IMG/VR virus record: IMGVR_UViG_3300021142_000006 | Strand: one strand, 5' to 3' | Length of the DNA: 64,000 nt | DNA from: a virus | Lineage: Duplodnaviria > Heunggongvirae > Uroviricota > Caudoviricetes | Shown here: positions 1 through 64,000 of the stretch, piece by piece | How the letters are laid out: each line of letters begins with the position of its first letter | How positions within the stretch are numbered: the stretch's first letter is position 1 | The notes under the pieces: model-generated | Databases searched by the model: none | What the model was told of the DNA's origin: nothing | Seen by the model: the letters and a program-made list of their open reading frames with translations, nothing else | Translations under genes and position numbers: made by a program

Positions 1-175
1 GTTTTTTTTATATATGAACACTATTGGCTTATACATTTCAAAATATTGTTTACTCAATTCAATATTATTGGGATTACAAATATCCCATAATACCTTTAAA
101 CCACTATTTTCGAGAAGCACAAAAGCTTCATCAACATCCTTTGGTTTTCTAAATGTTAACATATAATAATTTTAT

Positions 176-649
176 TTAATAAAATATCAATTCCAGTGTT
201 CCATCATTACTATTATAGTCTTCAACTAAACCTGAATTTACAATAAACATACCATCGATATTTTCATCTTTTACAACAATATTTTTATATTGGTAAGCTG
301 GGTAGTTTTCGGCTCCAAATTCAGAGTATAATTCTTCAATGTCATCAACATCATTTTTATCAAAGTTATCAATTGAAATTGTCATTTCAAAAACTGATAA
401 TGTGGTTTTCTGTATTTGAACATTAAAATTAATATTATCTCTATACTTGGCAAACATTTTCAATGCTGTATGATCGAAATAATCTTTGAACATGCTATTA
501 TTAAGTTCATATAACATTGCTATTTCTGAGAAATTTAAATTAACTATTTTAGAAATTATATTACTTCCACTTGAACGAGTAAAACGAGTATATTTTTCGA
601 AAAAGTATTGAAACGCATCAACATTTTTTATAGATGTTTTATCGCTCAT
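176..649 (-). CDS. hypothetical protein
   Basis: 157-aa ORF overlapping the stop of the upstream nucleotidyltransferase gene; no motif recognised. Confidence 0.6.
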   Translation of the reverse strand: MSDKTSIKNVDAFQYFFEKYTRFTRSSGSNIISKIVNLNFSEIAMLYELNNSMFKDYFDHTALKMFAKYRDNINFNVQIQKTTLSVFEMTISIDNFDKNDVDDIEELYSEFGAENYPAYQYKNIVVKDENIDGMFIVNSGLVEDYNSNDGTLELIFY

Positions 650-1724
650 AAAACAAAGTTCTGATTATGATTAACATATTATTTACAAAGTTATGATCCA
701 CCTCTTCAGGTAAATTAGAATTGGCATATATTTTTTCCATAGAATCCATGATTGATTGTGCTTCGACAATAAGATCATCATATTCTTTTTCACCATTTCT
801 GACTAACATCAGATCAGCTACATCATGCCTTTTAACATTTACTTGACCAGTTAATCCGATTTCCTTTGCCATTCTAAGAAGTCTAAGACAATGCATCATA
901 TTTTTTGAATCGTAGTTCTTGCCATGTGAAGCATTTGTTTCATATCTATCAGAATTACGTTTTTCTACCCAATCCCAATATTCTTTATAGTCTTTACAGT
1001 ATTTAGAATAACCATCTTTATTGTAAATGATAGTTGCCACTGGTTTTTCACCTTGAGGTACTGAACTAAGTCTAACCTCATTTGAGGTTTCATCTTCATT
1101 CATAATCCCACGATAACCCAAACCAGAACCTTCCTTAGATGAATAAGCATCGTAAAACAAAGCATAAACATCTCTGGCATTTGGAACATTAACCAATCCA
1201 CATTTAGCTTGGTTGTATCCGCTATTATCCAAAAATTCTTTAAGAGGTCTTGACTTGTAACCATCAATAATATAGCAAAAATCTAATATGGACTTACGCT
1301 CCTTATCAACAGGATTAACAATTTTCTTATTCAATCCCCTGGCTTTTTTTATTTGTGTTGAAGCATAACCACCAAATGTGTTTTTACATTTTTTTGTTAT
1401 GAATTTAGATTTATTATTCAAAATAATGTCAAACAATTCATGTTTATACACAATGTTCTCTGGAGGCATATTCAATATCTCGATGATATTGGGGTTATTT
1501 GTTTCAAGTAATTCAAGAAACTTACCAATTTCATAAAAGGTGATATCATTGGTTTCATCGTTGACTTGGTCAATATAATTAAAACCGTATATGTTATCTT
1601 TAGGCAATATAAAAACACCACGATAGTCCATATCGCTTGATGGTTTATTTGTACCATATGCATAGCTACCGCTTAGACATTCAAATAATATCAAATTATT
1701 ATCCCTGAGTTCTTGTATTGTCAT
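639..1724 (-). CDS. Pol-beta superfamily nucleotidyltransferase (RlaP/PF10127-like)
   Basis: N-terminal SGSYAYGTNKPSSDMDYRGVF (GS..G and DxD) and C-terminal YDSKNMMHCLRLL helix typical of this family. Confidence 0.85.
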   Translation of the reverse strand: MTIQELRDNNLILFECLSGSYAYGTNKPSSDMDYRGVFILPKDNIYGFNYIDQVNDETNDITFYEIGKFLELLETNNPNIIEILNMPPENIVYKHELFDIILNNKSKFITKKCKNTFGGYASTQIKKARGLNKKIVNPVDKERKSILDFCYIIDGYKSRPLKEFLDNSGYNQAKCGLVNVPNARDVYALFYDAYSSKEGSGLGYRGIMNEDETSNEVRLSSVPQGEKPVATIIYNKDGYSKYCKDYKEYWDWVEKRNSDRYETNASHGKNYDSKNMMHCLRLLRMAKEIGLTGQVNVKRHDVADLMLVRNGEKEYDDLIVEAQSIMDSMEKIYANSNLPEEVDHNFVNNMLIIIRTLFYER

Positions 1725-1971
1725 TGTTATTTTTATTAATATAGTCAGCTAATTGTTGTGCTTTATCTTTGTCAAGTATGATGAAATCTTTATGTAACGT
1801 ACCTGTCTTTAATAACAAATAAGCGTTCTTGATTCGATGCCATAATGAAGATTTTTTATTATTAAAACCATAACCCCAATATGCAAACCAATATTCGTTA
1901 TGTTCTTCTTCAAATGTAACCTGCATAGATTCTGTGTGACATTCACACATCAAAAATAAATCATTTTCCAT
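1699..1971 (-). CDS. hypothetical protein
   Basis: 90-aa ORF in a tightly packed minus-strand run. Confidence 0.6.
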   Translation of the reverse strand: MENDLFLMCECHTESMQVTFEEEHNEYWFAYWGYGFNNKKSSLWHRIKNAYLLLKTGTLHKDFIILDKDKAQQLADYINKNNNDNTRTQG

Positions 1972-1986
1972 AATACTACAAAAGTA

Positions 1987-2181
1987 TTAATTATTTTTCA
2001 AAAAACAAAATTTTGAATCTTTTTCTGTGGCATGAGCCACATATATAATATTATTGGTTGAAATTATGCTGACAGTATTATCCTTAGTGTTAATTTCTTT
2101 AACAATACCCCATTTTAGAACATCCAGAAAATAGAATTCTATTTTATCACCAACTTTGTACTTATTTATCTTTGAAGACAT
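1987..2181 (-). CDS. hypothetical protein
   Basis: 64-aa ORF in the same run. Confidence 0.55.
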   Translation of the reverse strand: MSSKINKYKVGDKIEFYFLDVLKWGIVKEINTKDNTVSIISTNNIIYVAHATEKDSKFCFLKNN

Positions 2182-2184
2182 ATG

Positions 2185-2814
2185 CTAATCCCACCAACTT
2201 TCTATATTACGTTCTAATAGCGTAAATAAAATACGCCTTGCTTTATTGTGTAAATAATATCCCATATTCATAGCAATAGTTTGTTTGGATTTATTATCAA
2301 AGATATATTTATCTGTCTTTGTAACTTCTTTATAGGCATGTGGATACTTTTTAAAGTAATCATCATACTTTTCCCATATCTCTTCAATCCTTAATGTTGA
2401 ACAATCCTCATACAATTTCCTTTTGTCTTCAGACATTTCATCAAGTTCTTCCTTGGTCACTGGATCAAAATGAAATTTTGATTTATGATAATCCATATAT
2501 TCGCCAGTATAAAATTCATCAGATATGAGCTTCATCAATCTAACACACAACTCCATTTTTTCAGCATCACGAACATTATCAACATGTAAACCCTTTTCAC
2601 GAATGTACTTAGCTTGGAATGTTAATTTTGTCATCATTACTTGCCATATATAATGGTCATCCCAGTCCCTATCTTTCCAAATTACAGGGAACCAACGTAT
2701 AATATTTCTAATGCCTTGATATAAATCCTTATGGTAATATTTACCTTCGAACTTCCACCACAAAAATATCTTCCTGAAGATACTCAGCTTTTTTTCATTA
2801 TTGTCAAAACTCAT
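2185..2814 (-). CDS. hypothetical protein
   Basis: 209-aa Trp-rich ORF ending in TAG. Confidence 0.7.
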   Translation of the reverse strand: MSFDNNEKKLSIFRKIFLWWKFEGKYYHKDLYQGIRNIIRWFPVIWKDRDWDDHYIWQVMMTKLTFQAKYIREKGLHVDNVRDAEKMELCVRLMKLISDEFYTGEYMDYHKSKFHFDPVTKEELDEMSEDKRKLYEDCSTLRIEEIWEKYDDYFKKYPHAYKEVTKTDKYIFDNKSKQTIAMNMGYYLHNKARRILFTLLERNIESWWD

Positions 2815-3026
2815 TATAGATTAATATTTTTTTTCATAAATTCACGAATATAGTGTTGTAACCCAACTTTTTCAATTAGGGCAAGCAACTTTTCAATTTC
2901 TTCATCTTTAATTTGCAAAGATACAATAAATTCATGAATTGAATTGATAGTATCGTCAGTGATATTAAGTTGTTTTAACTTAATTTTAATAGTTTCTTTT
3001 TCCATGGTTTTGGATTTAAAAAACAA
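2814..3026 (-). CDS. hypothetical protein
   Basis: short ORF whose stop overlaps the next start. Confidence 0.5.
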   Translation of the reverse strand: MFFKSKTMEKETIKIKLKQLNITDDTINSIHEFIVSLQIKDEEIEKLLALIEKVGLQHYIREFMKKNINL

Positions 3027-3050
3027 ATATAGTAAAAAATTTTGATTAAA

Positions 3051-3464
3051 TCAACATTCAGGGTTAAATATTGTTATATTATAGGAATTTGATCTCATAT
3101 TATCTATCTTTATATTTGTGAAGAAATAATCCAGTTCATGCATAACTGTTTTCTTCATCAAAAATGTTTTTGATAGTGGTGCATCAAAAAATATATAATC
3201 CAATGACCAGCTATTATTGATAAAATCAATACCACAAACAAAATATAGTTTATCTATGAATTTGATTAATGATTTAAGTTTTTGAGTTTCAAAACCCAAA
3301 AATTCCCCATATTTGTTTTGTGTGTATTCAACTAATATATGAAATTCATATATGTTAAGAATATAATAGTTACCAGAAAATATGTTATTGAATTTATTTC
3401 TGTCAGGATTTCTACGCAAAAATTTACGCATGAAAGTCTTATTTGTTGTATTAAGGTAAATCAT
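3051..3464 (-). CDS. hypothetical protein
   Basis: 137-aa ORF coupled to its neighbour. Confidence 0.55.
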   Translation of the reverse strand: MIYLNTTNKTFMRKFLRRNPDRNKFNNIFSGNYYILNIYEFHILVEYTQNKYGEFLGFETQKLKSLIKFIDKLYFVCGIDFINNSWSLDYIFFDAPLSKTFLMKKTVMHELDYFFTNIKIDNMRSNSYNITIFNPEC

Positions 3465-3754
3465 TAAAATTTAATATCAAATTTATTTTCAATATCTTCT
3501 GGTGTTACATAATTAAACAATTCTGATAGACCATCTATTGGTATCATGATTATTATACCATGTCTATTTTTAAATGCTTCACAAATGTTGAAATAATCTT
3601 CAGAAATTTCCCAATCTTCATAAATATCGATATATATCTTATCGTTTATTATAAATTCTGGGTAAAACGTATTAAACGGAAATGTTTGTTTATTCGTTTC
3701 GCATTTCAAATTATATTTCAAAGCCCACTTATTGAATAGTGATATGTCTTCCAT
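3464..3754 (-). CDS. hypothetical protein
   Basis: 96-aa ORF. Confidence 0.55.
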   Translation of the reverse strand: MEDISLFNKWALKYNLKCETNKQTFPFNTFYPEFIINDKIYIDIYEDWEISEDYFNICEAFKNRHGIIIMIPIDGLSELFNYVTPEDIENKFDIKF

Positions 3755-3835
3755 AATACTTTAATTTAAAATAAATATATAAAAATGATTGTAAAAATGA
3801 AGAGTATTGTGTATTTTTGCCCATATTTATAATTT

Positions 3836-4606
3836 ATGAAAAATATATCATATACAGGGATTATTTTGGATAATAAATCCAGACAACTATTGGCTGAAAA
3901 GTATAAGCAAATGATGCCTGATGGTTGGGAATGGATTGCTCACCATATGACAATAACTATGGGTTCTTTACCCAAGGAAAAACTTGATTTGCTTGGTACA
4001 GAACAATCTATTACCGCTGAATCTTTAGGTATGACCGATATGGTTATGGAAATTGGTGTTTCTGGGTTTGAATCCAAAAATACTCAACCACATGTAACAT
4101 TAGCTGTTAATAGAAAAGATGGTGGTAAACCATTCATGTCAAATAACATAACTGATTGGCAACCAATTGAAGAAAAATTTATACTAACAGGCCAAATTAA
4201 AGAAGTGGGACAACCTGATCAACCTATGAAAAAAAATTTAAAAGAAATTGTGGATATCAACGATTTACCCTTTAAATCGGATGTAACAAAAGCTGGTGGT
4301 AAAATCTATCAAGTTGGCGGTGCTGTACGAGATACCTTCTTGAATAAAACATCTAAAGACCTTGATATTTTAATTACTGGTGTACCTTCAGATAAACTAC
4401 AATCAATATTGAGTAAATACGGTAAAGTGGATCTTGTTGGTGCATCATTTGGTATTATCAAATTTACACCCCCAGGTGGTGAAGAAATTGATATTGCTTT
4501 ACCACGTACTGAAAAGGCTAAAAAACAGATCGTGGTAACTTTAGGTCAAAACGATATATTTATAGAATATAACGATTCAATGAATGAAAGAGAACTTAAA
4601 GGTTAA
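3836..4606 (+). CDS. cca: 2H phosphoesterase domain fused to the N-terminal part of a class II CCA-adding enzyme
   Basis: Two HxT motifs (HMT, HVT), then IYQVGGAVRD...KDLDILI...EIDIALPRTEK (motif A and third carboxylate); ORF stops about 29 aa after RTEK. Confidence 0.88.
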   Translation: MKNISYTGIILDNKSRQLLAEKYKQMMPDGWEWIAHHMTITMGSLPKEKLDLLGTEQSITAESLGMTDMVMEIGVSGFESKNTQPHVTLAVNRKDGGKPFMSNNITDWQPIEEKFILTGQIKEVGQPDQPMKKNLKEIVDINDLPFKSDVTKAGGKIYQVGGAVRDTFLNKTSKDLDILITGVPSDKLQSILSKYGKVDLVGASFGIIKFTPPGGEEIDIALPRTEKAKKQIVVTLGQNDIFIEYNDSMNERELKG

Positions 4607-5579
4607 ATGTCACATTTGTGATTTTGAAACTACAGCTAAAGGTGTTGGTAGGCATTACCATAACATACACGAATTAAAATTATCCGAAAATGCGGATATA
4701 TATCTGATGTATTTTGATTATAACAATCCTGGAATATTGGATGATATAAAAGATATGATTCGAAACGGTATTGGTTTGAAATCCATACAAAAAAAATATC
4801 ATAATATTGGTACTGGGTCGCTACCAATGCTAAAAAAATCATTAAGTAATATATACCCAGATGATTTTAATAAGAAAGTAACTGACAGGGGTAAGCAAAC
4901 CTTACTCAATAATACAGGGTCACGTTACTCTGAAAAATTTATTGAAAGAATGGGTGGTTTTAAAAATCAAACATTAGCAAAAAAAGCGGCTAAAGTCGCT
5001 TCAACTAATGTTTCAAGGTTAGAAAAATTATCTGAAATGTTAAAGTATAATAACCCCTCACATAATCCACAAATTATTGAAAAAAGAAAACAAATATACG
5101 ATGAAAAAACACAAGAAGAAAAAAGGGCAATCATTAAAAAACGATTAGCTACTTGTGAAAAGAATCAATCTTATTTAAAACGAGCTGAAACAATAATAAA
5201 AAAATATGGTGGGTTTGTTGCGTATGGTAATAAAACGGCAGGTCATTCAAATTGGCATGATAAGTTAAAACAAATGTTAATCGAAAACAATATAATAACA
5301 GAATCGGAACAAACTGTCGTTAACAATTACACAAGTGATGAGGTTGATTTAGAGAAAAAAATTATTATTGAGCTAAATGGTGATTTTTGGCATTGTAATC
5401 CAAAATTTTATAATGGTGACTATTATCACCCTTTTATTAAAATGACAGCTAAACAAATTTGGGATAAGGATGAAAAACGAATATCTGATTATATTCAAAA
5501 TGGTTGGCGAGTGATTGTTATTTGGGAATCAGATGATTTAAACGAAAAGATTAACGAATTGAAAAAAATATATGGATAA
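4584..5579 (+). mobile_element. free-standing homing endonuclease gene (Vsr/DUF559-like, C2H2 finger at N-terminus) inserted in cca
   Basis: CHIC..HYHNIH finger; C-terminal DEVDLEKKIIIELNGDFWH...GWRVIVIWESD; overlaps both cca halves. Confidence 0.85.
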
Positions 5580-6600
5580 GAAAAAAATATTACAACTATT
5601 AGAATTAAATGGTTTCAATGTCATTAACGGAGTTGTTTACAATAAACCAGAAAATATAATTAGTTTTTTAAATAAAACAATTAAGCCGACTAAGATAAAA
5701 AATTTAGCTGGTCATAAAGGATTTGATGTGACTTCCGACCATACTCTACCAATTGAAAAGGATCTTGAAAGGCGTGATTTTACTATCAACTCAATAGCTA
5801 AGGATGCTGAAGGTAATCTAATTGATCCATACAAGGGTATTGAAGATATTAAAACAAAAACTATACGTTTAACAAATCCTGAAGCTTTTGCTGATGACCC
5901 TTTGAGAATGCTAAGATCGGTTCAATTTGCTTCGAGGTTTGGATTCACAATTGAGCCTCATACTTTTGATATGATTCAAAAAAACGCCGATTCAATCAAA
6001 ACAATAGCGTTTGAAAGGGTTATAGAAGAGTTTCAAAAGATTGTAGATAAAGGTTCACCCTATGTTGGTGTCACTTTGTTGGTTAAGTCTGGTTTATATG
6101 AAGGTATTTTTGATAGCAGGTTTCTTGGCTCATTCAAACCATTTAATCATGTCAACAAACTAAGTGAATTTATTTATTGGTTATTACAACCAATTACAAA
6201 AGACCCAGCAGCTTATTTCATGAAAGTTATGAAAGGTGATTTGAAGACTCATGCTGAAATGAAAGCCTTACAATTGGTTATGGATAAACCTGTGAGAACT
6301 GACCTTGAGGATAAATGGATGGTTTTTGGTGTAAATAAGATTGCGCCGACAATGTTTGATAGTTATTTCATATTGAACGAATTGGATAACGTATTACCAT
6401 TTTTCGAAGATGGTAGATATCCGATATCATATAAACAATTAGCTATTAATGGTAATGATCTGGAAAGTCTGGGCTTTAAAAACGAAAAAGTTGGTCTTGG
6501 ATTGAAGTTGGCTATGGATGCTGTTTACTCTGATACCGTTGCAAACGATAAATCACAACTTTTGCAATATGTGTCTGGTAAAATGAAAACAAAAGGTTAA
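5572..6600 (+). CDS. cca: C-terminal part of class II CCA-adding enzyme
   Basis: GHKGFDV...KDLERRDFTINSIA (motif B), DDPLRMLRSVQFASRF (motif D), ERVIEEFQK, C-terminal LAINGNDL; no HD domain. Confidence 0.9.
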   Translation: MDKKKILQLLELNGFNVINGVVYNKPENIISFLNKTIKPTKIKNLAGHKGFDVTSDHTLPIEKDLERRDFTINSIAKDAEGNLIDPYKGIEDIKTKTIRLTNPEAFADDPLRMLRSVQFASRFGFTIEPHTFDMIQKNADSIKTIAFERVIEEFQKIVDKGSPYVGVTLLVKSGLYEGIFDSRFLGSFKPFNHVNKLSEFIYWLLQPITKDPAAYFMKVMKGDLKTHAEMKALQLVMDKPVRTDLEDKWMVFGVNKIAPTMFDSYFILNELDNVLPFFEDGRYPISYKQLAINGNDLESLGFKNEKVGLGLKLAMDAVYSDTVANDKSQLLQYVSGKMKTKG

Positions 6601-7601
6601 TAACTAAATTTATAACCTTTTGTTTTTTTTCTTTCACCACGAATAACCCTATAAATCATTTCTGATGTTATTTCTAATTCGGTTGTTGCGTCATGTATAT
6701 TTTTAAACTCTTTAATTAAAACACCATTTAAACCATACATTTTAACTGGTTTCAGAACTGGTGTTCTATCATACGCACCACGATTATGTTCCTTTAACGT
6801 TTGAAATATTTCATATTTCCTACTCAATCTCAAACCATCCGAATTATTATACATATTATTTTTTATAAAATCCAAATCTTCAAAAGAATAATATAATAAT
6901 TTACATATACAACCTTTTTCGGATTTATATTTGGTATATATAATTTTAGTATCAGTTAACCCAAATGAATTAAACTTTTCTTTTAATTTTAATATAAAAT
7001 TTTCAGAACCAATAATTGAAAACCTTAAAATACCTTCTTTGTTCATTTTTGATATTGAACCATCGCCATCAAAAACACCTCTAACAAAATCCCAAAAATA
7101 ATCATCATTAATATTAGGATATTCACAATCAAAAGATTTATTATTTTGTAATCCTAAACAATTTAAATCAACACACATTTTCTTAGATGGTATCTGTAAA
7201 CTAAATCTTTTATATGTTTTATTAGTTCTTTTATCATAGACATCATATTCACTTAACTTATGAGTGGAATTTAATTCTTTTCTAACGATATCAACTAATT
7301 CATAATCTTTAGATGTTAATACTACCTTAGACCATTTTTTACTAATATACCCATCTGATAATAACAAGCCTAAAACATATGCTTTAGACGATGAATTTAT
7401 ATTTTCAAAAAAAGTAATATTCATACTATTTTTACAGTTTTTAGAATTAAAATTTTGTTTTTTAGTTTTTATATTATTTTTAATTAAAAATTTTCTGACA
7501 CCAGAAGCGGTATAGCCCAAAATATCACCAACTTCTTTTAATGTTTTATTTTCCTCAAAATAAATTTTTTTAACCTCTTGTATTTCTAATTTCTTTTTCA
7601 T
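6597..7601 (-). mobile_element. free-standing LAGLIDADG homing endonuclease with C-terminal NUMOD1-like domain
   Basis: YVLGLLLSDGYI and FVRGVFDGDGSI motifs; KPVKMYGLNG..KEF...GYKFSY tail. Confidence 0.88.
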
Positions 7602-7649
7602 ATCTTTACTTTATTATAAATAGCATATAAAAATTAAAAGTTAATAATT

Positions 7650-8180
7650 ATGACAAAAAATTTAGAGGTTGTGACCTTTTTTGATTTTGATGGTTGTCTT
7701 TTTTCAACACCTTTACCTGAAACTGGTAAAGATATATATCAACAAGTTACAGGTAAACCATATCCTCATATAGGTTGGTGGAGTAAACCTGAATCACTTG
7801 ATATGGATATATTCGATATTAGACCAAAATCTGGTATGGAAGAAGTATATCGTAATGTTATGAAAAACCCAGAGGCACATGCTGTTCTACTTACAAATAG
7901 ACAATATAAATTGGGTGATGAAGTTAAAAAAGTATTGGATAGTCATAATATGACATTTGAACATTATTCTTATAAACATAATGATCATGAGAAGGGTGAC
8001 AGAATGTTGGAAATAATGAAAAAATACTATTCTGGTGTTAAAAATATTGTATTCTATGATGATGACCAAAAACACCTTGATAATGCTGAAATGGTATTAG
8101 CTGGTAAAGATTATAATCTTAAAACAGTTAAAATATCTTCAGATTTAGATTACCTTGATCAAAGCGATAAAATTAAGTAA
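7650..8180 (+). CDS. HAD-family phosphatase (Swiss-Army-Knife RNA-repair type)
   Basis: FFDFDGCLFSTP motif I, GWW, LLTNR, FYDDD. Confidence 0.75.
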   Translation: MTKNLEVVTFFDFDGCLFSTPLPETGKDIYQQVTGKPYPHIGWWSKPESLDMDIFDIRPKSGMEEVYRNVMKNPEAHAVLLTNRQYKLGDEVKKVLDSHNMTFEHYSYKHNDHEKGDRMLEIMKKYYSGVKNIVFYDDDQKHLDNAEMVLAGKDYNLKTVKISSDLDYLDQSDKIK

Positions 8181-8235
8181 TTTTGGGTTTATTTTTTATT
8201 GAACCATAGTTATATTTAAAGAAAAAAATATAATT

Positions 8236-9282
8236 ATGGTTCAATTTATTAAAACAGCATTGGTCTTAGGTGGCGGAGGTTTCATTGGAGGACATATTGC
8301 AAAAAAATTAAAATCTGAAGGTTATTGGGTAAGAGTTGTTGATATAAAAGAACATGAATATTTCATGGGTTCACCAGATTTCTGTGATGAATTTATTGTT
8401 GGTGATTTAAGAGACCCTAAAGTGGTTTCAAAAGTTATGTTTTCACCAAATCAAAGGTCTTTAGATGATAAAGAAAATTCCTTTGATGAGGTTTATCAGT
8501 TAGCTGCCGACATGGGTGGTGCTGGTTATATTTTTACTGGCGCAAATGACGCTAATGTTATGCATAACTCAGCCTTGATAAATTTGAATGTTGCTTATGA
8601 TGCTGTAAAATATAACGTAAAACGAGTATTTTACTCATCATCTGCATGTATGTATCCTGAACATAATCAATTAGACCCAAATAACCCAAATTGTGAGGAA
8701 TCATCGGCCTATCCAGCAAATCCTGATTCTGAATATGGTTGGGAAAAACTATTCTCTGAAAGACTTTATTTGGCCTTTAATAGAAATTATAATCTTGATG
8801 TTAGAATTGCAAGATTCCATAACATTTTTGGGCCTTATGGTACCTGGAAAGGTGGAAAAGAAAAAGCGCCAGCCGCAATGTGTAGAAAGGCTGCTGAAAC
8901 ACCTAATGGCGGTATAATCGAAGTTTGGGGTGATGGTCAACAAACAAGATCATTCCTTTATATTGATGAGTGTGTTGAAGCTGTATTCAGATTTATGCGC
9001 CAAGATTCCTTCTTAGGACCTGTTAATATAGGTTCAGATGAAATGGTAACTATTAATGATTTAGCTCAAATGGCTATAGACGCTTCTGGTAAAGATATTA
9101 CAATAAGTAATATATATGGTGAGGAATTTGAATCCAAATATGGTTTTAAATGTCCAACTGGTGTAAGAGGTAGGAATTCAGATAATAAATTATTCCAAGA
9201 AAAAATGGATTGGGTTCCATCATTCCCATTACGTGCAGGTATAATAAAAACATATAATTGGATAAATACACAGGTTAAATAA
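8236..9282 (+). CDS. NAD-dependent epimerase/dehydratase (GDP-mannose 3,5-epimerase-like)
   Basis: GGGGFIG, LAADMGGAG, YSSSACMYP, YGWEK, RFHNIFGP, KAPAAMCRK. Confidence 0.9.
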   Translation: MVQFIKTALVLGGGGFIGGHIAKKLKSEGYWVRVVDIKEHEYFMGSPDFCDEFIVGDLRDPKVVSKVMFSPNQRSLDDKENSFDEVYQLAADMGGAGYIFTGANDANVMHNSALINLNVAYDAVKYNVKRVFYSSSACMYPEHNQLDPNNPNCEESSAYPANPDSEYGWEKLFSERLYLAFNRNYNLDVRIARFHNIFGPYGTWKGGKEKAPAAMCRKAAETPNGGIIEVWGDGQQTRSFLYIDECVEAVFRFMRQDSFLGPVNIGSDEMVTINDLAQMAIDASGKDITISNIYGEEFESKYGFKCPTGVRGRNSDNKLFQEKMDWVPSFPLRAGIIKTYNWINTQVK

Positions 9283-10051
9283 CTATCCAACTTTCTCCAT
9301 ATATATCTTTATAGTCATCATAATTTAAATTATTGAACCACAATTTAGGTGCAATAATTTTTTTATTTAAATTATTATTCAACCAGGCACCCCACCAACT
9401 AAATGAACTATTAGCAATAATATTATTATCACATAATGTCATTAAACAAAGATCAAAAACATCTGAATTTCCTATTGAATATTTAATATTATCTCCTTTG
9501 AAATTTTCAACAACCCATTGTGGATCATCTGAAATAAAAATAAAATAATTATCACCAATAAGTGATATTGCATTATTATAATAATTAACATCACACGTAG
9601 GATGGATATTAGGAAATTTTAAATAATCACCACGTCTTACATGAACCGATGTTAATTTTTTACCATCTAATAAACTTAAAAACTTTTTAACATCACGTTT
9701 TGTTTCTTCATCAAAATCAAATATTTTTTTTATATCTTTAGTTTGATCTTTAAAATATTTTTCGGATTGGAAATAACCATCTATTTGTATATTAGGAACA
9801 TATTTAATTTCTTTAAAATTAAAATATGGTTCTTTATATACATAATCTATTTTTAAAAAATTGTTTGGTGCATCGTCTATATTTCTAAATATATTATTTT
9901 TATAATTATTAGCTGGTTTACCTTGCAATGGTGTATGGCAAGTATTTAAATTAAATCGTGAAACATCATTATTTCTTATAGCTAAAGCTGTTGCTGTCGC
10001 TATTTGAAACATTTGATTACCTAATCCACCAGAAAGTTTTGCTGAAACCAT
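9275..10051 (-). CDS. alpha-1,2-fucosyltransferase (GT11)
   Basis: GGLGNQMFQ, HVRRGDY, NSSFSWWGAWL; likely start MVSAKL at 10051. Confidence 0.9.
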   Translation of the reverse strand: MVSAKLSGGLGNQMFQIATATALAIRNNDVSRFNLNTCHTPLQGKPANNYKNNIFRNIDDAPNNFLKIDYVYKEPYFNFKEIKYVPNIQIDGYFQSEKYFKDQTKDIKKIFDFDEETKRDVKKFLSLLDGKKLTSVHVRRGDYLKFPNIHPTCDVNYYNNAISLIGDNYFIFISDDPQWVVENFKGDNIKYSIGNSDVFDLCLMTLCDNNIIANSSFSWWGAWLNNNLNKKIIAPKLWFNNLNYDDYKDIYGESWIVI

Positions 10052-10055
10052 GTTA

Positions 10056-10691
10056 TTAATATTTATTAATAAAAAACGCATCACCCCATCCAAAATTTCC
10101 AGCCATAACTTTTTCTTTTGGTTCAAAATTAAAATTCCCAAGATATGATACTATTTCAGGATAAAGTGCACAACCAGAATATAATTCCTCATCATTAACC
10201 TCAAGAAATAAATATTTTACTTGATATAATAAATCACCAAAACCTTTTAGTGATAAAAGCTCAGCCCCCTGAATATCTATATTTACAAAATCATAGTCTT
10301 GAATATCTAAATTATTTTCAATAAATAAAGTATCAATTCTTTTTGTTTTAAGTATAATTTCATCGATATAATGAACTGTTGGGTGAGCAATTTTATGGGT
10401 GTGTAAATCTAATATTGAACTACTTTGCCCCTCATTATTAGATATTTTAAATTTAACTTCTTGATTATCATGTTCTGTCGTACAAACATTAAAAATTAAT
10501 GAATTAGGATATCTATTAACATTTTTTTGTAGTTCTGGTATTAATTTTGGATTAGCTTCAATCCAAATTGTTCTTTGAATTCCATTACTATAATAATCAT
10601 CAACCTCTTGACCAGTATTTGCGCCTATATGTAAAACACCTGTTGGTTTTATAGAATATTTTGATAGTAAAGTTTGATATGGTATTAACAT
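10056..10691 (-). CDS. FkbM-family methyltransferase
   Basis: LHIGAN, IEANP, NIDIQGAEL, WGDAFF. Confidence 0.85.
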   Translation of the reverse strand: MLIPYQTLLSKYSIKPTGVLHIGANTGQEVDDYYSNGIQRTIWIEANPKLIPELQKNVNRYPNSLIFNVCTTEHDNQEVKFKISNNEGQSSSILDLHTHKIAHPTVHYIDEIILKTKRIDTLFIENNLDIQDYDFVNIDIQGAELLSLKGFGDLLYQVKYLFLEVNDEELYSGCALYPEIVSYLGNFNFEPKEKVMAGNFGWGDAFFINKY

Positions 10692-10696
10692 TGTAT

Positions 10697-12118
10697 TTAT
10701 TTTTTATTTAATTTATTATGATATGATATATAATCAAAATTATTTTTAGTTGATTGAAACCAGTAATCGCCTAATCTCGAAAAACCGCTAAATTCTTTTA
10801 TCCCTTGACCTATATTCGATGGATTATCATATTGTTTAACACAACCAGGTACGTAAGCATATGTATATAAATCTGGAGATAGTTTCATAAATAACCAATC
10901 AATACCCATACTCATATGTACATGAGTATCAAGTAAATCCAATATTCTTGGTAAACTTTTTTTATTTACAATATATGCATAAGTACTCCAACAACCATAT
11001 GTTCTCACAATATAATCAACATCTGTTTTCTCCACATCTGTTCCCTTTTTACATGAACATTTTTGCATATCTGGATGATGTCCAATTTTATGCCATTCAG
11101 CTGGAATATGATATGTGCCACCTAACCAAAAAACATCCCATTCATGGGTATTAAGAAAATTCTGAATATCACTTAATCGATCCATGAAATCATCACAAAA
11201 AATTAAATCATCTTCCATAACTAATGCATGTTTATTTTGTTCTAATGCTTTTTTCATTACACCTACCTGTGAAAAATGACAACCTATAGCACCAGGTGTT
11301 CTATTTAACATCGTCTTAATTTTAACTAATGGTTGATCAACTTCGTTTGGTAATAAACCCTTAAATCTTATAGCTGATAGCCCAATTCTTTCAAGCTCTG
11401 AAACCATTCTATTATCCCTATCTTTTCTAACATCAAGATTAATATATGACGCATACGTTTCATCAAGTATATCTTTATTGGTTGTAATTAACTGATCTTT
11501 TCTTACATAAATCATACCCCATTTTTCTTTTCTATTAACATCAAAATCAAAATTAATATCATTCCATGATAACCATGTTAATTCATTTTCAAAATAGATA
11601 TCATCTTTTTCTTTAATTGAAAAATTATTATAACCAATATCTTGTAAATATTTTACAATAGCTTCAATATTTTCTTTATTTTCTTCTTCCCATTCAAAAC
11701 AAATCATGGTATTAGATAATAATTTTGTTAACCCTTTAATTACATTCAGTTCATAACCCTCAACATCTATCTTTATAAAATCAGGTATACCATATTTTTC
11801 TATAGCACTATCAAGAGTAATAGTATTAATAGGTATTTTTACATTCCAATTATGTTTATTAGAAAATCTTGAGTTTTTTATAAAATCTAAAGATAATGTT
11901 GATAATGTTTCAGAATTACAAATAAAAAAATCATTTATTCCATTATTATCTGATAATCCAGAGCTATCAATTATAACATTATCATTATCTTTATATATTC
12001 TATTTAATTTATTATTTAAATCTGGATTAGGCTCGAAAGCAACTACTTTATAACCAGAATTTAATAAAATATTAGTTTTTTGACCAATATTAGCACCTAT
12101 ATCAAAAGCAAGTTTCAT
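10697..12118 (-). CDS. FkbM methyltransferase fused to GT25-like glycosyltransferase
   Basis: FDIGANIG...KIDVEGYE, then YINLDVRKDR...GCHFSQ...VMEDD. Confidence 0.85.
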   Translation of the reverse strand: MKLAFDIGANIGQKTNILLNSGYKVVAFEPNPDLNNKLNRIYKDNDNVIIDSSGLSDNNGINDFFICNSETLSTLSLDFIKNSRFSNKHNWNVKIPINTITLDSAIEKYGIPDFIKIDVEGYELNVIKGLTKLLSNTMICFEWEEENKENIEAIVKYLQDIGYNNFSIKEKDDIYFENELTWLSWNDINFDFDVNRKEKWGMIYVRKDQLITTNKDILDETYASYINLDVRKDRDNRMVSELERIGLSAIRFKGLLPNEVDQPLVKIKTMLNRTPGAIGCHFSQVGVMKKALEQNKHALVMEDDLIFCDDFMDRLSDIQNFLNTHEWDVFWLGGTYHIPAEWHKIGHHPDMQKCSCKKGTDVEKTDVDYIVRTYGCWSTYAYIVNKKSLPRILDLLDTHVHMSMGIDWLFMKLSPDLYTYAYVPGCVKQYDNPSNIGQGIKEFSGFSRLGDYWFQSTKNNFDYISYHNKLNKK

Positions 12119-12119
12119 T

Positions 12120-13589
12120 TTAGTTAAGTTTAGTAAAATATTTAGGTATCATATTAGTATGCGCACCTTTAAATACGTATTTATCATCAGGGCATAAAAC
12201 AATTTTATTTGGATTTCTATTTAACCATCCAGCAACAAAACTAAATGTTGACATACAAATTATATTATGTTCGCATTGAGACATGTAGGTAAGATCTTCT
12301 AACTCACTTCTATCTTCAGAAAACATAAATTCGCAATCCATAAAATTATATGAATTGAATTGAGTTTTACACCAATTAATATCGTCCGAAAAAACAATAA
12401 ATTTAAAATAATTTAATTTATTAAAATATTTTATAGCTTCCGAATAATAATCCATTCCAACATATGGGTGTTTATTTTGTAATTCTAAAAAATCACCTCT
12501 ACGAACATGTATCGATACAGTGTTATCTATTTTTTTATATTCAATATTAAAAATATTTAAAATATATTCTCTATAATTATCTATATAATCGAAACATTGC
12601 CAATAACCAATAAATCTCGGATTAGATAATTTTGGTATATCCATTAAATATGGAATATCATTAGGTCTTGGCTCATAAAAATCATTAAATTTATCACTAT
12701 GGCCCGTTGAAAGTAAATTGAAATATGTTTTATTATTATCACAATTAACGCCAGTTGTTGGAATTTGATACAAAATATTATGTTTTTTACAATAAGCAAG
12801 TAACATAGCAATTTGATAAAAATTATTTCCTATTCTACCTTGTAGAACAGTTGTTGCCACATTTGAGTTATCAAGGTTATTTTTATTATTAAAGTTTTTT
12901 ATTAATTCAATAACATTATCATAAAAAGTCCCAGTTCTATGTAAATTATTTCTATAATGTGAACCATCGTGTACCAGATGATCATATTCTAAACCAGGAA
13001 CAAAATATAAACTATACCCTTTAGCTAATAAACAATAATTCAAATAAATACTATCTGCTGTAATAGGATCAACTTTTGGATCCCAAGAATCTAAATACGT
13101 TATTTTATTAATAAAAAAATTACAAGTATTCAATGCAGTTAAAAACATCGCTTCGCTCAAATATTGATTAATATTGTTTTTTGTGACTAATAAATCACTA
13201 AACTCTCTATAATCAAAATTTGGTTTGGCAAATACTGGTAAATAAACAACATCCTTTTTCCATTCTTGTATATTAAAAATTGTATTAATATAATCTGTTG
13301 TTAAAACATTATCACTATCAAATAATATACACCATTCATTTTGAGCTAATGATATTGCTCTTTGTTTATTTTTATAACAATCTAAATTAACATCATTCCT
13401 ATAAAGCTTTATTTTATCTTTACCATTACTAAAATTAGTTAACTTAACATAACTATCATCTGTAGAACAATCATCAACAATTATAATTTCTGAGACTCTA
13501 TCATCATTAAGGATTTTTGAAAAGGAATTAATTGTTAACTCAAACCTATTCCAGGTTGGGATGCAGATACTTATTTTTCTATTATCCAT
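12120..13589 (-). CDS. GT2 glycosyltransferase fused to GT11 fucosyltransferase
   Basis: SICIPTWNR..VDDCSTD..DSDN, then GRIGNNFYQ and HVRRGDF; likely start MDNRK. Confidence 0.85.
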   Translation of the reverse strand: MDNRKISICIPTWNRFELTINSFSKILNDDRVSEIIIVDDCSTDDSYVKLTNFSNGKDKIKLYRNDVNLDCYKNKQRAISLAQNEWCILFDSDNVLTTDYINTIFNIQEWKKDVVYLPVFAKPNFDYREFSDLLVTKNNINQYLSEAMFLTALNTCNFFINKITYLDSWDPKVDPITADSIYLNYCLLAKGYSLYFVPGLEYDHLVHDGSHYRNNLHRTGTFYDNVIELIKNFNNKNNLDNSNVATTVLQGRIGNNFYQIAMLLAYCKKHNILYQIPTTGVNCDNNKTYFNLLSTGHSDKFNDFYEPRPNDIPYLMDIPKLSNPRFIGYWQCFDYIDNYREYILNIFNIEYKKIDNTVSIHVRRGDFLELQNKHPYVGMDYYSEAIKYFNKLNYFKFIVFSDDINWCKTQFNSYNFMDCEFMFSEDRSELEDLTYMSQCEHNIICMSTFSFVAGWLNRNPNKIVLCPDDKYVFKGAHTNMIPKYFTKLN

Positions 13590-13677
13590 TAATATTTTTA
13601 CACAAAAATAAAAAAAATAATCAATAAAAGCAAGCATTTGTTAAAAAAAATGAAATCATAAAGATAAATCATAATAA

Positions 13678-13702
13678 AAAACCCCAGAATATTCTGGGGT
13701 TT
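13678..13702. terminator. intrinsic terminator hairpin
   Basis: aaaccccagaa/ttctggggttt inverted repeat just past ORF 13708..14007. Confidence 0.7.
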
Positions 13703-13707
13703 ATCAT

Positions 13708-14007
13708 TTAATCTAAGTAAGTTACAAAATCAGCTCCTTCAAATCTCTCAACACCACTTTTATCGAGTGCCCCAATATATGCTATGGGTGATGTACCCAT
13801 TTCAAGCATACAGATATTTTTATAACCATTTTCTTTTGTAATTTGAGTATTTGAATCGTCAATAATCTCATCGACTTTGGAACTAACCTTCTCAATTTTA
13901 TTTTGTCCAGGGATTACATTACCCCAAGATACGTGTGGGTCGCCGTATTCTTCAATACAGAACTTTCTACCACTTTTCATAATCACATAATATCGCCTAT
14001 TACTCAT
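13708..14007 (-). CDS. hypothetical protein
   Basis: 99-aa ORF followed by a terminator. Confidence 0.65.
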   Translation of the reverse strand: MSNRRYYVIMKSGRKFCIEEYGDPHVSWGNVIPGQNKIEKVSSKVDEIIDDSNTQITKENGYKNICMLEMGTSPIAYIGALDKSGVERFEGADFVTYLD

Positions 14008-14013
14008 ATAATG

Positions 14014-14184
14014 TTATTTTAATTCGCTAAGCTCTTTTTTCAAAGCGTTTATTTTTGATATCTGTTCTGGAAGATTAATTTCCTTAACATTAGAGACTTT
14101 TTTAATTAATGCATTATTCATCTCATCTTGAAGAAATTGTATCCTTTCTTGAAGTCTCTTTTTCTTTTTATCAATCTTACTCAT
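14014..14184 (-). CDS. small coiled-coil protein (not in the ORF track)
   Basis: MSKIDKKKKRLQERIQFLQDEMNNALIKKVSNVKEINLPEQISKINALKKELSELK read by hand; fills the gap between two ORFs. Confidence 0.55.
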   Translation of the reverse strand: MSKIDKKKKRLQERIQFLQDEMNNALIKKVSNVKEINLPEQISKINALKKELSELK

Positions 14185-14569
14185 AACGTCTTTGTTTTTT
14201 CTTATTTAATCTATTATCAAAATCCTTTATAAAAGATTCTGGTATTATTATTTTTTTATCTTTGAAGATATCAAAGATTTCGTCCCTGGTAAAACACCAA
14301 TCAGCAATCCCATCTGTCCACTGATCTAAGAATAACCCCCAAGACTTTTTTCCAATTATAATAGATCTTAATAAATTCGGATGTCTTGATTTTATTGGTC
14401 TGGTTTTAAAATAACCATCATCATATAATCTAAATCCTTCCTTACAATCAACCCCATTCGGATCATATTCAACCTGAACATCTTCACCACAAAAAGTTAG
14501 AATTCCAGTCCTGTAAGATTTTAAAAAGAAATTAAATTTCTCATTGAAACCATCCGAATATTTTCTCAA
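14177..14569 (-). CDS. hypothetical protein
   Basis: 130-aa ORF. Confidence 0.6.
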   Translation of the reverse strand: MRKYSDGFNEKFNFFLKSYRTGILTFCGEDVQVEYDPNGVDCKEGFRLYDDGYFKTRPIKSRHPNLLRSIIIGKKSWGLFLDQWTDGIADWCFTRDEIFDIFKDKKIIIPESFIKDFDNRLNKKKQRRYE

Positions 14570-14682
14570 TTTTCGTTGGTGTCTTGTTCCAATACGGTCA
14601 GAAACATCTTTTAGTCTCTGACCCTTCGTGCGACCAGCGTGGTGCCTCCATTTAAGTTTTCCATCAGTTTAAATTTTATAAG

Positions 14683-14755
14683 TGGAGCGTATGGGAGTCG
14701 AACCCATGACTCGACCTTGCAAGGGTCGTGTTATCGCCTTCTTAACCAACACCCC
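14683..14755 (-). tRNA. tRNA-Ala(UGC)
   Basis: GGGGUGU/ACGCUCC acceptor with G3.U70, loop CUUGCAA, UUCGA T-loop; CCA not encoded. Confidence 0.92.
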
Positions 14756-14763
14756 ATATTTTG

Positions 14764-14834
14764 TAGCGCATAACGGTTACGATCCGTCTTTTTGGCAGTG
14801 AAAGTGCCACGTTCTACCATTGAACTAATGCGCC
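14764..14834 (-). tRNA. tRNA-Glu(UUC), atypical T-loop
   Basis: GGCGCAU/AUGCGCU; UGGCA-CUUUCAC-UGCCA; T-loop AUCGUAA. Confidence 0.8.
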
Positions 14835-14841
14835 ATTTTAG

Positions 14842-14913
14842 TATCGATGAAGGGAATCGAACCCTCGTTTACAGATCGAAAATCTGTCGTGCTAACCGTT
14901 GCACCACACCGAC
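14842..14913 (-). tRNA. tRNA-Glu(UUC)
   Basis: GUCGGUG/CAUCGAU; ACAGA-UUUUCGA-UCUGU. Confidence 0.85.
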
Positions 14914-15126
14914 ATTATTAACATTCACATATACATGTAATTGTATAACATTCATAACATCTGTAACCATCTTTGATATTGGAAATTATAAAGTCGTTGG
15001 CATATTTATCAATCGGTAAATCTCTTTTGATTTTTTCATCAATAACTTTTTTTTCCTCATCACTTAGTTTTCTATAATCTTTTCTTTTTTTCATTTTATA
15101 GTATAAAAAGCTTCAAAAGTTCCAGG

Positions 15127-15213
15127 CGGAGAGTTGCATAATCGAAATGCACCCAAATTAATGAGCCGCTCACTTAGCAGGTGGCGACAGCGACCCTGGC
15201 TGTTTAACTCTCC
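15127..15213 (-). tRNA. tRNA-Ser(GCU)
   Basis: GGAGAGU/ACUCUCC, G73, loop CUGCUAA, long variable arm; bulged anticodon stem. Confidence 0.82.
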
Positions 15214-15221
15214 ATTTATTT

Positions 15222-15455
15222 TTACATAATCCAACGCTGCAAATACTTTGATTCCATTTCAACAAAGAAATCTGCATCGCCCATATCCTCAACTGGTATT
15301 TCAAATCTTACATCAAATGATTCGAAAGTACCATCATCAAAATGCTTATTAACATATGTGTAATAATACGCATTACCTTTCCTGATATAATCAAGTTGAG
15401 CTTTCGGATTTTGCTTATACAAAGCTTTTTTTATTTCATTCTTTTCCATAATCAT
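15222..15455 (-). CDS. hypothetical protein inside tRNA array 1
   Basis: 77-aa ORF between tRNA-Trp and tRNA-Ser. Confidence 0.6.
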   Translation of the reverse strand: MIMEKNEIKKALYKQNPKAQLDYIRKGNAYYYTYVNKHFDDGTFESFDVRFEIPVEDMGDADFFVEMESKYLQRWIM

Positions 15456-15466
15456 ATTTTTATTTG

Positions 15467-15537
15467 CACGAACAATAGGATTCGAACCTATATCTGCGGT
15501 TTTGGAGACCGATATTCTACCATTGAACTATGCTCGT
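15467..15537 (-). tRNA. tRNA-Trp(CCA)
   Basis: ACGAGCA/UGUUCGU, G73, loop CUCCAAA. Confidence 0.9.
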
Positions 15538-15674
15538 ATTTTAATTTTATTAAAGTATTGTACAATTTATCTTTAGATAAAACTTGTTTGATCTTGGATT
15601 TTTTCTTGTTCCAATCAACCAATCTAAGGATTTTTCATCCAAAATAATTTTGTTTTTCATACTTTAAAATTTAG

Positions 15675-15761
15675 CGGTAGATGAAGGAATCGAACCCTTA
15701 CCAGCTCATCACCGATAGTCACGCTTTTCAAGAGCGTTTGCTTCCATAAGCACCATCTACC
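15675..15761 (-). tRNA. tRNA-Ser(UGA)
   Basis: GGUAGAU/AUCUACC, G73, loop CUUGAAA, long variable arm. Confidence 0.9.
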
Positions 15762-15798
15762 TTATTAAAACAATATTTCAAAGAACTTCCTTTTTTTG

Positions 15799-15902
15799 TA
15801 AGTTGAAATGGACTTGAACCATTATCTCAAACCACCAGGGTTCTCAACCACCTTACATTATTTTCAAGTCATGACTCAATACTCATAATGTATAATCAAC
15901 TT
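15799..15902 (-). ncRNA. tRNA-like element with intact acceptor, D and T arms but an aberrant 104-nt body
   Basis: AAGUUGA/UCAACUU acceptor, AUAC/GUAU D stem, AAUGG-UUCAAGU-CCAUU T arm; no canonical anticodon stem. Confidence 0.6.
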
Positions 15903-15907
15903 ATTTG

Positions 15908-15982
15908 TCAGGGGTGCAGAATTCGAATCTGCGTTTCATGCTCCCAAAGCACGAGTAATTGACCTGGCTATACTAACCCCTG
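15908..15982 (-). tRNA. tRNA-Pro(UGG)
   Basis: CAGGGGU/ACCCCUG, loop UUUGGGA. Confidence 0.9.
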
Positions 15983-16040
15983 GTTTCTAATTCTATGCAA
16001 AGTAACGGACTTTCTATGAATTAGTAACAGTCTTCAACTG

Positions 16041-16125
16041 TGAGAGTGGTCAGATTCGAACTGACAAAACCGTTAAGTTCCTGTTTTACAGACAGGTGCC
16101 GACTAACCGTATCGACAACACTCCC
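16041..16125 (-). tRNA. tRNA-Tyr(GUA)
   Basis: GGGAGUG/CACUCUC, loop CUGUAAA, long variable arm. Confidence 0.92.
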
Positions 16126-16126
16126 A

Positions 16127-16160
16127 AAACAAAAAACCCTGAGATTTTATTCTCAGGGTT
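16127..16160 (-). terminator. attenuator terminator of tRNA array 1
   Basis: AACCCUGAGA/UCUCAGGGUU 10-bp stem plus U-tract about 10 nt before tRNA-Tyr. Confidence 0.88.
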
Positions 16161-16181
16161 CTTATTATCTTTTTCTTTTTT

Positions 16182-16322
16182 TTATCCTCTATCGTCAGTA
16201 TCTTTTGTTGACTTTATAGGAAAATAAAAGTAATAAGAACCCCTTCCGCTCTCATACGCTGATGACGGTTCATAACTCGGTGCCCATGATGCGGCTACTA
16301 CTGTTAATCTTGAGTTTCTCAT
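16182..16322 (-). CDS. leader peptide 1 (46 aa, MRNSRLTVVAASWAPSYEPSSAYESGRGSYYFYFPIKSTKDTDDRG)
   Basis: hand-translated; A-rich initiation region; contains the antiterminator strand 16231..16242. Confidence 0.82.
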   Translation of the reverse strand: MRNSRLTVVAASWAPSYEPSSAYESGRGSYYFYFPIKSTKDTDDRG

Positions 16323-16428
16323 TTTCTTTTAATTTTTTATAGTTTTTTTAAAAATAACCAGGATAATGTTTTTTTCTTACCAATAGAAGTTTTTAACTGC
16401 TGGAATTATCCTCTTGTTATATATAGTA

Positions 16429-16459
16429 CAAAAGTAGTAAAAATTTTTGAAAAAACAAA
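16429..16459 (-). promoter_or_regulatory. Bacteroidetes-type sigma-A promoter for leader/array 1
   Basis: TTTG-N19-TACTTTTG on the minus strand. Confidence 0.78.
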
Positions 16460-16486
16460 TGTTTTCTAATTTTTTTTTCAGATTTT

Positions 16487-16972
16487 TTATTTTTTCATAT
16501 ATTTTTTACAATGATACAATAATAATGGGTTTATATCAGGTATTTTTTTCAAAAAGTTATATTCATATTGATAACATAAGGATTCCTCTGTTTCCACAGG
16601 TAATGTTATACACATATAACGTAATCTTAAATGGTAAGATTCATGTACCAAAGCTGCGGCAACATCATTAACATCATGAGATTTCATATCATATGACGAT
16701 AGTGTTATTATACCTTTATTTGTACAAGTTCCAAAATTGGTGGAATATTTTTGATTCCAGAATGTTATCTTATCACAATATTCAAATAGATTTTTATATG
16801 AATCTTCATCAGTTTTTTCAATAAGTTCTATTGCTTTAATAACATCATAATCCCAATAATCACCAGCTTTGTCAATAACCATTTGGCCACTAACATTGAT
16901 AATACCAATAAATATAAAATATAATAATATAATAACTTTTTTCATCATATATAAATAGCCACCTCTATACAT
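16487..16972 (-). CDS. hypothetical protein with HExxH motif (putative zinc metallopeptidase)
   Basis: signal-like N-terminus; AALVHESYH...EESLCY. Confidence 0.55.
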   Translation of the reverse strand: MYRGGYLYMMKKVIILLYFIFIGIINVSGQMVIDKAGDYWDYDVIKAIELIEKTDEDSYKNLFEYCDKITFWNQKYSTNFGTCTNKGIITLSSYDMKSHDVNDVAAALVHESYHLRLRYMCITLPVETEESLCYQYEYNFLKKIPDINPLLLYHCKKYMKK

Positions 16973-17046
16973 AAAAAAATTAAAAAAGTAAATAGTTCTT
17001 TTTGAAAAACTTTTCTATTTATTTATAACAACAACAATATTCTCAT

Positions 17047-18960
17047 ATGAAAAAAATTTTAATGTCTTTACTGTTAGTTTTATTTACAGTAACATCCTAT
17101 TCTCAGGTAGTAGGTTTATCTCCAGCGCCGTCTTCAGGCATTTGGGTATTGGTGGATACGTCATATACTGTAGGTACCAATACAATGGGTTTTACCAAGG
17201 CAAGATTGAGTTTTGCCAACACAACTGGTACAAAAATTACAGGTATGCAGTTCCGTGTTTATTATGACAAGGTTGCATTCAACGGAATGAAACCAACTGT
17301 AACATCATTGTTCAGTTCATCAAACTACATGCAATATGTATCGGATTCGGTAAATGGTAACATTACGATAACAATAGCGTTCACTGGTAGTAGTCCAACA
17401 TTTACCTATCCAGCCGATTCTGTTGGTTTCGAAATAACCCTTTATCATTCTCCAGCTGCAACGTTTCAGTATTTAACCTCAATAGATAGTATGAGGGTTA
17501 CTGGTTCTTTATCATTCCAAGCTTCTGCTTCAACAGTGTATGGTAATGATACAACTTTAAATCTTTATTCTTATGGTGGTTCTTTTTACAGACCACATCT
17601 TGCATATCATGGTAGATTTGCAAATGTTACAGGTTCTGCTACCAAAAATTTAACATTAGCTCTTGAAAAGAGACCAAGAGGTTCTTCAGGCACATGGACT
17701 CCAGTTGGTGTTTATGTAACTGATACTGCTGGTAAATTTTCATTTAACGAAATTGTAGATACAACTTATTGGGATACGCATTTATATGTAAAAGGTGATT
17801 CTATGAATGTTGGTGCAACAGTTTCTGTTGCTGATGCTCAAAAAGTTAACCAATTTATTCTTGGTCAAGCAACACCTTCTGGTTTTGACTATTATACTTC
17901 TGACGTAAATGGTTCTTATACAATCTCTATTGCTGACGTTTATTCAATTTACGGTAGACTTGCAGGTAGATTTACAGCATGGCCTAATAACGTTCAAGAT
18001 GTTAAATTCTTCACAACTACTGAATATTCAACAATTAATGGTTCAACAACCAATTATACGTCTACAATTCAAGGTGTAACAAATTTAACATTCCCAATCG
18101 TTCCAGGATCAGTTGATTCTGTAACATATTATGTTCTTGGTATGGGTGATGCAAATGGTACTGGTTTTCACATGGCTCGTGTAACGCCTATCCAAATTAT
18201 CAATCCTAATAATGCATATCATTATATTATTGATGAAACTGTGGATTATGATTTCCCAACTGATAAAGTTGAGGTTAATTTACCTGAATTAACTGTTGAT
18301 GAAGGTAATCTTGTTTCAGTACCAGTTGATGTTAAAATACCTTCTGGACAAATTGGTTCTTTGCAAGTAGCATTCACTTATGATTCAACATTGCTACAAT
18401 TCAAAGGTATGGAAACAGAACAAAAATTCAATAATTGGATGTCAATTTTGAATCCAAATTCTGGTACTGTCGAATGGATTGGTTCTGACATGACAGCTAA
18501 CCAATTTTCAGCAAATGATGGTGATAAACTTTTCAGTCTTGATTTCTTGGCATTAAAACCACAAGACCAATGGGGTAAGAGCCCATTATATGTAACCAGA
18601 AAATTTTCTGGTAATCAAAATGCTACAGATCTTTCTATAAACCCAACAAATGGTATGGTTGCTGTTATGAGATTAGCACCCAATAACAATAAAATTGATA
18701 AAAATTGCGCAATAACAGTTACACCAAACCCAACATCAGGTCTTGTGTTTGTAACATTTTCAATACCACAAGATTGCACAGCAAATGTGGATTTTTATGA
18801 TTTGAGTGGTAATAAAGTTTACACAGTTTATCAAGGAACAATTTATAAAGGAAGTTATAAATATATGGCTGATTTATCATATTTAACACCTGGAACTTAT
18901 TATGGTGTGTTAAAAACCAGTACTAATGATATAACTTCAACAAAAACATTGAAACAATAA
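17047..18960 (+). CDS. secreted protein with cohesin-like domains, dockerin/EF-hand-like motif and T9SS C-terminal sorting domain
   Basis: signal peptide; DVNGSYTISIADV; VSVPVDV..GSLQVAFTYDSTLLQF; C-terminal VTPNPTSG...FYDLSGNKV...LTPGTYY. Confidence 0.75.
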   Translation: MKKILMSLLLVLFTVTSYSQVVGLSPAPSSGIWVLVDTSYTVGTNTMGFTKARLSFANTTGTKITGMQFRVYYDKVAFNGMKPTVTSLFSSSNYMQYVSDSVNGNITITIAFTGSSPTFTYPADSVGFEITLYHSPAATFQYLTSIDSMRVTGSLSFQASASTVYGNDTTLNLYSYGGSFYRPHLAYHGRFANVTGSATKNLTLALEKRPRGSSGTWTPVGVYVTDTAGKFSFNEIVDTTYWDTHLYVKGDSMNVGATVSVADAQKVNQFILGQATPSGFDYYTSDVNGSYTISIADVYSIYGRLAGRFTAWPNNVQDVKFFTTTEYSTINGSTTNYTSTIQGVTNLTFPIVPGSVDSVTYYVLGMGDANGTGFHMARVTPIQIINPNNAYHYIIDETVDYDFPTDKVEVNLPELTVDEGNLVSVPVDVKIPSGQIGSLQVAFTYDSTLLQFKGMETEQKFNNWMSILNPNSGTVEWIGSDMTANQFSANDGDKLFSLDFLALKPQDQWGKSPLYVTRKFSGNQNATDLSINPTNGMVAVMRLAPNNNKIDKNCAITVTPNPTSGLVFVTFSIPQDCTANVDFYDLSGNKVYTVYQGTIYKGSYKYMADLSYLTPGTYYGVLKTSTNDITSTKTLKQ

Positions 18961-18984
18961 AACACAAATTAAAAAAAACAAAAA

Positions 18985-19341
18985 ATGGCAGAAGAAACAA
19001 AAGCCCCAGAAACGACAACCGCTGAAGGTGGTTGGTCAGGTTTAAAGAAAACATTAATCGGTACACTTACAACAGCTATTGCTGGTGGTGGAGTATGGTT
19101 AAGTACACTATTAAGTGGTGGTCATAAAGAAGCACCGAAGGAAGAACACAAAACAGAAACTGCTGCGCCTGCACCAGCACCAGCTGCTGCACCAGTTGTG
19201 ATTAATCTTTCTAATAATAACACAAACCAACAAAAACAATCTGCTTCTGGTGGTAATTCTAACGCAACAGCAACCGCTGCAAAACCAAAAGAAGAACCGA
19301 AAAAAGAAGAAAAAAAGAAAGAAACAGATTCTCCTTGGTAG
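18985..19341 (+). CDS. hypothetical membrane-anchored protein
   Basis: single hydrophobic segment, Ala/Pro linker. Confidence 0.65.
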   Translation: MAEETKAPETTTAEGGWSGLKKTLIGTLTTAIAGGGVWLSTLLSGGHKEAPKEEHKTETAAPAPAPAAAPVVINLSNNNTNQQKQSASGGNSNATATAAKPKEEPKKEEKKKETDSPW

Positions 19342-19371
19342 GATAAAAAAAAACATATGTTAAACTGAATA

Positions 19372-19728
19372 ATGAAAATGGGTTTAAAAGATTTAATAAA
19401 TACCAGCAGTGACTACACTGAGGTAGATGATAAAAATAGGTTCAATTACCTTTTACAAACAATGATGTCAAATCGTTGGAAAATAACACTTATTGTACTT
19501 TGTACATTCTTCTTTATCGTTTTTGGTATTGTGATGGCTGTGCTATTCAAAGCAACAATAGCTGAAGCATGGAAAGAATTGTTATTGATTCTTTTAGGTG
19601 CATTCGTTGGTAATTTGAACAAAGTAATCGATTTCTATTTCTCTTCTGAAGATAGAGATAAAATGCTTATTCAAAAAATGGATGAGGAAGACGGTGAATC
19701 ATTATCAAATATGGCCGCTGAAAAATAA
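19372..19728 (+). CDS. two-TM membrane protein
   Basis: two hydrophobic segments; GAFVGNLNKVIDFYF. Confidence 0.65.
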   Translation: MKMGLKDLINTSSDYTEVDDKNRFNYLLQTMMSNRWKITLIVLCTFFFIVFGIVMAVLFKATIAEAWKELLLILLGAFVGNLNKVIDFYFSSEDRDKMLIQKMDEEDGESLSNMAAEK

Positions 19729-19750
19729 ATTTAAAATTAAAACATATTTT

Positions 19751-20032
19751 ATGTCATTTAAACAATGGATAATTGACCTTTTCAAAGATGAAAGAGGATC
19801 AACTTCAATCAAACCAGTTATTGCATTCATGGGAGCATTATTCCTTTGTGTAACTACTTTATTAAACAGTTATACACATGGTGATGTTAAACCTTCCGAT
19901 GGTTTGGTTAATGCTGTTATGATTATAACAATAGTTGGTATGGGTGCTGATAGCTTGGATAAATTTTCTATTAAGGGGATTTCATCTACTTCAACACCTA
20001 AAGCTGAAGAAGGAAGTGGTGATCAAGTATAA
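19751..20032 (+). CDS. small two-TM membrane protein (holin-like, unverified)
   Basis: likely start MSFKQW; two hydrophobic segments. Confidence 0.55.
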   Translation: MSFKQWIIDLFKDERGSTSIKPVIAFMGALFLCVTTLLNSYTHGDVKPSDGLVNAVMIITIVGMGADSLDKFSIKGISSTSTPKAEEGSGDQV

Positions 20033-20097
20033 TTATAAATAATTGATTGTGTTTGGATAAAATCTGAGCACAATCAATTTTAAATCAAATTAATATA

Positions 20098-20988
20098 ATG
20101 TCTATAAACGAAAATGTAAATGTTGGTGTGGGTGCCAGCGTTGGTAATGAGAATTTGGGTGCAAGCGCTGAAGCATCAGCAAATGCAGGTGTCCAAATAA
20201 GCGATACAGAAATAAGTGCAAACGCAAATGCTGAAGTTAGCGCTGAAGCTCATGCTAATATTGATACTGAAGTATCACAAGAAATATTACCAGGTATTGA
20301 TGTACACGCTGAAGCTGGTGCTCATGCTTCTGTTGAAGCAAGCGCTGAAGTTCATGCTGAGGTTTCTGCTGGTTGGGATGGTAGTGATGCTCATGTAACT
20401 GGTGGTGCTGGTGTAAGTGCTGAAGTAAATGCTACAGGTGATGCTGGCGCTGGTGCTGGAATTGATACACCTGTTGGTGACATTACAGCTTCAATTGAAG
20501 CTAAGGGACAAGCTGGTGCTGAAGTTCATGCTTCAGCTGAAGGTTCAGTTTCTGTAGGGGAACATGGTGCAAGTGTTGGTGGTGATTTATCTGCTGGGGC
20601 TTCTATTGGAGCTGGTGGTGGTGTTACAGGTAATATAGCTGGTGCTAAGATAAGTACAGGCGCTGAAGTTAGCATAGGTGCTCAAGTTGGTGTTGGGGGT
20701 GATGCTCACGCAACGTATGAAGGTGGTGTGGCAAGTATCGGTATTACAGGTGATGTTGCTTTATTAGTTGGTGTAGATGCAGATATTAATGTTGATATTC
20801 CAGTTGGAGATATGGTAGATACAGCTAAAAAAATAGCTGAAGAAACCCAAAAAGCTAAAGAAGAGGCTGATAGAATTGCAAGAGAAACAGCTAATGCTGC
20901 TCAAAAAGCTAAAGAAGAAGCTGAGAAAGCAGCTAAAAAAATTGATAAAGGAATAAAACATTACTTGAACCCTAAAAATTGGTTTTAA
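20098..20988 (+). CDS. Gly/Ala/Val-rich beta-repeat protein with C-terminal coiled coil
   Basis: ASAEA/GAGV repeats then AEEAKKA-type helix. Confidence 0.65.
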   Translation: MSINENVNVGVGASVGNENLGASAEASANAGVQISDTEISANANAEVSAEAHANIDTEVSQEILPGIDVHAEAGAHASVEASAEVHAEVSAGWDGSDAHVTGGAGVSAEVNATGDAGAGAGIDTPVGDITASIEAKGQAGAEVHASAEGSVSVGEHGASVGGDLSAGASIGAGGGVTGNIAGAKISTGAEVSIGAQVGVGGDAHATYEGGVASIGITGDVALLVGVDADINVDIPVGDMVDTAKKIAEETQKAKEEADRIARETANAAQKAKEEAEKAAKKIDKGIKHYLNPKNWF

Positions 20989-20991
20989 AAT

Positions 20992-21705
20992 ATGAAAAAA
21001 TTATTTATATTAATATTAATGTTATTTGTATATAACGCTAATGCGCAATCCGTTGGTTCTGTAAAAACTGAAGCTTATAAAGCAAGTTTTGAAAAGGAAC
21101 AATCGATTGATGTTGTATCTAATTATGATGATACTGTAAAATATCCTATTCAGTTATTAAAGATTGGTATCAATGAAGAATTGTATTCCATGTATCCAGA
21201 ATTAAAGGATAAACGTGTTGGTTTAGGTGTTACAAATATAGTTATTGAATTTTTGGAAATGACAAACCGTTTTATATTCACTGAAGACAAATTAGAGATC
21301 AAAGAAAGAATGGTTAGTCAATTCAAAGCATCTGATAAAGGTTTTACAGAAAATAAAGTAGATGGTAGAGGTAAAATCAAATTAGCAAAATATTTTGTAT
21401 ATATTGAAGTTTATGATTTTAGTGTATCTGAGGATGAGGTTGTTAAAGTAAGTGGGAAAGCTACAGCTACTCAAACAACAAGACTTGGTCTACAAGTTAA
21501 ATTTGTTGATGCAGAAACTAATGAAGTGATTGTTGGAAGTGGTTTAGGTGAAGCTTCAACTGTTAAACAATCTTCAATTCTGAGTGACGTTGATGATATT
21601 AAATTCAATCAATCAACAATAGGTATTACAACCAAAAAAGCTCTTGAAACCGCCTCATCAAGAGTTATAACAAGATTAATAAAGAAGGGCAAATTTAAGA
21701 ACTAA
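20992..21705 (+). CDS. CsgG/HfaB-like secreted protein
   Basis: signal peptide; VYIEVYDFSVSE...RLGLQVKFVDAETNEVIVGSGLGEA. Confidence 0.6.
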   Translation: MKKLFILILMLFVYNANAQSVGSVKTEAYKASFEKEQSIDVVSNYDDTVKYPIQLLKIGINEELYSMYPELKDKRVGLGVTNIVIEFLEMTNRFIFTEDKLEIKERMVSQFKASDKGFTENKVDGRGKIKLAKYFVYIEVYDFSVSEDEVVKVSGKATATQTTRLGLQVKFVDAETNEVIVGSGLGEASTVKQSSILSDVDDIKFNQSTIGITTKKALETASSRVITRLIKKGKFKN

Positions 21706-21711
21706 AAGTGC

Positions 21712-23085
21712 GTGAAAGTAAAATTCCTTACAGTTATTTTATTATTGATGCTATCTAAAATAGCAAGTGCACAATCATTTTCTTATAATTACGTAGACCC
21801 ATGTACTGGTAGAACTTCTATTATAACAATACCATATGGTCAGAATCAAATTGCTGTAACATATTATGGACAAGTAAAATCATTCACAGCTGCCGACTTT
21901 ACTAATGGTGTTTTTAACCAGTGGGCAACGAATGTATTCAGTTCTTTTAGAAACACATCACCTTGTCAATCCGTAGGTACAACAAGCAGTATAAGCCAAG
22001 CTCAGGGAACATCAATAAATTTCATCAGTATCATCAATTCAGTATCAGCAATATCAGATATGACAGCTGGTGTTACAAACGTATTAGGCGATGCTGTGGG
22101 TGCTGCTGGTAGTGTTAGCCCAGAGGCTGGTGGAGGTTCTGGTGATAACGGTAATTCTGGTTCTGGTGGGTCTGGTTCTGGCGGATCTGGTGGATCTGGT
22201 GGTTCTGGTGGGTCTGGTTCTGGCGGATCTGGAGGAACTGGTAGTGGTGGTTCAGGTGGCAGCAGTTCTGGTAGTGGTGGTTCTGGTTCATCAACAAGTG
22301 ATAATTCTGGCGCATCAACAAATAATAGTTCTGGTTCTAATTCATCAACAAGTGAGAAAAAAACAGATATGATATCTGGTACTTCTAATGCTGTTCAATC
22401 AAGTTCAGGTGGAAGTGGTTCAAGTGGTAGTAATAATAAACAAAATGGTGGAAAACCATCTGTTTTGATAGGTAGTGATCTTGTTGGATTCCAATTCAAA
22501 AATAATACAGTCACAAGTGGTGGCCAAGTTAATGGTAGTTATTCATCATTAAAATATGATGGTAGTTCTATGCATGGTTTAATGGTAGATTTTAATACAT
22601 CAATTCAAGGGCCTAACATAACAGGTTATTATGCATGGATCAAACCAAAAGCGATAACACTTTTAGCCAATACCATTACAATAGGTTTTCAAGGTGCTGG
22701 TTCTCTTTATAATTCAGTTGCTTTTGGTCAACTTAGAACAATAAAGAAAATAAAGATGAAAACAGTTTATATGTTAACTGTAGCTGGTGGTGAAATATAT
22801 CATCAACCATATATAAGCACAGCTGCAATTGTTGGTGAAGCAAAAGATTTTAAGATTGGTAAAAGAATAGATATGAAAACGATGTTACTATTTGTTTACG
22901 CACCCTTTGTTAAATATTATAGTGATGCGTTATTAAAATCTCCATATGTTATATTACCAGTACTTGGTACTAATATAAATGTTACTAAGGTATTTAGAAT
23001 AAATTTAAATTTTGGTGGTTCATACTCAATGGGTAATGATGTTTTGAATTACACAATAATGATGGGAACAAAATTAGCGTTATGA
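21712..23085 (+). CDS. secreted protein with Gly/Ser linker and beta-strand-rich C-terminus
   Basis: signal peptide, GSGG repeats, alternating hydrophobic C-terminal strands. Confidence 0.65.
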   Translation: MKVKFLTVILLLMLSKIASAQSFSYNYVDPCTGRTSIITIPYGQNQIAVTYYGQVKSFTAADFTNGVFNQWATNVFSSFRNTSPCQSVGTTSSISQAQGTSINFISIINSVSAISDMTAGVTNVLGDAVGAAGSVSPEAGGGSGDNGNSGSGGSGSGGSGGSGGSGGSGSGGSGGTGSGGSGGSSSGSGGSGSSTSDNSGASTNNSSGSNSSTSEKKTDMISGTSNAVQSSSGGSGSSGSNNKQNGGKPSVLIGSDLVGFQFKNNTVTSGGQVNGSYSSLKYDGSSMHGLMVDFNTSIQGPNITGYYAWIKPKAITLLANTITIGFQGAGSLYNSVAFGQLRTIKKIKMKTVYMLTVAGGEIYHQPYISTAAIVGEAKDFKIGKRIDMKTMLLFVYAPFVKYYSDALLKSPYVILPVLGTNINVTKVFRINLNFGGSYSMGNDVLNYTIMMGTKLAL

Positions 23086-24827
23086 GGATAGTTTTAGTTG
23101 TTTTGTTTATTTTATTAGCTATGAATGTAATAGCTCAAACATTTACTTATTCTGGTTACATTTATAATTCAAATGGTTCTGGTGCAGCAAACGTGCCAGT
23201 TAAACTATATCAAAGGACAACACCTGTAATGAGTGGATTTACATCTCAAACAAATTACAATGGTCACTCATATTATAGATCAACAGGTGTTGCTACTTGG
23301 ACATCAGCTCAACAAGCTTGTGCTGCTATGGGTGGTCACTTGGTAACTATGTCAAATGCTGCCGAAAATAACTTTGTTTATAGTACATGGCCTTCAGGTT
23401 GGATTGGTTATTATCAAGACAAAACTGGCGCATTTTATGGTGAACCAAATGCTGGTTGGAGATGGACTGAAACCCCAGTAACTAATGGACAAGTTTGTTG
23501 GTATAATATATCAAACGTTGTTAATGATACTGTTTCAGCCCCAGGTATTACATTAAACGGTACAAATATGAGAATATGGAATTCTGTTTCATATTCTGGT
23601 TCTGGCAACACAATCACAGATATTAATGGTAATGCTAATGCGGTAATGTATAATTCTCCATCATATTCATCATCTGGTGGTAAGTATATAACATTTAATG
23701 GTTCTAATAACTATGCACTTTTGAATGATATATCTTCTAAATTAAGTAGTTCGGTAATTTCAATACGAATGTGGATTTACCCTACTGGAAATGGTGTGAT
23801 ATTAGATGAATTGGGTGTTATGTCAACATCATCTGTTTGGCATGAATCTGTGTTTGAAATTACTGGTTCTAACACATTAAATTGTGGTCTATGGAATGGA
23901 AGTAGTATATCAAAGGTTACTTCATCTATATCATTGAATACATGGCATTGTATTGGCTTAACGTATGATGGTTCGACTCTAAAAGGTTATTTAGATGGAA
24001 CCAATTTTGGTTCAACAACTTTCAGTCGTCAGGTTCCCTTTGGTAGTGGTGGAGGCGAAAACTTTGCTATTGGACTTGCTGATGCAACTAACATGGGTTC
24101 TGGAGCATATGGTTCTTTTAGATTAGGTGACTTATCAATTTATAAAGTATCCTTAACATCAGACCAAATGAACAGGAATTATATGGCTGGCGCTTTTAGA
24201 TATGGTGTTTACCCATATTCAGCATGGAATGGTGGTGAACCAAATAACTCTGGGGGTGAAGATTATATACAATTTGTTGGTGGAGGTCTTTGGAATGACT
24301 TAAATAATTATAACTCTTTAAATTATGTTTTAGAATTCGATACAATTATAACATATACACCTTGGGCATATTATGGTACATATTATACAGATACTAATGG
24401 TAAATATAACATCAGTGTACCTACCAACCCTTCACTTGACTGGCAATTAGAATATGATGCTGTTACACCTGCAAGTAATTTAAGTACTGTAGATTATCTT
24501 GGTGTGTCAAATGTTATATTAAAAAGGACAACATTTAATGGTTTACATTATTATCAATATGATGTGAATGGTGATAATAAGGTAAGTGTAGCCGATCTCT
24601 ACTATATTATCGCAAAATCTGTTGGTAGATTTTCCTCTTGGGGTGGTTCAACTTTTATATCACAATTATTTACACCATCACAATATACATCGATAATTGG
24701 AACAACAAGTAATATGAAATTGACATATCCTGGTGTTTCATCTATAATAATAACATCAGCGACCAGTGGCGGCACAGCTAATTATTACCTTATAGCACCT
24801 GGGTACGCTAACAAAGTAACATATTAA
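23082..24827 (+). CDS. secreted C-type lectin + LamG/concanavalin-like + dockerin-like protein
   Basis: WTSAQQACAAMGGHLVTMSNAAEN, WNGGEPNNSGGEDY, WHCIGLTYDG...YLDG, DVNGDNKVSVADL. Confidence 0.78.
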   Translation: MRIVLVVLFILLAMNVIAQTFTYSGYIYNSNGSGAANVPVKLYQRTTPVMSGFTSQTNYNGHSYYRSTGVATWTSAQQACAAMGGHLVTMSNAAENNFVYSTWPSGWIGYYQDKTGAFYGEPNAGWRWTETPVTNGQVCWYNISNVVNDTVSAPGITLNGTNMRIWNSVSYSGSGNTITDINGNANAVMYNSPSYSSSGGKYITFNGSNNYALLNDISSKLSSSVISIRMWIYPTGNGVILDELGVMSTSSVWHESVFEITGSNTLNCGLWNGSSISKVTSSISLNTWHCIGLTYDGSTLKGYLDGTNFGSTTFSRQVPFGSGGGENFAIGLADATNMGSGAYGSFRLGDLSIYKVSLTSDQMNRNYMAGAFRYGVYPYSAWNGGEPNNSGGEDYIQFVGGGLWNDLNNYNSLNYVLEFDTIITYTPWAYYGTYYTDTNGKYNISVPTNPSLDWQLEYDAVTPASNLSTVDYLGVSNVILKRTTFNGLHYYQYDVNGDNKVSVADLYYIIAKSVGRFSSWGGSTFISQLFTPSQYTSIIGTTSNMKLTYPGVSSIIITSATSGGTANYYLIAPGYANKVTY

Positions 24828-24830
24828 GAT

Positions 24831-25091
24831 ATGAAAAAGCTCATTCTATTATTATTTTTCATGACATCATGTAAATTATTATTACCCAGCAAACAGGAAA
24901 GATTAAATGATTTAAAATCTGTTTGTCCTAATTGTTTGTTATATAATAACATGGGAGAATACTATGCTTTAGATACAACATGTGAACCAAATAAATTATA
25001 TTTTATTTCTTTTTCACAAGGTGAATATTTGAAGACAAGTAACGCATTTCATATAAGACCAAATTTAATTGAAATAAAACAAGTAAAATGA
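24831..25091 (+). CDS. putative lipoprotein
   Basis: MKKLILLLFFMTSC lipobox-like start. Confidence 0.55.
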   Translation: MKKLILLLFFMTSCKLLLPSKQERLNDLKSVCPNCLLYNNMGEYYALDTTCEPNKLYFISFSQGEYLKTSNAFHIRPNLIEIKQVK

Positions 25092-25534
25092 AAAAACTAT
25101 TATTCGCATTAATGTTAATTCCTTCATTGTCATTTGCACAATGTGTTAAGGTTGAAAAAGTATCATGTACAATGAACATCAGAGAGCTTAAAAGCAAAGA
25201 TATTTTGTTTGGTGTAAAACAGATTACAGAAGATGTGTTATCCGAAAAATATTCTTTATGTGACTCTAACGCAATACCAGTTAAACTTGAAATCACAAGA
25301 GTTGGTGTTCCCCAAACAACTTTTAAAATAGCTGGTGTTGGTGAATCAACGCAATCAACGCAGGTTATTGTTAAACTTTATTTTGGTGAAAAAATTGTTG
25401 AGGGACAAGGTTCATCTGATACAAAAGCAAATTTTGCTTTTATGGAATTAAAAGATGGCAAAATACCTTTTGAAAAATCTACAATTGGTATGTCAATGAA
25501 AAAGGCTATTATTGAAGCTGTAAGTAAACTTTAA
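25088..25534 (+). CDS. secreted hypothetical protein
   Basis: signal peptide; last gene of the secreted cluster. Confidence 0.6.
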   Translation: MKKLLFALMLIPSLSFAQCVKVEKVSCTMNIRELKSKDILFGVKQITEDVLSEKYSLCDSNAIPVKLEITRVGVPQTTFKIAGVGESTQSTQVIVKLYFGEKIVEGQGSSDTKANFAFMELKDGKIPFEKSTIGMSMKKAIIEAVSKL

Positions 25535-25812
25535 TTCTTAGTTTTTTTATCAACATCTATTGTATAGGTGATTTTGTCACCTATTTTATAGTTTAAATTA
25601 TGTTGATAAACTGTTGTACCACAATCCGTATATAAAACATATGTGGGATCATAGTCTGTAATGGAAACAATAGGTTTTTTATATATACTATCAACAACAC
25701 ATTCAATTATAATTTGATTATTGTCTTTTTTCGCATACTTTTGTTTTATAATGATAGTCATCACTATAAAATAAATTACTATACCAGCAATAATATATTG
25801 GGATTTAATCAT
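25531..25812 (-). CDS. hypothetical membrane protein
   Basis: 93-aa ORF with an N-terminal hydrophobic segment. Confidence 0.5.
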   Translation of the reverse strand: MIKSQYIIAGIVIYFIVMTIIIKQKYAKKDNNQIIIECVVDSIYKKPIVSITDYDPTYVLYTDCGTTVYQHNLNYKIGDKITYTIDVDKKTKN

Positions 25813-25828
25813 TGAAATATAAATTATG

Positions 25829-25900
25829 TGGCTCGTACCAGGATCGAACTGGTGACTCTGGAGTTTAGAATTCCGAATGTTGCCGCTACACCAACGAGCC
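25829..25900 (-). tRNA. amber suppressor tRNA (anticodon CUA); amino-acid identity unknown
   Basis: GGCUCGU/ACGAGCC, GUGU/ACAU D stem, CGGAA-UUCUAAA-CUCCA, 5-nt variable loop, ACCAG-UUCGAUC-CUGGU; canonical spacing puts CUA at 34-36; only 3 of 5 anticodon-stem pairs. Confidence 0.78.
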
Positions 25901-25908
25901 TGATCTGA

Positions 25909-26238
25909 TTACATCAATCGTGAACCAGGATTACCCATTAAATCAAGAGTATCACCACTTGACGGCACCATTATCATCGCAGATGACATTATACCCATAA
26001 TTTTAGCTGGTTCAAGATTTGTTATAAAAGGATAAACCGAATTTACAAGTTCATTACAATCAATTCTGTTACCGATGTTTGTCATTACTGTTCTAACATC
26101 TTCATTTCCGAAGTTCACAGTTAACTTTAACATCTTATCACTTTTTTCCACTTTTTCTGCGGACGTGATTTCACCTAACAATATTTCAACTTTATCACTA
26201 AGTTCCTTGTAAGTATTGAAGTCTATATTTTTTTTCAT
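25909..26238 (-). CDS. tRNA-binding OB-fold protein (Trbp111/CsaA/MetRS C-terminal-like)
   Basis: GEITSAEKVEKSDKMLKLTVNFG...TNLEPAKIMGIMSSAMI. Confidence 0.85.
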   Translation of the reverse strand: MKKNIDFNTYKELSDKVEILLGEITSAEKVEKSDKMLKLTVNFGNEDVRTVMTNIGNRIDCNELVNSVYPFITNLEPAKIMGIMSSAMIMVPSSGDTLDLMGNPGSRLM

Positions 26239-26257
26239 ATATTTAATTTAAATTTAG

Positions 26258-26330
26258 AGTACATGGATGGATTCGAACCACCGAATTGATACTTTGCAGG
26301 CACCTGCCTTAACCACTCGACCACATGTAC
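26258..26330 (-). tRNA. tRNA-Cys(GCA)
   Basis: GUACAUG/CAUGUAC, U73, loop CUGCAAA. Confidence 0.9.
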
Positions 26331-26356
26331 AAGTTTGTGTAGTATTAATAACTACA

Positions 26357-26387
26357 CAAAAGTAATAAAAGTTTTTAAATAAACAAA
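26357..26387 (-). promoter_or_regulatory. Bacteroidetes-type promoter upstream of tRNA-Cys
   Basis: TTTG-N19-TACTTTTG. Confidence 0.7.
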
Positions 26388-26678
26388 TTATTGTTCAACT
26401 TTTCTTTTATTTTTTTGTTTTGCTTTCCAACCACGCTCAACACGAGCTTTATCCCTACGTTTTTTCCATCTTCTATCAAACCAATAAGAACCAAGCTCAT
26501 TGCTTATTTCTTTATCTAATTGAACTATTTTATCAAATAGTTCAATCTTTTGAGCATCAGTCAAAGGTGTTGGTTTATTTCTCCATTTATCCCTGTTTTT
26601 CATTGGGGTTGGATTAAGTAATCTGTGTACAGCATTACTGAATTTAGATTTGATCATTTCTGTTTTAGAGTTTTTCAT
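26388..26678 (-). CDS. basic hypothetical protein
   Basis: 96-aa Lys/Arg-rich ORF. Confidence 0.6.
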   Translation of the reverse strand: MKNSKTEMIKSKFSNAVHRLLNPTPMKNRDKWRNKPTPLTDAQKIELFDKIVQLDKEISNELGSYWFDRRWKKRRDKARVERGWKAKQKNKRKVEQ

Positions 26679-26917
26679 TGTTAAAAATTTTAGCGATTAT
26701 TAAATTATTTTCTGTTATTATTTTAAGACTTGCTTTGAATTTTATAGAACCCTTTGTACTTGGATTGTAATCCAACACCAGGTTCTACATCAACATGATG
26801 AACATAATAAGTATCGCCTCGACATTTAACAACCCACATAGGTACAGTAGGATCTTCGAGATGTTTCTTGTTAAAATGGAACGTAATTGGTTCCTTTCTT
26901 TCTGTAATCTACAACAT
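26665..26917 (-). pseudogene. amber-interrupted (codon 3) and frameshifted small gene (FHFNKKHLEDP protein)
   Basis: ATG TTG TAG ATT then ITERKEPITFHFNKKHLEDPTVPMWVVK..VEPGVG; plausible coding continues in another frame (NPSTKGSIKFKASLKII...) to 26665. Confidence 0.6.
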
Positions 26918-26928
26918 AGTTTTTAATT

Positions 26929-27282
26929 TTAATGTGACATAATTTTATTGTTTTTATATTCCTTTAATGCTAAAGGCAATGAAGACGTAACTTTGGAAGC
27001 CTCTTTAGAGCCTTCAAAAGCAATTGCGGTCATTTGATGACCAATATCAGGTTCGGTGAAATAAGAGACGGCTATGCCTCGCTCTTCTAACTTATTGTAT
27101 AATTTATGTAGCTTTTCTTCATTTTCAATGGATAAACAGATTAGAAAGTTATTATTCCATTGATTTGCTCGTTCTGGATGTTCCAAGAAGAACTGAGCTA
27201 AGGCATGTCCACTCTGGCTCATCTGTAAGCCAGGATCAATATCTTTTCGTGTTACGACAATTAATTTGTTAATCTACAACAT
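26929..27282 (-). CDS. peptidyl-tRNA hydrolase type 2 (Pth2-like) with in-frame TAG at codon 3
   Basis: ML*INKLIVVTRKDIDPGLQMSQSGHALAQF...FTEPDIGHQMTAIAF; the KLxVVxRxD..G.Q..Q..HA catalytic motif begins upstream of the Met called by the ORF track. Confidence 0.82.
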
Positions 27283-27354
27283 GATAATTTTTTTTTCGTT
27301 CTAATAATATATAGTGTAAAAGTATGAAGAAATTTTGAAAAAACAAAACTTTTT

Positions 27355-28146
27355 TTAAAAAATTTTCAGATATTTTTTAATATCATATATAGTATCTTCT
27401 ATTATACCATTATATTTTTCCTTAGTATCATAATAAAAGGGTAATCTGGTGTTTTGAAATATTTTAGGGTTTTCTGTTACATAATTTTTGTATTCAATAT
27501 CGAAACATCCCAATATTTTGGTGTAAAATTCACGCATGTTGGTTAAATTACCAGATCCTATGATAGCATCTTCAGTGCTTGATAAACATGTTTCAACAAG
27601 TAATTTTGGGTGTGGTAAATCTCTTTGAAAATTTAAATCACCAATGATTATTGGTTGTTTGTCATTTATTAAATTTATGAATTTCTTGAATAAAAACCCA
27701 TCTTTTCTATAAGGTGAATTACAATTGAAAGGATAAACCATAATAATGTTAAGACCTTGCGATTCTCTTAAATGCATTATTTTATCTCTAAGAATTTCCT
27801 TTGATTTAATATAATGGGTGTAGTTGTAATTTATGGGTGTTTCCAAAGTTATACCACCAGAGCAATTATTCCATAACTCACTGGTGATAAAAACAACTAT
27901 CGTTTTACATTGGTCTTTAATTTTATTTATAACTTCAAGTGTATAATCAACATTAACAGATATATAATCTTCAAGTGATATATCTGCAAACGTTCTATGT
28001 TCCCCAAAGGTTAATATCGCTCTATTATATTCATGAAAACCAATGCTACTTAAATCAAAGTTTCGAGATGAAACTCCAATAATGTTTGGGTCTTGTTCTT
28101 TAAAATATGTAAAAAATTGACTTGTGTTACCAATAATTAAATTCAT
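27355..28146 (-). CDS. NAD-dependent epimerase/dehydratase-like protein
   Basis: SELW...YIKSK..YPFN..SPYRKDGFLF. Confidence 0.65.
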   Translation of the reverse strand: MNLIIGNTSQFFTYFKEQDPNIIGVSSRNFDLSSIGFHEYNRAILTFGEHRTFADISLEDYISVNVDYTLEVINKIKDQCKTIVVFITSELWNNCSGGITLETPINYNYTHYIKSKEILRDKIMHLRESQGLNIIMVYPFNCNSPYRKDGFLFKKFINLINDKQPIIIGDLNFQRDLPHPKLLVETCLSSTEDAIIGSGNLTNMREFYTKILGCFDIEYKNYVTENPKIFQNTRLPFYYDTKEKYNGIIEDTIYDIKKYLKIF

Positions 28147-29204
28147 TAAAAAAATATTACATGTCCATTATTCTTAACACTATTAATGTCACAATCAATA
28201 ATTCTTTCACCGTAACCAGATATATTTAATTTAACCTGTTTTATATCATTAGATAACAATACATGATAATAAGCGTTTATATCCAATTGTACAGTATTAA
28301 CAAAATTATCATCATAAAATATATCAATATTGTAATTGATACCACCGTTTGGCATATATGCGGTTTTATTAAGAAGGATAAGTATTTTTTTGTTGTTATC
28401 ATTTGGCGCTCTCACAACAGTAAAAAACGTATTTATCAAATTCTTCTCACTAAATCTTCTATTCATTTGACCGAACTCCATCAAAGAATTATTTTCATTA
28501 TTCTTTATAAGATTCGTATAGCTGTCATGACAATCATAAACTAAATGATCATATTGTTCAAAAAATCTATAATAAACGTATTCGTATGGTTTATGAAAAT
28601 GATAGGTTTTCGATACCTGAACATCATACCATTCATCCTTCATATGTGGTAATGTCAACGAATTACATAAGAAATTAATATCAGCAAAAAAGAATGCAGT
28701 ACACATCATAGGCAATTCTTCAGACATCATACCTTTCCACGCCGCAAATTTATAACCATTTCTAAGTGCATTCATATTTTCATTTAAAAAATAAAAACTA
28801 CCATCTTTAAATATATTATCATCTTCTGTATATATTGCTCGTTTGTAATTCAATATTTTTGCCATATTGAAACCCAATTTAATATTTTTTGTTATAGTTG
28901 AGTTTACAGTGGGCCAATAAAAATTAAATAATGCATTACCTATAATTTCATGATCTAAAGCAAGGTCTGTTAATCCAGCTTCATACATTTTGCATGAGTA
29001 ATCTTTTTCAATCCTTTCATTATCTGTATTCACAATATAATAATCGATTGTTGGTAATATATGTTGAGGTATATCGCACCCACTAACAACAAGTATCGGT
29101 AAATTTAATTTACTGAAATAGTGAATTTGTTTTTCTAACATCTCCACCTTATCCGAACTATTTGGAATAGCATTTATAATAACAATCTCTTCTTTAGATT
29201 TCAT
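28146..29204 (-). CDS. hypothetical (glycosyltransferase-like) protein
   Basis: TEDDN motif; lies in the glycan island. Confidence 0.5.
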   Translation of the reverse strand: MKSKEEIVIINAIPNSSDKVEMLEKQIHYFSKLNLPILVVSGCDIPQHILPTIDYYIVNTDNERIEKDYSCKMYEAGLTDLALDHEIIGNALFNFYWPTVNSTITKNIKLGFNMAKILNYKRAIYTEDDNIFKDGSFYFLNENMNALRNGYKFAAWKGMMSEELPMMCTAFFFADINFLCNSLTLPHMKDEWYDVQVSKTYHFHKPYEYVYYRFFEQYDHLVYDCHDSYTNLIKNNENNSLMEFGQMNRRFSEKNLINTFFTVVRAPNDNNKKILILLNKTAYMPNGGINYNIDIFYDDNFVNTVQLDINAYYHVLLSNDIKQVKLNISGYGERIIDCDINSVKNNGHVIFF

Positions 29205-30165
29205 AATAATCGAACCAATATTTAATCATTTCATCTAACATGGATTCGAAGGTATAATTTGGTTTCCAGTTAGTTTTATCTCTTAATTTACTTGAGTCAC
29301 CTTTTAAGTCATTTAATTCCTCATAACGCAAGAATTTTGGGTCTTGTACAACATGCTGTTCCCAATCCAATCCAAGTGAGCCAAACACATATTCAACAAG
29401 ATCTTTCACTGAATGTGATACCCCTGTTGCACAAACAAAATCATCAGCTTCATCTTGTTGCAATATTAACCACATAGCTTCAACATAATCCTTTGCGTGT
29501 CCCCAATCTCTTGTTGCATTCAAATTCCCCAAATAAAGTTTATCGATTAAACCAAGTTTGATTTTAACAGCTTCTTTACAGACTTTATTTGTTACAAAAT
29601 TTGTTCCCCTTCTTGGTGATTCATGATTGAATAAAATACCGTTGGAAATAAACATATTATAGGAATTCCTATAATTGTGGCATATATTATGAGCAAATAA
29701 TTTTGAACATCCATATGGTGATACTGGAACCATTTTGGTTGTTTCTCTTTGGTACCCATCTGAGTCTATACTATTACCAAACATTTCTGAAGAAGATGCC
29801 TGATATATCTTACATTTTAAACCCAATAATCTTGCCGCTTCAATAACATTTAAAGCACCAATACCAGTAACCATAGACGTATGAATAGGTTGATCAAAAG
29901 ATATTCTTACATCTGATTGCGCTGCGAGATTATATATTTCATCTGGTTGTATTTCTTTAAGTACGTTTATTAACGAACTTAAATCCACAAGATCAACATA
30001 ATAAAATTTTATTTTGTCTTGTATATTATCAATTCGACCAATTTCACTTTCTTTGATAGAACTTCTTTTTCTTGTACCATGTACTTCATATCCTTTGGAT
30101 AAAAGTAATTCAGCTAAATATGAACCATCTTGTCCGTTTATACCTGTTATAAAAGCTTTTTTCAT
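29194..30165 (-). CDS. gmd: GDP-mannose 4,6-dehydratase
   Basis: ITGINGQDGSYLAE, YNLAAQSDV, YQASSSEMFG, SPYGCSK, FNHESPRRG, RDWGHAKDYV. Confidence 0.95.
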   Translation of the reverse strand: MKKAFITGINGQDGSYLAELLLSKGYEVHGTRKRSSIKESEIGRIDNIQDKIKFYYVDLVDLSSLINVLKEIQPDEIYNLAAQSDVRISFDQPIHTSMVTGIGALNVIEAARLLGLKCKIYQASSSEMFGNSIDSDGYQRETTKMVPVSPYGCSKLFAHNICHNYRNSYNMFISNGILFNHESPRRGTNFVTNKVCKEAVKIKLGLIDKLYLGNLNATRDWGHAKDYVEAMWLILQQDEADDFVCATGVSHSVKDLVEYVFGSLGLDWEQHVVQDPKFLRYEELNDLKGDSSKLRDKTNWKPNYTFESMLDEMIKYWFDYYEI

Positions 30166-30184
30166 TAGTTAATTTTAAAGTATA

Positions 30185-31399
30185 TTATTTTCCTATGATT
30201 TCAAATTTAGGACATGGTACAATAAATTTACCACCACGATTAAGAAATTCCTTTTCTCTGCCTACAAATTCATTAATAAAATGCCATGGTAGTACCAAAA
30301 GATAATCTGGTTTAGCTTCTCTCATTTCATCCTCAGATATAATTGGTATATTAGTACCAACTGTCTTCAAACCATATTTATAAGGACTTCTTTCTGCAAT
30401 GGCTGTTATTAATGTGTGATCCAAACCAAAGTATTGTAATAACGTATTTCCTTTGGTTGATGCGCCATAACCATAGACTGTTTTACCTTTTGCTATCTCA
30501 CCTTTGATGAATGATACTGTCTGCTCTTTCAAATTATCAATATCTTTCTGATATTGTTTCCAAACTTCAGGGGATTCAATATTAATGATATTTTCATAAT
30601 TTAAAATAGACTGAATTCTATAATTACAAACATCTCTTAATGGTGCTGTACCGAATGATGTTATAGCAGCTTTATCTTTTTGAACATAAACTCTGAAACT
30701 ACCGCCATTTACATCATTCAATTCACAATCAACAATTTTCAGATTATGTTTAGCAAATAAATTTTGGATGGTTCTTAAAGAGTAATAATATCTATGTTCA
30801 TGACATATATTGTCAAAAGCCAATTGTTCAATCATAAGCGGCGTGTAACTCATTTGTAACACCCACAAACCATTATCATCAAGAATTTTATTGATATCTT
30901 CAATAAAGGGATTTGGATCCGATAAATCATAGAACATTGCTATCGTTGTAATAACTTTACATTTTTGGTCACCATAACCTGTTTTTTGATAACTGTTATA
31001 GTTAAAGTAATCTTGAACAACAACACCATATTTACATGCCTCATTGTAAAATGAATCGTCACATGGGTCAATACCAAGTCTAACAAAATCATATGGTATT
31101 TGTCTTAACATCGTACCATCGTTACAAGCAATGTCTAACCATATATCACCTGGCTGATATTTAATTCTTGATGTGATTTCATTAACAATATTACCAAGTT
31201 CTTTAGTCATTGTTGCATTGATACCTGATCTATACCAATACTTTCCCCACATACTATCATCTGGCGCATCTTCAACTAATCTAACAGCACCTGTGCTTTG
31301 TTCAATCTGCAAATCAAGACTATATTTTTTTCTGTCAGCATCATCAGATGTTATGAAATCTGAAACACAATGATCACCTAATATTAAAACCTTATCCAT
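30185..31399 (-). CDS. NDP-hexose C-methyltransferase
   Basis: LDIACNDG, FDNICHEH, DVNGGSFR, YGASTKGNTLLQ, VLPWHF, GGKFIVPCP. Confidence 0.85.
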   Translation of the reverse strand: MDKVLILGDHCVSDFITSDDADRKKYSLDLQIEQSTGAVRLVEDAPDDSMWGKYWYRSGINATMTKELGNIVNEITSRIKYQPGDIWLDIACNDGTMLRQIPYDFVRLGIDPCDDSFYNEACKYGVVVQDYFNYNSYQKTGYGDQKCKVITTIAMFYDLSDPNPFIEDINKILDDNGLWVLQMSYTPLMIEQLAFDNICHEHRYYYSLRTIQNLFAKHNLKIVDCELNDVNGGSFRVYVQKDKAAITSFGTAPLRDVCNYRIQSILNYENIINIESPEVWKQYQKDIDNLKEQTVSFIKGEIAKGKTVYGYGASTKGNTLLQYFGLDHTLITAIAERSPYKYGLKTVGTNIPIISEDEMREAKPDYLLVLPWHFINEFVGREKEFLNRGGKFIVPCPKFEIIGK

Positions 31400-31751
31400 A
31401 ATTTTTAACTTCTATAAAATTCGAATTATATTTATTATTTATTTTTTGTTTAATTTTGAATCTTTTTTCATTGTTATCATGAGATAACTTACTGTAATAC
31501 AGATAATCCGAATCATTCAAATTGGATCTTACCATATCTTCAGAATCCCATATTTTTTTATTTATTTCCAAAAGTTCATTGAATTCTTCAGATGATGTTG
31601 ACATCTTTAAATCATTTTCAACAATACCTAAAATATAGTCATATTCTTTAGATAAATCAATAAGCTTTTTGGGGTCTTGGATTCTTTCTTTTTTAATTGT
31701 TAAAATTGTTAACTTATCAACAATCTCACCGTGTGAAACCTCTATTTTCAT
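31392..31751 (-). CDS. conserved hypothetical protein
   Basis: GEIVDKLTILTIK...NEKRFKIKQKIN...EVKNY. Confidence 0.7.
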   Translation of the reverse strand: MKIEVSHGEIVDKLTILTIKKERIQDPKKLIDLSKEYDYILGIVENDLKMSTSSEEFNELLEINKKIWDSEDMVRSNLNDSDYLYYSKLSHDNNEKRFKIKQKINNKYNSNFIEVKNYG

Positions 31752-32374
31752 AATTTACCTTTAATTATCCATAATCTTCTTGAGAAAGCGTCAAATTGAT
31801 TACTGTTTCTATCAACCCAATCATAATGATGACAATCACCATTTAATGATGAATCAGAAAATTTTTCAAATTTAACATCACACTCATTTAATATATTTTC
31901 AACATATGATGTTGATGGCGTACCAGCTGTTGATTGTAAAGCCTGATCTATACCTTGTTCATTCCTAAAATATAAAACTGGCTGGGAATTATCAAATATA
32001 ACAGTTTCAAAAAACATAAGTTTACTGTTATTAATACAATTGATCAAATGTTGTCTATGATAATTTGTAAGATGATAATATAAACCAAAATTTATAATAA
32101 TGTCCCACTCACCATAATTCCAGTTTGGTGAATCCAAATCACCTTGTTCAACAATCAAGTTTGGATAATTTGAACGAATATTATCAACATTTTCTTTTCT
32201 CCCTTCTACAATCTTTACATAGGCACCCTTTTTAGCAAATTGCGCACCAATATAACCATTAAATGCACCCAATTCTAAAATTCTCTTACCAACAAAATAA
32301 TTTTCTGGATATTGGGAAAATATGAAATTGAGTCTGGCATTTTGCCAACCAGCATGATAATTACTTACTTCCAT
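31748..32374 (-). CDS. class I SAM-dependent methyltransferase
   Basis: ILELGAFNG..VEGR..GLYYH. Confidence 0.8.
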   Translation of the reverse strand: MEVSNYHAGWQNARLNFIFSQYPENYFVGKRILELGAFNGYIGAQFAKKGAYVKIVEGRKENVDNIRSNYPNLIVEQGDLDSPNWNYGEWDIIINFGLYYHLTNYHRQHLINCINNSKLMFFETVIFDNSQPVLYFRNEQGIDQALQSTAGTPSTSYVENILNECDVKFEKFSDSSLNGDCHHYDWVDRNSNQFDAFSRRLWIIKGKL

Positions 32375-32552
32375 AATTTTCTAAATAATATTTAAGATCT
32401 TCTGGTGTACCCAACACCACCTTCATAAAATTTTGTATGAAAAGCGATTTATTTATACTGCGCTGTTTACACAGCTTATTGAAGCTTCTTAACGTTTCTT
32501 CGTCAACACTAAAAGAAACTAATTTTTTATTTTTTGTTTTGTGTGCTCCCAT
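32361..32552 (-). CDS. ribbon-helix-helix DNA-binding protein
   Basis: VSFSVDEETLRSFNKLCKQRSINKSLFI. Confidence 0.6.
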   Translation of the reverse strand: MGAHKTKNKKLVSFSVDEETLRSFNKLCKQRSINKSLFIQNFMKVVLGTPEDLKYYLENYGSK

Positions 32553-32624
32553 ATATTTTTAAAATTTCATCAATCGTTTTATACCCAATACTTTTAAACC
32601 AAAATAAAAAATGAAAATTATTTC

Positions 32625-33992
32625 TCATTTATTGTAATTGTTAAGATAATAGACTAAAGAATCAGGATCCCCCAACCCCCACATTTCAGATGCCTCATAT
32701 ATTCTTATTTTTTTACCATCTCCAATCGCTTGATTAAAGACTGGACATACATAAAATTCATTATTCACACGTATGTTTTTTTCTATCATCTGTTCAGCAT
32801 ATTTGACAAAATCAGACCCATGTTTCCAATAATAATATCCAACAGTTGCATTATCAGATATCGGATTTTTTTCCGCTACTTCTGTTACAAAACCATTTTC
32901 ATCAACTTTTGCAAAAGACCATTTAGGGTGTATAGCTTTGAATATTACAATACCACCATCAGAGTCGGTTTCATTCATTTTATACATAAATTCATTAGAA
33001 TCCCATTCAACAAATTGGTCTGAATTAGCAAAGAACAATGGAGCGTCATTATTAATGTGTTCTTTTGCTAAAAGAGCAGTACATGCAGCTCCTTCAGTCA
33101 TACCATCAGTTTCAACAATTTTGCAACCTGGTGTAATTAAATTTAGTAATGTGTCAAGATTATATTTTTCTCTATGTTTCTTTTGAACCACATATATGAA
33201 ATTGGCATCTATATTTAAATTCTCAACAACCACTTGAATCATTGGTTTATTTTTGATGTCAATCAATGGTTTGGGAAATGTATAACCAGCTTGTTCAAAT
33301 CTACTACCAGCGCCAGCCATAGGTATCAATACATTTAATTTGGAATCTTTCCATTTAGGTATATTCATATTTTTATTGATTTTATTTATTGTATTAATTA
33401 TTGTGGAGCGTTTTACTTCTTTCGGATTTTTTACTCTTAACATATTTGCGCCACTTCTCGATGCTGCAAGTAAACCATATGGTGAATCCTCAATTATAAG
33501 AGTTTCTTCTGGTAATACTTTAAATTTTGACATAGCATTCCAATACATTTCAGGGTGTGGTTTGCTATTCAAAACATCTTCATTTGATATGAATAAATCA
33601 AAGTATTTGATAATATCTAATTTATCCAAAATTGTAATTATGGTTTTTCTAATACTATTTGAACAACAAGCAATTTTATAACCGTTTCTTGATAATTTAA
33701 GTATTGTACCCCTTAAAGAGGTGTCAACTTTTAAATTATCTAACATCTCAAGAGTAAATTTTTGCTTATTATCCCAAATTTCTTGATAATGAGATGTGGG
33801 CAAACCCTTTTCTTCCGTTAACATTTTTAGCTTTTGATCGGTTTTTAAACCATCATATTTACTTAAATGTTCTTGCCATGTAATCTCATATTTATATCCT
33901 ACCAACCTCAAAGCTTTATTAAGTGCTTCAAAATGTAAATTTTTGGTCTCAATTAAAACACCATCAAGGTCAAATATTATTAGCTTTATCAT
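32625..33992 (-). CDS. HAD phosphatase fused to sugar-nucleotidyltransferase
   Basis: FDLDGVL..KPHP..EDS, then LIPMAGAGSRF..PKPLI..NSDQ. Confidence 0.88.
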   Translation of the reverse strand: MIKLIIFDLDGVLIETKNLHFEALNKALRLVGYKYEITWQEHLSKYDGLKTDQKLKMLTEEKGLPTSHYQEIWDNKQKFTLEMLDNLKVDTSLRGTILKLSRNGYKIACCSNSIRKTIITILDKLDIIKYFDLFISNEDVLNSKPHPEMYWNAMSKFKVLPEETLIIEDSPYGLLAASRSGANMLRVKNPKEVKRSTIINTINKINKNMNIPKWKDSKLNVLIPMAGAGSRFEQAGYTFPKPLIDIKNKPMIQVVVENLNIDANFIYVVQKKHREKYNLDTLLNLITPGCKIVETDGMTEGAACTALLAKEHINNDAPLFFANSDQFVEWDSNEFMYKMNETDSDGGIVIFKAIHPKWSFAKVDENGFVTEVAEKNPISDNATVGYYYWKHGSDFVKYAEQMIEKNIRVNNEFYVCPVFNQAIGDGKKIRIYEASEMWGLGDPDSLVYYLNNYNK

Positions 33993-34747
33993 TGTTGCCA
34001 GTATCCTTCATGTATTATTGTTTCATCCGCAGCTACTTGTCTAACTAATCCATTCAAAATATGATTGACTTGAATTGGGTAATCCTTATTGAATGTAATA
34101 TCAAAATTGTTGATAAAAGGAACATTCAAATTTAAACTTTCAATATAATATCTTAATATATCTTCTCCATTTTCAAATGTGGCGAGATAATCAGGTTCTT
34201 GATGTATAAACCAATTATAACAATCACATATAGCATCCATAATGTGTGATCTTCCAGCAAAAAATAAATCAATCATTCTATTTTTTGAACAGACCAAATA
34301 CAAATAATCCTTATTAATATTGAATTGATTTATCTTAATATCAAATCTACTTCTAATAACAAAATCATACTTGAAATTATTGAGATATTCATATTTTTTC
34401 TTTAATGTATTAGCTCGATATATGCGGTAAAACATCATTCCAATATGTTCCATTTTGCAATTTCTTGTTGTTCTTACTCCAACATATCTTTGCATTTCTT
34501 TTGGATATATTTTATCATCAAGAAATTCATACAATTTAGGCTTATATAAATTTATGATATCGGTTTTATCAACATAATCGGTTACCAAATTATCCATAAA
34601 GTGGTATGCCACATATTCTGGTGTATTTTGATTCGGTAAACCAGATTGTTCACATGAAGAAATAAAAACATCAGCATCCAAGTCAAAATTTGGATAATTG
34701 TGTTTATAATTTCTGCTATGTCCAGATAAACAAACAGCTACTTTCAT
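33989..34747 (-). CDS. hypothetical protein of the glycan island
   Basis: KVAVCLSGHSR..YDFVIRSRFD. Confidence 0.6.
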   Translation of the reverse strand: MKVAVCLSGHSRNYKHNYPNFDLDADVFISSCEQSGLPNQNTPEYVAYHFMDNLVTDYVDKTDIINLYKPKLYEFLDDKIYPKEMQRYVGVRTTRNCKMEHIGMMFYRIYRANTLKKKYEYLNNFKYDFVIRSRFDIKINQFNINKDYLYLVCSKNRMIDLFFAGRSHIMDAICDCYNWFIHQEPDYLATFENGEDILRYYIESLNLNVPFINNFDITFNKDYPIQVNHILNGLVRQVAADETIIHEGYWQQ

Positions 34748-35208
34748 TAATTATTATTAATTTTTTCTTGTTCGATTTCTAATGGTGTTAATAAGCCACG
34801 GCCATATTTAGCCATTCTATTATTATATCTTGTCTTTACTTTCTCTGATATTGGTAATGGTATACCCTCTTCATCTATACGAACAAATTTTATATGTGTT
34901 TGAGTAACAATGTCTTGATTTCCAGTATATACATTGTGCTTTCTAACCTCAATATATAAGGTCACAGATGTATTACCGAATTCTGTAACCTCACCATAAA
35001 TTTTTATCAAATTACCTATCTTAACAGGTTTTTTGAATGTTAATTCATCTATTTTTAACGTTACAATTTTAGGAGTGTCGCATATTTGCATAGCATATGC
35101 AGCCGAAGCATCATCAATTAGTGACATCATAACGCCACCAAACATATTATCAGAAATTCCTATTTCAAAGGCTTTAACAAGATGCGTAGATATTAATTCC
35201 ATATACAC
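34747..35208 (-). CDS. hotdog-fold acyl-CoA thioesterase
   Basis: NMFGGVMMSLID...FKKPVKIGNLI...FVRIDEEG. Confidence 0.85.
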   Translation of the reverse strand: MYMELISTHLVKAFEIGISDNMFGGVMMSLIDDASAAYAMQICDTPKIVTLKIDELTFKKPVKIGNLIKIYGEVTEFGNTSVTLYIEVRKHNVYTGNQDIVTQTHIKFVRIDEEGIPLPISEKVKTRYNNRMAKYGRGLLTPLEIEQEKINNN

Positions 35209-35250
35209 AATAGTAATAAATTATCGTGTAAAAGACAAGTAAATATAAAC

Positions 35251-35278
35251 AAAAAAAGGTACCAATTTGGTACCTTTT
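35251..35278 (-). terminator. terminator downstream of tmRNA
   Basis: AAAAGGUACCA/UGGUACCUUUU plus U-tract. Confidence 0.75.
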
Positions 35279-35287
35279 ACACTGTAG

Positions 35288-35734
35288 AGGAGCTATTCGG
35301 AATCGAACCGAAGTCTTTTTAGTCATCGTTTGAAAATCATTCACAAGTTTATCTTAGTTTTCTAACCAAGAGAAATATCAAGATCCATTTACCCAGGACT
35401 ACTTGCGTGAGGATAATAATTTTTAGACTCTGTATTAAAGAGTTCTGATTTATTGCCCAGTAACGACCCAAACCAGAAAAGACCGAACCCATTATTATTT
35501 TACACCCATGAGTTAAGGGATTAAGCAGGTTTTTTCCCTGTTGTTAGCTTACGCTAATTCAAGATCTGCAATCTCAACAGCCTGACCGTCAAACACAATG
35601 TTTCCGTCAGCATCAATATAGCTTGCGCCGATATTGTCATTTAGTTTTCACATAGAGTATTTAAAGTGCTTCCAATGTTAACACTACTTGCATCAATTCA
35701 AAGAACATCCTAAAAATCAAAGCCAGGTAGCCCC
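35288..35734 (-). ncRNA. ssrA: tmRNA
   Basis: GGGGCUA/UAGCUCC acceptor with G3.U, T arm UUCGG-UUCGAUU-CCGAA, internal reading frame 35549..35641 (NDNIGAS...ADLELA*). Confidence 0.85.
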
Positions 35735-35800
35735 ATGATTTATAATTATTTACAAAAATAATAAAAGTTTTTCAAACTTCCAAATTTATTTAAATAATTG

Positions 35801-35886
35801 TGCGACTGAAGGGAGTCGAACCCTCACGAACCTTACGGCTCATTGGTTTTTAAGACCAACCTGGTTACCAGTTACAGCACAGTCGC
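35801..35886 (-). tRNA. tRNA-Leu(UAA)
   Basis: GCGACUG/CAGUCGC, loop CUUAAAA, long variable arm. Confidence 0.92.
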
Positions 35887-35890
35887 ATTT

Positions 35891-35918
35891 TGCATGTCTA
35901 CCATTCCATCACCGAGGC
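35891..35918 (-). pseudogene. 5' fragment of another tRNA-Leu
   Basis: GCCUCGGUGAUGGAAUGGUAGACAUGCA = acceptor 5' strand plus Leu-type D arm, cut off before the anticodon. Confidence 0.7.
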
Positions 35919-35928
35919 ATTTATGTTA

Positions 35929-35959
35929 CAAAAGTAATAAACTTTTTTGAAAAAACAAA
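35929..35959 (-). promoter_or_regulatory. Bacteroidetes-type promoter inside array 2
   Basis: TTTG-N19-TACTTTTG. Confidence 0.7.
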
Positions 35960-35963
35960 AAAT

Positions 35964-36167
35964 TTAAGGTTTATTTTGTTCATTGAAAAATTTTATCCAG
36001 ATTTTAAAAAAAGCATGTGCTTTTCGTTTCATATCTAATTCATTTTTTGCTGAAAAATACGAATTGATTTCAGGCAAATAACAAGAAATCAAGCCATCTT
36101 TATTAGATGTATATTTGATTTCAAATGGTATATCTGTTGTTATAGATTTTTCATATTTGTTTACCAT
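35964..36167 (-). CDS. hypothetical protein inside array 2
   Basis: 67-aa ORF. Confidence 0.5.
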   Translation of the reverse strand: MVNKYEKSITTDIPFEIKYTSNKDGLISCYLPEINSYFSAKNELDMKRKAHAFFKIWIKFFNEQNKP

Positions 36168-36177
36168 AAAAAATTTT

Positions 36178-36252
36178 TGGTTGCTCCACCCAGAATCGAA
36201 CTGGATTTTCTTGAGTATCAGTCAAGCGTTATAACCATTCTACTATGGAGCA
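36178..36252 (-). tRNA. tRNA-Ile(GAU)
   Basis: UGCUCCA/UGGAGCA, loop CUGAUAC, CCA encoded. Confidence 0.9.
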
Positions 36253-36261
36253 ATATTTGTG

Positions 36262-36333
36262 TAGTTACGTCAAGATTCGAACTTGAATTAACAGGGTCAA
36301 AACCTGTTGTGCTAACCGTTGCACCACGTAACT
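36262..36333 (-). tRNA. tRNA-Gln(UUG)
   Basis: AGUUACG/CGUAACU, loop UUUUGAC. Confidence 0.88.
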
Positions 36334-36355
36334 ATCTAAGACTATAATTCCCTTG

Positions 36356-36429
36356 TAGTCCAAGAGGGATTCGAACCCTCACTGTATAGTTTCTAAAACT
36401 ATTGCCTCTCCCATTTGGGCTACTGAACC
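36356..36429 (-). tRNA. tRNA-Leu(UAG), short variable loop
   Basis: AUAGU-UUUAGAA-ACUAU. Confidence 0.82.
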
Positions 36430-36435
36430 ATTATG

Positions 36436-36517
36436 TGACTCTGGTCGGACTCGAACCGACACGTCCTAAAACACTGGCTTCTTAGACCAGCCTGGCTACC
36501 AATTACAGCACAGAGCC
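36436..36517 (-). tRNA. tRNA-Leu(AAG)
   Basis: CUGGU-CUAAGAA-GCCAG, long variable arm, Leu-type D arm. Confidence 0.87.
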
Positions 36518-36526
36518 ATTATATTG

Positions 36527-36600
36527 TGACTATGGAAAGATTCGAACTTTCAACCCCTCCGTCCGTAGCGGAGTGCGCTAATCCGTTGCGCCACATAGCC
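36527..36600 (-). tRNA. tRNA-Arg(ACG)
   Basis: GGCUAUG/CAUAGUC, loop CUACGGA. Confidence 0.92.
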
Positions 36601-36602
36601 GT

Positions 36603-36640
36603 AAAATAAAAAACCCCAGATCGCTTTGCGTACTGGGGCT
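36603..36640 (-). terminator. attenuator terminator of tRNA array 2
   Basis: GCCCCAG/CUGGGGU stem plus U-tract about 10 nt before tRNA-Arg. Confidence 0.85.
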
Positions 36641-36668
36641 TAAGTTTTCCTTTCTTAATTCTTCTATG

Positions 36669-36758
36669 TTATGAAAAAGTTTTAACAATAGATGCCCCAT
36701 CTCTTAAAATTAAGAGTTGTAACTGTTGTAGGCGAATAATGTTATTAACGTTTTTCAT
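36669..36758 (-). CDS. leader peptide 2 (29 aa, MKNVNNIIRLQQLQLLILRDGASIVKTFS)
   Basis: hand-translated; contains UGGGGC, complementary to the terminator 5' arm. Confidence 0.82.
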   Translation of the reverse strand: MKNVNNIIRLQQLQLLILRDGASIVKTFS

Positions 36759-36971
36759 TTTAAAATATTTTATGCTTTTATATAAATATGTTCTTTTTTT
36801 AAAAAAAATCGGAATAATGTTTTTTTCTTATTTAGCAAGGTTTAAATGCTGAAATTATTCCCTTTATAAAATACGGATTGCTTTTTTTTGACGTTTTAAA
36901 TTGGAAGTTTAAATTGGAAGTTTAAATTGATAAAAATTTGCTGTAGGCAATCCCATTATTTCAATATAGTA

Positions 36972-37003
36972 CAAAAGTAATAAACAATTTTTAAAAAAAC
37001 AAG
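36972..37003 (-). promoter_or_regulatory. Bacteroidetes-type promoter for leader/array 2
   Basis: CTTG-N20-TACTTTTG. Confidence 0.7.
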
Positions 37004-37023
37004 TTTTTTCTCAAAAATTTTTT

Positions 37024-37641
37024 TTACCACATTCTTCCTCTCATAGCAGCTCTGTCAGAAACATCAAATAATGTAAGGTTTCCAGATTTATCGTAGCCTA
37101 AATTCCCATAGTTTACATCAGGTACCCTAATACCAAGTTGTTGACAGCTTCTGTAAATTATGTATAAATCGTTCATGAATTTTTGAATTTTTGGGTCTGA
37201 ATCACCTTCTGAACCATCATACTCTTCTTCATCAAAATTACCGATTTGTGACACATCTAAACCTTGTGTTGTTAGAATCATTTCAGTTCTTTGGAATAAA
37301 TCCTCTATTGAGCTGTCTGTATTAAGTTCTTCCATCACAATATAATATAATGTTGGTTTTTCTTCTTTATACCAACCCCAGTCATATATTTTTACAATAC
37401 CAGGTAAATTTTTACCTTTGATTTGTCCAGCCAGTTCAAATTCACTTGGAGAATTCGTGATTTTTAATACGTTACCATTACCCAAAGAATAGGCATTTCC
37501 ATATTCACCAGAACCGAGCCAATCTATGGAATTGTATTCAATTCCCTCATCATTAAGGAATTTTTCCAGTTTATCTGTATATCCCTCCAATAATTTTATC
37601 ATTCTCTGAATGGCAAATATTTGCTCATTTAAATTCTTCAT
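37024..37641 (-). CDS. protein kinase-like (Ser/Thr or APH fold)
   Basis: LGSGEYGNAY, VLKIT, IVKIYD, IVMEEL, DVNYGNLG, LFDVSD. Confidence 0.75.
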   Translation of the reverse strand: MKNLNEQIFAIQRMIKLLEGYTDKLEKFLNDEGIEYNSIDWLGSGEYGNAYSLGNGNVLKITNSPSEFELAGQIKGKNLPGIVKIYDWGWYKEEKPTLYYIVMEELNTDSSIEDLFQRTEMILTTQGLDVSQIGNFDEEEYDGSEGDSDPKIQKFMNDLYIIYRSCQQLGIRVPDVNYGNLGYDKSGNLTLFDVSDRAAMRGRMW

Positions 37642-37685
37642 AAATATAAATAGTTTAACTTATTTTCAAATATTTATAGATAACT

Positions 37686-38276
37686 ATGAAGTTAACCGAA
37701 CAAATAAATAAAATGAAGGGTATCATGAAAATACTCGGAGAAGATTTGAGTATATCTGAAACATCAGAAAATTATCATAATCAACATCTTGTGGATATTG
37801 AAAATGAATTAAAAAATATTGATATATCTGAAGATTCAAAACTTCATATTACACACGGTGATAATATTATAAAAAAGACTTACAAACAGGATTTTGAAGG
37901 TTTTAAACCGCATGGGTTTTGGTATTCAATTGGTTATTCATGGTTAAATTGGGTTAAATCGGAAATGCCAGACTTTTATGGATACAAAAAACCTATATAT
38001 GTTTTTGAAATAGATACAAGTGCTTGTAATATATTGAAATTATCAACATTTGAAGAAATTGCTGATTTTCATAAAAAATATAGTAGTGCAGATAACAAAT
38101 TAATAGATTGGTTTGAGGTATCTAAAAAATATGATGGTATAGAATTTAACCCATATATTTATAAAGCAAGAAGCTCATTTATGTGGTATTATTCATTAGA
38201 TGTTGAATCTGGGTGCATTTGGAATATGAATAATCTTGAATACAAATTAATATATACAAACGAAAACAAAATTTAA
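37686..38276 (+). CDS. hypothetical phage protein
   Basis: KPHGFWYS...YDGIEF..WYYSLDVESGCIWN. Confidence 0.65.
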   Translation: MKLTEQINKMKGIMKILGEDLSISETSENYHNQHLVDIENELKNIDISEDSKLHITHGDNIIKKTYKQDFEGFKPHGFWYSIGYSWLNWVKSEMPDFYGYKKPIYVFEIDTSACNILKLSTFEEIADFHKKYSSADNKLIDWFEVSKKYDGIEFNPYIYKARSSFMWYYSLDVESGCIWNMNNLEYKLIYTNENKI

Positions 38277-38283
38277 ATAATAT

Positions 38284-40791
38284 ATGGCAAATATAGATTT
38301 TCCAATACCATCATATATAGGTGAAACATATACCTTCGGAACCACAACATGGACTTGGAATGGTTATGCTTGGGTTGGTAGTGGTGGTTCGGCTGGTAGC
38401 GCTGGAACATCTGGTTCAGATGGTTCTTCTGGTACAAGTGGTATGGGTTCTCCAGGTACTGATGGTTCTTCTGGTAGTTCAGGAACAAGTGGTGTTGGTT
38501 TAGCAGGTACTGATGGTTCTTCTGGTAGTTCAGGAACAAGTGGTGTTGGTTTAGCAGGTTCATCTGGAACGAGTGGTGTTGGTTTGAATGGTACATCAGG
38601 TATAAATGGATTACCAGGAAGTTCTGGAACGAGCGGTTTTCATGGTTCATCAGGAACATCTGGAGTAGGTTCGCCAGGTTCTTCTGGTACCTCAGGTTCT
38701 TCAGGTTCTGCTGGTAGTTCAGGAACAAGTGGTGTTGGTTCTGCTGGTACAAGTGGTGCAAATGGTTCCTCTGGAACATCATCTTCTGGGGTATTAAATT
38801 ATCAACAAACTGCTGGTACAAGTGTAACAATAAATAATGGTTCAACAGGAACGGTGATATCTGCACCATCAATCACAACAACAGGTAGACCTGTACAAAT
38901 TATTGTTGCTGGTGATGCTAATAATATAAGTGCTGCTGGTTGGGTAAGATTACAATTATATAGAGACACAACACCTATAGGTAAAGTAATTCAAGGTGAA
39001 TCAAGTTCAGCAAACGAAAATATACCATATGCATTTAATTATATTGACACTCCTTCTGCTGGTTCTTATGTTTATTCTTTAAAAGCAATTACAGTAAGTG
39101 GTAGTAATTTTCAATTTGGTGAGGCAGATGGCCCTGTCATATCTGTTGTTGAGTTAGCAGGTGCTGGTACATCTGGTATAAACGGTACTTCAGGCAGTTC
39201 TGGTTTATCTGGAACAAGTGGAAGTTCTGGTACAAGTGGTGTTGGTTCTGCTGGAACATCTGGTAGTTCTGGTTTATCTGGTACAAGTGGAAGTTCTGGT
39301 ACAAGTGGTGTCGGTTCGGCTGGTACTTCAGGAACAAGCGGTCTTCATGGTTCTTCTGGTACTTCTGGTATTGGTTCATCTGGTACGTCTGGTTTTTCAG
39401 GTAGTTCAGGTACATCAGGCTCTTCTGGTTCATCAGGCAGTTCTGGTTTATCTGGAACAAGTGGTAGTTCTGGTTTATCTGGAACAAGTGGAAGTTCTGG
39501 TACAAGTGGTGTTGGTTCTTCAGGTACAAGTGGTAGAAGGGGTACAGTATGGTTTGAAGGGTCAGCTAACCCATTGGCAACAATACCAGGTCTGATGGAT
39601 GGTGATTTTTATTTACAAACAACAGACAACACTACTTGGCAATTTGCAGCTGGTTCAGCAACATGGTATTTATTAGGTAGTATTGGTGGTACCAGCGGAA
39701 TTAGTGGTACCAGCGGTACCTCAGGTTTTGATGGTACGTCAGGTACAAGTGCAATAGGTACACTACTTTATGGGAAAACAGTGTTTGTTGATGAAGTAAA
39801 TGGTAATAATATGACTGGTAGTGTGGGTGATATGACAAAACCTTATGCATCAATAACAGTAGCTTGTAATGCTGCAATAACAGCATTCGGAACAACAGGT
39901 TATGATTATACCATTCATATATTTTGTGGTACCTATAATGAAACTGTATTTGTTAATACAATACCAAATGGTATGAAATTATCACTATATTTCGAAACAA
40001 ACGCTAAAGCAACATGGAACGTTGTTGGTGGTGGTGGTTCCATTTTTTCACTTGGTGGCGCTGCGTCTTCATTAAATATATCTGGTACTGGTAGATCACA
40101 AAACACAATAGATTTCAAAAATACAAATGGTATAGATACTGGAAACGGTACAGTAACTGTTAGTAATATACAATTGACTTCAGAATCAATTCATTATACA
40201 GCGCCATCTATGAATTGTATAATTAAAAGTAACGCTGGTTCAATAAAAATTGATAATTCAACACTCAATTTCAATTATGGGACACCATCTACTACATACA
40301 TAAGTAATGTAATTTGGTCTATTGGTGCAAATATTTACATAAAATCATCCAAACTTGAAATTAATTCACCTTATCAATTTTATAGAAGTGGGCCAAGCAC
40401 AGTTGTTGGTACATCTACCAACGCTTCATGGTGTATATTTGATGATGTAAGTAATGTAAGTTCTCCATCAAGAATAAGATTACATCAAGTAGTTTTGAGT
40501 AATATCAATACAGGTGGTGGTGGTTTTATTTATACAAACCCAACAACTGCTAATACAGATACTTATGGTGGTATACTATTTGATGATGTATACTTCTATA
40601 GTGCAAATACAAGCCATGATTTATTTACCTTATGGAATGATTCAACTTCATATAAAGATACTTATACGTTAGCAAGTCCTTGTACATCTGGTGGTCAAGA
40701 TCCAGATGGTGTATTGGGTACAACATCTGATTCTTGGTTAGCTAATACATCAACAATATTAACAAATTCTCCAACAGTTGAGGGGTATTGA
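38284..40791 (+). CDS. Gly/Ser/Thr-repeat virion fibre-like protein
   Basis: GSSGTSG repeats separated by globular blocks; C-terminal beta-helix-like region. Confidence 0.7.
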   Translation: MANIDFPIPSYIGETYTFGTTTWTWNGYAWVGSGGSAGSAGTSGSDGSSGTSGMGSPGTDGSSGSSGTSGVGLAGTDGSSGSSGTSGVGLAGSSGTSGVGLNGTSGINGLPGSSGTSGFHGSSGTSGVGSPGSSGTSGSSGSAGSSGTSGVGSAGTSGANGSSGTSSSGVLNYQQTAGTSVTINNGSTGTVISAPSITTTGRPVQIIVAGDANNISAAGWVRLQLYRDTTPIGKVIQGESSSANENIPYAFNYIDTPSAGSYVYSLKAITVSGSNFQFGEADGPVISVVELAGAGTSGINGTSGSSGLSGTSGSSGTSGVGSAGTSGSSGLSGTSGSSGTSGVGSAGTSGTSGLHGSSGTSGIGSSGTSGFSGSSGTSGSSGSSGSSGLSGTSGSSGLSGTSGSSGTSGVGSSGTSGRRGTVWFEGSANPLATIPGLMDGDFYLQTTDNTTWQFAAGSATWYLLGSIGGTSGISGTSGTSGFDGTSGTSAIGTLLYGKTVFVDEVNGNNMTGSVGDMTKPYASITVACNAAITAFGTTGYDYTIHIFCGTYNETVFVNTIPNGMKLSLYFETNAKATWNVVGGGGSIFSLGGAASSLNISGTGRSQNTIDFKNTNGIDTGNGTVTVSNIQLTSESIHYTAPSMNCIIKSNAGSIKIDNSTLNFNYGTPSTTYISNVIWSIGANIYIKSSKLEINSPYQFYRSGPSTVVGTSTNASWCIFDDVSNVSSPSRIRLHQVVLSNINTGGGGFIYTNPTTANTDTYGGILFDDVYFYSANTSHDLFTLWNDSTSYKDTYTLASPCTSGGQDPDGVLGTTSDSWLANTSTILTNSPTVEGY

Positions 40792-40797
40792 TAAATT

Positions 40798-41067
40798 TTA
40801 ATTTTCATTAATTGGCGGTTCCTCAATATCATCTGGTATTCCTAACATTTCTTTTAATTTGTCAAGTTTTTCACCATCAAAATAAAATAAATCATAGTCA
40901 ATACCAACAGTTAATTTGGTTAAACCGAAACTTTCATCGTTTTCCAACTCATCGATAAGACCAATAAGTTCATTATGTTCTGGTTTCTTATCATAAAAAA
41001 CCATGTGCAATATATCCGCTTCTTCTTCATTAAGCGCAATTGCAAAATATGCGTAATCTATTTTCAT
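40798..41067 (-). CDS. acidic hypothetical protein
   Basis: 89-aa ORF. Confidence 0.55.
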   Translation of the reverse strand: MKIDYAYFAIALNEEEADILHMVFYDKKPEHNELIGLIDELENDESFGLTKLTVGIDYDLFYFDGEKLDKLKEMLGIPDDIEEPPINEN

Positions 41068-41068
41068 A

Positions 41069-41527
41069 TTATATAATTACCTCCTCAAGTATTCTTTTAA
41101 ATGTGTTCATGTCAAATTGACCAGAATATAATTTATTAAAATTACCAGTCAACATACCTTTCTTTTTCATTAGATTAGTTTCATTGTTGAATGTAATTGA
41201 TAAATTTAAAAGATTACGTCTAATTTCTTCTTCGGTTAATTGAGCAGGCAAATATTGTTCAAAAACCAACATTTCAGCTTTTTCTTTTTCAGCAAGATCC
41301 ATACGGCCACCTTTTTCAAATTGTTCCATAGAATCTTTACGTTGCTTAATAGCATTCACAATAACTTTCAAAGTATCTTCATCGGATAAGTCAGAAACTT
41401 TCTTAGCTTTTTCAGCCTCAGTGATTTTACTTTTAAGATTATTTAAGGCATCTTTAGCAATTTTTGATTGCTCATCTTTTCCTTTCCATGCGGTGATATA
41501 ATCCGCATTAATTTTTTGTTTTAACAT
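41069..41527 (-). CDS. GatB/YqeY domain protein
   Basis: IKQRKDSMEQFEKGGRMDLAEKEKAEM..YLPAQLTEEE. Confidence 0.88.
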   Translation of the reverse strand: MLKQKINADYITAWKGKDEQSKIAKDALNNLKSKITEAEKAKKVSDLSDEDTLKVIVNAIKQRKDSMEQFEKGGRMDLAEKEKAEMLVFEQYLPAQLTEEEIRRNLLNLSITFNNETNLMKKKGMLTGNFNKLYSGQFDMNTFKRILEEVII

Positions 41528-41542
41528 ATTTTCTAATTTTTT

Positions 41543-41830
41543 TTATGATACAACTTCTTCTTCTTCTTTAGGCATATTTTCTTTTAAAAAATCAATAGCC
41601 ATAATTTTATTTGTGTGCATGAAGATATCCTTACCTTGCTTAGTTGTATAAGCCCCAGATTTATCAATATGTATAAAGATAAAACCATTTTGGAACCCAT
41701 CTATTGTATAATATAAACCTTTATAAGTCCATGCTACATATTTGTTGAGATATTCCGCAACCTTTTGCATCTCTTCTTTTGTGGTACATTTAATTACAAT
41801 ATCTTTATTTTGCATTTCTGCTATCTTCAT
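41543..41830 (-). CDS. hypothetical protein
   Basis: 95-aa ORF. Confidence 0.55.
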   Translation of the reverse strand: MKIAEMQNKDIVIKCTTKEEMQKVAEYLNKYVAWTYKGLYYTIDGFQNGFIFIHIDKSGAYTTKQGKDIFMHTNKIMAIDFLKENMPKEEEEVVS

Positions 41831-42302
41831 CTTGTATTTTCTTTTTGACGTTAGTTAATACTTCACCCAACCAGTTTGTTCCTTTCCAATTTTTTGGATC
41901 TTCAATACCATGATCTGTGTCATACATACCAATACCCCATATAGTATCCTTAGGTGATGCTTCAACAAACATACGGTCACCAGTTTCCAGCATTTCAGCT
42001 TTTAACTTTTTGTTTTGTGTGAACTTAGCATAATTTGCTTCAAACACATAATCCTTACAAACAGCATCCCACTTTTCCTTATTAAAGTTTTTAACTTGCC
42101 TACCAAGCTCTTTTTGGTCGAAAGGATGTGATTCTTCCATAATAAGATCAGCAGTATCCTCATCACCAAATAACATAGCTTTTTTGTACATCATATACTG
42201 TTCGCAACAGTTATACGTTACTCCATCAATTACCATATTAGCACGTTTCCATTGAGAAAATGTACCATTCCAAAAAAACACATATTTGTCCGTTATTCTC
42301 AT
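41805..42302 (-). CDS. NADAR (YbiA-like) hydrolase
   Basis: FSQW...EQYMMYKKAMLFGD..KELGRQV..VEASPKDTIWGIG..GTNWLG. Confidence 0.92.
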   Translation of the reverse strand: MRITDKYVFFWNGTFSQWKRANMVIDGVTYNCCEQYMMYKKAMLFGDEDTADLIMEESHPFDQKELGRQVKNFNKEKWDAVCKDYVFEANYAKFTQNKKLKAEMLETGDRMFVEASPKDTIWGIGMYDTDHGIEDPKNWKGTNWLGEVLTNVKKKIQDEDSRNAK

Positions 42303-42424
42303 AAAATTTGATTATAAAACAAAATTACAAAAGATTACTGATATAACCAAATATTTTCAAAAATAAGAAACCAGAAAATGCATAATAAACTTAATTGGTA
42401 TATTAAACATAATCTGGTTTATTG

Positions 42425-42495
42425 TGCGCCATGAAGGTACTGACCCTTCTTCCACGAGTTAAAAGCTCGTTACTTCACCTTAAAGCTTATAGCGC
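42425..42495 (-). tRNA. tRNA-Lys(UUU), atypical T-loop
   Basis: ACGAG-CUUUUAA-CUCGU; T-loop GUCAGUA. Confidence 0.83.
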
Positions 42496-42503
42496 ATTAT
42501 TAG

Positions 42504-42543
42504 TGACCCCACAGGGACTCGAACCTTGATCCACAGCTTAGAA
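42504..42543 (-). pseudogene. 3' half of a disrupted tRNA-Arg(UCU)
   Basis: UUCUAAGCUGUGGAUCAAGGUUCGAGUCCCUGUGGGGUCA; its acceptor strand pairs with the 5' fragment at 43034..43054. Confidence 0.8.
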
Positions 42544-42583
42544 CTTTTACTTCTAATCCATATATTTATAAATAAAGAAATAT

Positions 42584-42958
42584 ATGAAAGAAAAATTATG
42601 TTCAAGATGTAAACAACCAAAACAAGAGTCTGACTTTTATCATAGAAAAAGTAGAAAAAATAGTGCATTTGGTATGTGTAAAGTATGTTTTAACTCTTAT
42701 TGTGTTCAACGATGGATTGAACGCAAAATAGACGCTATACATTACAAAGGTGACAAATGCGTAGATTGTTCTACTTCTTATCCAGAATATCCATATGTTA
42801 TCTTTGATTTTCACCATTTAGATCCAAATAAAAAAGATATGGATTGGACTAAATTAAGATTACAATCTTGGGATAAAATAACGGATGAACTTGATAAATG
42901 TGTTTTACTTTGTTCTAACTGTCATCGTATACGGCACCATAACGAAATAAAATTTTAG
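42584..42958 (+). mobile_element. HNH endonuclease gene inserted in tRNA-Arg
   Basis: CSRCK..C..C finger; CVDC..FDFHHLDP..CVLLCSNCHRIRH; antisense to the array. Confidence 0.88.
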
Positions 42959-43029
42959 TGCTCCCAAGAGGATTCGAACCTCTATGAAGACTTTAGAAGA
43001 GTCTCGTCCTTCCATTGAACGATGGGAGC
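42959..43029 (-). tRNA. tRNA-Arg(UCU), intact
   Basis: GCUCCCA/UGGGAGC; AGACU-CUUCUAA-AGUCU. Confidence 0.9.
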
Positions 43030-43033
43030 ATAA

Positions 43034-43054
43034 TATCCATTGAGCTATGGAGCC
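43034..43054 (-). pseudogene. 5' fragment of the disrupted tRNA-Arg
   Basis: GGCUCCAUAGCUCAAUGGAUA. Confidence 0.75.
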
Positions 43055-43106
43055 ATTTGTTTTACAAAGATAAGTAATTATTTTTTACTTACCAAATTTA
43101 TTTTTA

Positions 43107-43202
43107 AAAATTACCTCCAGTTAGATCAATGATACGTTCATGTCTACATTGCCTTAATTATTCCGTTAGACAAACGTGTACGGAAGCTGGTTTAGCAATT
43201 TT
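43107..43202 (-). ncRNA. candidate three-way-junction RNA with kissing loops
   Basis: CCAG/CUGG, UUCCGU/ACGGAA and CAAUG/CAUUG stems; the two loops are complementary. Confidence 0.65.
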
Positions 43203-43207
43203 TTTTG

Positions 43208-43279
43208 TACCCCCTGAGAATTTCGAAATCCCAACCTCTTGGATGTAAGCCAAGCGCTCCGCCTTTGAGCTAAAGGGGT
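43208..43279 (-). tRNA. tRNA-Val(UAC)
   Basis: ACCCCUU/AGGGGGU; loop CUUACAU. Confidence 0.87.
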
Positions 43280-43302
43280 ATATATTTGAGATAAACAAAT
43301 TG

Positions 43303-43374
43303 TACCGATGTGGGATCTCGAAACCCAAACCTATCCCATATGAGGGGATCGCTCTTCCTTTGAGCTACATCGGC
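43303..43374 (-). tRNA. tRNA-CAU (elongator Met or Ile2)
   Basis: GCCGAUG/CAUCGGU; AUCCC-CUCAUAU-GGGAU. Confidence 0.82.
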
Positions 43375-43377
43375 ATT

Positions 43378-43640
43378 TGCTGGTATAGCCGCCCATCACC
43401 AGCGTTGTGCTTGCTTTTATAAAGCACTTTATCCGATTCTCCCCTAAGCCCTCAGACGATGCGACATTTCAACGATTAATTACTTCGTTTACTATAAGAG
43501 TTACAGATTTCTCTGTCGTTTTTAATAAGGTTAGGAATAGAGGCTGTTTGGTGCGCATTAGGGGTGTCTCTTCAAACTGTATAACTCAGTCAACCAAACC
43601 TTAGACACTTCATCTATCAACGCTTTTATGCATATTCCTA
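43378..43640 (-). ncRNA. candidate multiply pseudoknotted ncRNA (~260 nt)
   Basis: at least seven complementary segment pairs, several crossing; GC higher than the genome background. Confidence 0.62.
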
Positions 43641-43715
43641 TGGAGCGGTAGAGAGGAATCGAACCTCCGTCTCCTACTTGGAAGGAAGGAGTAATAGCCA
43701 CTATACGACTACCGC
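43641..43715 (-). tRNA. tRNA-Gly(UCC)
   Basis: GCGGUAG/CUACCGC, U73, CCA encoded. Confidence 0.92.
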
Positions 43716-43723
43716 AAATTTAA

Positions 43724-43924
43724 TTAAGCATATGAATCATTATCTTTTTCATCAAAACCGCTTTCCCATGAATGTATTAATTTATTTAAATCATCATAAA
43801 TTTTTATGAGTCCTTTTTTAATTTTTTTAGCGAAACCATGTGCTTCGTGTTTATAATTAAATTCGGATTCTCTATGAGTCAATACACCTTTTTCCCAGGT
43901 ACTTACTTTTACTTTGTGTGACAT
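43724..43924 (-). CDS. hypothetical protein
   Basis: 66-aa ORF. Confidence 0.55.
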   Translation of the reverse strand: MSHKVKVSTWEKGVLTHRESEFNYKHEAHGFAKKIKKGLIKIYDDLNKLIHSWESGFDEKDNDSYA

Positions 43925-43932
43925 ATTCTTTT

Positions 43933-44988
43933 TTATTTAAAATATTCTAACCAAATATCTTTGGTCTTATTAGTATAAATAGTTAGTTCTTTTTGATTCT
44001 TTGTAACATTCAAATTTGGTGATTGATGTGTTAGTAATAAAGCCGCATATATTTCTTCAGTTTGTGTTGCTTTTGCTACAAACCAACTATCAATCCATGG
44101 TATTTCTTTAGATCCAACAAGAGGTACGCCTTGACTTATAATATCAGCACCAACTATGTTAAACGTTTCAGTTATTGAAACTTGCATACCAATATCCATT
44201 TGTGCACAAATATTTGAAAAATCTTCTCTATCTTGCCACCCATGGTTTATTAATTGATGTCCTTTATCAGATAATTGTGAAAAAAATCCAATAAGATTTC
44301 TCATAACAGGTTCACCTTTTTGTTCAACCCTACCACCGTTAACATGGAACCTCAATTTTTTATTGATTGAGTCTGCAAACTTAACAGCAGCGATTGCTTG
44401 CATTATATGATTTTTTAAAGGTCTAACTGCACCAAAACAACCTATATCAATTATATCTTTATCATTTGCTGTATAAGTTTTTGTCTTATAATCTTGTGGA
44501 TAAAAATTTGGTAAATATATAATTCTATTATCCTTTTCAAAATCATCCCAATTCATTTTATACCCAAGATAAAATTTTATCTCATTTAAAGTTCTTGGTG
44601 AATTAACAGCAATTAAAACATTAGGATATGAAATATAATCACCTAACCAATCCATAGCCATTCCCTCGTTTGCAAGAAATGGAATTTCACTATGTAATCT
44701 AATTATCCATTTAACACTTGGATGTAAGTTACAAAGAACTGAGAACTTTGTTGGTACAACCCATAACGCTTCAATAATAACGTGTGTTGGTTTGAACTCA
44801 GTAACTTCTTTATCAATACCATTATTATCAATCACAACAACAATTTTTGTTTCAACCCCACAATCCAAAAGCATTTGATACATGAAGGATGCTGAATTAT
44901 ATAGACCTGTTGTTAATCCAATTTTAGAATCTTTAACTGGATTAAAATCCTCTTTTCTTTTTAAAATAAAAAGCACTCTACATGACAT
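43933..44988 (-). CDS. GT-B (GT4-like) glycosyltransferase
   Basis: GCFGAVRPLKNH...QVSITETFNIVGAD..GVPLV; true start is probably MSCRVL because the longer ORF overlaps tRNA-Gly. Confidence 0.75.
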   Translation of the reverse strand: MSCRVLFILKRKEDFNPVKDSKIGLTTGLYNSASFMYQMLLDCGVETKIVVVIDNNGIDKEVTEFKPTHVIIEALWVVPTKFSVLCNLHPSVKWIIRLHSEIPFLANEGMAMDWLGDYISYPNVLIAVNSPRTLNEIKFYLGYKMNWDDFEKDNRIIYLPNFYPQDYKTKTYTANDKDIIDIGCFGAVRPLKNHIMQAIAAVKFADSINKKLRFHVNGGRVEQKGEPVMRNLIGFFSQLSDKGHQLINHGWQDREDFSNICAQMDIGMQVSITETFNIVGADIISQGVPLVGSKEIPWIDSWFVAKATQTEEIYAALLLTHQSPNLNVTKNQKELTIYTNKTKDIWLEYFK

Positions 44989-45002
44989 ATTATTTATTGT
45001 TT

Positions 45003-45077
45003 TGGAGCAGTAAGGCAGAATCGAACTGCCGTCCTCGCCTTGGCAAGGCGATGTAATAGCCACTATACGACTACTGC
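45003..45077 (-). tRNA. tRNA-Gly(GCC)
   Basis: GCAGUAG/UUACUGC, U73, CCA encoded. Confidence 0.92.
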
Positions 45078-45080
45078 AAT

Positions 45081-45333
45081 TGAGGCGATGCTTCGGTACG
45101 CCTCGGTTCCCTATTCACCCATTTACAGTGACCCCAGTTACCTCTGCTTTTTTATTCTTTTGCTACTAATCAGTTACCAGCTGACCAAGAATTTCAGAAT
45201 CTGTAGATTCAACTCCTTACGAAGAACGCCATGGGTAGCGTTTTTTTTAGTTAAAAACATCTTAACCCAATGTTGTGAGGCTTTCGCCAGGGGAATCCCA
45301 CCATCCATTCGTTTTTTAAAAGGGAATGGAACC
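45081..45333 (-). ncRNA. candidate multi-hairpin ncRNA (~250 nt)
   Basis: GGUUCC/GGAACC closing stem, GGC-GAAA-GCC, GAAUCU/AGAUUC, UCAG/CUGA, terminal GAGGCG/CGCCUC. Confidence 0.55.
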
Positions 45334-45338
45334 TTTTG

Positions 45339-45461
45339 TCATCCTGGATGGATTCGAACCACCGACACACAGTTCTACATATAAAATTTTCACTGCGGAA
45401 CACATTCTCATCAGAATGCTCTTTTTTTTTACCGTTGCTCTACCAACTGAGCTACAGGATG
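45339..45461 (-). ncRNA. tRNA scaffold (Phe-like body) with 57 nt in place of the anticodon loop
   Basis: CAUCCUG/CAGGAUG, GCUC/GAGC, ACGGU/ACUGU, GGUGG-UUCGAAU-CCAUC all intact. Confidence 0.75.
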
Positions 45462-45672
45462 AAATTCCCCCATCTTGAGATTATGGATGAGTAGTTATTT
45501 CGGTTTTCTATTTCTACAAAACCTGCGAGGCATCCCTCATTAAAAGTGCCAACACTACTGGGAAGATTTGTGTGTCATCTTTAACCCCAAGCCGTCCCAC
45601 TCACGCTGACTGACGGTCTGCGAAATCATTTTTAATCTTGATTCAAAGACTCTGAGTATCTCTAACTCATTG

Positions 45673-45793
45673 CGGCGAGATCAGGATTCGAACCTGAACC
45701 TTTTTCTTAATAGGAAATTGTTAGATAGTTAATTTGCAGCATTCATCCACACTGGATGATTCTTTTTTAATGCTGCCGTTACACCATCTCGCC
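45673..45793 (-). ncRNA. tRNA scaffold with the anticodon arm replaced by an insert
   Basis: GGCGAGA/UCUCGCC, D arm and UCAGG-UUCGAAU-CCUGA intact; insert carries the A-tract/hairpin/CUGCAAA module. Confidence 0.72.
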
Positions 45794-45852
45794 TTGTTAT
45801 ACAATAGTAATAAACATTGTTAATAAAAGCAAATTATTATTGTAATTTTTTT

Positions 45853-45927
45853 TGGAGGACACACTCAGAACCGACCTGAGAACTCATGCTTACAAGGCAA
45901 GTATTTTTCCAGCTAAACTATGCGTCC
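45853..45927 (-). tRNA. tRNA-Thr(UGU), atypical T-loop
   Basis: loop CUUGUAA; T-loop GUCGGUU; CCA encoded. Confidence 0.83.
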
Positions 45928-46061
45928 ATTACAACTTTTAAATTATCCCCAGAGTTGTGAACTGTGCTGGCATACGATCCAGAAGTTTAGTGGCTTGTTC
46001 TCGGATGATTAATCCGATATTAGACTTTCTTATCTTCGATCCCTTGGCCTTTGGGCTTTTG

Positions 46062-46134
46062 TAGCGAACCCAGGTAATGCTCCTGGTATCTCCAGGTTAT
46101 GAGCCTGGCGAGATAACTTTTTCTCTAATTCGCA
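46062..46134 (-). tRNA. tRNA-Met(CAU), initiator-like, atypical T-loop
   Basis: U1.U72 mismatch; CCAGG-CUCAUAA-CCUGG; T-loop GAGCAUU. Confidence 0.75.
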
Positions 46135-46246
46135 ATGTTTAAAAAGGTTAGTAGTTGTCTTAGAGTTACGGAGTCTGTAATTAACATATGACCGTTTCGA
46201 CCACGTTCTCGGATCAGGAGTTTTGTGCGTAACATACTACTATTTG

Positions 46247-46319
46247 TAGCGAGAGAAGGACTCGAACCTTCGACCTCACAGGTTATGAGCCTGGCGAGCT
46301 ACCGCTGCTCTATCTCGCA
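46247..46319 (-). tRNA. tRNA-Met(CAU), initiator-like
   Basis: U1.U72 mismatch; loop CUCAUAA; UAGAGCAGCGGUAGCUC D arm. Confidence 0.85.
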
Positions 46320-46411
46320 ATATAATATCTTAATAAAGTTAAATATGCACGTTAAAGATGTAAAGTATATTATGCAAAAATAGGTTTATTGAGGTGTTTT
46401 GCATATTATAA

Positions 46412-46531
46412 TTATCTTTTTCGTCTTTGTCTTAGAGCCGAACCAGCAAGTGTTTTTGTTGTTTTACTCGTTGATTTACTCTTTAACGCTTTGCTTGCTT
46501 TTTTTGCAACACGTTTGGATGTTCTTGCCAT
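46412..46531 (-). CDS. 39-aa highly basic peptide (not in the ORF track)
   Basis: MARTSKRVAKKASKALKSKSTSKTTKTLAGSALRQRRKR, hand-translated. Confidence 0.62.
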   Translation of the reverse strand: MARTSKRVAKKASKALKSKSTSKTTKTLAGSALRQRRKR

Positions 46532-46545
46532 AATATATTTTTTTG

Positions 46546-46666
46546 AGCTGACGGATAGAATCGAACCACCGACTCTGGCTTGGAATGCATATAACTGTTA
46601 ATTGCGGTATGGAATCTCATCAGATTCACTTGTTTTAACAGCGTGTTACCATTACACTACATCAGC
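46546..46666 (-). ncRNA. tRNA-Gly(UCC)-like scaffold with a ~50-nt anticodon insert
   Basis: GCUGAUG/CGUCAGC, U73; residual UUCCAA-GCCAG 3' anticodon half; insert hairpin GAAUCU-GAUG-AGAUUC. Confidence 0.75.
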
Positions 46667-46758
46667 ATTGAAATTCATAGGTTGTCAACCCACCGTGTTT
46701 TTTGTCCATCATACTATTGACGAGATAGTACTTCTCATATTTACAGGGTTATGAATTT

Positions 46759-46835
46759 TGGCGGAGATGAAGGGATTCGAACCCTCGACCTTCAGCGTGA
46801 CAAGCTGACATTGTAACCAACTCTACTACACCTCC
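46759..46835 (-). tRNA. tRNA-Asp(GUC)
   Basis: GGAGGUG/CAUCUCC, G73, CCA encoded. Confidence 0.92.
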
Positions 46836-46905
46836 GTATTAAAATTAAAGGGTTAAAAGGTTCTGCTTTCAACAAGGTGCGCTTAACTTACTTCCTTTAA
46901 TTTTG

Positions 46906-46978
46906 CTCTTCCAGCAGGATTCGAACCTGCGACCAACAGATTAACAGTCTGCTGCGCTACCAGCTGCGCTATGGAAGA
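46906..46978 (-). tRNA. tRNA-Asn(GUU)
   Basis: UCUUCCA/UGGAAGA, loop CUGUUAA. Confidence 0.93.
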
Positions 46979-46987
46979 ATTTTTAAG

Positions 46988-47061
46988 TGTACCCTACAGG
47001 GTTCGAACCTGTGACCCCAACATTATGAGTGTTATGCTCTAACCAGCTGAGCTAAGGGTAC
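46988..47061 (-). tRNA. tRNA-CAU, probably Ile2 (lysidine type)
   Basis: GUACCCU/AGGGUAC; Ile-like body UAGCUCAGCUGGUUAGAGC; loop CUCAUAA. Confidence 0.8.
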
Positions 47062-47213
47062 ATAATAACGTATTTGCTATGATAGGTTATGTTATTCCGT
47101 TTAATTTGGTAATAACCGAATAATTAAATATTTTATTCCCTTTGTCACCTGTTACCATCAGATAAGGCTGTTTTCAAATATACACACCTATCAAAGCAAA
47201 TTTCTTTATAAAG

Positions 47214-47286
47214 TGGTACCGACTGGAATCGAACCAGGGACACCGAAATTTTCAGTTTCGTGCTCTACCAACTGAGCTACGGCACC
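47214..47286 (-). tRNA. tRNA-Phe(GAA)
   Basis: GGUGCCG/CGGUACC; loop CUGAAAA. Confidence 0.93.
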
Positions 47287-47366
47287 AAATTCGGAATGGG
47301 GTTTTAGCTTGAATCATTAAAAGTGAATTGCTTAAAAATTTGCTGGAACCATTCCCATTTGTTTTA

Positions 47367-47398
47367 CAAAAGTATGAAGTTATTTTCAAACTTCCAAA
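47367..47398 (-). promoter_or_regulatory. Bacteroidetes-type promoter inside array 3
   Basis: TTTG-N20-TACTTTTG. Confidence 0.68.
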
Positions 47399-47521
47399 CT
47401 TTTTTTTATTTTTTTTTGTTTATCCCAATATGTCAAAGAACATTAATTATAAGACCCCTTCGAGTGTTTTAAGACTTATTTAGCCAGACCTAAGTCCTAT
47501 ACTTATCTCTTATAATATTTG

Positions 47522-47595
47522 TGTGACAGGTCGGTTTCGATCCGACTACCCCTTCGCTCACAACGAAGCGCTCTCCCAATTGAGCTACAGTCACC
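47522..47595 (-). tRNA. tRNA-His(GUG)
   Basis: encoded G-1; CUUCG-UUGUGAG-CGAAG; T-loop AUCGAAA; A73. Confidence 0.83.
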
Positions 47596-47612
47596 ATGTT
47601 AAAGAACTACAT

Positions 47613-47643
47613 AAAAAAACCCCAGCTTTTTGTGCTGGGGTTT
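47613..47643 (-). terminator. attenuator terminator of tRNA array 3
   Basis: AAACCCCAGC/GCUGGGGUUU stem plus U-tract about 17 nt before tRNA-His. Confidence 0.88.
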
Positions 47644-47667
47644 CTCATTTATAACTTTTACTTTCTA

Positions 47668-47751
47668 TTAGTAATCGCATAAGAAACCCCTGTCAGTGTG
47701 ATCATTCACTCTGCCAAACGTCATTCCTATATTTTTTATTTGCGATTTCAT
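47668..47751 (-). CDS. leader peptide 3 (27 aa, MKSQIKNIGMTFGRVNDHTDRGFLCDY)
   Basis: hand-translated; contains the antiterminator strand 47679..47690. Confidence 0.84.
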   Translation of the reverse strand: MKSQIKNIGMTFGRVNDHTDRGFLCDY

Positions 47752-47789
47752 CGAAAGCTTAAAATTTTATGTGTTAATAATAATTAGTA

Positions 47790-47820
47790 CAAAAGTAATA
47801 AAAGTTTTTCAAAAAACAAA
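47790..47820 (-). promoter_or_regulatory. Bacteroidetes-type promoter for leader/array 3
   Basis: TTTG-N19-TACTTTTG. Confidence 0.78.
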
Positions 47821-47854
47821 TCTTTTTTTATATATTTTTTATTATAATTTGTTT

Positions 47855-48310
47855 TTAGTGTTTTTTAACGATTTTATCGGCTGCATGTGTAGCTGCCCAA
47901 GCGTGTGGTTTACCTGCTGCTTCATAACCCATTGATTTTGCGTAACCGATACCAGCATCATATAACTCATGTGATTTTTCGTTAGGGTTTGAGTTATAGT
48001 CAACGTGTATCGTAATTTTTCTATCAATACCTTTTAAGGTATCAGCAACAATAACTGACTTATTAACTTCTTCCCATAACCTCATATAGTTATTAGGTTT
48101 CATTGATTCAGTTTCTTTTTTGTTGATGATGTGACCACCTTTACCTGGTTCATACATACACACACTAACAGCGTAATCAATTTTCTTGTCACGTGTTTGT
48201 GAATCACAACCAATATAGATTTCCGCATTTGGTTTGTCAGAAATCCAGTTTTCTACATACTCTTTAAGGTTATGGATAACCATACCTTGTCTTGTTCTGA
48301 ACTTAGCCAT
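47855..48310 (-). CDS. RNase H-fold protein (YkuK/DUF458-like)
   Basis: IYIGCDSQ...RLWEEV...IHVDYNS..KSH..GY....GKPHAWAATHAAD. Confidence 0.82.
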   Translation of the reverse strand: MAKFRTRQGMVIHNLKEYVENWISDKPNAEIYIGCDSQTRDKKIDYAVSVCMYEPGKGGHIINKKETESMKPNNYMRLWEEVNKSVIVADTLKGIDRKITIHVDYNSNPNEKSHELYDAGIGYAKSMGYEAAGKPHAWAATHAADKIVKKH

Positions 48311-48499
48311 TTCAATAAATTTTTACAAATGTAGTAAATAAAACTAATAAAACAAATTAATCTTGTTTTTCTTTTTCCACATTTTGTTTACCACACCATG
48401 GACAAAACCATTTTTTCTTTTCGATAGGTGCATCACCTATTGACCACCATTTGTTACAGAACGTACATAGAAAGTGTGATAGATGCTCTATTGACCTAA

Positions 48500-50095
48500 T
48501 CATATATCAAAGGTCGTAAAACCGATTTGATTATTTTTATCTTTTACAAAAGATATATGTTGTGCTCTACCATTTTTATGTATGATTACATGTGACTGTA
48601 ACCATGAGCTTGGGCCTGAGTTATAACCCATTCTCAATTTGGTTGATGTACCGACAGCTAATGCACCATCTTTTCTTCCTGGTGAATGATAGTGGCCTAC
48701 AACAATTTTTGTATTCAATGTTCTGTATTGATTAAGAGAGCCTCTTGAACCATTTGTACCTTGGTCACCATGTTGCCCAAGTTCCCATCCATTAACTTTA
48801 TATGATTGATTTCTTCCGAGTGTTACGTATTTAGGATATTTTGAGTTAATTATTTCAGGTATTACACCTTTGATTTTATACATATCCTTTTCATATTGTT
48901 CCATGAGCATTTGTGAATACTTCATGTATAGTTTTGAATTCTTGGTTGTTGGTTGTTTTTTCCAATCTTCATTCTTTAACCATCTATCAAGAAAATCATC
49001 ATGATTACTTCTAACAATAACAACATTTTTAAATTTTTCAAATGTTGCAAGATTGAGCATCATTTCATCTATTTCTTTTTCAAGGGAATTCTTACCATGT
49101 ATTTCTTTTGCGTATTGTACAAAAGGATCTTTCATTTCATGATGATTAATTGATGTGCCGTCAAAAACATCATGCAGAATTACATGTTCTGGTGTAACTT
49201 TATCAAGTAACTCCATTGTTTTATTTATAACATCATTGTCATGATTTCCGTAATGCATATCACCAAAAACGATTGCGGACATTTCATTTATTTTGGTAAT
49301 GTTTCCAGAATCAACTTTATAGCATAAATCTTGGAAGGAACCAGATTTATCATCTGCTGTAACTTGTCTTACATAAAATGTTTCATCATCTTTTATTTCA
49401 ACAATAACGAATCCATATGTGTGATGAAATTCACCTTTTTTACCTGATTTAGAATCAGTATAATTCATTAGTGTTACCGAACCAGTTGTAACCATCATCT
49501 TTGGTTTACAACCTTCAAGTACAGGTATCATTTCTAATTGTACCTTTGGTGCACCAAATACACATGAATTGACACCACTTACACCTTGCATACCACTCAT
49601 AGGGTTTGTGGCTGTGGGTTGTATTTTAATGTCAGACATAATAGTTATATACTTGTGTATAGAGTGTCTACCAGCATCTAAATATGGTAACACATCATCA
49701 TGCCATGTATCATAGTCTTTATCAGTAAATACCGATGTTGGATTTTTATATCTACCAGCAATAACGTGGATATCAGCATCAATATATTCAGCATATGCTT
49801 TCATGTTGTTGAAAAACTTACTATGTACAGGTGTATCGTTTTGTGCCCATGTTATTAAAAATCTTTTCTTGGTTTTATCATGAACCCTTTGTTTTGCGGT
49901 TTCATATTGTTCAGATTCTACTTCAACTTTTTCTTTAAATCCCAATTTTTCTGAGCACCATTTTCTAACAGTCCTTTCCGATTTACCAAAAAGATCCATT
50001 AATAGTTTCATTCTTTCATCCCAACTTAATTCAGTATTCCAGTATATATTTCTGGCTTTTTCAATTTGTTCTGGCGTTACATCTTTAAACTTCAT
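48500..50095 (-). CDS. HTH + calcineurin-like metallophosphoesterase
   Basis: GKSERTVRKW; FGDMH, LHDVFDG, VRSNHD, GQHGD, VGHYHSP. Confidence 0.78.
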   Translation of the reverse strand: MKFKDVTPEQIEKARNIYWNTELSWDERMKLLMDLFGKSERTVRKWCSEKLGFKEKVEVESEQYETAKQRVHDKTKKRFLITWAQNDTPVHSKFFNNMKAYAEYIDADIHVIAGRYKNPTSVFTDKDYDTWHDDVLPYLDAGRHSIHKYITIMSDIKIQPTATNPMSGMQGVSGVNSCVFGAPKVQLEMIPVLEGCKPKMMVTTGSVTLMNYTDSKSGKKGEFHHTYGFVIVEIKDDETFYVRQVTADDKSGSFQDLCYKVDSGNITKINEMSAIVFGDMHYGNHDNDVINKTMELLDKVTPEHVILHDVFDGTSINHHEMKDPFVQYAKEIHGKNSLEKEIDEMMLNLATFEKFKNVVIVRSNHDDFLDRWLKNEDWKKQPTTKNSKLYMKYSQMLMEQYEKDMYKIKGVIPEIINSKYPKYVTLGRNQSYKVNGWELGQHGDQGTNGSRGSLNQYRTLNTKIVVGHYHSPGRKDGALAVGTSTKLRMGYNSGPSSWLQSHVIIHKNGRAQHISFVKDKNNQIGFTTFDI

Positions 50096-50106
50096 AATTA
50101 TTAAAT

Positions 50107-51027
50107 TTAATTTTCATATTTACCCCTCTCTTTAGGGTATGGTAATCCTACAAGATTTGGGTTTTTAATTTTAAATTCTTCACGCAATAAATTAGTTTCT
50201 TTTTTATCTTTGCCTAAAATATATGCGTATTTGTGTTTTTTAGGTATACTTCTCTTTTCACATGAATTCTGATATTGCTTACTTAATTTACGTACTCTAT
50301 CTTCAATATCTTTGGGCATATTCTCCCATATAATAGTATCACCGTTTTGCCATGATTTATCCCATGTGATACCATCTTCAATAGCAAGTTTCTTATAGAC
50401 ACTTCTACTTCTGAAATATCTATCAGATACCCATTTACCGTTCTTTGCTTTATATTGATTTGTTGCCCCAGAAGATTGCCCTAAATAGTAGAAATTACAT
50501 GCTTGGTATATTGTACCAAGTTCTTTAGCTTCTGGGTCAGAATAGGCTGTAAATACCCTGTAATCGGTATTTTTAACCATCCATTTAATTGAATACATTA
50601 TTAATGACGAACCAAGATTCTTTGGCGACCATGATATACATGCACCTCTGGATATTAATCTTTCAAGTTTCTTAGTTTTTTCTCCAAGCAATTTTGAAAA
50701 TGAGTTGGGCATATCCATAATGATAACACCAGCTAAAATATCTTTATATTTTGCTGTGAAAAAATGTGTTGGGTAGTTACTTATAGTACCTAACCACTCA
50801 TGTCTTTTAATAAATTTTTTGATTAATTCAACAGTATCTTTATCAGATTTCGGAATAAACTCAAATGTGAAATCACTTACTTTAAGATTATCAACAATAT
50901 CTTGTGTAAGATTGGATTCGATCAAATCGCCTTCCTTATTATCAGTTCTTATCTGATATTGCCAGCAATGCTCTTTGTCGTAATTTTTAAACCTCTCTGT
51001 TATATCTAAAACCTCTTTTTTTACCAT
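50107..51027 (-). CDS. Mom-like GNAT DNA-modification protein
   Basis: FIKRHEWLG...LISRGAC...TAYSDPEAKELGTIYQACNFYYLG. Confidence 0.68.
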   Translation of the reverse strand: MVKKEVLDITERFKNYDKEHCWQYQIRTDNKEGDLIESNLTQDIVDNLKVSDFTFEFIPKSDKDTVELIKKFIKRHEWLGTISNYPTHFFTAKYKDILAGVIIMDMPNSFSKLLGEKTKKLERLISRGACISWSPKNLGSSLIMYSIKWMVKNTDYRVFTAYSDPEAKELGTIYQACNFYYLGQSSGATNQYKAKNGKWVSDRYFRSRSVYKKLAIEDGITWDKSWQNGDTIIWENMPKDIEDRVRKLSKQYQNSCEKRSIPKKHKYAYILGKDKKETNLLREEFKIKNPNLVGLPYPKERGKYEN

Positions 51028-51083
51028 TATAATAAATGTATTATTACAATAGTAGAAAATTTCTTTTAAAAAAACAAGTTAGA

Positions 51084-52265
51084 TTAGGAAACAACTCTTC
51101 TTACTTTACCATCAAGGAATGATTTGTAGTTAGGGCCTCTAAGTATCAAGATTTCATTACCCTCACGTTTAAATCTAAAGATACCAGCAGCTTCAGCTGA
51201 GTCCAATAACGTCTGTAGATAACCTTGTTTATGTTTCAAGTTATTCTGTTCAAAGAAATCGTCAAGGATTGGTTTTTGCGCTGTGTTAATAAATGATATA
51301 AGATCTAATATGATCTTATTCTTATTAGGGGAACTGAATGAATATGCGTATGTTGGGTTATCACTTCTCCAAAACACAAATTTGAATTCGAATGGTTCCA
51401 ATAATATAACCTTTGTATCAATATATTTCTTCAATAGGTTGAAGAATGTTTTTCTGAAGAATTTCTCAGCAATAAACTCATTTGTTGGAATTCGATATAT
51501 TTCAAAAAAGGTTGTTAAAATAACTTTATTATCCTTTTTAACAAATATTTCAATTTTATTAGTATCGTTAGGGAATAGTAATGTTTCTATTTTCAAATTA
51601 GTAGCATCTTTATTTTCCCAAACAATAAATAATTTACCCTTTGGTTCTGGTTTTTTTACAGGTTTCCAATTTTCCGCATCTGTTCTTAAAGTATATTTAA
51701 GAAATTTAGTGTCAAATGTTGTTTTCAAAACCAAGTCCACCTTTTTTGGGTTTTGGGTTTTCTTTGGTTTATTTGCATTCAATTTTGGTAGATTCTGTAA
51801 TTGTTGTTTCTGCGGCTCTTTACCTAAAGGAACATTCGAAGCCATGTTTTTAACCGCTGGATTTACATTACCAGGGTTAGTTTGTTGTGTTGGAGCTGGT
51901 TGAGGATTTTGTTGTGGTGTAGCCAACTCTTCATCAAGCTCTTTGAATAAATCTTCTTCAATATCTCTCTTGTTTTTTTTAATCGGAACTTTTAATTGAT
52001 ACCCATCATAAAGATCAGATGATTCAAGAAATAAATTATTATAATCAACATCATAACCATTTTCCTCAAGGATGATATCAATATCATTATCAATCAAATC
52101 AGAAATATATTCTGAAACATTACCTCTTATACTGTTAATCGGTAATACTTCAACATAATATTCCCTATTGTTTTCATTAATAAAGGAAATATTATCAGAT
52201 TTGGTTACACCTTCTGACAACATTTTAGTTATTACATTATTTCTTAATATATCTGATTTTTTCAC
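51084..52265 (-). CDS. hypothetical protein
   Basis: 393-aa ORF with a Gln/Pro linker. Confidence 0.65.
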   Translation of the reverse strand: MKKSDILRNNVITKMLSEGVTKSDNISFINENNREYYVEVLPINSIRGNVSEYISDLIDNDIDIILEENGYDVDYNNLFLESSDLYDGYQLKVPIKKNKRDIEEDLFKELDEELATPQQNPQPAPTQQTNPGNVNPAVKNMASNVPLGKEPQKQQLQNLPKLNANKPKKTQNPKKVDLVLKTTFDTKFLKYTLRTDAENWKPVKKPEPKGKLFIVWENKDATNLKIETLLFPNDTNKIEIFVKKDNKVILTTFFEIYRIPTNEFIAEKFFRKTFFNLLKKYIDTKVILLEPFEFKFVFWRSDNPTYAYSFSSPNKNKIILDLISFINTAQKPILDDFFEQNNLKHKQGYLQTLLDSAEAAGIFRFKREGNEILILRGPNYKSFLDGKVRRVVS

Positions 52266-52307
52266 TGATATTCTCTTTTGTATAAATAGTTGTGAATATG
52301 ATTAAAT

Positions 52308-54089
52308 TTAATCATAAATTACAACAGTGCATTTTTCTTTTTTATAGGTTGCGTTATCTCTAAGCGCCGTCTTGAGATGATTAGGTAAATTAGTGTTATC
52401 AAGGTTACATGCAATTAATTCTGGTAAGCTTGTCAATTTTTCTGGAATGTAGGTTAGATTTTTATTGTAATGTAAATCTAACATAAATAAACGCTTCAAA
52501 TTCAGAATAGAATCATCCAGGTTTTTCAAATCACATTTTGATAGTGAAAGTCTACATAATTTCTTACATTTATCAATATTTTTTGGTATTTGACTCAATT
52601 CTCTATTATTATCCAAATTTAATTCTTCAAGATTATCTAATCCCAGTAAATCAAAATTATTTTGAATATTACAATTACTGAAATCAATTTTTACAAGATT
52701 TGTCAAACTCGAAATAAAATCTGGGATATGTTTCAATTTTTTGTCATGTATTATTGATAATTCTTTTAGATTTTTCAAGTTGGTAAATGATTCAGGTATT
52801 TCGCAAACATTACAATTGTTAAGTAATAATTGTTTCAAAGCTGTAATTTTACCGATTTCTTTAACATTTTCTTCTGTAAGATTGAAATCAACTAATTCCA
52901 ATTTTTCTGGTTGAGATTTAACGAGGATACCAATTAATTCTTCAGCATAACCGAGTTTTGTTAAGAACTCTACTACTTTCTGAATTCCTGTTCTATCAGC
53001 TTTGCTCATATCACTAACAACCTTAATTATATGGTTGCCCAGATAAAATTTGATTTCAGGATTTTTGTTCAAAAATTCTTGTATATTGATTGGTCGGTCA
53101 TTTGCATCCATATAGTTACCAGTTTCAAAATGAAACTGTAAGCGAACGGAAGCATCTTTGTTGATATGTTTTTTGGATCCAAATCCTTTTTTAATCAATA
53201 CAAATAAAGGGCCTTTATCGTAATAGGAATGGAACATATCAGAATATCTTGTACCTGCTGTACACCATGTTGTATTTTTACCAAGAATCTTATTTGATTC
53301 TCTATTGTGAGTTATTACAACTACCCATTCTTTATTCTCAAAACAAAGTTCAGTTAGTGGTATTCCAGCATTTTTATATGAGTTTGCATTTCTGGTTTTT
53401 AAATCAACATAATTTTGGATTGATTTAATTTCAGAATGTGTTAATGTATGAACATTTTCATTATCATCATCATCATCATCATCATCACCTGGTGCATATG
53501 GTTTTATTGTATTAACAAAATCATGATATGTTTTATATTGGTTAATATCTTTTTGAGATGTTGACAACACGTTAGTCTTCTTAAGAAACATAAAAGTTTC
53601 AAGAGCCTCGGCTATTTTACCAAAGTCTTCAAAGAATAATGTTTCTTTCCTAATAGTTTTAGCTGAAAACTTATCACCAGTTTTGTTATCCCTTGTAATT
53701 TGTGGTCTGTCTTTACATAGATCACTATAAAGATTCACAAACCATTGAATATACTCTTTATTTGGTGATGGATCAAATTGTAGGAAATAGTTCCATAATT
53801 GGTCTTTGAAAGTCTCACCAGTACACCAAATATCGCTATTGGTATTAACAAAATGAGCAAATGATATGTCAAAATATTCATCATTTAAATTCGCATCTCT
53901 TTCAGGATTTATACCTGTATTTGATAAATTTGGTATAAATTTATTTACAAGTTCAATATTTTTAATATTGAGTAACTTATCTTTTTTTATAGATTTCTCT
54001 AAAGTTTTGTTGAATTGCTCGTAAACGAAATCCAATCTGGATTTTTTATTTTCTAACATAGTTTTCCAATTATCCGACAAAAATAACAA
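52308..54089 (-). CDS. PcfJ-like domain protein with C-terminal leucine-rich repeats
   Basis: NTTWCTAG..GPLFVLI..QFHF; LxxLxLxxNxLxxIP-type repeats in the last ~200 aa. Confidence 0.72.
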   Translation of the reverse strand: MLFLSDNWKTMLENKKSRLDFVYEQFNKTLEKSIKKDKLLNIKNIELVNKFIPNLSNTGINPERDANLNDEYFDISFAHFVNTNSDIWCTGETFKDQLWNYFLQFDPSPNKEYIQWFVNLYSDLCKDRPQITRDNKTGDKFSAKTIRKETLFFEDFGKIAEALETFMFLKKTNVLSTSQKDINQYKTYHDFVNTIKPYAPGDDDDDDDDNENVHTLTHSEIKSIQNYVDLKTRNANSYKNAGIPLTELCFENKEWVVVITHNRESNKILGKNTTWCTAGTRYSDMFHSYYDKGPLFVLIKKGFGSKKHINKDASVRLQFHFETGNYMDANDRPINIQEFLNKNPEIKFYLGNHIIKVVSDMSKADRTGIQKVVEFLTKLGYAEELIGILVKSQPEKLELVDFNLTEENVKEIGKITALKQLLLNNCNVCEIPESFTNLKNLKELSIIHDKKLKHIPDFISSLTNLVKIDFSNCNIQNNFDLLGLDNLEELNLDNNRELSQIPKNIDKCKKLCRLSLSKCDLKNLDDSILNLKRLFMLDLHYNKNLTYIPEKLTSLPELIACNLDNTNLPNHLKTALRDNATYKKEKCTVVIYD

Positions 54090-54112
54090 ATAAAGGAATA
54101 AAAAACAAATTT

Positions 54113-54541
54113 TTAATAAAAAACCTTAGATCCATCTTCATCATATTTGATGAATCTTTTTATGATGGCACCAGCTTTTGCATTAGCTTCATCTTCTATA
54201 TCGCCACCAACGTCTTGTACAGGATGTTTTACCTTGTTGTCTTCATATTGCTTTTTATGAGTTAACTCATGCGCTATACTTCTGAATACATCACCAAGCA
54301 TACGATTTTTACCATAAACAACCAACTCTTTATCATTATCTCTATAATAAGCTGTTGTTTTGATACCATACTTTTCTCTTTCAGATACAATTTTTGTTTT
54401 GAACTTACCAGTTATTTCAAGCTCATCAATACAAAAATTAATGAATTTATGAGTCAAATATTTCTTTTCCTGATTATATTTTAATTCAGGATCAATATAA
54501 ACATCAAATTTACCTTTGAGTACGGTTTCAACAAGTTTCAT
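54113..54541 (-). CDS. zincin-like HExxH protein
   Basis: RSIAHELTHKKQ...EDEANAKAG. Confidence 0.65.
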   Translation of the reverse strand: MKLVETVLKGKFDVYIDPELKYNQEKKYLTHKFINFCIDELEITGKFKTKIVSEREKYGIKTTAYYRDNDKELVVYGKNRMLGDVFRSIAHELTHKKQYEDNKVKHPVQDVGGDIEDEANAKAGAIIKRFIKYDEDGSKVFY

Positions 54542-54562
54542 ATATTATAAATATTCCTTTTT

Positions 54563-56698
54563 TTATAAAAGAACTTTATTTATTTCGTTAATTATCTGTT
54601 CTGGGCTAATTGATTTAGTACATTCAAACATTCTTGGTGTGTTTTTAAAATCTGGACACCATTCCCAATCACCTGGATCAAGTCTATGTCTGTTAAAACA
54701 ACCAGTACACAAATTTTTATAATCATTATATATTCTAATACAATCCTCAAATTCTGTATAAGGATAACTAAAACCAGAAATCATCATTGTTTTAGTTCCG
54801 AGAGCCCATGAAATCCAACTTAAACCACTTCCCACACCAATAAACATGTCAGCATTTTTAATATCAGCTATTCTATCTTCTATTGGTAAGTCACCTGTTT
54901 TATTTATGACACCAGTTAAGGTTCCACCAAGTTTAGAATCATGCCACGCATCTCCGAGTGGTTCTTTTGTAATCATTACAACCTTATAACCTATACTATT
55001 CAAATGGTCAATTATTCTTTGCCAACCACCAGGGAACATCCAATATTTGGCATGTGCTGAAGCATGTGGTGCTATAACAACATATTTACCTTGTATATCG
55101 GTATCTGGTTTTTTTATGTTTAATTTTGGTTTAATTTCCATATGTGGTAAGCCAAGAATCGATGTTGCTGTATCAATCATTGGTTGTGTTCTGAAATTAG
55201 TAGGTACTCTGTTGTAATTGATTGAACCATCTTCATTATAATACCAACCAACAGTATACATAGCATATAAATTATATACTGTATCACCAGGTGTCACAAA
55301 TTTAATTTCAGGATATTGTCCTTCAAACCAATCATTATGGAACGTTGAAACTGTAAGATTCAAATTATATTTTTTTCTGAACTCATCAAATATTGGAAAC
55401 CATGCTATGGTATCACCTATCGCACCAGAATCCATTGCAATATAAACATTCTTATTGTTCAAATCAAATATATGTTCCGATACCAATATATCGTTCTCGA
55501 ACACTTTGATATGCCAATTGACAAGGTATTCTTTTGATGGTTTACACCAACAATTGTTTGTTATTTCAGTCGTGTATTCAATTTTATCAGTATCTCTATT
55601 TATAAATTGAACCTTATACTTTGTATTTTTATCACCTGTGATTTCAAGTTTAGCACCTTGAATGAAGGTGTAATTAAATCTATTTTGTTTTTCAATTTGT
55701 GGCTTAACCATTATAGGTGTTTCCTCATAAATTTTAACTAATTGATCTTTCATGCTTTTTTGTTTTTCTATTGTTTTCCCATAGATATCTATGAGTTTAT
55801 TAGTTATATTTTTATATGAATGTTTCTCTGCTGTATCTAACGCTAAGGTTCTACATTGGTCATAATTAGCAATAACATATTTTAATTTTGTTACTATTTG
55901 ATCTATGTCCCTTTCTACTCTAAATAATCCAGGTAATTTACCTTCTGTTTCATATGTACCAACTACAGGTAAACCACATGCCATTGCTTCTAACAATGTC
56001 AAATTTGGATGTCCAGCTTCAAGTATGGAAGGATGAAGAAATATAGTATGTTCTTGATATATATTAAGCAATTGTTGTTCATCGGCATTATATATAATAT
56101 TAAGATTTTTATAATCTTGTCTGAAAGAATTAAAGAAATTTCTATTATTTTCAGGCCCTACAATAGTTATAGGTAAATTCAAAACTTTGGCTGCATTTAC
56201 AGCATAGGAAAACCCTTTTCTATCAAATCCTTGATCATTTGCAAAACCATTATTTGCAACACATAACAACCTGTGTTCTGTAGGAGTTTTTCCTGGTTTG
56301 AAAAAATCTAAATTTACACCATGTTCCAAATAAATTAATTTCGGATGATAATTGAAATATGGTATCAAAAATTTTGCAGGAACAATTGATAATACTGATT
56401 TATCAATAGCTTCAAGATTTTGTTTATAACAATCTGAATCTTTACCATAAACATAGACGTGATGGTCATGACACGTGAATATATAATCAAGACCACGATT
56501 CTTTGCTTCGATTGATAAATTCGCTACATGAGTATGAATTATATCAACTGTTGGATCAACATCATTTAAATACTTAATTTCACTTTGATGTCCGAGAGCA
56601 TTAGTGTTATTATGGTATTCCCATATAATCTTTTCAACAGCTCCCCACCCATTTGGTGGTATAGGTAATAATCCTGGTGTTACTTGGCAAATTCTCAT
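54563..56698 (-). CDS. GT4 glycosyltransferase fused to an Aah/TibC-like heptosyltransferase domain
   Basis: PPNGWGAVEK..EAMACGLPVV; SGAIGDTIAW..GSGLSWISW..C..CF..C..C. Confidence 0.8.
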   Translation of the reverse strand: MRICQVTPGLLPIPPNGWGAVEKIIWEYHNNTNALGHQSEIKYLNDVDPTVDIIHTHVANLSIEAKNRGLDYIFTCHDHHVYVYGKDSDCYKQNLEAIDKSVLSIVPAKFLIPYFNYHPKLIYLEHGVNLDFFKPGKTPTEHRLLCVANNGFANDQGFDRKGFSYAVNAAKVLNLPITIVGPENNRNFFNSFRQDYKNLNIIYNADEQQLLNIYQEHTIFLHPSILEAGHPNLTLLEAMACGLPVVGTYETEGKLPGLFRVERDIDQIVTKLKYVIANYDQCRTLALDTAEKHSYKNITNKLIDIYGKTIEKQKSMKDQLVKIYEETPIMVKPQIEKQNRFNYTFIQGAKLEITGDKNTKYKVQFINRDTDKIEYTTEITNNCWCKPSKEYLVNWHIKVFENDILVSEHIFDLNNKNVYIAMDSGAIGDTIAWFPIFDEFRKKYNLNLTVSTFHNDWFEGQYPEIKFVTPGDTVYNLYAMYTVGWYYNEDGSINYNRVPTNFRTQPMIDTATSILGLPHMEIKPKLNIKKPDTDIQGKYVVIAPHASAHAKYWMFPGGWQRIIDHLNSIGYKVVMITKEPLGDAWHDSKLGGTLTGVINKTGDLPIEDRIADIKNADMFIGVGSGLSWISWALGTKTMMISGFSYPYTEFEDCIRIYNDYKNLCTGCFNRHRLDPGDWEWCPDFKNTPRMFECTKSISPEQIINEINKVLL

Positions 56699-57435
56699 TT
56701 AAAAAATACTTGGTTATATACAGAAACTATTTTATTATTTTTAAGAGCTCTAATATCTAAGGCCAAAGCATCTTTATAATAAACCCAGAAATCACTTGGG
56801 TTTATTGCGTTAATTTTATCGAATGTTAATTGATCAACAAATGGTTGATCTCTTGCTATTGTATATAAATGAAATGGGATCTTGGCTAACATCAAATAAA
56901 CAGCAAGTGATGAAAAATGCATATGCCTTTCTTTAGCATAAGCAAAATCCTGTAAAGCACTTAAAAAATCTTTATTTAAATCCGTTTGTTCATAGTTTGG
57001 AAAAAATCTACCCATAACTTCAGTACACATGATTTTATCATTATTATATCTAAAATCAAGTCCTAAATTCAATACAAAATCTTCATCAACTACAAGACCA
57101 TATTCTTCAGCATAAAAATACGGTACATACTTATCTGGTACAGCTCTAAAACCAAAATTATAATATCGTGAGATATTTAAATTTGCTATATAATCATTTG
57201 GGTTGAACTTATAGGGTTGTCCTCCTAAATCGTAATTTTCAACAATATGATTACAGTAGATTACATCTTCGGTAAAAGGTTGAATTCTAAGTAAAGATTC
57301 TACTCTATTTATAAATGGTACGCCTGATGGTATTATAAAAATTATTTTTTCATTGTATGTTTTATATAACCACGAACATACTGGTAAACATAGACCGAAA
57401 TCTCCTGTCTTACCTGTGTGAGTAACTCCTATCAT
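56695..57435 (-). CDS. hypothetical (GT-like) protein
   Basis: HTGKTGDFGLCLP. Confidence 0.55.
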   Translation of the reverse strand: MIGVTHTGKTGDFGLCLPVCSWLYKTYNEKIIFIIPSGVPFINRVESLLRIQPFTEDVIYCNHIVENYDLGGQPYKFNPNDYIANLNISRYYNFGFRAVPDKYVPYFYAEEYGLVVDEDFVLNLGLDFRYNNDKIMCTEVMGRFFPNYEQTDLNKDFLSALQDFAYAKERHMHFSSLAVYLMLAKIPFHLYTIARDQPFVDQLTFDKINAINPSDFWVYYKDALALDIRALKNNKIVSVYNQVFFK

Positions 57436-59399
57436 TTAATTTTAATTTTACCGTTATTTTTAATATTATTTTCCATGTAAGATTTATTAACCACAATCTT
57501 CTTTTTCATAACCCTATTTTCCATTAATTTTATCTCAAAATCGTTTCCATCAAAATCATATATCTTGTAGAACATTTGATTTTTAGTCAAATCGATTCTA
57601 TTCAAATCTCTTGTATCTTTACTCACAACATCTATCGTGATTGTTCTATTATCAACAAGATTTGATGAGTTAAACCAAACAGCAAATTGATTAGGGTTAT
57701 TCTCAACAGATAATACATTAAAATATTCAACTCTTGAACAAGTGTCAATTTTACAATTACTCAATAAACCATAAAATTCATCATTGCTCAACATTTTGAT
57801 TTCTGATAATTTATCTTTGAGATTATAATAAAACATATTTTCTAAACCATTTGAACCAGAACCAACATCATTTTTCCAAGTTGTATAATCCTGTTCGGTT
57901 TCTACAACTCTAAAATTTTTACAAAAGAAATCTGTTCTTGTTGCAAATAATACTGTTCTTAAACAATCACCTTCCTGAGCTTTATTATAATTGAATACAG
58001 CTTTATTATGTTTCAAACCCTTAACAAGTTCTTTGTAAACATTTTCATCGACTATATCCATATCAAAATTGTGACATATGGCATTAGTATAACCTAACTC
58101 CTTTGCAAAACCAATAGCATTACGATAGTTTGTATATACAGCAGGGCCATGATAAACATCATTATTTTCACTTTTAATATTCATATCAACTTTGTATCTA
58201 TCTGTTTCAGTCCAATATAATGAATAAAAATCATGATGTGTCAAAATATTATCATGGTCGTAAACCACATAATTAGCCTTTTCTTGAAGTTCTAAAGGTA
58301 CTTTGGCATGAGAAGCTAAGATTACTTCATAACCCTGTTCTTTAGCTGAAATAATTGAATCTAAGGTCAATTTAGTAGTACTTTCTGTTGTCGGATATGA
58401 TGATATAATCACCACAGTTTTGTCATCATGACCATAAAGCAAAGATTTTATTTTTTTCAAATTTTCATCTTTGCTTGAAAAATCTAAATATTGAATATTT
58501 TTGAATTTGTCAAAATAATTTTCATATACTGGCAAATTATATATTAATGTTGGTATATTCCAAGATATTGCTTCTCTGATAACCAAAGGCATTGTTTCTT
58601 TGTCATTAACCGTTCCTTTAGATGTAAATAAAAACAAATCCATCGCAGCATAATAATCATCAACATTCGTTTTTTCACCATGCCAAATCATATTATCTGG
58701 TTTGTTATTTAACAGTGGTTCCCAATAATATCTAAAATTATCGGCCATATTACCCAATGAATGGAACATAACTTTTTCACCAAGGAATTGGTTCGCATAT
58801 TCATAAAATTCTGCTTGATTTTTTCTTGGTGTATAAAGACCAACATGGAGAACATGTTTATATGTGGGATCAAGACCGAGTTTAATCAAAGCTTGCTCAC
58901 GGTTTGGTCTTTCCTTAAATTCTATAGGGTATTCAACAACTTCCGATGGTATATTCAGTGATTTTAACATACCAACTTGGTAATTTGAAACTAAAATAAA
59001 CTTATCTGGTTGATATTTTTTTCTGGAAGTATCAAATGATGAATCATGTGATGTTTCAAATATCTTGTATTTCCTGTCGGATGTATATATCTGTTTTGCT
59101 ATATCATCAGACATGAAATATTCAGGCATTTCTTCGAGATGTATAATGTCTGGTTTTATATTGTTGATTGTATCAATCAATATTTGTTTTGATCCACCCC
59201 ATGGTATGGTGATTAAATTATCACCCAATAAATCTTTTATTTTGTTTTTTTGAATAACTAATCGGCCACCAGTAATATCTTCATATTCAACAACATATAT
59301 TTTATATATGTTTTTTAATAATTCAACTTTTTTTGTAAGGTATTGAGGAAGGCCACCAGTGCTTAAATGGGGTGCTATATACAATAGAACTTTCATCAC
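57432..59399 (-). CDS. GT4-like glycosyltransferase with a C-terminal extension
   Basis: PHLSTGGLPQY..RKNQ..DLFLFTS..ETMPLVIREA. Confidence 0.8.
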   Translation of the reverse strand: MMKVLLYIAPHLSTGGLPQYLTKKVELLKNIYKIYVVEYEDITGGRLVIQKNKIKDLLGDNLITIPWGGSKQILIDTINNIKPDIIHLEEMPEYFMSDDIAKQIYTSDRKYKIFETSHDSSFDTSRKKYQPDKFILVSNYQVGMLKSLNIPSEVVEYPIEFKERPNREQALIKLGLDPTYKHVLHVGLYTPRKNQAEFYEYANQFLGEKVMFHSLGNMADNFRYYWEPLLNNKPDNMIWHGEKTNVDDYYAAMDLFLFTSKGTVNDKETMPLVIREAISWNIPTLIYNLPVYENYFDKFKNIQYLDFSSKDENLKKIKSLLYGHDDKTVVIISSYPTTESTTKLTLDSIISAKEQGYEVILASHAKVPLELQEKANYVVYDHDNILTHHDFYSLYWTETDRYKVDMNIKSENNDVYHGPAVYTNYRNAIGFAKELGYTNAICHNFDMDIVDENVYKELVKGLKHNKAVFNYNKAQEGDCLRTVLFATRTDFFCKNFRVVETEQDYTTWKNDVGSGSNGLENMFYYNLKDKLSEIKMLSNDEFYGLLSNCKIDTCSRVEYFNVLSVENNPNQFAVWFNSSNLVDNRTITIDVVSKDTRDLNRIDLTKNQMFYKIYDFDGNDFEIKLMENRVMKKKIVVNKSYMENNIKNNGKIKIK

Positions 59400-59447
59400 T
59401 TTTTTTATATAAAAGTAATAAAAGTCCTATCTAAATTAAATAGTAAA

Positions 59448-59702
59448 TTAAGTTGTTATTGTAACACCTAATTTATTTGCAACGTAGGTTGCTGGGTAAG
59501 AATTACTACCATTCCAATTAGAATAATCAGTACCAGTAATTACAATAATACCACTATCATGTACAACACTGGAATCATCCAATACTTGCCACTGCACTTT
59601 ACAATATAGATTAAAATCATCGGAAGCGCTTGTTACCGATAACTTGGTTACATTAACCGTATCATTGTATTTCCATTTTACTGGAGAAATATTTACTGTC
59701 AT
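59448..59702 (-). CDS. hypothetical protein
   Basis: 84-aa ORF downstream of the repeat gene. Confidence 0.55.
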   Translation of the reverse strand: MTVNISPVKWKYNDTVNVTKLSVTSASDDFNLYCKVQWQVLDDSSVVHDSGIIVITGTDYSNWNGSNSYPATYVANKLGVTITT

Positions 59703-59731
59703 ATATTTATATTTTTATTAATTTTGATTTA

Positions 59732-60097
59732 TTAACATGATATTATGTTTGTAATAACACCATTTCTATTAATTTGCCAAGACTCAGCTGTATCCAAGTT
59801 AAAATACCATTGATTATTACCATCAAATAAATCGTAATAATTTCCGCTGACATCTAACACATAAACCAAATTTTGATAACCTTGAAAGAATGTACCAGTA
59901 TTAGGGTCAGTAGAGCCAGTTTTACATGCATTGATATCTGTTTTATAAGCTGTAAGACATACATTATACCCTTTTCCAAATCCAAGCCCCAAAACTTGCA
60001 TATTTATACCATTTTTTTTATTTATATTATATATGTTTACACCATCCAAATTATTTGTGATGTTATTAACCATATCAATTCCGTTCAGTTGCCCCAT
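59732..60097 (-). CDS. hypothetical protein
   Basis: 121-aa ORF. Confidence 0.55.
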   Translation of the reverse strand: MGQLNGIDMVNNITNNLDGVNIYNINKKNGINMQVLGLGFGKGYNVCLTAYKTDINACKTGSTDPNTGTFFQGYQNLVYVLDVSGNYYDLFDGNNQWYFNLDTAESWQINRNGVITNIISC

Positions 60098-60108
60098 AGT
60101 TATATTTT

Positions 60109-63100
60109 TTATAATGTAATATAATCATTTGATGGATTGAAGTATATTGTTTGTACAGTTCCGACACCCCCCATTTGAGCAACAAACCCAACAGATCTTA
60201 CTATATTTCCAGATGTGTAATACGTATTTACCTCATCTAAAGTTGCAAAATTACCTGGTGAACCAGGAGAAACCCCATCCATATAAAGTTGATCACCAAC
60301 GTTTGGAGTATATGTTGATGATACACCATATGGTTCTGAAATAAACCCTCTTATTAATATATCTGTTACAAATCCGAGTGCGGCTGTTTTAACACAAACA
60401 CCCAACATATTAATAGCTGTGGCTGAACCTGTAGCGTCAGCAAGTTGCCATATACCACTTGCGTCCAAGTAACATAATTGTCCGTAACTTAAACCATATG
60501 CACCAGCTGTTTGATTAATCAAAACATCACCTGTAAAATTACCGCTTGAATATCCTGTAAGGGATAATACCGATGTTATACCAGTTCTTGGTGTTCCACC
60601 TGCAAGAATAGTTGTAAGACCAGCAATTAAGACTTTGTTTGTTGTGTCATATTTAACATTATGTGTGTCTGTTACTGTTGATGCACCAGCAGTAATAACC
60701 ATATAATTTGGATAGTCACTGAATGTACCACCACTTATACCTGATGTACCACTGAAAGATACACCACTTGTACCTGGAATACCACTTGTACCAGCTGTAC
60801 CATTAACACCAGATGTGCCATCTGCACCTGTACCTGATGTACCAGTAGCACCTGATGTACCAGCGGTACCATTGATACCTGATGTACCACTGAAAGATAC
60901 ACCACTTGTACCTGGAATACCACTTGTACCAGCTGTACCATTAACACCAGATGTGCCAGCTGCACCTGTACCTGATGTACCAGTAGCACCTGATGTACCA
61001 GCGGTACCATTGATACCTGATGTTCCACCACCACCTTTAGTACCTGATGTACCAGTAGCACCTGAAGTACCTGACGTTCCGTTCACTCCAGAAGTACCAG
61101 TTGCGCCTGATGTACCTGATGTTCCGTTTACGCCTGAGGTACCTGCTGCACCTGTACCTGATGTGCCAGTTGCACCTGAAGTACCTGATGTACCGTTTAC
61201 ACCTGATGTACCTGAAGCGCCTGTACCAGACGTACCTGTAATACCAGATGTACCAGCGGTACCGACTGCTCCTGAAGTACCAGAGTTACCTGATGTACCA
61301 GCAGTTCCAGATGTACCACTTATACCTGTTAAACCGTTAACACCTGATGTTCCGCTTGTACCAGACGTACCAGATGATGCTGCATTAGTACCAGATGAAC
61401 CAGCAACACCAGATGTACCGTTTGAACCTGTTGTACCACTTGTTCCAGAAACACCAGAATTACCAGAGTTTCCTGAATTACCTGATGAACCATTAGAACC
61501 AGTTGTTCCAGATGTTCCTGATACAGTTGATGTACCTGAAGTTGAAACAGATCCTGAAGAACCATTACTACCTGAAGTACCTGAAGTAGAACTTATTGTC
61601 GAAGTACCTGAAGTTGAGTTAATTCCTGATGTACCATGTGTACCAGAGCTACCTGACGTACCGCTTGTTGATGATAATGATGAAGTTCCAGATGTGCTTG
61701 CTGTACCTGATGTACCATTAGAACCATTAGTACCAGAAGTACCAGAAACTGTTGATGTACCAGCTGTTGCATTTATACCAGATGTACCATTAGTTCCTGA
61801 AGAACCACTTGTATTACTTAATCCACTTGTACCAGCAACACTATTTGTACCTGATGAACCGTTAGTTCCTGATGTACCTGATACCGATGATGTACCTGAT
61901 GTCGATACTGAACCAGAGCTACCATTAGAACCACTTGTGCCACTTGTTGATGATACGGTTGATGTTCCAGAGGTTGAATTGGTTCCTGATGTACCATGCG
62001 TACCTGAAGTACCAGCAGTTCCACTTGTTGATGATACTGATGATGTACCTGATGTAGTTGTTGCTCCAGACGTACCATTAGAACCTGATGTTCCAGAGGT
62101 AGAACTTATTGTTGATGTTCCAGAAGAACTATTTGTACCACTTGTACCATTAGTACCAGAAGTACCAACTGTACCTGATGAACCTGATGCACCGCTCACA
62201 CCATTTGCTCCAGACATACCTGAAGTACCTGATGTACCAGTTGTACCAGATGAACTGTTTGTTGATGATGTACCAGAAGTACTTGACAAACCACTCGTAC
62301 CAGATGTACCAGATGTACCAGCTGTATTAGAAATACCTGATGTACCAGCTGTAGAATTTGTTCCAGAAGTACCATGTGTACCTGATGTACCAGAAGTACC
62401 ACTTGAAGCAGATGCTGTTGAGGTTCCTGATGTTGTTGCTGAACCTGATGTACCATTAGAACCTGTTGTGCCACTTGTACCAGATGCTGTAGATGTACCA
62501 GAAGTGGATGTCAATCCAGATGTACCACTTGTACCGCTTGTTCCTGATGTACCAGAAACAGTAGATGTACCTGAAGTACTTGCTATACCACTTACACCAT
62601 TTGTGCCTGATGTACCACTTGTTGATGATACAGTTGATGTACCAGAAGTGGATGTCAATCCAGATGTACCACTTGTACCGCTTGTTCCTGATGTACCAGA
62701 AACAGTAGATGTACCTGAAGTAGAATTTGTACCTGAAGTTCCGTTTGTGCCTGAAGTACCAGATGTGTTAGATAATCCTGAAGTTCCAGCCAAACCATTA
62801 ATTCCAGATGTTCCGTTAGTACCATTAGTACCTGAAGTGTTACTCAATCCAGAAGTTCCACCAATACCATTTATTCCACTTGTTCCATTAGAACCGTTAG
62901 TTCCTGAGGTACCAGAAACGGTAGATGTTCCTGATGTGGATGCTAATCCTGATGTACCATTAGAACCGTTTGTACCTGATGTTCCACTAACAGTCGATGT
63001 ACCAGCAGTTGAGCTTGCACCACTTGTTCCATTTGTACCTGATGTACCACTCGTATTGCTTATACCACTTGTACCTGCAACACTATTTGTACCTGACGAA

Positions 63101-64000
63101 CCATTTGTACCTGATGTTCCTGAAGTAGATGAAACTCCGCTTATACCATTAGTACCAGATGTTCCAGATGTGCTTGATGCTGTGGAAGTTCCAGATGTTG
63201 ATACAGAACCTGAAGAACCATTTGTACCTGATGTTCCACTTGTTGATGATACAGTAGATGTACCTGAAGTTGAATTAGTTCCTGATGTACCATGTGTACC
63301 AGAACTACCAGTTGTACCAGCTGTACCACTTGTTGATGAGTTACCTGATGTAGATGAATTACCTGATGAACCGCTTGTACCTGTTGTACCAGCTGTACCA
63401 CTTGTTGATGAATTACCAGATGTTGTTGTTAAACCAGATGTACCTTGGCTACCATTTGTACCACTCGTTCCGCTTGTGCTACTCAATCCTGAAGTACCAC
63501 CTAAACCATTAATTCCAGATGTGCCGTTTGTACCTGATGTGCCTGATGTATTACTTAACCCACTTGTTCCAGCCAAACCATTAATACCAGATGTTCCGTT
63601 AGTACCATTCGTTCCTGAAGTATTACTTAATCCTGATGTACCACCTAAACCATTGATACCAGATGTACCATTGGTACCTGATGTACCAGATGTACTTGAA
63701 ACCGTTGACGCACCTGATGTAGATGCTAATCCTGATGTACCATTTGAACCATTAGTACCTGATGTACCTGAAACTGTTGATGTACCTGATGTAGATGCTA
63801 ATCCTGACGTACCATTGCTACCATTTGTACCACTTGTACCAGATACAGTTGACGTACCTGCTGTAGCATTTGCGCCAGAAGTACCATTTGTGCCACTCGT
63901 ACCTGAACTGTTACTCAATCCTGAAGTACCAGAAGAAGAATTTGTTCCTGATGTACCAGCTGTTCCTGAAGAACCTGCCGTATTTGATAAACCTGATGTA
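60109..64000 (-). CDS. very long GTSG-repeat virion fibre-like protein (5' partial)
   Basis: frame stays open to the window edge; over 1000 aa of SGTSGT/NG repeats; C-terminal YGQLCYLDASGIWQLADA...LGVC domain. Confidence 0.75.
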   Translation of the reverse strand, partial: TSGLSNTAGSSGTAGTSGTNSSSGTSGLSNSSGTSGTNGTSGANATAGTSTVSGTSGTNGSNGTSGLASTSGTSTVSGTSGTNGSNGTSGLASTSGASTVSSTSGTSGTNGTSGINGLGGTSGLSNTSGTNGTNGTSGINGLAGTSGLSNTSGTSGTNGTSGINGLGGTSGLSSTSGTSGTNGSQGTSGLTTTSGNSSTSGTAGTTGTSGSSGNSSTSGNSSTSGTAGTTGSSGTHGTSGTNSTSGTSTVSSTSGTSGTNGSSGSVSTSGTSTASSTSGTSGTNGISGVSSTSGTSGTNGSSGTNSVAGTSGISNTSGTSGTNGTSGASSTAGTSTVSGTSGTNGSNGTSGLASTSGTSTVSGTSGTNGSNGTSGINGIGGTSGLSNTSGTNGTNGTSGINGLAGTSGLSNTSGTSGTNGTSGTNSTSGTSTVSGTSGTSGTSGTSGLTSTSGTSTVSSTSGTSGTNGVSGIASTSGTSTVSGTSGTSGTSGTSGLTSTSGTSTASGTSGTTGSNGTSGSATTSGTSTASASSGTSGTSGTHGTSGTNSTAGTSGISNTAGTSGTSGTSGLSSTSGTSSTNSSSGTTGTSGTSGMSGANGVSGASGSSGTVGTSGTNGTSGTNSSSGTSTISSTSGTSGSNGTSGATTTSGTSSVSSTSGTAGTSGTHGTSGTNSTSGTSTVSSTSGTSGSNGSSGSVSTSGTSSVSGTSGTNGSSGTNSVAGTSGLSNTSGSSGTNGTSGINATAGTSTVSGTSGTNGSNGTSGTASTSGTSSLSSTSGTSGSSGTHGTSGINSTSGTSTISSTSGTSGSNGSSGSVSTSGTSTVSGTSGTTGSNGSSGNSGNSGNSGVSGTSGTTGSNGTSGVAGSSGTNAASSGTSGTSGTSGVNGLTGISGTSGTAGTSGNSGTSGAVGTAGTSGITGTSGTGASGTSGVNGTSGTSGATGTSGTGAAGTSGVNGTSGTSGATGTSGVNGTSGTSGATGTSGTKGGGGTSGINGTAGTSGATGTSGTGAAGTSGVNGTAGTSGIPGTSGVSFSGTSGINGTAGTSGATGTSGTGADGTSGVNGTAGTSGIPGTSGVSFSGTSGISGGTFSDYPNYMVITAGASTVTDTHNVKYDTTNKVLIAGLTTILAGGTPRTGITSVLSLTGYSSGNFTGDVLINQTAGAYGLSYGQLCYLDASGIWQLADATGSATAINMLGVCVKTAALGFVTDILIRGFISEPYGVSSTYTPNVGDQLYMDGVSPGSPGNFATLDEVNTYYTSGNIVRSVGFVAQMGGVGTVQTIYFNPSNDYITL

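Follow-up and report, generated by a model that had tools for sequence, protein, structure and literature searches.

A probable intein-less fractured gene: a phage CCA-adding enzyme split by a mobile endonuclease cassette

The fractured gene is a kind of locus that is already known, although a case in a CCA-adding enzyme has not previously been reported. At an SbcD-like locus from Lake Gatun, Dassa, London, Stoddard and Pietrokovski (2009; PMC2677866) described an intein-less fractured gene with a Vsr-like endonuclease, and the window analysed here, a stretch of 64,000 nucleotides from the virus record IMGVR_UViG_3300021142_000006, resembles it in several respects. In both, the halves lie in order at one locus with a free-standing Vsr-like endonuclease between them, the 3' end of the endonuclease gene overlaps the downstream half (by 6–69 bp in PMC2677866 and by 8 nt in the window), extra residues that are missing in intact homologues flank the break (25 aa and 9 aa at the SbcD-like locus), the origin is freshwater and phage-like, and a hairpin upstream of the endonuclease start has been proposed, that of the window being a weak candidate. 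However, the host gene of the window encodes an RNA-repair/tRNA enzyme, unlike the eight DNA synthesis or repair enzymes of PMC2677866, and the new head of its downstream half is far longer (42–46 aa). Moreover, in contrast to the SbcD-like locus, the tail and head of the window are members of a conserved family with copies in many lineages, and the model predicts their co-folding; both an endonuclease-free derivative and a filled/empty polymorphism are documented in this family. The split-intein fractured genes of PMC2677866 also share the locus architecture and the endonuclease family with the window, whereas their nucleophiles, block B, terminal Asn and HINT size are absent from it.

In phage Aeh1, mobE splits nrdA into halves that need their new tails for activity (Crona et al. 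2011, PMC3045599). As in the window, a free-standing endonuclease breaks an enzyme within its catalytic core and active-site elements come to lie on two chains, the insertion brings new C- and N-terminal tails for which a role as protein interaction domains has been proposed, and the endonuclease overlaps the downstream half. However, MobE is of a different type from the Vsr-like endonuclease of the window, and Aeh1 is a single case whose tails are needed for the tetramer and not for the heterodimer, whereas the tail and head of the window form a conserved mobile module and we infer that they serve an active enzyme. With class II CCA-adding and CC-/A-adding enzymes (PMC2910056, PMC7014341), the window shares the class II core motifs, and its break falls in the flexible-loop region that governs A-addition in these enzymes. 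The collaborating CC-/A-adding pair, however, consists of two complete paralogues, while the window holds one enzyme cut into a part with motif A and BxA and a part with the loop and motifs B–E.

The reading that we prefer, with a probability of about 80%, is that the locus is an intein-less fractured gene, in which a mobile cassette splits the CCA enzyme gene and the halves reassemble non-covalently. The split enzyme of this freshwater phage is encoded by two separately translated ORFs flanking an endonuclease ORF, all on the plus strand and in three frames: ORF1 (3836..4606, 256 aa), the endonuclease (4584..5579, 331 aa) and ORF3 (5572..6600, 342 aa), with overlaps of 23 nt (ORF1/endonuclease) and 8 nt (endonuclease/ORF3), exactly as a first-pass annotation had given them. 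The same annotation had placed motif A and RTEK at the end of ORF1 and GHKGF and motif B about 46 aa into ORF3, which Pfam and solved-structure alignments bear out. Positions 1–74 of the PolyA_pol profile (PF01743) match ORF1 residues 157–231 and positions 82–126 match ORF3 residues 56–99, with PolyA_pol_RNAbd (PF12627) in ORF3, C-terminal of the PF01743 match; against solved CCA-adding enzymes, ORF1 stops at RTE (6ibp residue 126) and ORF3 restarts at residue 138 (ORF3 against 1miv, E 2e-20).

Of the head domain of the class II nucleotidyltransferase, the N-terminal portion (4226..4516, plus strand; PF01743 1–74, 6ibp residues 56–126) carries motif A (GGAVRD...DLD, residues 161–177) and the BxA motif as defined in PMC2910056 (R224-T-E226, then K227). 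The C-half proper (5710..6600, plus strand) contains the loop GHKGFDVTSDHTLPIEKD, motif B (RRDFTIN, 5770–5790), motif C, motif D (DDPLR, 5893–5907; EDPLR in the relatives L001, L005 and L011) and the neck/body RNA-binding region. Every motif of the head domain (A, BxA, the flexible loop, B, C and D) and the RNA-binding neck (PF01743 plus PF12627) are present, and the catalytic motifs are intact across both halves. Sequence does not reliably separate the addition of a complete CCA from CC-only, A-only or poly(A) activity, and the altered CC versus CCA specificity raised in the first-pass annotation is a conjecture. Since the break lies directly after BxA (RTE-K), at the N-terminal edge of the loop, the entire flexible loop is on the C-half; the claimed insertion at the flexible loop holds, with this edge as the exact point. 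For tRNA enzymology, the window holds a class II CCA-adding enzyme that nature has severed precisely at the junction of BxA and the flexible loop and, thus, a ready-made test of the loop's covalent anchoring in the C-to-A specificity switch.

Each half has gained a new end, a tail of 29 aa and a head of 46 aa, both of which are missing from the uninterrupted alleles of L001, L015 and L010. The N-half tail (4517..4606, plus strand; 29 codons, A228–G256, and a stop) forms the 5' end of the cassette and is predicted to be a β-hairpin, which appears in AF2 models; its pattern is conserved in L003, L005, L007, L014, L006, L009 and L013. About 60 nt on the 3' side of RTEK are near-invariant as nucleotides, and synonymous change in the tail is depressed (pS 0.06–0.30), which we ascribe to a candidate regulatory hairpin and to the start of the endonuclease gene, with which the tail overlaps. 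The C-half head (5572..5709, plus strand; 46 codons) forms the 3' end of the cassette, with a predicted helix-β-β-helix-β order (AF2 pLDDT 85–91); its start ATG overlaps the endonuclease stop (ATGGATAA), and its last four codons (KNLA, 5698–5709) probably correspond to the K-x-G-A of the native loop. Substitutions in the head fall 8/2/21 over the three codon positions, with pS of 0.59–0.77 and pN/pS of 0.12–0.49; the head, like both enzyme halves, evolves under purifying selection. As to the source of these segments, an origin of tail and head by duplication and decay of the adjoining enzyme segments was rejected, as Smith–Waterman scores did no better than controls (2000 shuffles, p = 0.05–0.99). 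A search of AFDB clusters for the origin of the mini-domain gave no significant match (best E 0.41), and feature and structure matches of the head in the Atlas were at chance level.

The candidate RNA hairpin (4557..4586, plus strand) has its 3' arm over the endonuclease AUG and was predicted by RNAalifold with 12 pairs, zero covariation in window-type sequences and a z-score of -0.7 in the window. In L009 and L013, stronger hairpins at the same place are significant against shuffles, with z-scores of -2.7 and -3.3, respectively; the one in L013 pairs GGAGG with CCUCC. Hairpins near the endonuclease start have been described in fractured genes (PMC2677866), and the candidate may control translation of the endonuclease. 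A scan for sigma-70 promoters was at chance (30 found against 30.4 expected).

To judge from sequence comparison, the tail, endonuclease and head together (about 4517–5709, ~1.19 kb) are a mobile cassette. It is ~99% identical to the copy in another phage (L007/L011), whereas the flanking gene is just 65–75% identical; between 4516 and 5712 there are 13 mismatches, a count that excludes 4873–4940, the gap at the L007/L011 contig ends, while outside the block mismatches are dense. The block of near-identity starts at 4516 (L007) and ends at 5712 (L011). The arrangement in three ORFs, with homologous versions of the endonuclease, tail and head and with the 3' overlap, recurs in L003/L004, L005, L007+L011, L014, L009 and L013; the split layout is present in at least five diverged lineages, and the split is kept in at least six if one without the endonuclease is included. 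In that lineage, L006, split, tail and head are kept, the halves are separated by a 15-nt spacer and there is no endonuclease. On a quick tree, the verified split alleles are interleaved with intact ones (P0197, P0206, P0213, P0228 and P0243, 'split' by regex, were not counted), and filled and intact contigs coexist in the same freshwater or lake runs, including a joint from 4521 to 5930 with 233 letters between. Searches for close DNA relatives of the window in the INPHARED phage collection, and for ORF1 or the endonuclease in IMG/VR, gave no match. For the study of mobile elements, the spread over many lineages, the sharp edges of the cassette, the filled/empty polymorphism and the endonuclease-free descendant amount to family-level evidence for an idea drawn from the lone Aeh1 NrdA case, namely that an endonuclease gene can offset the harm of its insertion via protein interaction tails, without an intron or intein.

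The order of events could also be reversed, the gene having been split with an interacting tail and head first and the endonuclease having filled the intergenic gap later, so that L006 would represent the ancestral state. L006 does exist and free-standing endonucleases are typically intergenic; however, the near-identity block reaches exactly to the far ends of the tail and of the head, past the limits of the endonuclease ORF, and filled alleles have very close intact relatives without tail or head (L014 against L015; L011 against P0146/P0150). Furthermore, the head of L006 is 49% identical to the window type, compared with 8–24% for the heads of L009 and L013, which makes loss of the endonuclease in L006 the more parsimonious course. 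We regard a split that preceded the endonuclease as quite unlikely, and insertion of the whole cassette remains the preferred course.

Sharp cassette edges would also be expected of a group I (or II) intron with an endonuclease ORF, whose removal would yield one continuous CCA-adding enzyme; the near-invariance of the nucleotides past RTEK would suit an intron as well, and Vsr-like endonucleases are known inside group I introns (PMC2677866). Nevertheless, an Rfam scan of 4300–6000 at E <= 10 gave no intron match, RF00028 included, although a 1-kb ORF insert could conceal the core, and no other credible RNA family was found in that scan. Just ~65 nt of non-ORF sequence, upstream of the endonuclease start, is available, well short of about 200 nt of flanking structured RNA. 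Synonymous sites in the head, the would-be 3' flank, are saturated and its substitutions follow codon periodicity, which leaves no place for half of a ribozyme. Each of the two segments continues the reading frame of its enzyme half, the stop and start are conserved across lineages of 20–80% identity, and L006 has retained tail and head although its halves are only 15 nt apart. The earlier statement that there is no room for a ribozyme is supported by the lack of an Rfam intron match, the ~65 nt to spare and the coding nature of the head, and we consider splicing of the transcript very improbable. Two splice joints placed by eye were discarded: 4507|5689 obeys the U/G rule at the cost of the conserved E in BxA, and 4519|5695 yields a longer loop; the coding signature of the head and the state of L006 render both moot.

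Protein trans-splicing by an atypical split intein, made of tail and head and ligating the halves, is similarly hard to credit. The locus has the layout of split-intein fractured genes with Vsr-like endonucleases, the β-hairpin of the tail resembles block A, and an NG-VV-YN stretch in the head vaguely resembles blocks F/G. However, no Cys or Ser is conserved at the first position of the tail, where A, S, I, P, L, K or R occurs; a TxxH block is lacking; the 'YN' gives way to QS or YG in other lineages, and ~22 further residues come after it; and no C, S or T occupies the +1 position ahead of GHKGF. Moreover, tail and head total 65–75 aa, well under the size of a HINT domain (~130 aa or more), and a Pfam search for intein/Hint domains at E <= 10 gave no match.

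The split could also have inactivated the enzyme, leaving decaying relics or a gene of which just the 2H domain works, with the host CCA enzyme serving the phage tRNAs. A host CCA enzyme is presumably available, and motif D has changed from E to D in the window. Against such a loss, the catalytic motifs are intact in both halves, which are under purifying selection (pN/pS 0.26–0.56 overall and 0.27–0.41 in the C-half proper) with pS near saturation between lineages, the split persists even in the lineage that has lost its endonuclease, and contigs with split alleles have been assembled from many freshwater runs between 2012 and 2018. We judge inactivation unlikely, and we infer instead that the two chains assemble as an active CCA enzyme.

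Structure prediction is consistent with reassembly of the halves. The read-through chain of L006, modelled with AlphaFold, has a pLDDT of 89.6, and class II CCA enzymes can be superposed on it (6qxn, E 5e-16). In this single-chain model, built with unpaired alignment rows, tail and head appear to form a small α/β mini-domain at the break, and they probably hold the enzyme halves together. A model of the 99-aa segment has a pTM of 0.58, and small βαββαβ domains align over strand 2 of the tail and the whole head (1fe0: 56/66 residues, rmsd 2.5 Å, Z 4.9), although PDB-wide fold matches of the tail/head segment are weak (Z <= 5.2). The pair could become a small natural split-protein complementation tag.

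Under the preferred reading, a three-domain tRNA 3'-end repair gene was invaded right after BxA (RTE-K) by the ~1.19 kb cassette, which brings 29 codons and a stop to complete the upstream half, a Vsr-like endonuclease gene whose AUG is possibly masked by the hairpin, a start codon that shares letters with the stop of the endonuclease gene, and ~42–46 codons to open the downstream half. The halves would be translated apart and would come together non-covalently as a normal class II nucleotidyltransferase, with the tail (β-hairpin) and head (α-β-β-α-β) co-folding into an α/β mini-domain where other invaded genes have an intron or intein. The endonuclease presumably cuts intact alleles at the conserved RTEK...GYxGF coding DNA, so that the whole cassette would be copied in. 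More broadly, and here we find the balance even, a Vsr-like endonuclease lineage may have evolved a portable, non-catalytic 'split mini-domain' (tail plus head, ~70 aa, ferredoxin-like in the model), carried to restore enzyme function at once by protein complementation after landing in a catalytic core. This would be a third solution beside self-splicing introns and inteins, and one that can outlive the endonuclease, as in L006, and give rise to permanently two-chain enzymes.

The inserted ORF, proposed earlier to be a homing endonuclease, belongs to a Vsr-like family related to I-Bth0305I according to profile comparison with the PDB (3hrl, 3e-5; 3r3p, which is I-Bth0305I, 8e-5; Vsr 1cw0, 2e-4). 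This free-standing enzyme (4584..5579, plus strand) has an N-terminal C2H2-like Zn finger and a C-terminal Vsr-like nuclease domain, in which E263, D267 and H270 are invariant. The window protein alone gave no significant match to Pfam; family members carry PF18741, DUF559, NUMOD3 or Vsr, and the protein corresponds to the phrog_13076 endonuclease. Its gene evolves with pN/pS of 0.12–0.51, and its 3' overlap with the downstream half, 8 nt long in L003, L005, L014 and the window alike, is longer in L009 (11 nt) and L013 (14 nt).

Its domain matches indicate that the parent gene encodes an RNA-repair protein of three domains, a probable 2H phosphoesterase, a CCA-adding enzyme and a HAD phosphatase. 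Such a combination recalls the 'Swiss Army Knife' RNA-repair fusion proteins, in which the Pfam families HAD_SAK_1/2 occur, and the E. coli CCA enzyme, which has an HD phosphohydrolase domain; like the window's family, these join a nucleotidyltransferase to end-healing phosphoesterase or phosphatase domains, whereas the healing domains are 2H and HAD in the window and HD in E. coli. The 2H (cyclic phosphodiesterase-like) domain (3836..4210, plus strand) occupies ORF1 residues 1–~125, and its two HxT motifs (H37-M-T39 and H86-V-T88) are invariant in the alignment. The Pfam tRNA_lig_CPD match to this region is weak (E 4.5e-4 at 20 bits, range 18–20 bits, below the cutoff of 23); stand-alone homologues of ~145 aa carry PF08302, kinase fusions also occur, and the homologous domain in the L006 model matches the 2H protein 1iuh.

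The HAD phosphatase gene (HAD_SAK_1; 7650..8180, plus strand; PF10307, E 2.7e-8, 34.3 bits against a cutoff of 25.6) encodes a protein with 71% identity to the C-terminal part of the 719-aa ORF of L001, a single chain with 2H, CCA and HAD domains; CCA and HAD parts lie in one ORF in L001, L003, L014 and L015. In the window, a second homing endonuclease gene (LAGLIDADG plus NUMOD-like; 6597..7601, minus strand; PF14528, PF22083, phrog_4645) sits between the gene for the C-half of the CCA enzyme and the HAD gene and detaches the HAD part, such that two endonuclease genes spread the three domains over three polypeptides. This second gene is 96% identical in L010 and has left a deletion scar in L011. 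The 2H domain, the HAD domain and the second endonuclease did not figure in the first-pass annotation, nor did the earlier description of fractured genes. With three different break points in the RNA-repair gene family, 'Swiss Army Knife' genes for tRNA repair in phages are hot spots of endonuclease invasion. As for the possible substrates, 23 of the 28 phage tRNAs lack an encoded CCA, a circumstantial sign that the enzyme may add the complete CCA; the five that encode it (Ile-GAU, Gly-UCC, Gly-GCC, Thr-UGU and Asp-GUC) are the same that had been named before.

The CCA-adding enzyme of this phage, a class II enzyme, is encoded by two genes with an endonuclease ORF between them. The reading frames proposed by the first-pass annotation are sound, since ORF1 (3836..4606, the N-half), the endonuclease ORF (4584..5579) and ORF3 (5572..6600, the C-half) all lie on the plus strand, each in a frame of its own, and neighbours overlap by 23 nt (ORF1/endonuclease) and 8 nt (endonuclease/ORF3). 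Its claim that the endonuclease splits the enzyme at the flexible loop also holds, as both the Pfam profile and the alignments to solved structures are divided between ORF1 and ORF3. PolyA_pol positions 1-74 match ORF1 residues 157-231 and positions 82-126 match ORF3 residues 56-99, PolyA_pol_RNAbd coming next in ORF3; against solved class II enzymes, ORF1 ends at RTE (6ibp residue 126) and ORF3 resumes at residue 138. Because RTE is the BxA motif and the flexible loop runs from BxA to the RRD of motif B (Hoffmeier et al., PMC2910056), the break lies at the extreme N-terminal edge of the loop, with the loop GHKGFDVTSDHTLPIEKD and motif B both on the C-half. The core motifs are all retained across the two halves, which are both under purifying selection (pN/pS 0.26-0.56). 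The nucleotide-templating motif (motif D) is EDxxR; at 5893-5907 it reads DDPLR in the window, as in the related loci L003, L006 and L014, and EDPLR in L001, L005, L011 and E. coli.

Comparison with uninterrupted alleles, which the first-pass annotation had proposed, supports its view that each half has acquired an extension. The intact IMG/VR relative L001 is a single 719-aa ORF that aligns in turn to ORF1 minus its last 29 residues, to ORF3 minus its first ~46 residues and to a separate ORF at 7650..8180, so that a 29-aa tail and a ~46-aa head are unmatched in it. Both are likewise missing from the intact allele of the filled/empty pair L014 and L015, which has identical junction residues and where the intact form reads RTEK-K-x-G-A-GYxGF; the cassette of tail, endonuclease and head (about 4517-5709) sits after RTEK, and it ends in KNLA, four codons similar to the native K-x-G-A.

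This N-half/endonuclease/C-half order, along with homologues of the endonuclease, tail and head, recurs in L003/L004, L005, L007+L011, L014, L009 and L013. Across the split loci the C-half begins 8-14 nt before the endonuclease ends, each enzyme half shows 35-80% identity between loci, and the set of accessory domains varies. Between the window and L007/L011, mismatches are dense up to 4515, number only 13 in 4516-5712 (leaving out a gap at 4873-4940, at the contig ends) and are dense again from 5713, and this sharp block of near-identity is diagnostic: what passes between phages is exactly tail, endonuclease and head. A quick maximum-likelihood tree built on the enzyme body places verified split alleles among intact ones: L011 lies beside P0146/P0150/P0142, L013 beside P0051, and P0148 (L014) within a tight intact cluster. 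Contigs of two freshwater runs hold both the window's form and a form in which 4521 and 5930 are linked by 233 other letters, the length that an uninterrupted allele should have; one of these runs also holds a form without the LAGLIDADG gene described below. Strain variants co-occurring in runs X9 and X19 share the window sequence up to 3922 and from 5930 and differ between, and the entire 2 kb surrounding the cassette (3922-5930) is thus a recombination patch, its boundaries well beyond the cassette.

Splicing, by which the two halves would be rejoined at the RNA or protein level, is very unlikely. The DNA flanking the endonuclease ORF behaves as protein-coding in the frames of both halves. 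In the 46 codons of the head, substitutions by codon position are 8/2/21, 18/9/22 and 20/8/20 in the window, L003 and L005 comparisons, with a proportional synonymous difference of 0.59-0.77, matching the enzyme body, and pN/pS of 0.12-0.49; judging from this coding signature, the 3' half of a ribozyme cannot lie there. The endonuclease ORF gives pN/pS of 0.12-0.51. Synonymous change is depressed only in the ~90-nt tail (pS 0.06-0.30), which overlaps the endonuclease start and contains a predicted hairpin with its 3' arm over the endonuclease AUG; this is weak and lacks covariation in the window group, and its positional counterparts in two remote lineages clearly beat shuffles (z -2.7 and z -3.3, the latter pairing a GGAGG). 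Hairpins near the endonuclease start have been described for fractured genes (Dassa et al., PMC2677866). Most tellingly, L006 (5001-6488) has an N-half with homologous tail, a TAA, 15 nt, an ATG in the same frame and a C-half with homologous head; the endonuclease is absent from this locus, a split CCA gene that has lost it and kept tail and head. Together with the lack of an Rfam intron in the region around the endonuclease, the coding signature of the head and this 15-nt spacing support the claim that there is no room for a ribozyme core. An intein was also considered and rejected: the first tail residue is variable (A, S, I, P, L, K, R), the TxxH block, conserved terminal Asn and +1 nucleophile are all absent, and tail and head total 65-75 aa.

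Since the L006 ORFs share one frame, the single stop was read through (TAA=G) and the chain folded with AlphaFold (AF2). The alignment combined intact enzymes with N-halves and C-halves in unpaired rows. This single chain gave a mean pLDDT of 89.6 and a pTM of 0.70, and ~360 columns of the model could be superposed on class II CCA-adding enzymes (6qxn, E 5e-16). In it, the tail is a β-hairpin and the head is helix-β-β-helix-β; the 99-residue tail/head segment, when folded by itself plus short anchors, reached a pTM of 0.58, with head pLDDT of 85-91. Its PDB-wide structural alignment yielded weak matches only (Z <= 5.2), from which ancestry is not readable. These are small βαββαβ domains that span the second strand of the tail and the whole head (1fe0: 56/66 residues, 2.5 Å), and thus, in the model, tail and head appear to make up a single compact mini-domain across the break. 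This indirect evidence on how the two chains probably function fits the precedent of phage Aeh1 invoked in the first-pass annotation, where the tails made by mobE insertion are, on experimental evidence, essential for the split NrdA (PMC3045599).

The window endonuclease has no significant Pfam match on its own. At the family level, a profile finds I-Bth0305I (3r3p) at 8e-5, the DUF559 endonuclease-like protein 3hrl at 3e-5 and Vsr (1cw0) at 2e-4, family members bear PF18741, DUF559, NUMOD3 or Vsr domains, and invariant residues include E263, D267 and H270 in an ELNGDFWH motif.

The separate ORF at 7650..8180 scores 34 bits against HAD_SAK_1, over the Pfam cutoff; this model describes the HAD phosphatase of 'Swiss Army Knife' RNA-repair proteins. 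The first ~125 residues of ORF1 appear to form a 2H phosphoesterase domain, in which both HxT motifs are invariant and whose homologues stand alone or are fused to polynucleotide-kinase-like P-loop kinases. From this domain content, the parent gene would be a tRNA 3'-end healing/rebuilding enzyme composed of cyclic phosphodiesterase, CCA-adding enzyme and phosphatase. CCA and HAD parts are fused in one ORF in L001, L003, L014 and L015; in the window, a LAGLIDADG + NUMOD-like endonuclease gene (6597..7601, minus strand) lies between the C-half and the HAD_SAK_1 gene. The close relative L010 has this gene at 96% identity (7185-8189), and in L011 its ORF is reduced to its two ends, which make up a 94-nt deletion scar (1690-1782). 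In addition, a stand-alone 2H gene and an intact CCA gene of L010 are separated, at 4758-6014, by another endonuclease (212 aa, DUF559-like) together with a 53-aa ORF. Thus, the three-domain gene is a recurrent endonuclease target, with three break points among different phages. The CCA enzyme of L010 (P0142), the window's closest relative, is a mosaic, near-identical to ORF3 from about residue 125 and diverged before. Among the split loci the 2H domain can be N-terminal, can form the C-terminus of the C-half (L009) or can be a gene of its own (L014), and in L013 it is not seen at the locus. In L009 (2044-3477), a distant split lineage, the N-half has an unrelated ~270-aa N-terminal region, and the arrangement of domains about the CCA core is fluid.

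The kind of split is already known, the locus being closest to the sole intein-less case in PMC2677866 (SbcD-like, Lake Gatun), where the extras are 25 aa and 9 aa. A full-text literature search found no report of a homing endonuclease dividing a tRNA nucleotidyltransferase, as far as the titles and abstracts of the nearest candidates tell. What is new is that the host enzyme belongs to RNA and not DNA metabolism, that a tail/head module predicted to be structured is conserved and co-mobile across the family, and that an endonuclease-free descendant, L006, exists.

All 28 tRNA genes of the window are encoded on the minus strand, and the remark that most lack encoded CCA is exact (5/28 have it). 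One, with anticodon CUA (25828-25900, minus strand; labelled Pyl by ARAGORN), is an amber suppressor, and the genes examined in this analysis end in TAA. A Shine-Dalgarno sequence is absent at 10/10 gene starts inspected, including 2814, 3464, 3754, 3836, 5572, 7601, 7650 and 8236, where leaders are A/T-rich, as is typical of Bacteroidota-type initiation. Many metagenomes of freshwater and lakes, dating from 2012-2018, contain this phage.

Follow-up and report, generated by a model that had tools for sequence, protein, structure and literature searches.

Cassette architecture upstream of the tRNA arrays

What controls the three tRNA arrays on the minus strand of this large freshwater phage, and why does a transcription terminator stand immediately in front of each of them? 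We addressed these questions in a stretch of 64,000 nt, referred to as the window. ARAGORN and Rfam detected three minus-strand tRNA arrays, and in all three cassettes a promoter is followed by a short open reading frame (ORF), a hairpin with a U-tract and the first tRNA, which is the shared architecture described in an initial annotation of the sequence. Our results support the interpretation given there, that the cassettes are attenuators, and each computational test suggested in it had a favorable outcome. We consider it likely that the tRNA clusters are governed by ribosome-mediated (leader-peptide) transcription attenuators, and each tRNA set is probably boosted only when the ribosome experiences a shortage of those same tRNAs.

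The three promoters are near-identical and match the Bacteroidota type (TTTG ... TAnnTTTG) in a pattern scan, and none of the three cassettes has a promoter between the terminator and the first tRNA. The leader ORFs start 29-204 nt past the promoters and have 46, 29 and 27 codons, in line with the proposed range of 27-46. Upstream of each ORF is an A/U-rich stretch, matching the expectation for the Bacteroidota, in which translation is usually initiated without a Shine-Dalgarno sequence. The cassettes also contain a family of 5' stem-loop elements (GGRWU..UYCAGCA..AWYCC), the stems of which have undergone many compensatory changes in the window and in related phages. The terminators are somewhat differently placed than proposed, since the suggested distance of 10-17 nt to the first tRNA is only approximate: the tRNA begins 5, 7 and 18 nt past the U-run and about 11-25 nt past the stem.

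In the first cassette (all coordinates are on the minus strand), promoter 1 (16429..16459) is followed by a 5' stem-loop element (16359..16412), leader ORF 1 (16182..16322) and a terminator with a 13-bp stem (16131..16163, -18.5 kcal/mol) located 5 nt before tRNA-Tyr. Array 1 (14682..16125) encodes Tyr, Pro, Ser-UGA, Trp, Ser-GCU, Glu, Glu and Ala, with small ORFs interspersed, and the promoter pattern scan revealed no internal promoter. The divergent Ser-GCU gene (approximately 15213-15127) was missed by both ARAGORN and Rfam, and was recognized by its homology to a tRNA-Ser(GCT) in a relative and by its cloverleaf fold. In the second cassette, promoter 2 (36972..37003) precedes two tandem copies of the stem-loop element (36809..36954; copies at 36954-36873 and 36862-36809), leader ORF 2 (36669..36758) and terminator 2 (36608..36641, -17.7 kcal/mol), which ends 7 nt before tRNA-Arg(ACG). 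Array 2 (35800..36600) consists of Arg-ACG, Leu-AAG, Leu-UAG, Gln-UUG, Ile-GAU, a small ORF and Leu-UAA, the last of which has its own promoter at about 35959-35929.

The third cassette is the most elaborate. Promoter 3 (47790..47820), leader ORF 3 (47668..47751) and terminator 3 (47613..47648, 5' arm at 47646-47634, -20.2 kcal/mol) are followed after 18 nt by tRNA-His, the first gene of array 3 (42425..47594), and then by an ungated promoter with a 5' element (47397-47291) that leads into Phe, CAU, Asn, Asp, CAU, CAU and Thr. Gly-GCC, two ORFs, Gly-UCC, CAU and Val are located behind a promoter at about 45833, and Arg-UCU and Lys-UUU behind another at about 43095. The array thus includes four CAU tRNAs and two for Gly; Lys-UUU was detected by Rfam only, and three tRNA-like genes with large insertions lie within the array. 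The internal promoters of arrays 2 and 3, all of the same class and matched near 35959, 43095, 45833 and 47397, had been anticipated, along with the caveat that they could bypass the terminators. This caveat is correct, and it is important for array 3, where tRNA-His alone separates the terminator from the next ungated promoter; leader 3 would directly gate this one tRNA and act on the rest of the array only via read-through.

Correspondence between leader codons and array content

The central observation is that each leader contains a run of codons restricted to amino acids served by the tRNAs of its own array. The run in leader 1 (16 codons, 16295..16248) contains only Ala, Ser, Trp, Pro, Tyr and Glu codons, that in leader 2 (13 codons, 36740..36702) only Ile, Arg, Leu and Gln codons, and that in leader 3 (19 codons, 47739..47683) only Ile, Lys, Asn, Gly, Met, Thr, Phe, Arg, Val, Asp and His codons. 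Strict wobble rules allow the arrays to decode 45/48 run codons in the leaders that precede them, and relaxed U34 rules raise this to 47/48 (15/16 and 16/16 for leader 1), which bears out the correspondence noted in the initial annotation. The tRNAs of the other arrays could decode just 0-1 codons in any one leader. Every anticodon in an array is sampled at least once by its own leader. The choice of isoacceptors also follows the array as had been stated, with Ile as AUU and Arg including CGC in leader 2 (Ile-GAU, Arg-ACG), and Ile as AUA and Arg as AGA/AGG in leader 3 (Ile2-CAU, Arg-UCU).

Our analysis confirmed that this three-cassette pattern is real and far beyond chance. When all six frames of the window were scanned, no run longer than the leader's own was found for set 1 or set 2 (16 codons versus 13 for the next, and 13 versus 9, respectively), and the leader run for set 3 ranked third in length. 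By a more lenient count, made before Ser-GCU was added, 43/48 codons were served, and no windows of equal length at the approximately 14,000 positions of the long open frames of the phage reached this number; the corresponding binomial probabilities per leader were 1e-7, 1e-9 and 5e-5.

Related phages provide a further comparison, as proposed in the initial annotation: codon content tracks array content while the peptides diverge, with exceptions in three relatives. Relatives with re-partitioned arrays carry matching leaders, for Lys/Ile/Val/His in one class and for Phe/Asn/Asp/Thr/Arg/Met/Gly/Glu in another. When Ile-GAU is part of array 2, as in the window and in L016, L019 and L021, there are three AUU codons in the leader run; when it has moved away, as in G001, L013, L025 and L026, the AUU codons are absent, a change that may reflect just one or two evolutionary events. 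Relatives have a separate array of Lys-CUU, Lys-UUU, Ile-UAU, Val, His and Ile-GAU with its own leader, the run of which consists of Val, Ile, Lys and His codons only and includes both AUU and AUA and both AAG and AAA. In L029, an array with Glu and Gln and lacking Lys, Val and His is preceded by a run that likewise contains Glu and Gln codons and none for Lys, Val or His (17/17 codons served), and in L013 and L025 a Leu-CAA gene is accompanied by a UUG codon in the run. The exceptions are G001, in which leader 1 retains two Ala codons and tRNA-Ala was not found, and L014 and L022, which retain Gln (and Ile) codons for tRNAs that ARAGORN and Rfam did not detect in the array.

Terminators, alternative structures and a proposed mechanism

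On neither strand of the window is there a terminator-like hairpin stronger than the three leader terminators (-17.7 to -20.2 kcal/mol, 6-7 U). For each of them, a segment within the ORF is complementary to the 5' arm, as had been suggested, and the pairing is maintained by compensatory changes. In leader 1, this strand (16226..16243) pairs with 16156-16173, overlapping the 5' arm, and the duplex of -17.7 kcal/mol was equalled by 0/300 codon-shuffled ORFs. In leader 3, the strand (47690-47679) pairs with 47648-47637, and its duplex of -19.8 kcal/mol was likewise equalled by 0/300 shuffles. More broadly, duplexes of -13 to -20 kcal/mol were equalled by 0-3/300 codon-shuffled ORFs in the leader 1, 3, 3b and Lys/Ile/Val/His families. 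The antiterminator of leader 2 is weaker: UGGGGC (36699-36694), located next to a conserved small hairpin within the ORF (36716-36701), pairs with GCCCCA in the 5' arm (36639-36634), and with its core of only 6 bp this antiterminator does not outperform 7-28% of the codon-shuffled ORFs. Within the leader 2 family, 93.8% of the cells pair and 2/6 pairs have changed on both sides, a score reached by 1/500 shuffles.

To fold the alternatives, as the initial annotation had recommended, we modeled co-transcriptional folding of transcripts ending just before the 3' arm of the terminator, with the position of the ribosome varied. In the model, the 5' arm is sequestered with a probability of 0.45-0.95 when there is no ribosome or when the A site is in the run, and this drops to 0.0-0.3 once the ribosome covers the G-rich segment. 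The same attenuator logic was obtained for 14 cassettes of four leader classes. Terminator and antiterminator are thus predicted to be mutually exclusive and selected by the position of the ribosome, albeit more weakly in the leader 2 family. At equilibrium, the full-length leaders 2 and 3 fold into the terminator at any ribosome position, which implies that the switch must be kinetic; the trp attenuation switch is likewise kinetic. Given the assumed footprint, a ribosome stalled at the last few codons of the run would itself mask the antiterminator strand in all leaders, and the single His codon of leader 3 would be among these codons. Furthermore, ORF 1 extends 20 codons beyond its antiterminator strand, and the model predicts that a ribosome at the stop codon leaves this strand unmasked.

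We propose that, once the strong phage promoter has fired, a ribosome enters the short leader, in the middle of which it would encounter a roll-call of codons decoded by the tRNAs encoded downstream. If all sampled aminoacyl-tRNAs are plentiful, the ribosome would quickly reach the G-rich segment 3' of the run and cover it, so that it could not pair with the 5' arm; the terminator would then form and halt the RNA polymerase 5-18 nt short of the first tRNA. Scarcity of any one of the sampled tRNAs would instead stall the ribosome within the run, and the exposed G-rich segment could capture the nascent 5' arm, allowing the polymerase to read into the array. An untranslated leader is also predicted to give read-through. 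Such a system would constitute a negative feedback that maintains the ability to decode each codon set, and the loop would be direct because the presumed signal is the supply of the regulated gene products themselves.

The anatomy of the cassettes, the codon statistics, the alternative structures and the covariation of both pairing and leader/array content were computed directly, and from these we infer that the leaders are translated, that ribosome and polymerase are coupled and that shortage increases read-through. The natural trigger may be the loss or cleavage of host tRNAs, for example by anticodon nucleases, the demand imposed by phage codon usage, or a lack of charging, as under amino-acid starvation. 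Contigs from the lake metatranscriptome did not cover the leader regions.

Alternative explanations and relation to known systems

Could the same hardware respond to something other than the tRNAs of the array? The leader might report any slowing of ribosomes, whether from starvation, ribosome shortage or translation-targeting defence, so that general translation status or amino-acid charging is the signal and the codon match is secondary. The model does predict read-through whenever no ribosome reaches the G-rich segment, and a missing and an uncharged tRNA are indistinguishable to the ribosome, as established from the his and trp attenuators. A general sensor, however, would not have to cover all the anticodons of its own array while avoiding those of the others, nor would its codon set have to follow changes in the array, and we regard this explanation as rather unlikely. 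It is quite improbable that stalling acts by way of Rho or by altering transcript stability instead of via the intrinsic terminator; in that case the sign might be reversed, with uncoupling of the ribosome lowering tRNA levels. ORF 1 does reach well past the antiterminator strand, small ORFs occur inside the arrays and the 5' stem-loop elements hint at additional layers of control, but strong intrinsic terminators and covarying antiterminator strands explain the anatomy without Rho, and producing less tRNA during a tRNA shortage would be maladaptive.

Two other explanations dispense with sensing by a translating ribosome, and we find both of them very hard to believe. The ORFs could encode functional micropeptides, with the terminators as ordinary insulators and the resemblance to the arrays incidental or compositional. 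The leader 2 peptides are indeed fairly conserved among relatives, and public gene callers predict the leader 2 ORF as a gene in two metagenome records, an observation that also speaks for the attenuator reading. Yet the codon-anticodon match is found in all three cassettes and in relatives, the complementarity between ORF and terminator is kept by compensatory changes, and the peptides of different leader classes agree in their composition rules, not in sequence; a terminator directly behind a promoter and 5-18 nt before the first tRNA would also insulate nothing. As for direct sensing in the manner of a T-box, by pairing of codon-like triplets with free tRNA anticodons without a ribosome, the leader RNA does contain triplets complementary to the downstream anticodons. 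These triplets are, however, contiguous, in frame and bounded by AUG and stop, which translation alone requires, and no conserved platform similar to the T-box Stem I is apparent. No T-box covariance model matched: Rfam scans, one covering the whole window at gathering thresholds and others by E-value, gave only tRNA and tmRNA, and no other Rfam family was found at the leaders.

The ribosome-mediated attenuator that we favor resembles those of the amino-acid operons (trpL, hisL, leuL, pheL and the multivalent thrL and ilvGMEDA/ilvBN leaders) in having a short ORF near the promoter, in which regulatory codons are enriched, and a terminator whose 5' arm can pair with a segment in or beside the ORF, depending on ribosome position. 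As in the multivalent leaders, codons for several amino acids are mixed. It differs in that the system is phage-encoded, the presumed signal is tRNA supply and tRNAs are controlled instead of enzymes, and in that the runs, instead of reiterating a single codon, sample 4 to 11 amino acids, with each isoacceptor of the array represented mostly one to three times. Furthermore, 1:2 pairing in trp causes termination without translation, whereas our model predicts read-through. In E. coli, pheST is controlled by leader-peptide attenuation through pheM, which senses the decoding of Phe codons; this also concerns the translation apparatus, but the target is a synthetase and just one amino acid is involved, rather than tRNA genes or sets of them. 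T-box riboswitches (RF00230) similarly sense tRNA status through a terminator/antiterminator switch upstream of translation-related genes, but they bind uncharged tRNA directly, without a ribosome, by means of a single specifier codon together with the conserved T-box sequence, and their targets are synthetase, biosynthesis and transport genes rather than tRNA genes.

The novelty lies in the regulated genes: tRNA genes and a few small ORFs follow the terminators, outside the classical scope of attenuators, which is amino-acid biosynthesis and synthetase genes. Phage tRNAs replace cleaved or depleted host tRNAs, and the studies in question describe tRNA function and escape mutations but no regulatory cassette (PMC10264068, PMC11464382, PMC11555353); the words attenuation, leader, terminator and promoter are all absent from the text of PMC10264068. 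Our literature searches found no published account of leader-peptide attenuation controlling tRNA genes.

A cassette of the same design is present in phiCbK, an unrelated, cultured Caulobacter phage. Its ORF contains a run of Gln, Phe, Val and Ile codons, with both CAA and CAG and both GUG and GUC, and the run is followed by a copy of the 3' arm of the terminator, an annotated terminator and then Phe, Val, Ile, Ile, Val, Gln and Gln tRNAs.

Codon content of the leaders and their tRNA arrays

Three tRNA arrays on the minus strand of the window are preceded by cassettes with a common order of elements, consisting of a near-identical promoter, a short ORF, a hairpin with 6-7 U and the first tRNA, so that the shared architecture reported in the initial annotation was recovered in 3/3 cassettes. 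The leader ORFs are located at 16322..16182, 36758..36669 and 47751..47668 (all minus strand), and the first tRNA follows 5-18 nt after the end of the U-run. The three terminators take the top three ranks among terminator-like hairpins on both strands of the window in an energy-based scan, which was used in place of a simple terminator scan that missed terminator 2, because of an inner stem within its loop, and reported terminator 3 on the opposite strand only.

Each leader contains an uninterrupted run of codons for the amino acids served by the array behind it. The 16 codons of run 1 (Ala, Ser, Trp, Pro, Tyr and Glu) and the 13 codons of run 2 (Ile, Arg, Leu and Gln) specify exactly the amino acids of arrays 1 and 2, and the 19 codons of run 3 (Ile, Lys, Asn, Gly, Met, Thr, Phe, Arg, Val, Asp and His) those of array 3. 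In a six-frame scan, runs 1 and 2 were the longest in the window for their own amino-acid sets and run 3 was the third longest. The restriction of the codon run to amino acids of the downstream array, as claimed earlier, holds for 3/3 leaders and extends to the anticodons: tRNAs of the own array read 45/48 run codons under standard wobble rules, and 47/48 with relaxed U34, non-cognate arrays read 0-1 codons per leader, and every distinct anticodon of an array is sampled at least once in its leader. The count of 45 includes a divergent tRNA-Ser(GCU) at approximately 15213-15127 (minus strand) that was not detected by ARAGORN or Rfam. This gene has a bulged anticodon stem, folds into a cloverleaf, is homologous to a Ser-GCT gene in the relative G001 and reads AGU and AGC in leader 1. 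A CAU tRNA at 47061 presumably resembles the tRNA-Ile2 of E. coli; an alignment of the CAU tRNAs to the Ile-UAU tRNAs of relatives did not single out Ile2.

Could such a match have arisen by chance? The boundaries of the runs were set after inspection of the sequence, but this choice does not suffice to explain binomial P values as small as 1e-7, 1e-9 and 5e-5 for the three leaders. These were obtained with a lenient count of 43/48, from which Ser-GCU was left out, and this count was reached in 0 of about 14,000 windows taken from the long open frames of the phage. On these statistics, a chance origin of the codon match was rejected.

Related contigs provide a test of the relationship between leaders and arrays. 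In the window and in L016, L019 and L021, Ile-GAU is located inside array 2 and the run contains three AUU codons. In G001, L013, L025 and L026, Ile-GAU has moved out of array 2 and the run contains zero AUU codons. The tRNA there belongs to a distinct array (Lys-CUU, Lys-UUU, Ile-UAU, Val, His, Ile-GAU) with a promoter, leader and terminator all its own, and the run of this leader encodes only Val, Ile, Lys and His, with AUU and AUA as well as AAG and AAA codons. Likewise, the run of L013 and L025, which carry Leu-CAA, includes a UUG codon. A leader-3 homologue with His behind it was identified in L027, and a different leader in L028 and L029, the run of which contains Ile, Asn, Thr, Met, Asp, Arg, Phe, Gly and Glu, no Lys, Val or His, and in L029 additionally Gln. 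The array of L029 has exactly the content of its run, with 17/17 codons served. In these relatives, leader content tracks array content while the peptide sequence changes, and the covariation with diverging peptides that the initial annotation had proposed to look for is thereby borne out.

There are exceptions to this pattern. Leader 1 of G001 retains two Ala codons for which a tRNA-Ala was not found, and the leaders of L014 and L022 retain Gln (and Ile) codons with no Gln or Ile tRNAs behind them according to ARAGORN or Rfam. The leader-2 array of L014 comprises four tRNAs before it runs into part of a Cas12f/TnpB-like gene (2718-2918), and may be truncated. Beyond the fragment lie genes of bacterial type (a TonB-dependent receptor plug, an NMN transporter and a NadR-like gene), and either a rearrangement or chimeric assembly could account for the junction. 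It should also be considered that the Ile-GAU/AUU change may represent merely one or two evolutionary events; a tree of a neighbouring protein was weakly resolved, too poorly to count separate events.

Alternative folds of the leader transcripts

Each of the three runs is directly followed by a G-rich segment with complementarity to the terminator 5' arm. Leader 1 adopts the antiterminator even in its full-length minimum-energy fold. The full-length equilibrium fold of leaders 2 and 3 favours the terminator and displays no switch, which in these two leaders is seen in the co-transcriptional model only. The trp attenuator likewise favours the terminator at equilibrium, and its folds are selected kinetically. 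Since equilibrium favoured the terminator in leaders 2 and 3, we instead folded transcripts truncated immediately upstream of the 3' arm, with a 28-nt ribosome footprint that was made unpairable and stepped codon by codon along the ORF. In this model, the 5' arm is sequestered when no ribosome is present and at every position of the A site within the run, and is released when the footprint comes to lie over the G-rich segment. This change occurs where the run ends in 14/14 modelled cassettes from the window phage and seven relatives, in line with the earlier claim of alternative terminator and antiterminator folds.

The duplex between ORF and arm is unusually strong in the leader 1, 3, 3b and Lys/Ile/Val/His families, where only 0-3 of 300 codon-shuffled ORFs are as strong, and the paired segments are almost wholly different among relatives with the complementarity kept. 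In the leader 2 family, the duplex is not clearly above the codon shuffles, of which 22-83 of 300 equal it. The 6-bp pairing in this family occurs in the variants UGGGGC/GCCCCA, UGGGGU/ACCCCA and AGGGGC/GCCCCU, such that 93.8% of cells pair and two pairs are changed on both sides, and its covariation score was reached by 1 of 500 shuffles.

A further stem-loop element is located between the promoter and the ORF in cassettes 1 and 2, in one or two copies. Copies were identified at 16412-16359, 36954-36873, 36862-36809 and 47356-47291 (all minus strand), as well as in L010, L012-L014, L016, L019, L021, L022 and L027-L029. The element begins at or near the transcription start of tRNA promoters and consists of a 6-9 bp stem (GGGAWU.../...AWUCC) and an A-rich loop of 35-70 nt that opens with UYCAGCAA. 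The copies, 1-3 in tandem, differ by numerous compensatory changes in the stem, and the element is followed by a leader ORF or directly by a tRNA; no Rfam match was obtained for it. The loop of the first copy in cassette 2 contains a short direct repeat, CAATTTAAACTTC, in two copies and a partial third (36925-36890, minus strand).

Relation to known attenuators and to phage phiCbK

The hardware is the same as in classical leader-peptide attenuators, with the multivalent thr and ilv leaders and, among translation genes, the pheST leader as the nearest examples, and all testable structural features of this family were found. Unlike in the classical systems, the regulated genes are tRNAs, the run samples many isoacceptors rather than one repeated codon, and the putative feedback runs through the products of the operon itself. 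A T-box identity was ruled out, as there was no Rfam T-box match, and full-text literature searches revealed no account of tRNA genes under the control of a leader peptide.

Judging from its sequence, a cassette in the cultured Caulobacter phage phiCbK (JX100813) extends the attenuator design beyond the lineage of the window phage. Rho-independent terminators are annotated in GenBank directly upstream of three tRNA blocks in phiCbK (47000-53000), one of them preceded by the annotated 45-aa gp083. We examined one cassette (about 51330-51510), in which an unannotated ORF upstream of the Phe, Val, Ile, Ile, Val, Gln, Gln block contains the run Gln-Phe-Val-Arg-Gln-Ile-Gln-Val-Val-Arg-Asn-Ile, with CAA and CAG as well as GUG and GUC codons. 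Behind the run lies a sequence nearly identical to the terminator 3' arm, and the annotated terminator comes next.

Promoters of the same class that are not gated by a leader are present inside arrays 2 and 3, and could bypass the terminators, as the initial annotation had cautioned. In array 3 and in L027, tRNA-His stands alone between the terminator and the next promoter, and the equivalent array in G001, starting with Phe, has a promoter and no leader. The internal promoters imply that leader 3 can affect most of its list only via added read-through transcription.

On balance, the in silico data support the interpretation of the tRNA cassettes as leader attenuators, which we consider likely. 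We also lean, with less confidence, towards the broader hypothesis that codon-matched leader attenuators form a regulator class that is widespread among phages and has so far gone undescribed, occurring in phages as unrelated as a Bacteroidota jumbo phage and phiCbK. Such leaders would sense codon-specific decoding failure and provide demand-driven feedback on tRNA operons, and degradation of host tRNAs, or their cleavage by anticodon-nuclease defences, would bring substitute tRNAs into expression; anticodon nucleases and other triggers of the switch are speculation at this stage. The purpose of phage tRNAs has been debated for decades, with codon compensation, host tRNA replacement and escape from tRNA-cleaving defences as the candidates. 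If true, the hypothesis would provide direct genomic evidence that phage tRNAs relieve shortages in decoding and are kept at their level by feedback, and would extend attenuation from metabolic genes to the genes of translation adaptors, with up to 11 amino acids and 11 anticodons sensed by one leader. The leaders could serve as natural codon-specific sensors of translational stress in synthetic biology and as a sequence signature for the annotation of tRNA operons in phage genomes, and the phiCbK cassette makes the idea testable in a standard laboratory host.

The phage and its other RNA genes

The 64-kb window has a G+C content of about 30%, densely packed genes and the standard code. It contains 28-31 tRNA genes covering all 20 amino acids plus an amber-suppressor-like tRNA, and further encodes a tmRNA and a protein with a tRNA-binding domain. 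The tRNA set, the tmRNA, a type IX secretion sorting domain in one protein and tRNA promoters of the TTTG ... TAnnTTTG type fit a large phage infecting a Bacteroidota host. Its closest relatives are metagenomic contigs of 320-360 kb; a DNA similarity search of GenBank phages yielded isolated tRNA matches only and no relative. As search anchors, an 835-aa collagen-repeat protein retrieved unrelated loci only and a neighbouring RNaseH-like protein had no match in the viral collection.

Exact pieces of the window are present in low-depth contigs from three lake-water metatranscriptomes, whose cover lies outside the leaders. Cover at 47282-47500, upstream of an internal promoter, may stem from read-through or from carried-over DNA, and was not counted as evidence. 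The tmRNA (35734-35285, minus strand) has its own promoter at about 35783 and a terminator at about 35257, and matches Rfam RF00023 over its full length with 39.4 bits (below the 47-bit cut-off; E 2.8e-14). Exact contigs cover 35400-35721 at a depth of 40-96 in all three metatranscriptomes, and the tag reading frame is seemingly of unusual length (long). Two G+C-rich non-coding stretches between tRNAs, at 45354-45162 and 45784-45467, are also represented by exact contigs in the three metatranscriptomes, at depths of about 30 and 5, respectively. Neither matched an Rfam family at E<0.01, and they may be additional stable RNAs.

Within 26330-25828 (minus strand), a tRNA-Cys that lies behind a promoter without leader or terminator precedes, in this order, the gene for a 109-aa protein with a tRNA-binding domain (PF01588) and a tRNA with a CUA anticodon (amber suppressor type), a trio that is kept in G001, L013 and L025. 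Three tRNA-like genes, at 46666-46546, 45793-45672 and 45461-45339 (minus strand), have normal acceptor, D and T arms, and 30-50 nt that replace or interrupt the anticodon loop. In two of these genes, the inserted sequence contains a common small hairpin, with UGAUGA in its loop and compensatory changes in its stem, and similar genes were identified in L029 (11612-11703) and L028 (11842-11926). Isolated tRNA 3' halves, consisting of the T arm and the acceptor strand, are found on the minus strand just upstream of tRNA-Lys (42545-42497) and between tRNA-Pro and tRNA-Ser (15830-15790), and may be remnants or split genes.

Follow-up and report, generated by a model that had tools for sequence, protein, structure and literature searches.

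In this study, we performed a sequence analysis of a 64,000-nt stretch of phage DNA (hereafter the window), and the results suggested that a short open reading frame (ORF) upstream of one of its tRNA operons, leader 1, probably works as a ribosome-mediated (leader-peptide) transcription attenuator that controls the operon and places tRNA supply under negative feedback. The parts that an attenuator would be predicted to show at the sequence level were found: an ORF with its own start and stop codons after a promoter, a cluster of codons cognate to the downstream tRNAs, an intrinsic terminator before the first tRNA gene, and an antiterminator overlapping that terminator. The original prediction had already read the region in this way, and comparison with other modules supported the reading, as leaders matched their own arrays (z = 14.3), paired with their own terminators (z = −9.6), and were rewritten in relatives to match the arrays found there.

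The Window and tRNA Array 1

The window is AT-rich (31.6% GC) and phage-like, with tail-fibre and DNA-transfer protein families, and many metagenomes from freshwater and lakes, dated 2012 to 2018, contain the stretch. ARAGORN identified about 30 tRNA genes in the window, all on the minus strand. The array probably regulated by leader 1, array 1 (14682..16125, minus strand; ARAGORN and Rfam), comprises nine tRNA genes with small ORFs interspersed, in the order Tyr-GUA, Pro-UGG, an odd tRNA-like element, Ser-UGA, Trp-CCA, Ser-GCU (weak), two copies of Glu-UUC, and Ala-UGC. The Tyr, Pro, Ser-UGA, Trp, both Glu and the Ala genes were detected by both ARAGORN and Rfam. The tRNA-Ser(GCU) gene (15213..15125) is non-canonical, with a perfect acceptor stem, a good T arm and a weak D arm; it was found by ARAGORN at a relaxed threshold only, and Rfam gave no match for it. 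The tRNA-like element (15798-15870, minus strand) has a six-base anticodon loop and was called Pro or Thr by ARAGORN, again at the relaxed threshold only. No Pfam family was detected in the small proteins neighbouring array 1, and the genes downstream of leader 1 consist of the nine tRNA genes and small ORFs without a Pfam family, with no biosynthesis or synthetase gene among them.

Organization of the Leader 1 Module

On the minus strand, the module is arranged as promoter, ORF, terminator and tRNA-Tyr. The promoter read from the sequence (16429..16459, minus strand) is of the Bacteroidota type, with a −33 element TTTG at 16459..16456, a 19-nt spacer and a −7 element TACTTTTG at 16436..16429. 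The pattern TTTG-N17-22-TAnnTTTG occurred 22 times in the window against 6.4 expected, and near-identical promoter sequence heads other tRNA arrays (26357, 35929, 47790). No copy of the pattern was found between the leader 1 terminator and tRNA-Tyr or inside array 1.

Between the promoter and the ORF, RNA folding revealed a 5′-UTR hairpin followed by a U-run (16350..16412, minus strand), whose stem pairs GGATAAT at 16411..16405 with ATTATCC at 16367..16361. Leader 2 has kept this hairpin in its 5′ UTR, where the stem has gained an A:T pair by a compensatory insertion. In arrays 1 and 3, the interval from promoter to leader ORF contains a conserved element about 70 nt long, at 16350-16412 and 36790-36870, and another copy lies near 36880-36960 (all minus strand). 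Its AT-rich stem, GGATAAT/ATTATCC in array 1 and GGAATAAT/ATTATTCC in array 3, encloses a loop of roughly 40 nt, and a U-run and an A-run follow; the element might act as a pause site, stabilise the 5′ end or be a second, weak terminator.

The leader 1 ORF (16182..16322, minus strand) has 46 codons plus TAA and encodes MRNSRLTVVAASWAPSYEPSSAYESGRGSYYFYFPIKSTKDTDDRG. It begins at an ATG at 16322, ends with TAA at 16184..16182, and has an in-frame stop codon 9 nt upstream of the ATG. Codons 10-25 (16248..16295, minus strand), read from the sequence, form the putative regulatory run, AASWAPSYEPSSAYES. The upstream strand of the antiterminator lies inside the ORF (16225..16243, minus strand) and starts 4 nt past the end of the run; its core (16242..16231), an exact 12-bp complement, starts 5 nt past. 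The downstream strand, placed by folding at 16156..16173 (minus strand), overlaps the 5′ arm of the intrinsic terminator that a terminator scan located at 16126..16163 (minus strand). This terminator has a 13-bp stem (16163..16151 with 16144..16132), the loop ATAAAA and a U-tract, UUUUUUGUUUU, reaching to 16126, and tRNA-Tyr starts at 16125, directly abutting it. The structural features noticed originally were all recovered on reading the minus strand. The run at 16295..16248 has the listed codons GCC GCA TCA TGG GCA CCG AGT TAT GAA CCG TCA TCA GCG TAT GAG AGC; GGGUUCUUAUUA (16242..16231) and UAAUAAGAACCC (16167..16156) are exactly complementary and are paired with each other in the whole-leader fold; and the second of these segments overlaps the terminator 5′ arm (stem 16163..16132 in the terminator scan).

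Correspondence Between the Codon Run and the tRNAs of Array 1

The run was proposed to cover the amino acids of array 1 and nothing else. At the level of amino acids this was correct, since only the six occur; at the level of decoding the match is slightly less complete, because GCC is not readable by tRNA-Ala(UGC) under plain wobble, and one of the serine isoacceptors, Ser-GCU, was weakly detected. Under plain wobble, the anticodons of array 1 can read 15 of the 16 codons, GCC being the exception. The 16-codon run of {A,E,P,S,W,Y} is the longest in the six frames of the window, followed by runs of 13 and 11. The six amino acids had been assumed to make up about 30% of codons, and this share was too high, the six-frame count being 22% here. 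The chance of such a run is very low, as had been stated, but the figure is about 3e-11 per site at 22% and not 0.3^16.

Codon choice within the run followed the array down to the isoacceptor. Serine is encoded by TCA three times and by AGT and AGC once each, in keeping with the isoacceptors UGA and GCU. For Pro, CCG is used both times, a codon that accounts for just 4% of the phage's Pro codons, and the run is free of GCT, TCT and CCT, which provide 51, 29 and 32% of the Ala, Ser and Pro codons, respectively, in long ORFs. In its choice of codons, leader 1 follows the anticodons and not the usage seen in the phage's own genes. Each amino acid occurs one to five times in the run, and sensitivity to any single tRNA may therefore be low.

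Strain Variation and Transcript Evidence

A second strain variant over 16167..16317, found in DNA run X8, differed at six positions, five of which are third positions of the leader frame (p about 0.018 for at least five of six, binomial estimate by hand). This bias fits selection on the reading frame. The three changes inside the run, TCA to TCG, CCG to CCA and GCG to GCA, are synonymous A/G swaps still readable by the same U34 tRNAs.

Metatranscriptome contigs of two studies (15941..16150 and 15980..16150, no mismatches) joined the 3′ half of the terminator, the U-tract, tRNA-Tyr and tRNA-Pro. They span the U-tract into tRNA-Tyr, so some transcripts cross the terminator, on weak evidence at a depth of about 3. 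These shallow contigs, at the same depth of about 3, included none over the leader 1 ORF. The depth of X20 over 16173..16506 was considered as leader coverage and rejected, as it came from short matches of a contig otherwise not fitting the stretch. The RNA contigs of the two studies share the exact end 16150, which is the first base of the terminator loop; as a weak hint, this end may mark a processing site or a hairpin artefact in library preparation.

Folding of the Terminator and the Antiterminator

The antiterminator duplex of leader 1 had a folding energy of −13.3 kcal/mol, compared with a mean of −7.7 kcal/mol for shuffled sequences, and the terminator hairpin alone ranged from −15.2 to −18.0 kcal/mol. 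Nascent RNA (16250..16151) folded into an extended antiterminator of −26.0 kcal/mol before the terminator 3′ arm exists. With a ribosome mask on the antiterminator strand (region 2) or on the stop region, the terminator fold was obtained. A mask at codon 17 also gave the terminator as the minimum-energy structure of the equilibrium fold. In equilibrium folding, the completed RNA favoured the terminator in 11 of 13 modules, and for complete leader 1, with both arms present, the equilibrium was ambiguous or terminator-favoured; if there is a switch, it has to be kinetic, like that of classical attenuators. Equilibrium folds with ribosome masks separated the states poorly, because long-range pairs that are spurious, together with the stronger terminator, prevail in the completed RNA, and for this reason we relied on the nascent-RNA fold and on a pairing test across modules. 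Folding showed no clear anti-antiterminator (1:2) or pause hairpin in leader 1, where the run forms weak local hairpins only.

In 8 of 12 leaders, the strand just past the run end (starting up to 12 nt after it) paired with the terminator 5′ arm at z ≤ −2.8 relative to shuffles; the complementarity was weak in the other four. The distance from the stop codon to the terminator 5′ arm was constant at 20-28 nt across modules (about 20 nt to the stem in leader 1). As a control that holds composition constant, every leader was paired with every module's terminator arm. The sum over own leader-arm pairs was −295 kcal/mol, against −190 ± 11 kcal/mol for permuted pairs (z = −9.6, 0 of 100000 permutations), and leader 1 ranked its own arm first (−14.5 kcal/mol, with a mean of −8.5 over the arms of 25 other modules).

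Other tRNA Arrays in the Window

The same layout was found at two more arrays of the window, with IIRLQQLQLLILR and IKNIGMTFGRVNDHTDRGF. One leader, MKNVNNIIRLQQLQLLILRDGASIVKTFS, lies upstream of tRNA-Arg(ACG) at 36600, which heads an Arg/Leu/Leu/Gln/Ile/Leu array, and its run is the longest of its kind in the window. The other, MKSQIKNIGMTFGRVNDHTDRGFLCDY, lies upstream of tRNA-His at 47594 and includes the codons ATA GGA ATG ACG TTT GGC AGA GTG AAT GAT CAC; the codons of this leader match the tRNAs from 47594 down to about 42400, including GGA and GGC for two Gly isoacceptors. In both, the terminator abuts the first tRNA, and a G-rich segment inside the leader is complementary to the terminator 5′ arm. 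A promoter-like site between tRNA-His and tRNA-Phe of this largest array (47367-47398, minus strand) implies that part of the array may escape leader 3.

The arrays headed by Cys plus a CUA suppressor (26330), Leu-UAA (35886) and Arg-UCU (43029) lack a leader and directly follow a promoter. In the arrays carrying Cys and the amber-reading CUA tRNA, the promoter comes without leader ORF or terminator both in the window (26331-26390, minus strand) and in a relative (L008, minus strand, 1780-1945); the recoding CUA tRNA seems to stand outside the attenuation scheme.

Leaders and Arrays in Related Phages

A blastn search of leader 1 DNA against the GenBank phage collection gave no match, and the upstream 161-aa protein had no relatives in IMG/VR. 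The 130-aa protein encoded directly downstream of array 1 did have relatives in IMG/VR, which carry different tRNA sets at the syntenic place. CheckV estimated a related contig of 159 kb to be only 22% complete, which suggests very large genomes in this phage group.

In these relatives the leaders changed together with the arrays. Locus L003 has the array Tyr, Glu, Glu, Gly-UCC, Gly-GCC, Ala and the leader MTNLNNILTTAAYEGAYGYEGKHSEVGKLCS with the run AAYEGAYGYEG (GGA, then GGC and GGT), and L001 has the array Phe, Phe, three Glu, two Asp, Cys and a weak Ala, and the leader MKTFNNIFDFAFEFAAEADKSLGRSSIVKS with the run FDFAFEFAAEAD. In other arrays of these contigs the match again extends to isoacceptors: L005 has ACC/ACG for Thr-GGU/Thr-UGU, GTT/GTG for Val-GAC/Val-UAC, ATT/ATC for Ile-GAU and ATA for Ile-UAU, and in L006 the codons TCT TCT AGT CGC AGT AGT precede Ser-GCU, Arg-ACG and Ser-GGA.

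A search of IMG/VR with the leader 1 DNA pattern returned one ortholog, in contig G004, and none further. This ortholog, MRNTNRVTVAASWAASYAYPTPEELVTGFLFLF, stands ahead of Tyr/Pro/Ser/Trp/Trp/Ser/Glu, and its own pair of complementary strands, ACGGGGTTTTT and AAAAACCCCAG, has co-varied with the terminator arm. Between its terminator and tRNA-Tyr, the opposite strand carries an inserted HNH endonuclease gene (L010, reverse strand, 2440-3110), giving a gap of about 700 nt between leader and array. The ortholog keeps five Ala codons and one Thr codon (L002, 2655-4000; L010, reverse strand, 2273-2375); no Ala or Thr tRNA was found in the array downstream of it, where a kinase-like gene follows tRNA-Glu.

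The correspondence was evaluated statistically in two sets. In the hand-curated set, the own array was the best fit for 11 of 12 leaders (0 of 100000 permutations). A scan of metagenome contigs provided 50 more loci. The automated pipeline used default ARAGORN, terminators with a tRNA at most 130 nt after them, and ATG ORFs ending 8-60 nt before the stem, and in scoring the best frame was taken equally for own and foreign arrays. It yielded 29 non-identical modules, namely leader 1, the two other window arrays and 26 in related phage contigs. The own array ranked first in 19 of these 29, and the summed own-array score was 160.8, against 52.5 ± 7.6 for permuted assignments (z = 14.3, 0 of 200000); leader 1 itself scored 10.3 with its own array and at most 3.4 with any other. 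Peptide conservation among leaders was confined to the N-terminus and the run. TAG was absent from the 14 leader stop codons read, which were all TAA or TGA.

Proposed Mechanism and Alternative Explanations

We propose the following mechanism for leader 1. Transcription would start at the promoter (16459..16429), and the 46-codon leader would be translated next. When a cognate charged tRNA is scarce, its codon would be read slowly and the ribosome would lag inside the run, leaving 16243..16225 free to pair with 16173..16156. This antiterminator would occupy most of the terminator 5′ arm, and RNA polymerase would read into tRNA-Tyr and the rest of the array. With fast decoding, the ribosome would cover the antiterminator strand and move on to the stop codon, which lies about 20 nt ahead of the terminator stem; a ribosome at this position would keep the upstream RNA off the 5′ arm, allowing the terminator to form and preventing transcription of the array. 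The sensed quantity would be the decoding rate, set by the abundance and charging of the cognate tRNAs, and the outcome would be a supply of these tRNAs held at the level that translation needs during infection. That the position of the ribosome selects between antiterminator and terminator, and that slow decoding leads to read-through, are the steps we infer, the latter from geometry; a response of making more tRNA would be sensible if tRNA abundance is limiting during infection.

The same parts might serve another signal or the other polarity, with read-through needing active translation (feed-forward), or with host amino-acid starvation and tRNA charging being sensed instead of abundance. 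Sequence alone cannot fix polarity, the equilibrium folds were ambiguous for some ribosome positions, and a stall at the last one to three codons of the run would cover the antiterminator strand, which begins only 4 nt beyond it; moreover, charging and abundance both affect the rate of decoding, as in trp and his attenuation. We nevertheless regard this explanation as unlikely. In all modules the stop codon precedes the terminator arm by a distance that puts a terminating ribosome too far from the hairpin to block it, which argues against the opposite polarity, and an antiterminator strand in the ORF downstream of the run is the classical geometry in which a stall gives read-through. Besides, the RNA without a ribosome folded into the antiterminator, and in the starvation version extra tRNA would not relieve the shortage of amino acids.

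It is less probable still that the mini-ORF represents a genuine small gene, or acts as a translated stability or processing element, beside a terminator that is a leaky insulator of the upstream unit, with no ribosome switch involved. Intrinsic terminators are often leaky, the third-position bias shows frame constraint alone, and RNA contigs of two studies start at 16150 within the terminator loop, where the transcript could be processed, which gives this explanation weak support. It leaves unexplained, however, why leader composition tracks the own array across 29 modules, why the codons match at the level of isoacceptors, and why a segment of the ORF is complementary to its own terminator arm; the peptides, moreover, are unconserved beyond the N-terminus and the run, and Pfam was blank for the neighbouring small proteins. 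As for a chance ORF in a GC-enriched structured spacer with a coincidental codon match, the frame and strand were picked after the sequence had been seen, and the weak sub-threshold Rfam matches suggest a generic hairpin-rich leader. We consider it scarcely credible given a run that is the longest in the window at a chance of about 3e-11 per site. Furthermore, the match was replicated in independent modules with other amino-acid sets, at loci that are not assembly copies of each other and whose arrays and leaders differ, and coincidence is contradicted by the permutation tests.

Comparison With Known Systems

The attenuator proposed for leader 1 resembles the enterobacterial leaders trpL, hisL, pheL, leuL, thrL and ilvGMEDA in its promoter, its short ORF with a cluster of regulatory codons, and its downstream antiterminator strand that rivals an intrinsic terminator, as well as in the position of the stop codon, at which a ribosome completing the ORF favours the terminator. 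With the thr and ilv leaders it also shares multivalency, several amino acids being sensed. The enterobacterial leaders, however, regulate biosynthetic enzymes, whereas leader 1 would regulate tRNAs, so that the sensed molecule is the product too. They contain tandem repeats of one codon, whereas leader 1 covers six amino acids (leader 3 up to 11), each one to five times. In contrast to them, the phage leaders have codons matched to the anticodons of isoacceptors and belong to a phage element with a Bacteroidota-type promoter, and leader 1 showed neither a 1:2 anti-antiterminator nor a pause hairpin. Hosts with promoters of this type mostly lack Shine-Dalgarno-led initiation. Rfam scores did not indicate family membership: His_leader (RF00514) reached 21.4 bits against a cut-off of 49 and PyrG_leader (RF02371) 22.3 against 65, and the other sub-threshold matches at leader 1 were microRNA hairpins, likewise not membership.

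T-box riboswitches also monitor tRNA status and decide between terminator and antiterminator. A T-box, found at synthetase and amino-acid genes of Firmicutes, binds one uncharged tRNA directly, by means of a specifier codon and the T-box motif and with no translation involved, whereas leader 1 has a 16-codon run for six amino acids. Rfam gave no match to the T-box family (RF00230) in 14000..17200 at E values up to 10.

A comparable layout was seen in the Caulobacter phage phiCbK (JX100813), where annotated rho-independent terminators lie just before tRNA blocks. In the GenBank annotation (L013), terminators stand before three such blocks, at 48120-48166, 49745-49769 and 51465-51502. An ORF beginning MSKTYRQFVRQIQVVRNI precedes Phe/Val/Ile/Ile/Val/Gln/Gln, and gp083, annotated with 45 aa and rich in S, L, P and K, precedes Pro/Pro/Lys/Lys/three Leu/two Ser. 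phiCbK differs in belonging to an unrelated lineage with an unrelated host and no sequence similarity, and its match is looser in two of the three blocks. The E. coli tRNA-Phe genes were considered as a possible precedent for an attenuator-like tRNA leader and rejected: the copy downstream of yqgA, presumably pheV, is preceded by a promoter and only about 100 nt, and it lacks a leader ORF.

Biological Significance

A full-text literature search found no account of leader-peptide control of tRNA genes, the phiCbK layout included, and to our knowledge feedback control of tRNA supply is undescribed for any tRNA gene. The usual accounts of why phages carry tRNA genes are compensation for codon usage, or making up for host tRNAs lost to degradation or cleavage in infection. 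If the attenuator reading of leader 1 is true, the phage gauges decoding speed codon by codon and makes the matching tRNAs, and leader-peptide attenuation would be extended to RNA genes, to phages and to hosts with Bacteroidota-type promoters. In practice, the leader peptide would allow the genes of its operon to be predicted, even non-canonical tRNAs overlooked by gene finders.

The recurrence of the layout in unrelated lineages, the large freshwater phages of the Bacteroidota type and the Caulobacter phage phiCbK, would make it a general way of regulating tRNA genes; the parallel elements of phiCbK are in a phage cultured on Caulobacter vibrioides. We lean towards the view that phages run a codon-resolved homeostat of tRNA supply, in which a translated "test strip" for each operon lists the operon's own isoacceptors and only the limiting tRNAs are topped up, and that this is a general, undescribed and repeatedly arisen mode of control. 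If so, phages would be able to top up their tRNAs, for example after the loss of host tRNAs or under a mismatch in codon usage.

Follow-up and report, generated by a model that had tools for sequence, protein, structure and literature searches.

The 64 kb of DNA considered here, called the window, come from a large freshwater phage and encode on the minus strand a tRNA with the anticodon CUA (25828-25900), i.e., a tRNA of the amber suppressor type. It is maintained under selection as a tRNA and is not debris. It co-occurs with small genes that carry a conserved in-frame UAG close to the start codon and have no usable canonical start behind it. Two such genes lie in the window, 1.0 kb and 1.4 kb from the tRNA; both begin with ATG TTG TAG ATT. 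As judged from the comparison with related phages, the tRNA probably is a working amber suppressor, and the leader UAGs of these genes are likely to be its dedicated clients.

The tRNA and its family

ARAGORN, run on the window, calls a 73-nt tRNA with the anticodon CTA at 25828-25900 (-). The Rfam tRNA model RF00005 matches in full length at 25829-25900 (-) with 46.2 bits (gathering score 29, E 7e-8). The first-pass annotation had put CUA at positions 34-36 of a tRNA and had proposed the use of a tRNA finder as a check; both programs agree with it. The anticodon loop, UUCUAAA, comprises 7 nt with U33, C34 U35 A36 and the purine A37. With stems of 7, 4, 5 and 5 bp, the T-loop GTTCGA and a score above the curated threshold, the molecule is a regular member of the tRNA family. 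The acceptor stem, GGCUCGU/ACGAGCC, closes with a G1-C72 pair and is followed by the discriminator A73; CCA is not encoded. The anticodon arm reads CGGAA-UUCUAAA-CUCCA and contains, as marked by cmscan, three Watson-Crick pairs and exactly two non-standard ones, C27.A43 and A31.C39.

The tRNA genes called by ARAGORN in the window number 28; all lie on the minus strand, and together they span all amino acids except Lys. Recent duplication of one of the other 27 does not account for the tRNA-CUA, as identity to them does not exceed 49 of 73 positions. As had been noticed before, it lies outside the three tRNA clusters, which occupy 14.6-16.1, 35.8-36.6 and 42.9-47.6 kb.

Some other identities were considered and rejected. 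The label "Pyl" given by ARAGORN reflects only the anticodon that the gene has in common with tRNA-Pyl. The latter is characterized by a short D-loop, a variable loop of 3 nt and an anticodon stem of 6 bp, whereas the window tRNA has a D-loop of 7 nt, a variable loop of 5 nt, two bases between acceptor and D stems, and an anticodon stem of 5 positions with two mismatches. Nor is it an initiator tRNA: G1 is paired with C72, and the anticodon stem lacks three consecutive G-C pairs at its base. The CUA-type tRNAs of three huge phages (LR756504, LR745206 and LR756502) have loops of 8-9 nt. Quadruplet decoding, as discussed for such loops, was dropped, since all leader UAGs are in frame for triplets.

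Folded as a single sequence, the tRNA-CUA is no better than its shuffles (z -1.3). The evidence that it exceeds chance therefore comes from the Rfam score and from the covariation among its homologues. A search of metagenome and viral contigs, guided by an alignment of three sequences of the neighbouring Pth2-like protein, yielded 17 related loci, and nearly all of them contain a homologous tRNA-CUA. In the 13 distinct members of the family 94.5% of the cells pair, and double changes are seen in 16 of the 21 pairs. This level of pairing was matched by none of 500 shuffles; controls with slid partners gave 30-48%. Compensatory changes are present in all four stems.

A covariance model of the family (R1) scores the members at 65-96 bits and the window tRNA at 81.7 bits, while the best other tRNAs reach no more than 68 bits. 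It also recovers two copies, in the contigs L004 and L058, that were absent from the ARAGORN results. Neither exact nor blastn searches with the tRNA-CUA sequence gave a match in viral contigs or phages, and a degenerate pattern of the D-arm hit the L003 contig only. With an IUPAC pattern for CUA tRNAs, known examples were overlooked and most hits were tRNA-Arg(UCU); the covariance model did better. The tRNA-CUA sequence is identical across independent metagenomes. The window stretch as such is near-identical in freshwater and lake metagenomes of 17 studies from 2012-2018, and contigs from two of these studies match without differences. Two lake metatranscriptomes contribute one small contig each at the locus (X19, 25882-26053; X20, 25996-26146); they stem from RNA libraries that may contain DNA, and neither processing nor expression level can be read from them.

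The two anticodon-stem mismatches had been described correctly in the first-pass annotation, but their interpretation as marks of a weak suppressor is not supported. They are recurrent and enriched in phage suppressors. Position 27.43 is mismatched in 10 of the 13 family members, and A31.C39 recurs in L046 and L003. As A.C, C.A or C.C, a mismatch at 31.39 is seen in the window, L046, L003, the Xanthomonas jumbo phage XacN1, the mycobacteriophages Myrna and Catera, three huge phages and the tRNA(UUA) of Lak phages. Five regular pairs in the anticodon stem are found in only four of the 24 suppressor tRNAs gathered. When suppressors are compared with other tRNAs of the same DNA, the counts are 9/21 versus 6/179 for 31.39 (Fisher p ~1e-6) and 12/21 versus 20/179 for 27.43 (p ~4e-6), where the p values are inflated by relatedness and at least five lineages are involved. 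The mismatches appear to be a shared trait of phage suppressor tRNAs and look like a design feature.

Neighbouring genes and their leader UAGs

The minus-strand order starts with the Pth2-like gene, followed by ORF-A, a basic ORF of 96 aa, tRNA-Cys, a Trbp111-like ORF, tRNA-CUA and an ORF of 93 aa (orf93), which starts 15 nt past the tRNA-CUA. The Trbp111-like ORF (25909-26238, -; 109 aa) contains the OB-type tRNA-binding domain PF01588 (60 bits versus 27; E 2.3e-16), and its stop codon is located 8 nt ahead of the 5' end of the tRNA-CUA. The tRNA-Cys(GCA) at 26257-26330 (-), called by ARAGORN and by Rfam with 56.6 bits, lies 18 nt upstream of this ORF. It directly precedes the tRNA-CUA also in L003 and L050-L052. 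The position of the tRNA-CUA downstream of tRNA-Cys and the Trbp111-like gene is thus as originally described, but the pairing with the latter is kept in L003 only (59% identity); in one huge phage the homologue is 7 kb away. The basic ORF (26388-26678, -) is conserved: tblastn detects it in 17 related loci, and all close relatives have it in the interval that separates the amber-led genes from the tRNA-CUA. It has no match in Pfam, PHROG or the Atlas. A pattern search detected TACTTTTG at 26357-26364 (-), 27 nt upstream of tRNA-Cys, which matches the -7 promoter box of Bacteroidota, TAnnTTTG. This motif is not enriched across the window. As a weak candidate, it may be the promoter of a unit consisting of tRNA-Cys, the Trbp111-like gene, tRNA-CUA and orf93. 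Two metagenomes contain the stretch 26356-26388 in other contigs as well.

The Pth2-like gene (26929-27282, -) has its TAG at 27274-27276. Its product matches PF01981 with 28 bits (cut-off 23), and the match begins 3 residues past the TAG. A profile built from nine homologues matches the structures 2zv3 (E 2e-8) and 1q7s, the human Bit1 (E 5e-7), from their residue 2-3 onward, and altogether the alignments to Pth2, in Pfam as in the PDB, set in 2-5 residues past the TAG. The next canonical start is 18 codons past the TAG and already inside the fold. Since the profile match begins at residue 2-3 of the structures, the first beta strand of Pth2 is encoded past the TAG but ahead of the next Met. 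The subfamily is divergent and has PGYQ in place of the GKGK motif. With a full-length match to the fold above threshold, the protein belongs to the Pth2 family; hydrolysis of peptidyl-tRNA is its putative function.

ORF-A (26680-26917, -) has its TAG at 26909-26911. The window copy is broken into two frames near 26760-26766; in the relatives ORF-A is an all-beta protein of 81-88 aa (fold model with pLDDT 80), 70-80% conserved in terms of identity to L003. In every relative carrying it, as judged from all tblastn hits, it starts with ATG, 0-1 codon and TAG. There is no family match in Pfam, PHROG or the Atlas, and a fold search produced weak OB/S1-like rows (best E 0.03-0.3). The ESM Atlas contains ORF-A only from residue 24 on.

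Within the window, ATG TTG TAG ATT occurs exactly only at 26906-26917 and 27271-27282, i.e., at the beginning of these two genes. They are also the only ones in the 64 kb that combine an early TAG, no nearby start and a conserved domain spanning the TAG. A scan for ORFs with early TAG in all loci yielded essentially just three families: Pth2-like, ORF-A and HD-like. The HD-like gene was seen in the huge phage LR745206, where it follows the Pth2-like gene at a distance of 660 nt and starts with ATG AAT ACT TAG ATT. Its product and the N-terminal 180 residues of ORF364 of XacN1 share 45% identity (E 4e-48), and this HD-like N-terminus is fused in ORF364 to a C-terminal Pth2-like domain. The fusion suggests cooperation of HD-like and Pth2-like proteins, with tRNA 3' ends as their probable site of action. 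An unannotated in-frame ATG AAG TAG precedes ORF364 by five codons and makes ORF364 a candidate target of the tRNA(CUA) genes of XacN1.

The leader UAG is a constant feature of the divergent Pth2-like genes. All 20 distinct starts that were read consist of ATG or GTG, 0-3 codons and an in-frame TAG. Besides the window, they represent 11 distinct freshwater contigs, the five huge phages (LR756500, LR756501, LR756502, LR756504 and LR745206), Myrna and Catera, which stand for 206 records of cluster C, and ORF364 of XacN1; many of these loci are related, the counts thus overstate independent events, and roughly 8 lineages are represented. In Myrna the start codon is GTG. The leader stop is always TAG, although TAG ends only four of 73 ORFs of the window and TAA 59. 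The base that follows is always a purine, A or G. A purine after UAG favours amber suppression, as stated in PMC6266110, which cites Bossi 1983. The codon after the TAG is ATT, ATA, GTA, GTG, AAC, ACA or ACC, and in many cases it could not serve as a start. The next ATG, GTG or TTG of the AT-rich phages is found 13-95 codons beyond the TAG, inside the Pth2 fold. In LR756501 the Pth2-like gene has a second, internal TAG, which is aligned mostly with Glu. Lak phages have a Pth2-like gene without early TAG and a tRNA(UUA) 0.6-0.7 kb upstream of it, and the canonical PTH2 of XacN1, ORF295 (116 bits), has no TAG. The leader UAG hence belongs to the divergent PGYQ subfamily.

In 19 loci the Pth2-like gene is followed at 0.1-2.8 kb by a tRNA-CUA, namely in the window, in all 14 related contigs that extend far enough, in LR756501 (with two copies), LR756500, Myrna and Catera. 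In LR756504, LR745206, LR756502 and XacN1 the tRNA-CUA is encoded elsewhere in the genome. The genes of Myrna and Catera are labelled tRNA-Ser and tRNA-Arg in GenBank. The association of the tRNA-CUA with the two ML*I genes, originally proposed from their proximity, has thereby obtained strong comparative backing through the conserved leader UAGs and the co-occurrence. XacN1 has two tRNA(CUA) genes per terminal repeat, followed by tmRNA. As a side aspect, tmRNA genes are close to the module also in L003 and LR756500, as in XacN1, and fit a theme of ribosome rescue.

The window is standard-code DNA in which TAG is rare as a stop, in line with the original description as a standard-code phage. 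ORFs of at least 100 codons cover 0.839 of the 64 kb in the standard code and 0.875 if TAG is read as sense. In two TAG-recoded Lak phages used as controls, the values rise from 0.53 and 0.61 to 0.90 and 0.89, respectively; the sharp rise typical of recoded (code 15) phages is not seen in the window. All 40-kb samples of the five huge phages likewise gave no gain in coding density with TAG as sense. A greedy call of 73 ORFs in the window, which has a GC content of 31.6%, returned 59 TAA, 10 TGA and 4 TAG as stops. The four TAG-terminated ORFs end at 2185, 19341, 42958 and 43604; they show no family matches and no sign of useful extensions. Past 2185 there is an in-frame ORF of 65 aa, for which an ATG is available two codons further; the TAG itself is followed by a C. 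The first-pass annotation had suggested that the tRNA might extend genes such as those ending at 19341 and 2185. The ORFs exist and could be extended in this way, but no finding speaks for such extension as a function.

Proposed mechanism and alternatives

The tRNA-CUA would probably be co-transcribed with tRNA-Cys and the Trbp111-like gene and be excised by the tRNA-processing enzymes of the cell. Its CCA end would have to be supplied by a CCA-adding enzyme, since it is not encoded. The conserved clients would be single UAGs 1-4 codons past the start codon (codons 2-5), not ordinary stops; in the window these would be the UAGs of the Pth2-like gene and of ORF-A. If charged tRNA-CUA is missing, translation would terminate after a peptide of 1-4 residues; if it is present, ribosomes would continue into the protein. 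The output of Pth2-like, of ORF-A and, elsewhere, of HD-like proteins would thus be licensed and also capped by the suppressor activity of the phage. Charging, readthrough, the inserted residue and the purpose are the parts of this best explanation that we infer. As to the purpose, we prefer a device that licenses or throttles enzymes working on tRNA 3' ends or removing by-products of suppression. It might also hold potentially harmful hydrolases in check, provide a link to the by-products of suppression, or act as a timer.

The residue inserted at UAG might be Gln, Lys or Trp. Nearest-neighbour identity and model scores single out no parent tRNA; the top other tRNAs in this comparison were those for Met, Lys, Asn, Cys and Arg. 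A73 would suit a Lys isotype. The common anticodon arm of the family, CGGU-CUCUAAA-ACCG, equals the arm of bacterial tRNA-Trp with C35 changed to U, the arm of the tRNA-Trp of the window being CGGU-CUCCAAA-ACCG. This likeness to tRNA-Trp, to which the D-arm of the L044 tRNA-Trp may be added, and the alignment of the internal TAG of LR756501 with Glu are leads only. The nature of the residue may not matter, because the UAG lies in a variable leader.

A more general version is tentative and, in our judgement, somewhat doubtful. It holds that suppressors of standard-code jumbo phages form a portable circuit: they would gate enzymes of tRNA 3' ends (Pth2-like, HD-like, ORF-A) via a UAG at codon 2-5, and a loosened anticodon stem, with 27.43 and/or 31.39 unpaired, would tune the competition with release factor 1. 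If this were true, it would explain why such phages carry suppressors without visible targets, and genes gated by a tRNA would form a new class, spread over phages of Actinomycetota, of Bacteroidota-like freshwater hosts and of Xanthomonas.

The tRNA could, instead, primarily disturb UAG termination of the host, giving rise to extended proteins and stalled ribosomes; the amber-led hydrolases would then be sensors or antidotes whose level follows this activity. The clients are indeed clean-up enzymes of tRNA and ribosome (Pth2-like, and HD-like fused to it in XacN1), tmRNA is encoded near the module in the three cases mentioned (L003, LR756500 and XacN1), and the phage itself seldom uses TAG stops. 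We consider this unlikely as the main role. It would, however, add a purpose to suppression at the leader UAGs rather than exclude it.

The main rival is that the leader TAG is a true stop. The sequence ATG-(0-3 codons)-TAG would then be a start-stop leader or minigene, the protein would be initiated anew, or non-canonically, at the codon that follows, and the tRNA-CUA would have another job, e.g., readthrough of host UAGs. Two-codon minigenes are classically tied to drop-off of peptidyl-tRNA and to Pth in phage lambda (bar minigenes), which counts in favour of this possibility. It fits the annotation of Myrna and Catera: GTG directly follows the TAG, is well spaced from a GGAGG-like motif (7 nt past GGAGG/GAAGG) and is the start annotated in GenBank, and their Pth2-like genes could be made without suppression. 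Also, most AT-rich relatives have ATT or ATA after the TAG, which could be weak starts, and ORF364 of XacN1 has an ATG five codons past it. On the other hand, a TTGACA ... TAnnnT promoter about 7 nt before the first ATG/GTG of Myrna and Catera would, as we read it, lead to a leaderless mRNA beginning with that very codon. The codon after the TAG is AAC, ACA, ACC or GTA in L003, L045, L047, XacN1 and L056. Re-initiation also does not explain why the stop is always TAG and always in frame, where TAA makes up about 80% of the stops, why a tRNA-CUA is present in every genome checked, and why three unrelated protein families share the device. We therefore regard a true stop as quite improbable.

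Still less is to be said for clients elsewhere in the genome, i.e., for a partly recoded phage with TAG-containing late genes, where the leader UAGs would be a side effect or an early step of recoding. In recoded phages early genes use the standard code, late and lysis genes are recoded, and TAG is scarce in their low-GC relatives with the standard code (Borges et al., preprint 10.1101/2021.08.26.457843). The low GC content and the few TAG stops of the window would fit this pattern, as would the internal TAG of LR756501, and the window is just 64 kb of a genome. Against this idea, reading TAG as sense brings no gain in coding in the window or the huge phage samples, unlike in Lak, and no split conserved ORF turned up in the window or its close relatives. 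It does not hold for the cluster C mycobacteriophages and XacN1, which are fully annotated in the standard code. Its probability is low. A decaying or non-functional tRNA-like sequence, as the two stem mismatches and the unimpressive single-sequence fold might suggest, is practically negligible: it is contradicted by the compensatory changes in four stems of 13 homologues, by the same mismatch positions in unrelated phage suppressors and by the identical sequence in independent metagenomes.

Implications and related systems

Many large phages with the standard code carry suppressor tRNAs. If suppression at leader UAGs is true, the targets would have been hidden because gene callers start past the stop or at a later Met; in GenBank, the starts of the genes of Myrna, Catera and XacN1 are placed past the leader TAG. 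It would be a minimal, gene-specific form of stop-codon recoding, possibly a first step to full reassignment of TAG. The idea can be tested in cultured systems, i.e., cluster C mycobacteriophages in M. smegmatis and XacN1. The natural pairs of tRNA and UAG context and the designs of the anticodon stem may also serve genetic-code engineering.

In the literature, PTH2 has been reported from jumbo phages and from the tRNA arrays of cluster C without mention of amber codons (PMC7824862, PMC5966550). Full-text searches revealed no description of genes with leader UAG paired with suppressor tRNAs. A closely similar case is XacN1, for which two CUA tRNAs had been described and target genes been sought, with none found (PMC5852040). 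Like the phage of the window, it is a jumbo phage with standard code and amber suppressor tRNAs that show the same mismatches at 27.43 and 31.39. In the family model its tRNA(CUA) genes score 77 and 69 bits, which is within the family range.

Suppressor tRNA(CUA) is also known from the TAG-recoded Lak megaphages and crAss-like phages (10.1101/2021.08.26.457843; PMC9523058). There, too, a phage tRNA reads UAG, GC is low, TAG stops are few, and in-frame stops are thought to tie some proteins to the phage tRNA; a similar tie may exist here. The TAGs of the recoded phages, however, are scattered through late structural and lysis genes. In the window the code is standard, single UAGs occur in the first five positions of two to three small genes for putative tRNA-end enzymes, and the residue in the leader need not matter.

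The laboratory suppressors of E. coli, e.g., supE, derived from tRNA-Gln, and su+7, derived from tRNA-Trp by the change of C35 to U, resemble the tRNA-CUA in being elongator tRNAs with the anticodon CUA that compete with release factor 1, as the latter would do. In contrast to them, the tRNA-CUA is natural, conserved and phage-borne, with what are probably dedicated clients, and it has A73, not the G73 that bacterial Trp and Gln tRNAs carry.

Sensors based on gene-specific recoding are known, too. Release factor 2 (prfB) is made by a frameshift at UGA, and the A1 protein of Q-beta by programmed readthrough. In both an early or internal stop makes the output track the state of the decoding machinery, and the leader UAGs would do likewise. 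They differ in that the decoder would be a dedicated phage tRNA and in that the stop is located at codons 2-5.

ORF-A and the vicinity of tRNA-Cys

In the window, ORF-A (26680-26917, minus strand), one of the two genes whose start codon is closely followed by an in-frame TAG, is spread over two frames, whereas 11 relatives carry it as an intact gene of 81-88 amino acids. The break is located near 26760-26766, and along with the shift of frame the motif GFSTKETPDNP, which is conserved in the relatives' ORF-A, is replaced. The break is not an assembly error, since the same ORF-A sequence was found, identical and without indel, in contigs from two other metagenomes. ORF-A of the window is a pseudogene, or else the break is a frameshift site.

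The 33 nt at 26356-26388, between the basic ORF and tRNA-Cys, contain TACTTTTG. Versions of this stretch with 2 differences occur on other contigs from two metagenomes, and it may represent one copy of a promoter/leader module that is present several times. In the freshwater relative contig L003, four consecutive tRNA-Cys(GCA) genes (7559-8517) lie between the basic ORF and tRNA-CUA; one of the four has the A31.C39 mismatch in its anticodon stem.

Mycobacteriophages Myrna and Catera

Two annotated tRNAs are given the anticodon CUA by ARAGORN: Myrna gene 86 (locus L001, 2966-3037; tRNA-Ser in GenBank) and Catera t154 (locus L002, 3105-3178; tRNA-Arg in GenBank). Both have a C31.C39 mismatch, which results in an effective 9-nt loop. 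Upstream of the Pth2-like genes of both phages (2440-2482 in either locus), a TTGACA box, a spacer of 17-18 nt and a TAnnnT box can be discerned by eye. With about 7 nt between the end of this putative promoter and the first GTG/ATG, the Pth2-like mRNA may be leaderless, starting at the codon directly 5' of TAG.

Huge phages and XacN1

The CUA-type tRNAs of LR756504 (L026, 1485-1560, minus strand), LR745206 (L023, 1462-1541) and LR756502 (L040, 1182-1255, minus strand) have anticodon loops of 8-9 nt (N-UUCUAAC-C). Of these three, ARAGORN called one as a 4-base anticodon, 'tcta'; that of LR745206 was missing from its output. In the 735-kb phage LR756501, the Pth2-like gene has a second, internal in-frame TAG (L005, 20100-20102), a position mostly occupied by Glu in homologues.

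In LR745206 the amber-led Pth2-like gene is followed 660 nt on by an HD-like gene (L008, 20983-21573), which is itself amber-led (ATG AAT ACT TAG). The Xanthomonas phage XacN1 has an HD-like N-terminal half fused to a Pth2-like domain in ORF364 (L041, 2440-3300), this half being 45% identical to the LR745206 HD-like gene (E 4e-48). Five codons upstream of the annotated ORF364 start stands an unannotated, in-frame ATG AAG TAG. The XacN1 terminal repeat (L060) harbours two tRNA-CUA genes in tandem (1501-1659) and, within 1 kb downstream of them, a tmRNA gene (2655-3075). L003 (1423-1861) and LR756500 (L007, 36899-37309) likewise have a tmRNA gene close to the module.

Relation to the Lak tRNA(UUA)

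By identity, the nearest neighbour of the window tRNA-CUA is the tRNA(UUA) of the TAG-recoded Lak megaphages (54/73), represented by Lak-B1 (L042, 19344-19416) and Lak-A1 (L043, 19233-19305). The Lak tRNA(UUA) also has the A31.C39 mismatch, and it is located 0.6-0.7 kb upstream of the Pth2-like gene of these phages.
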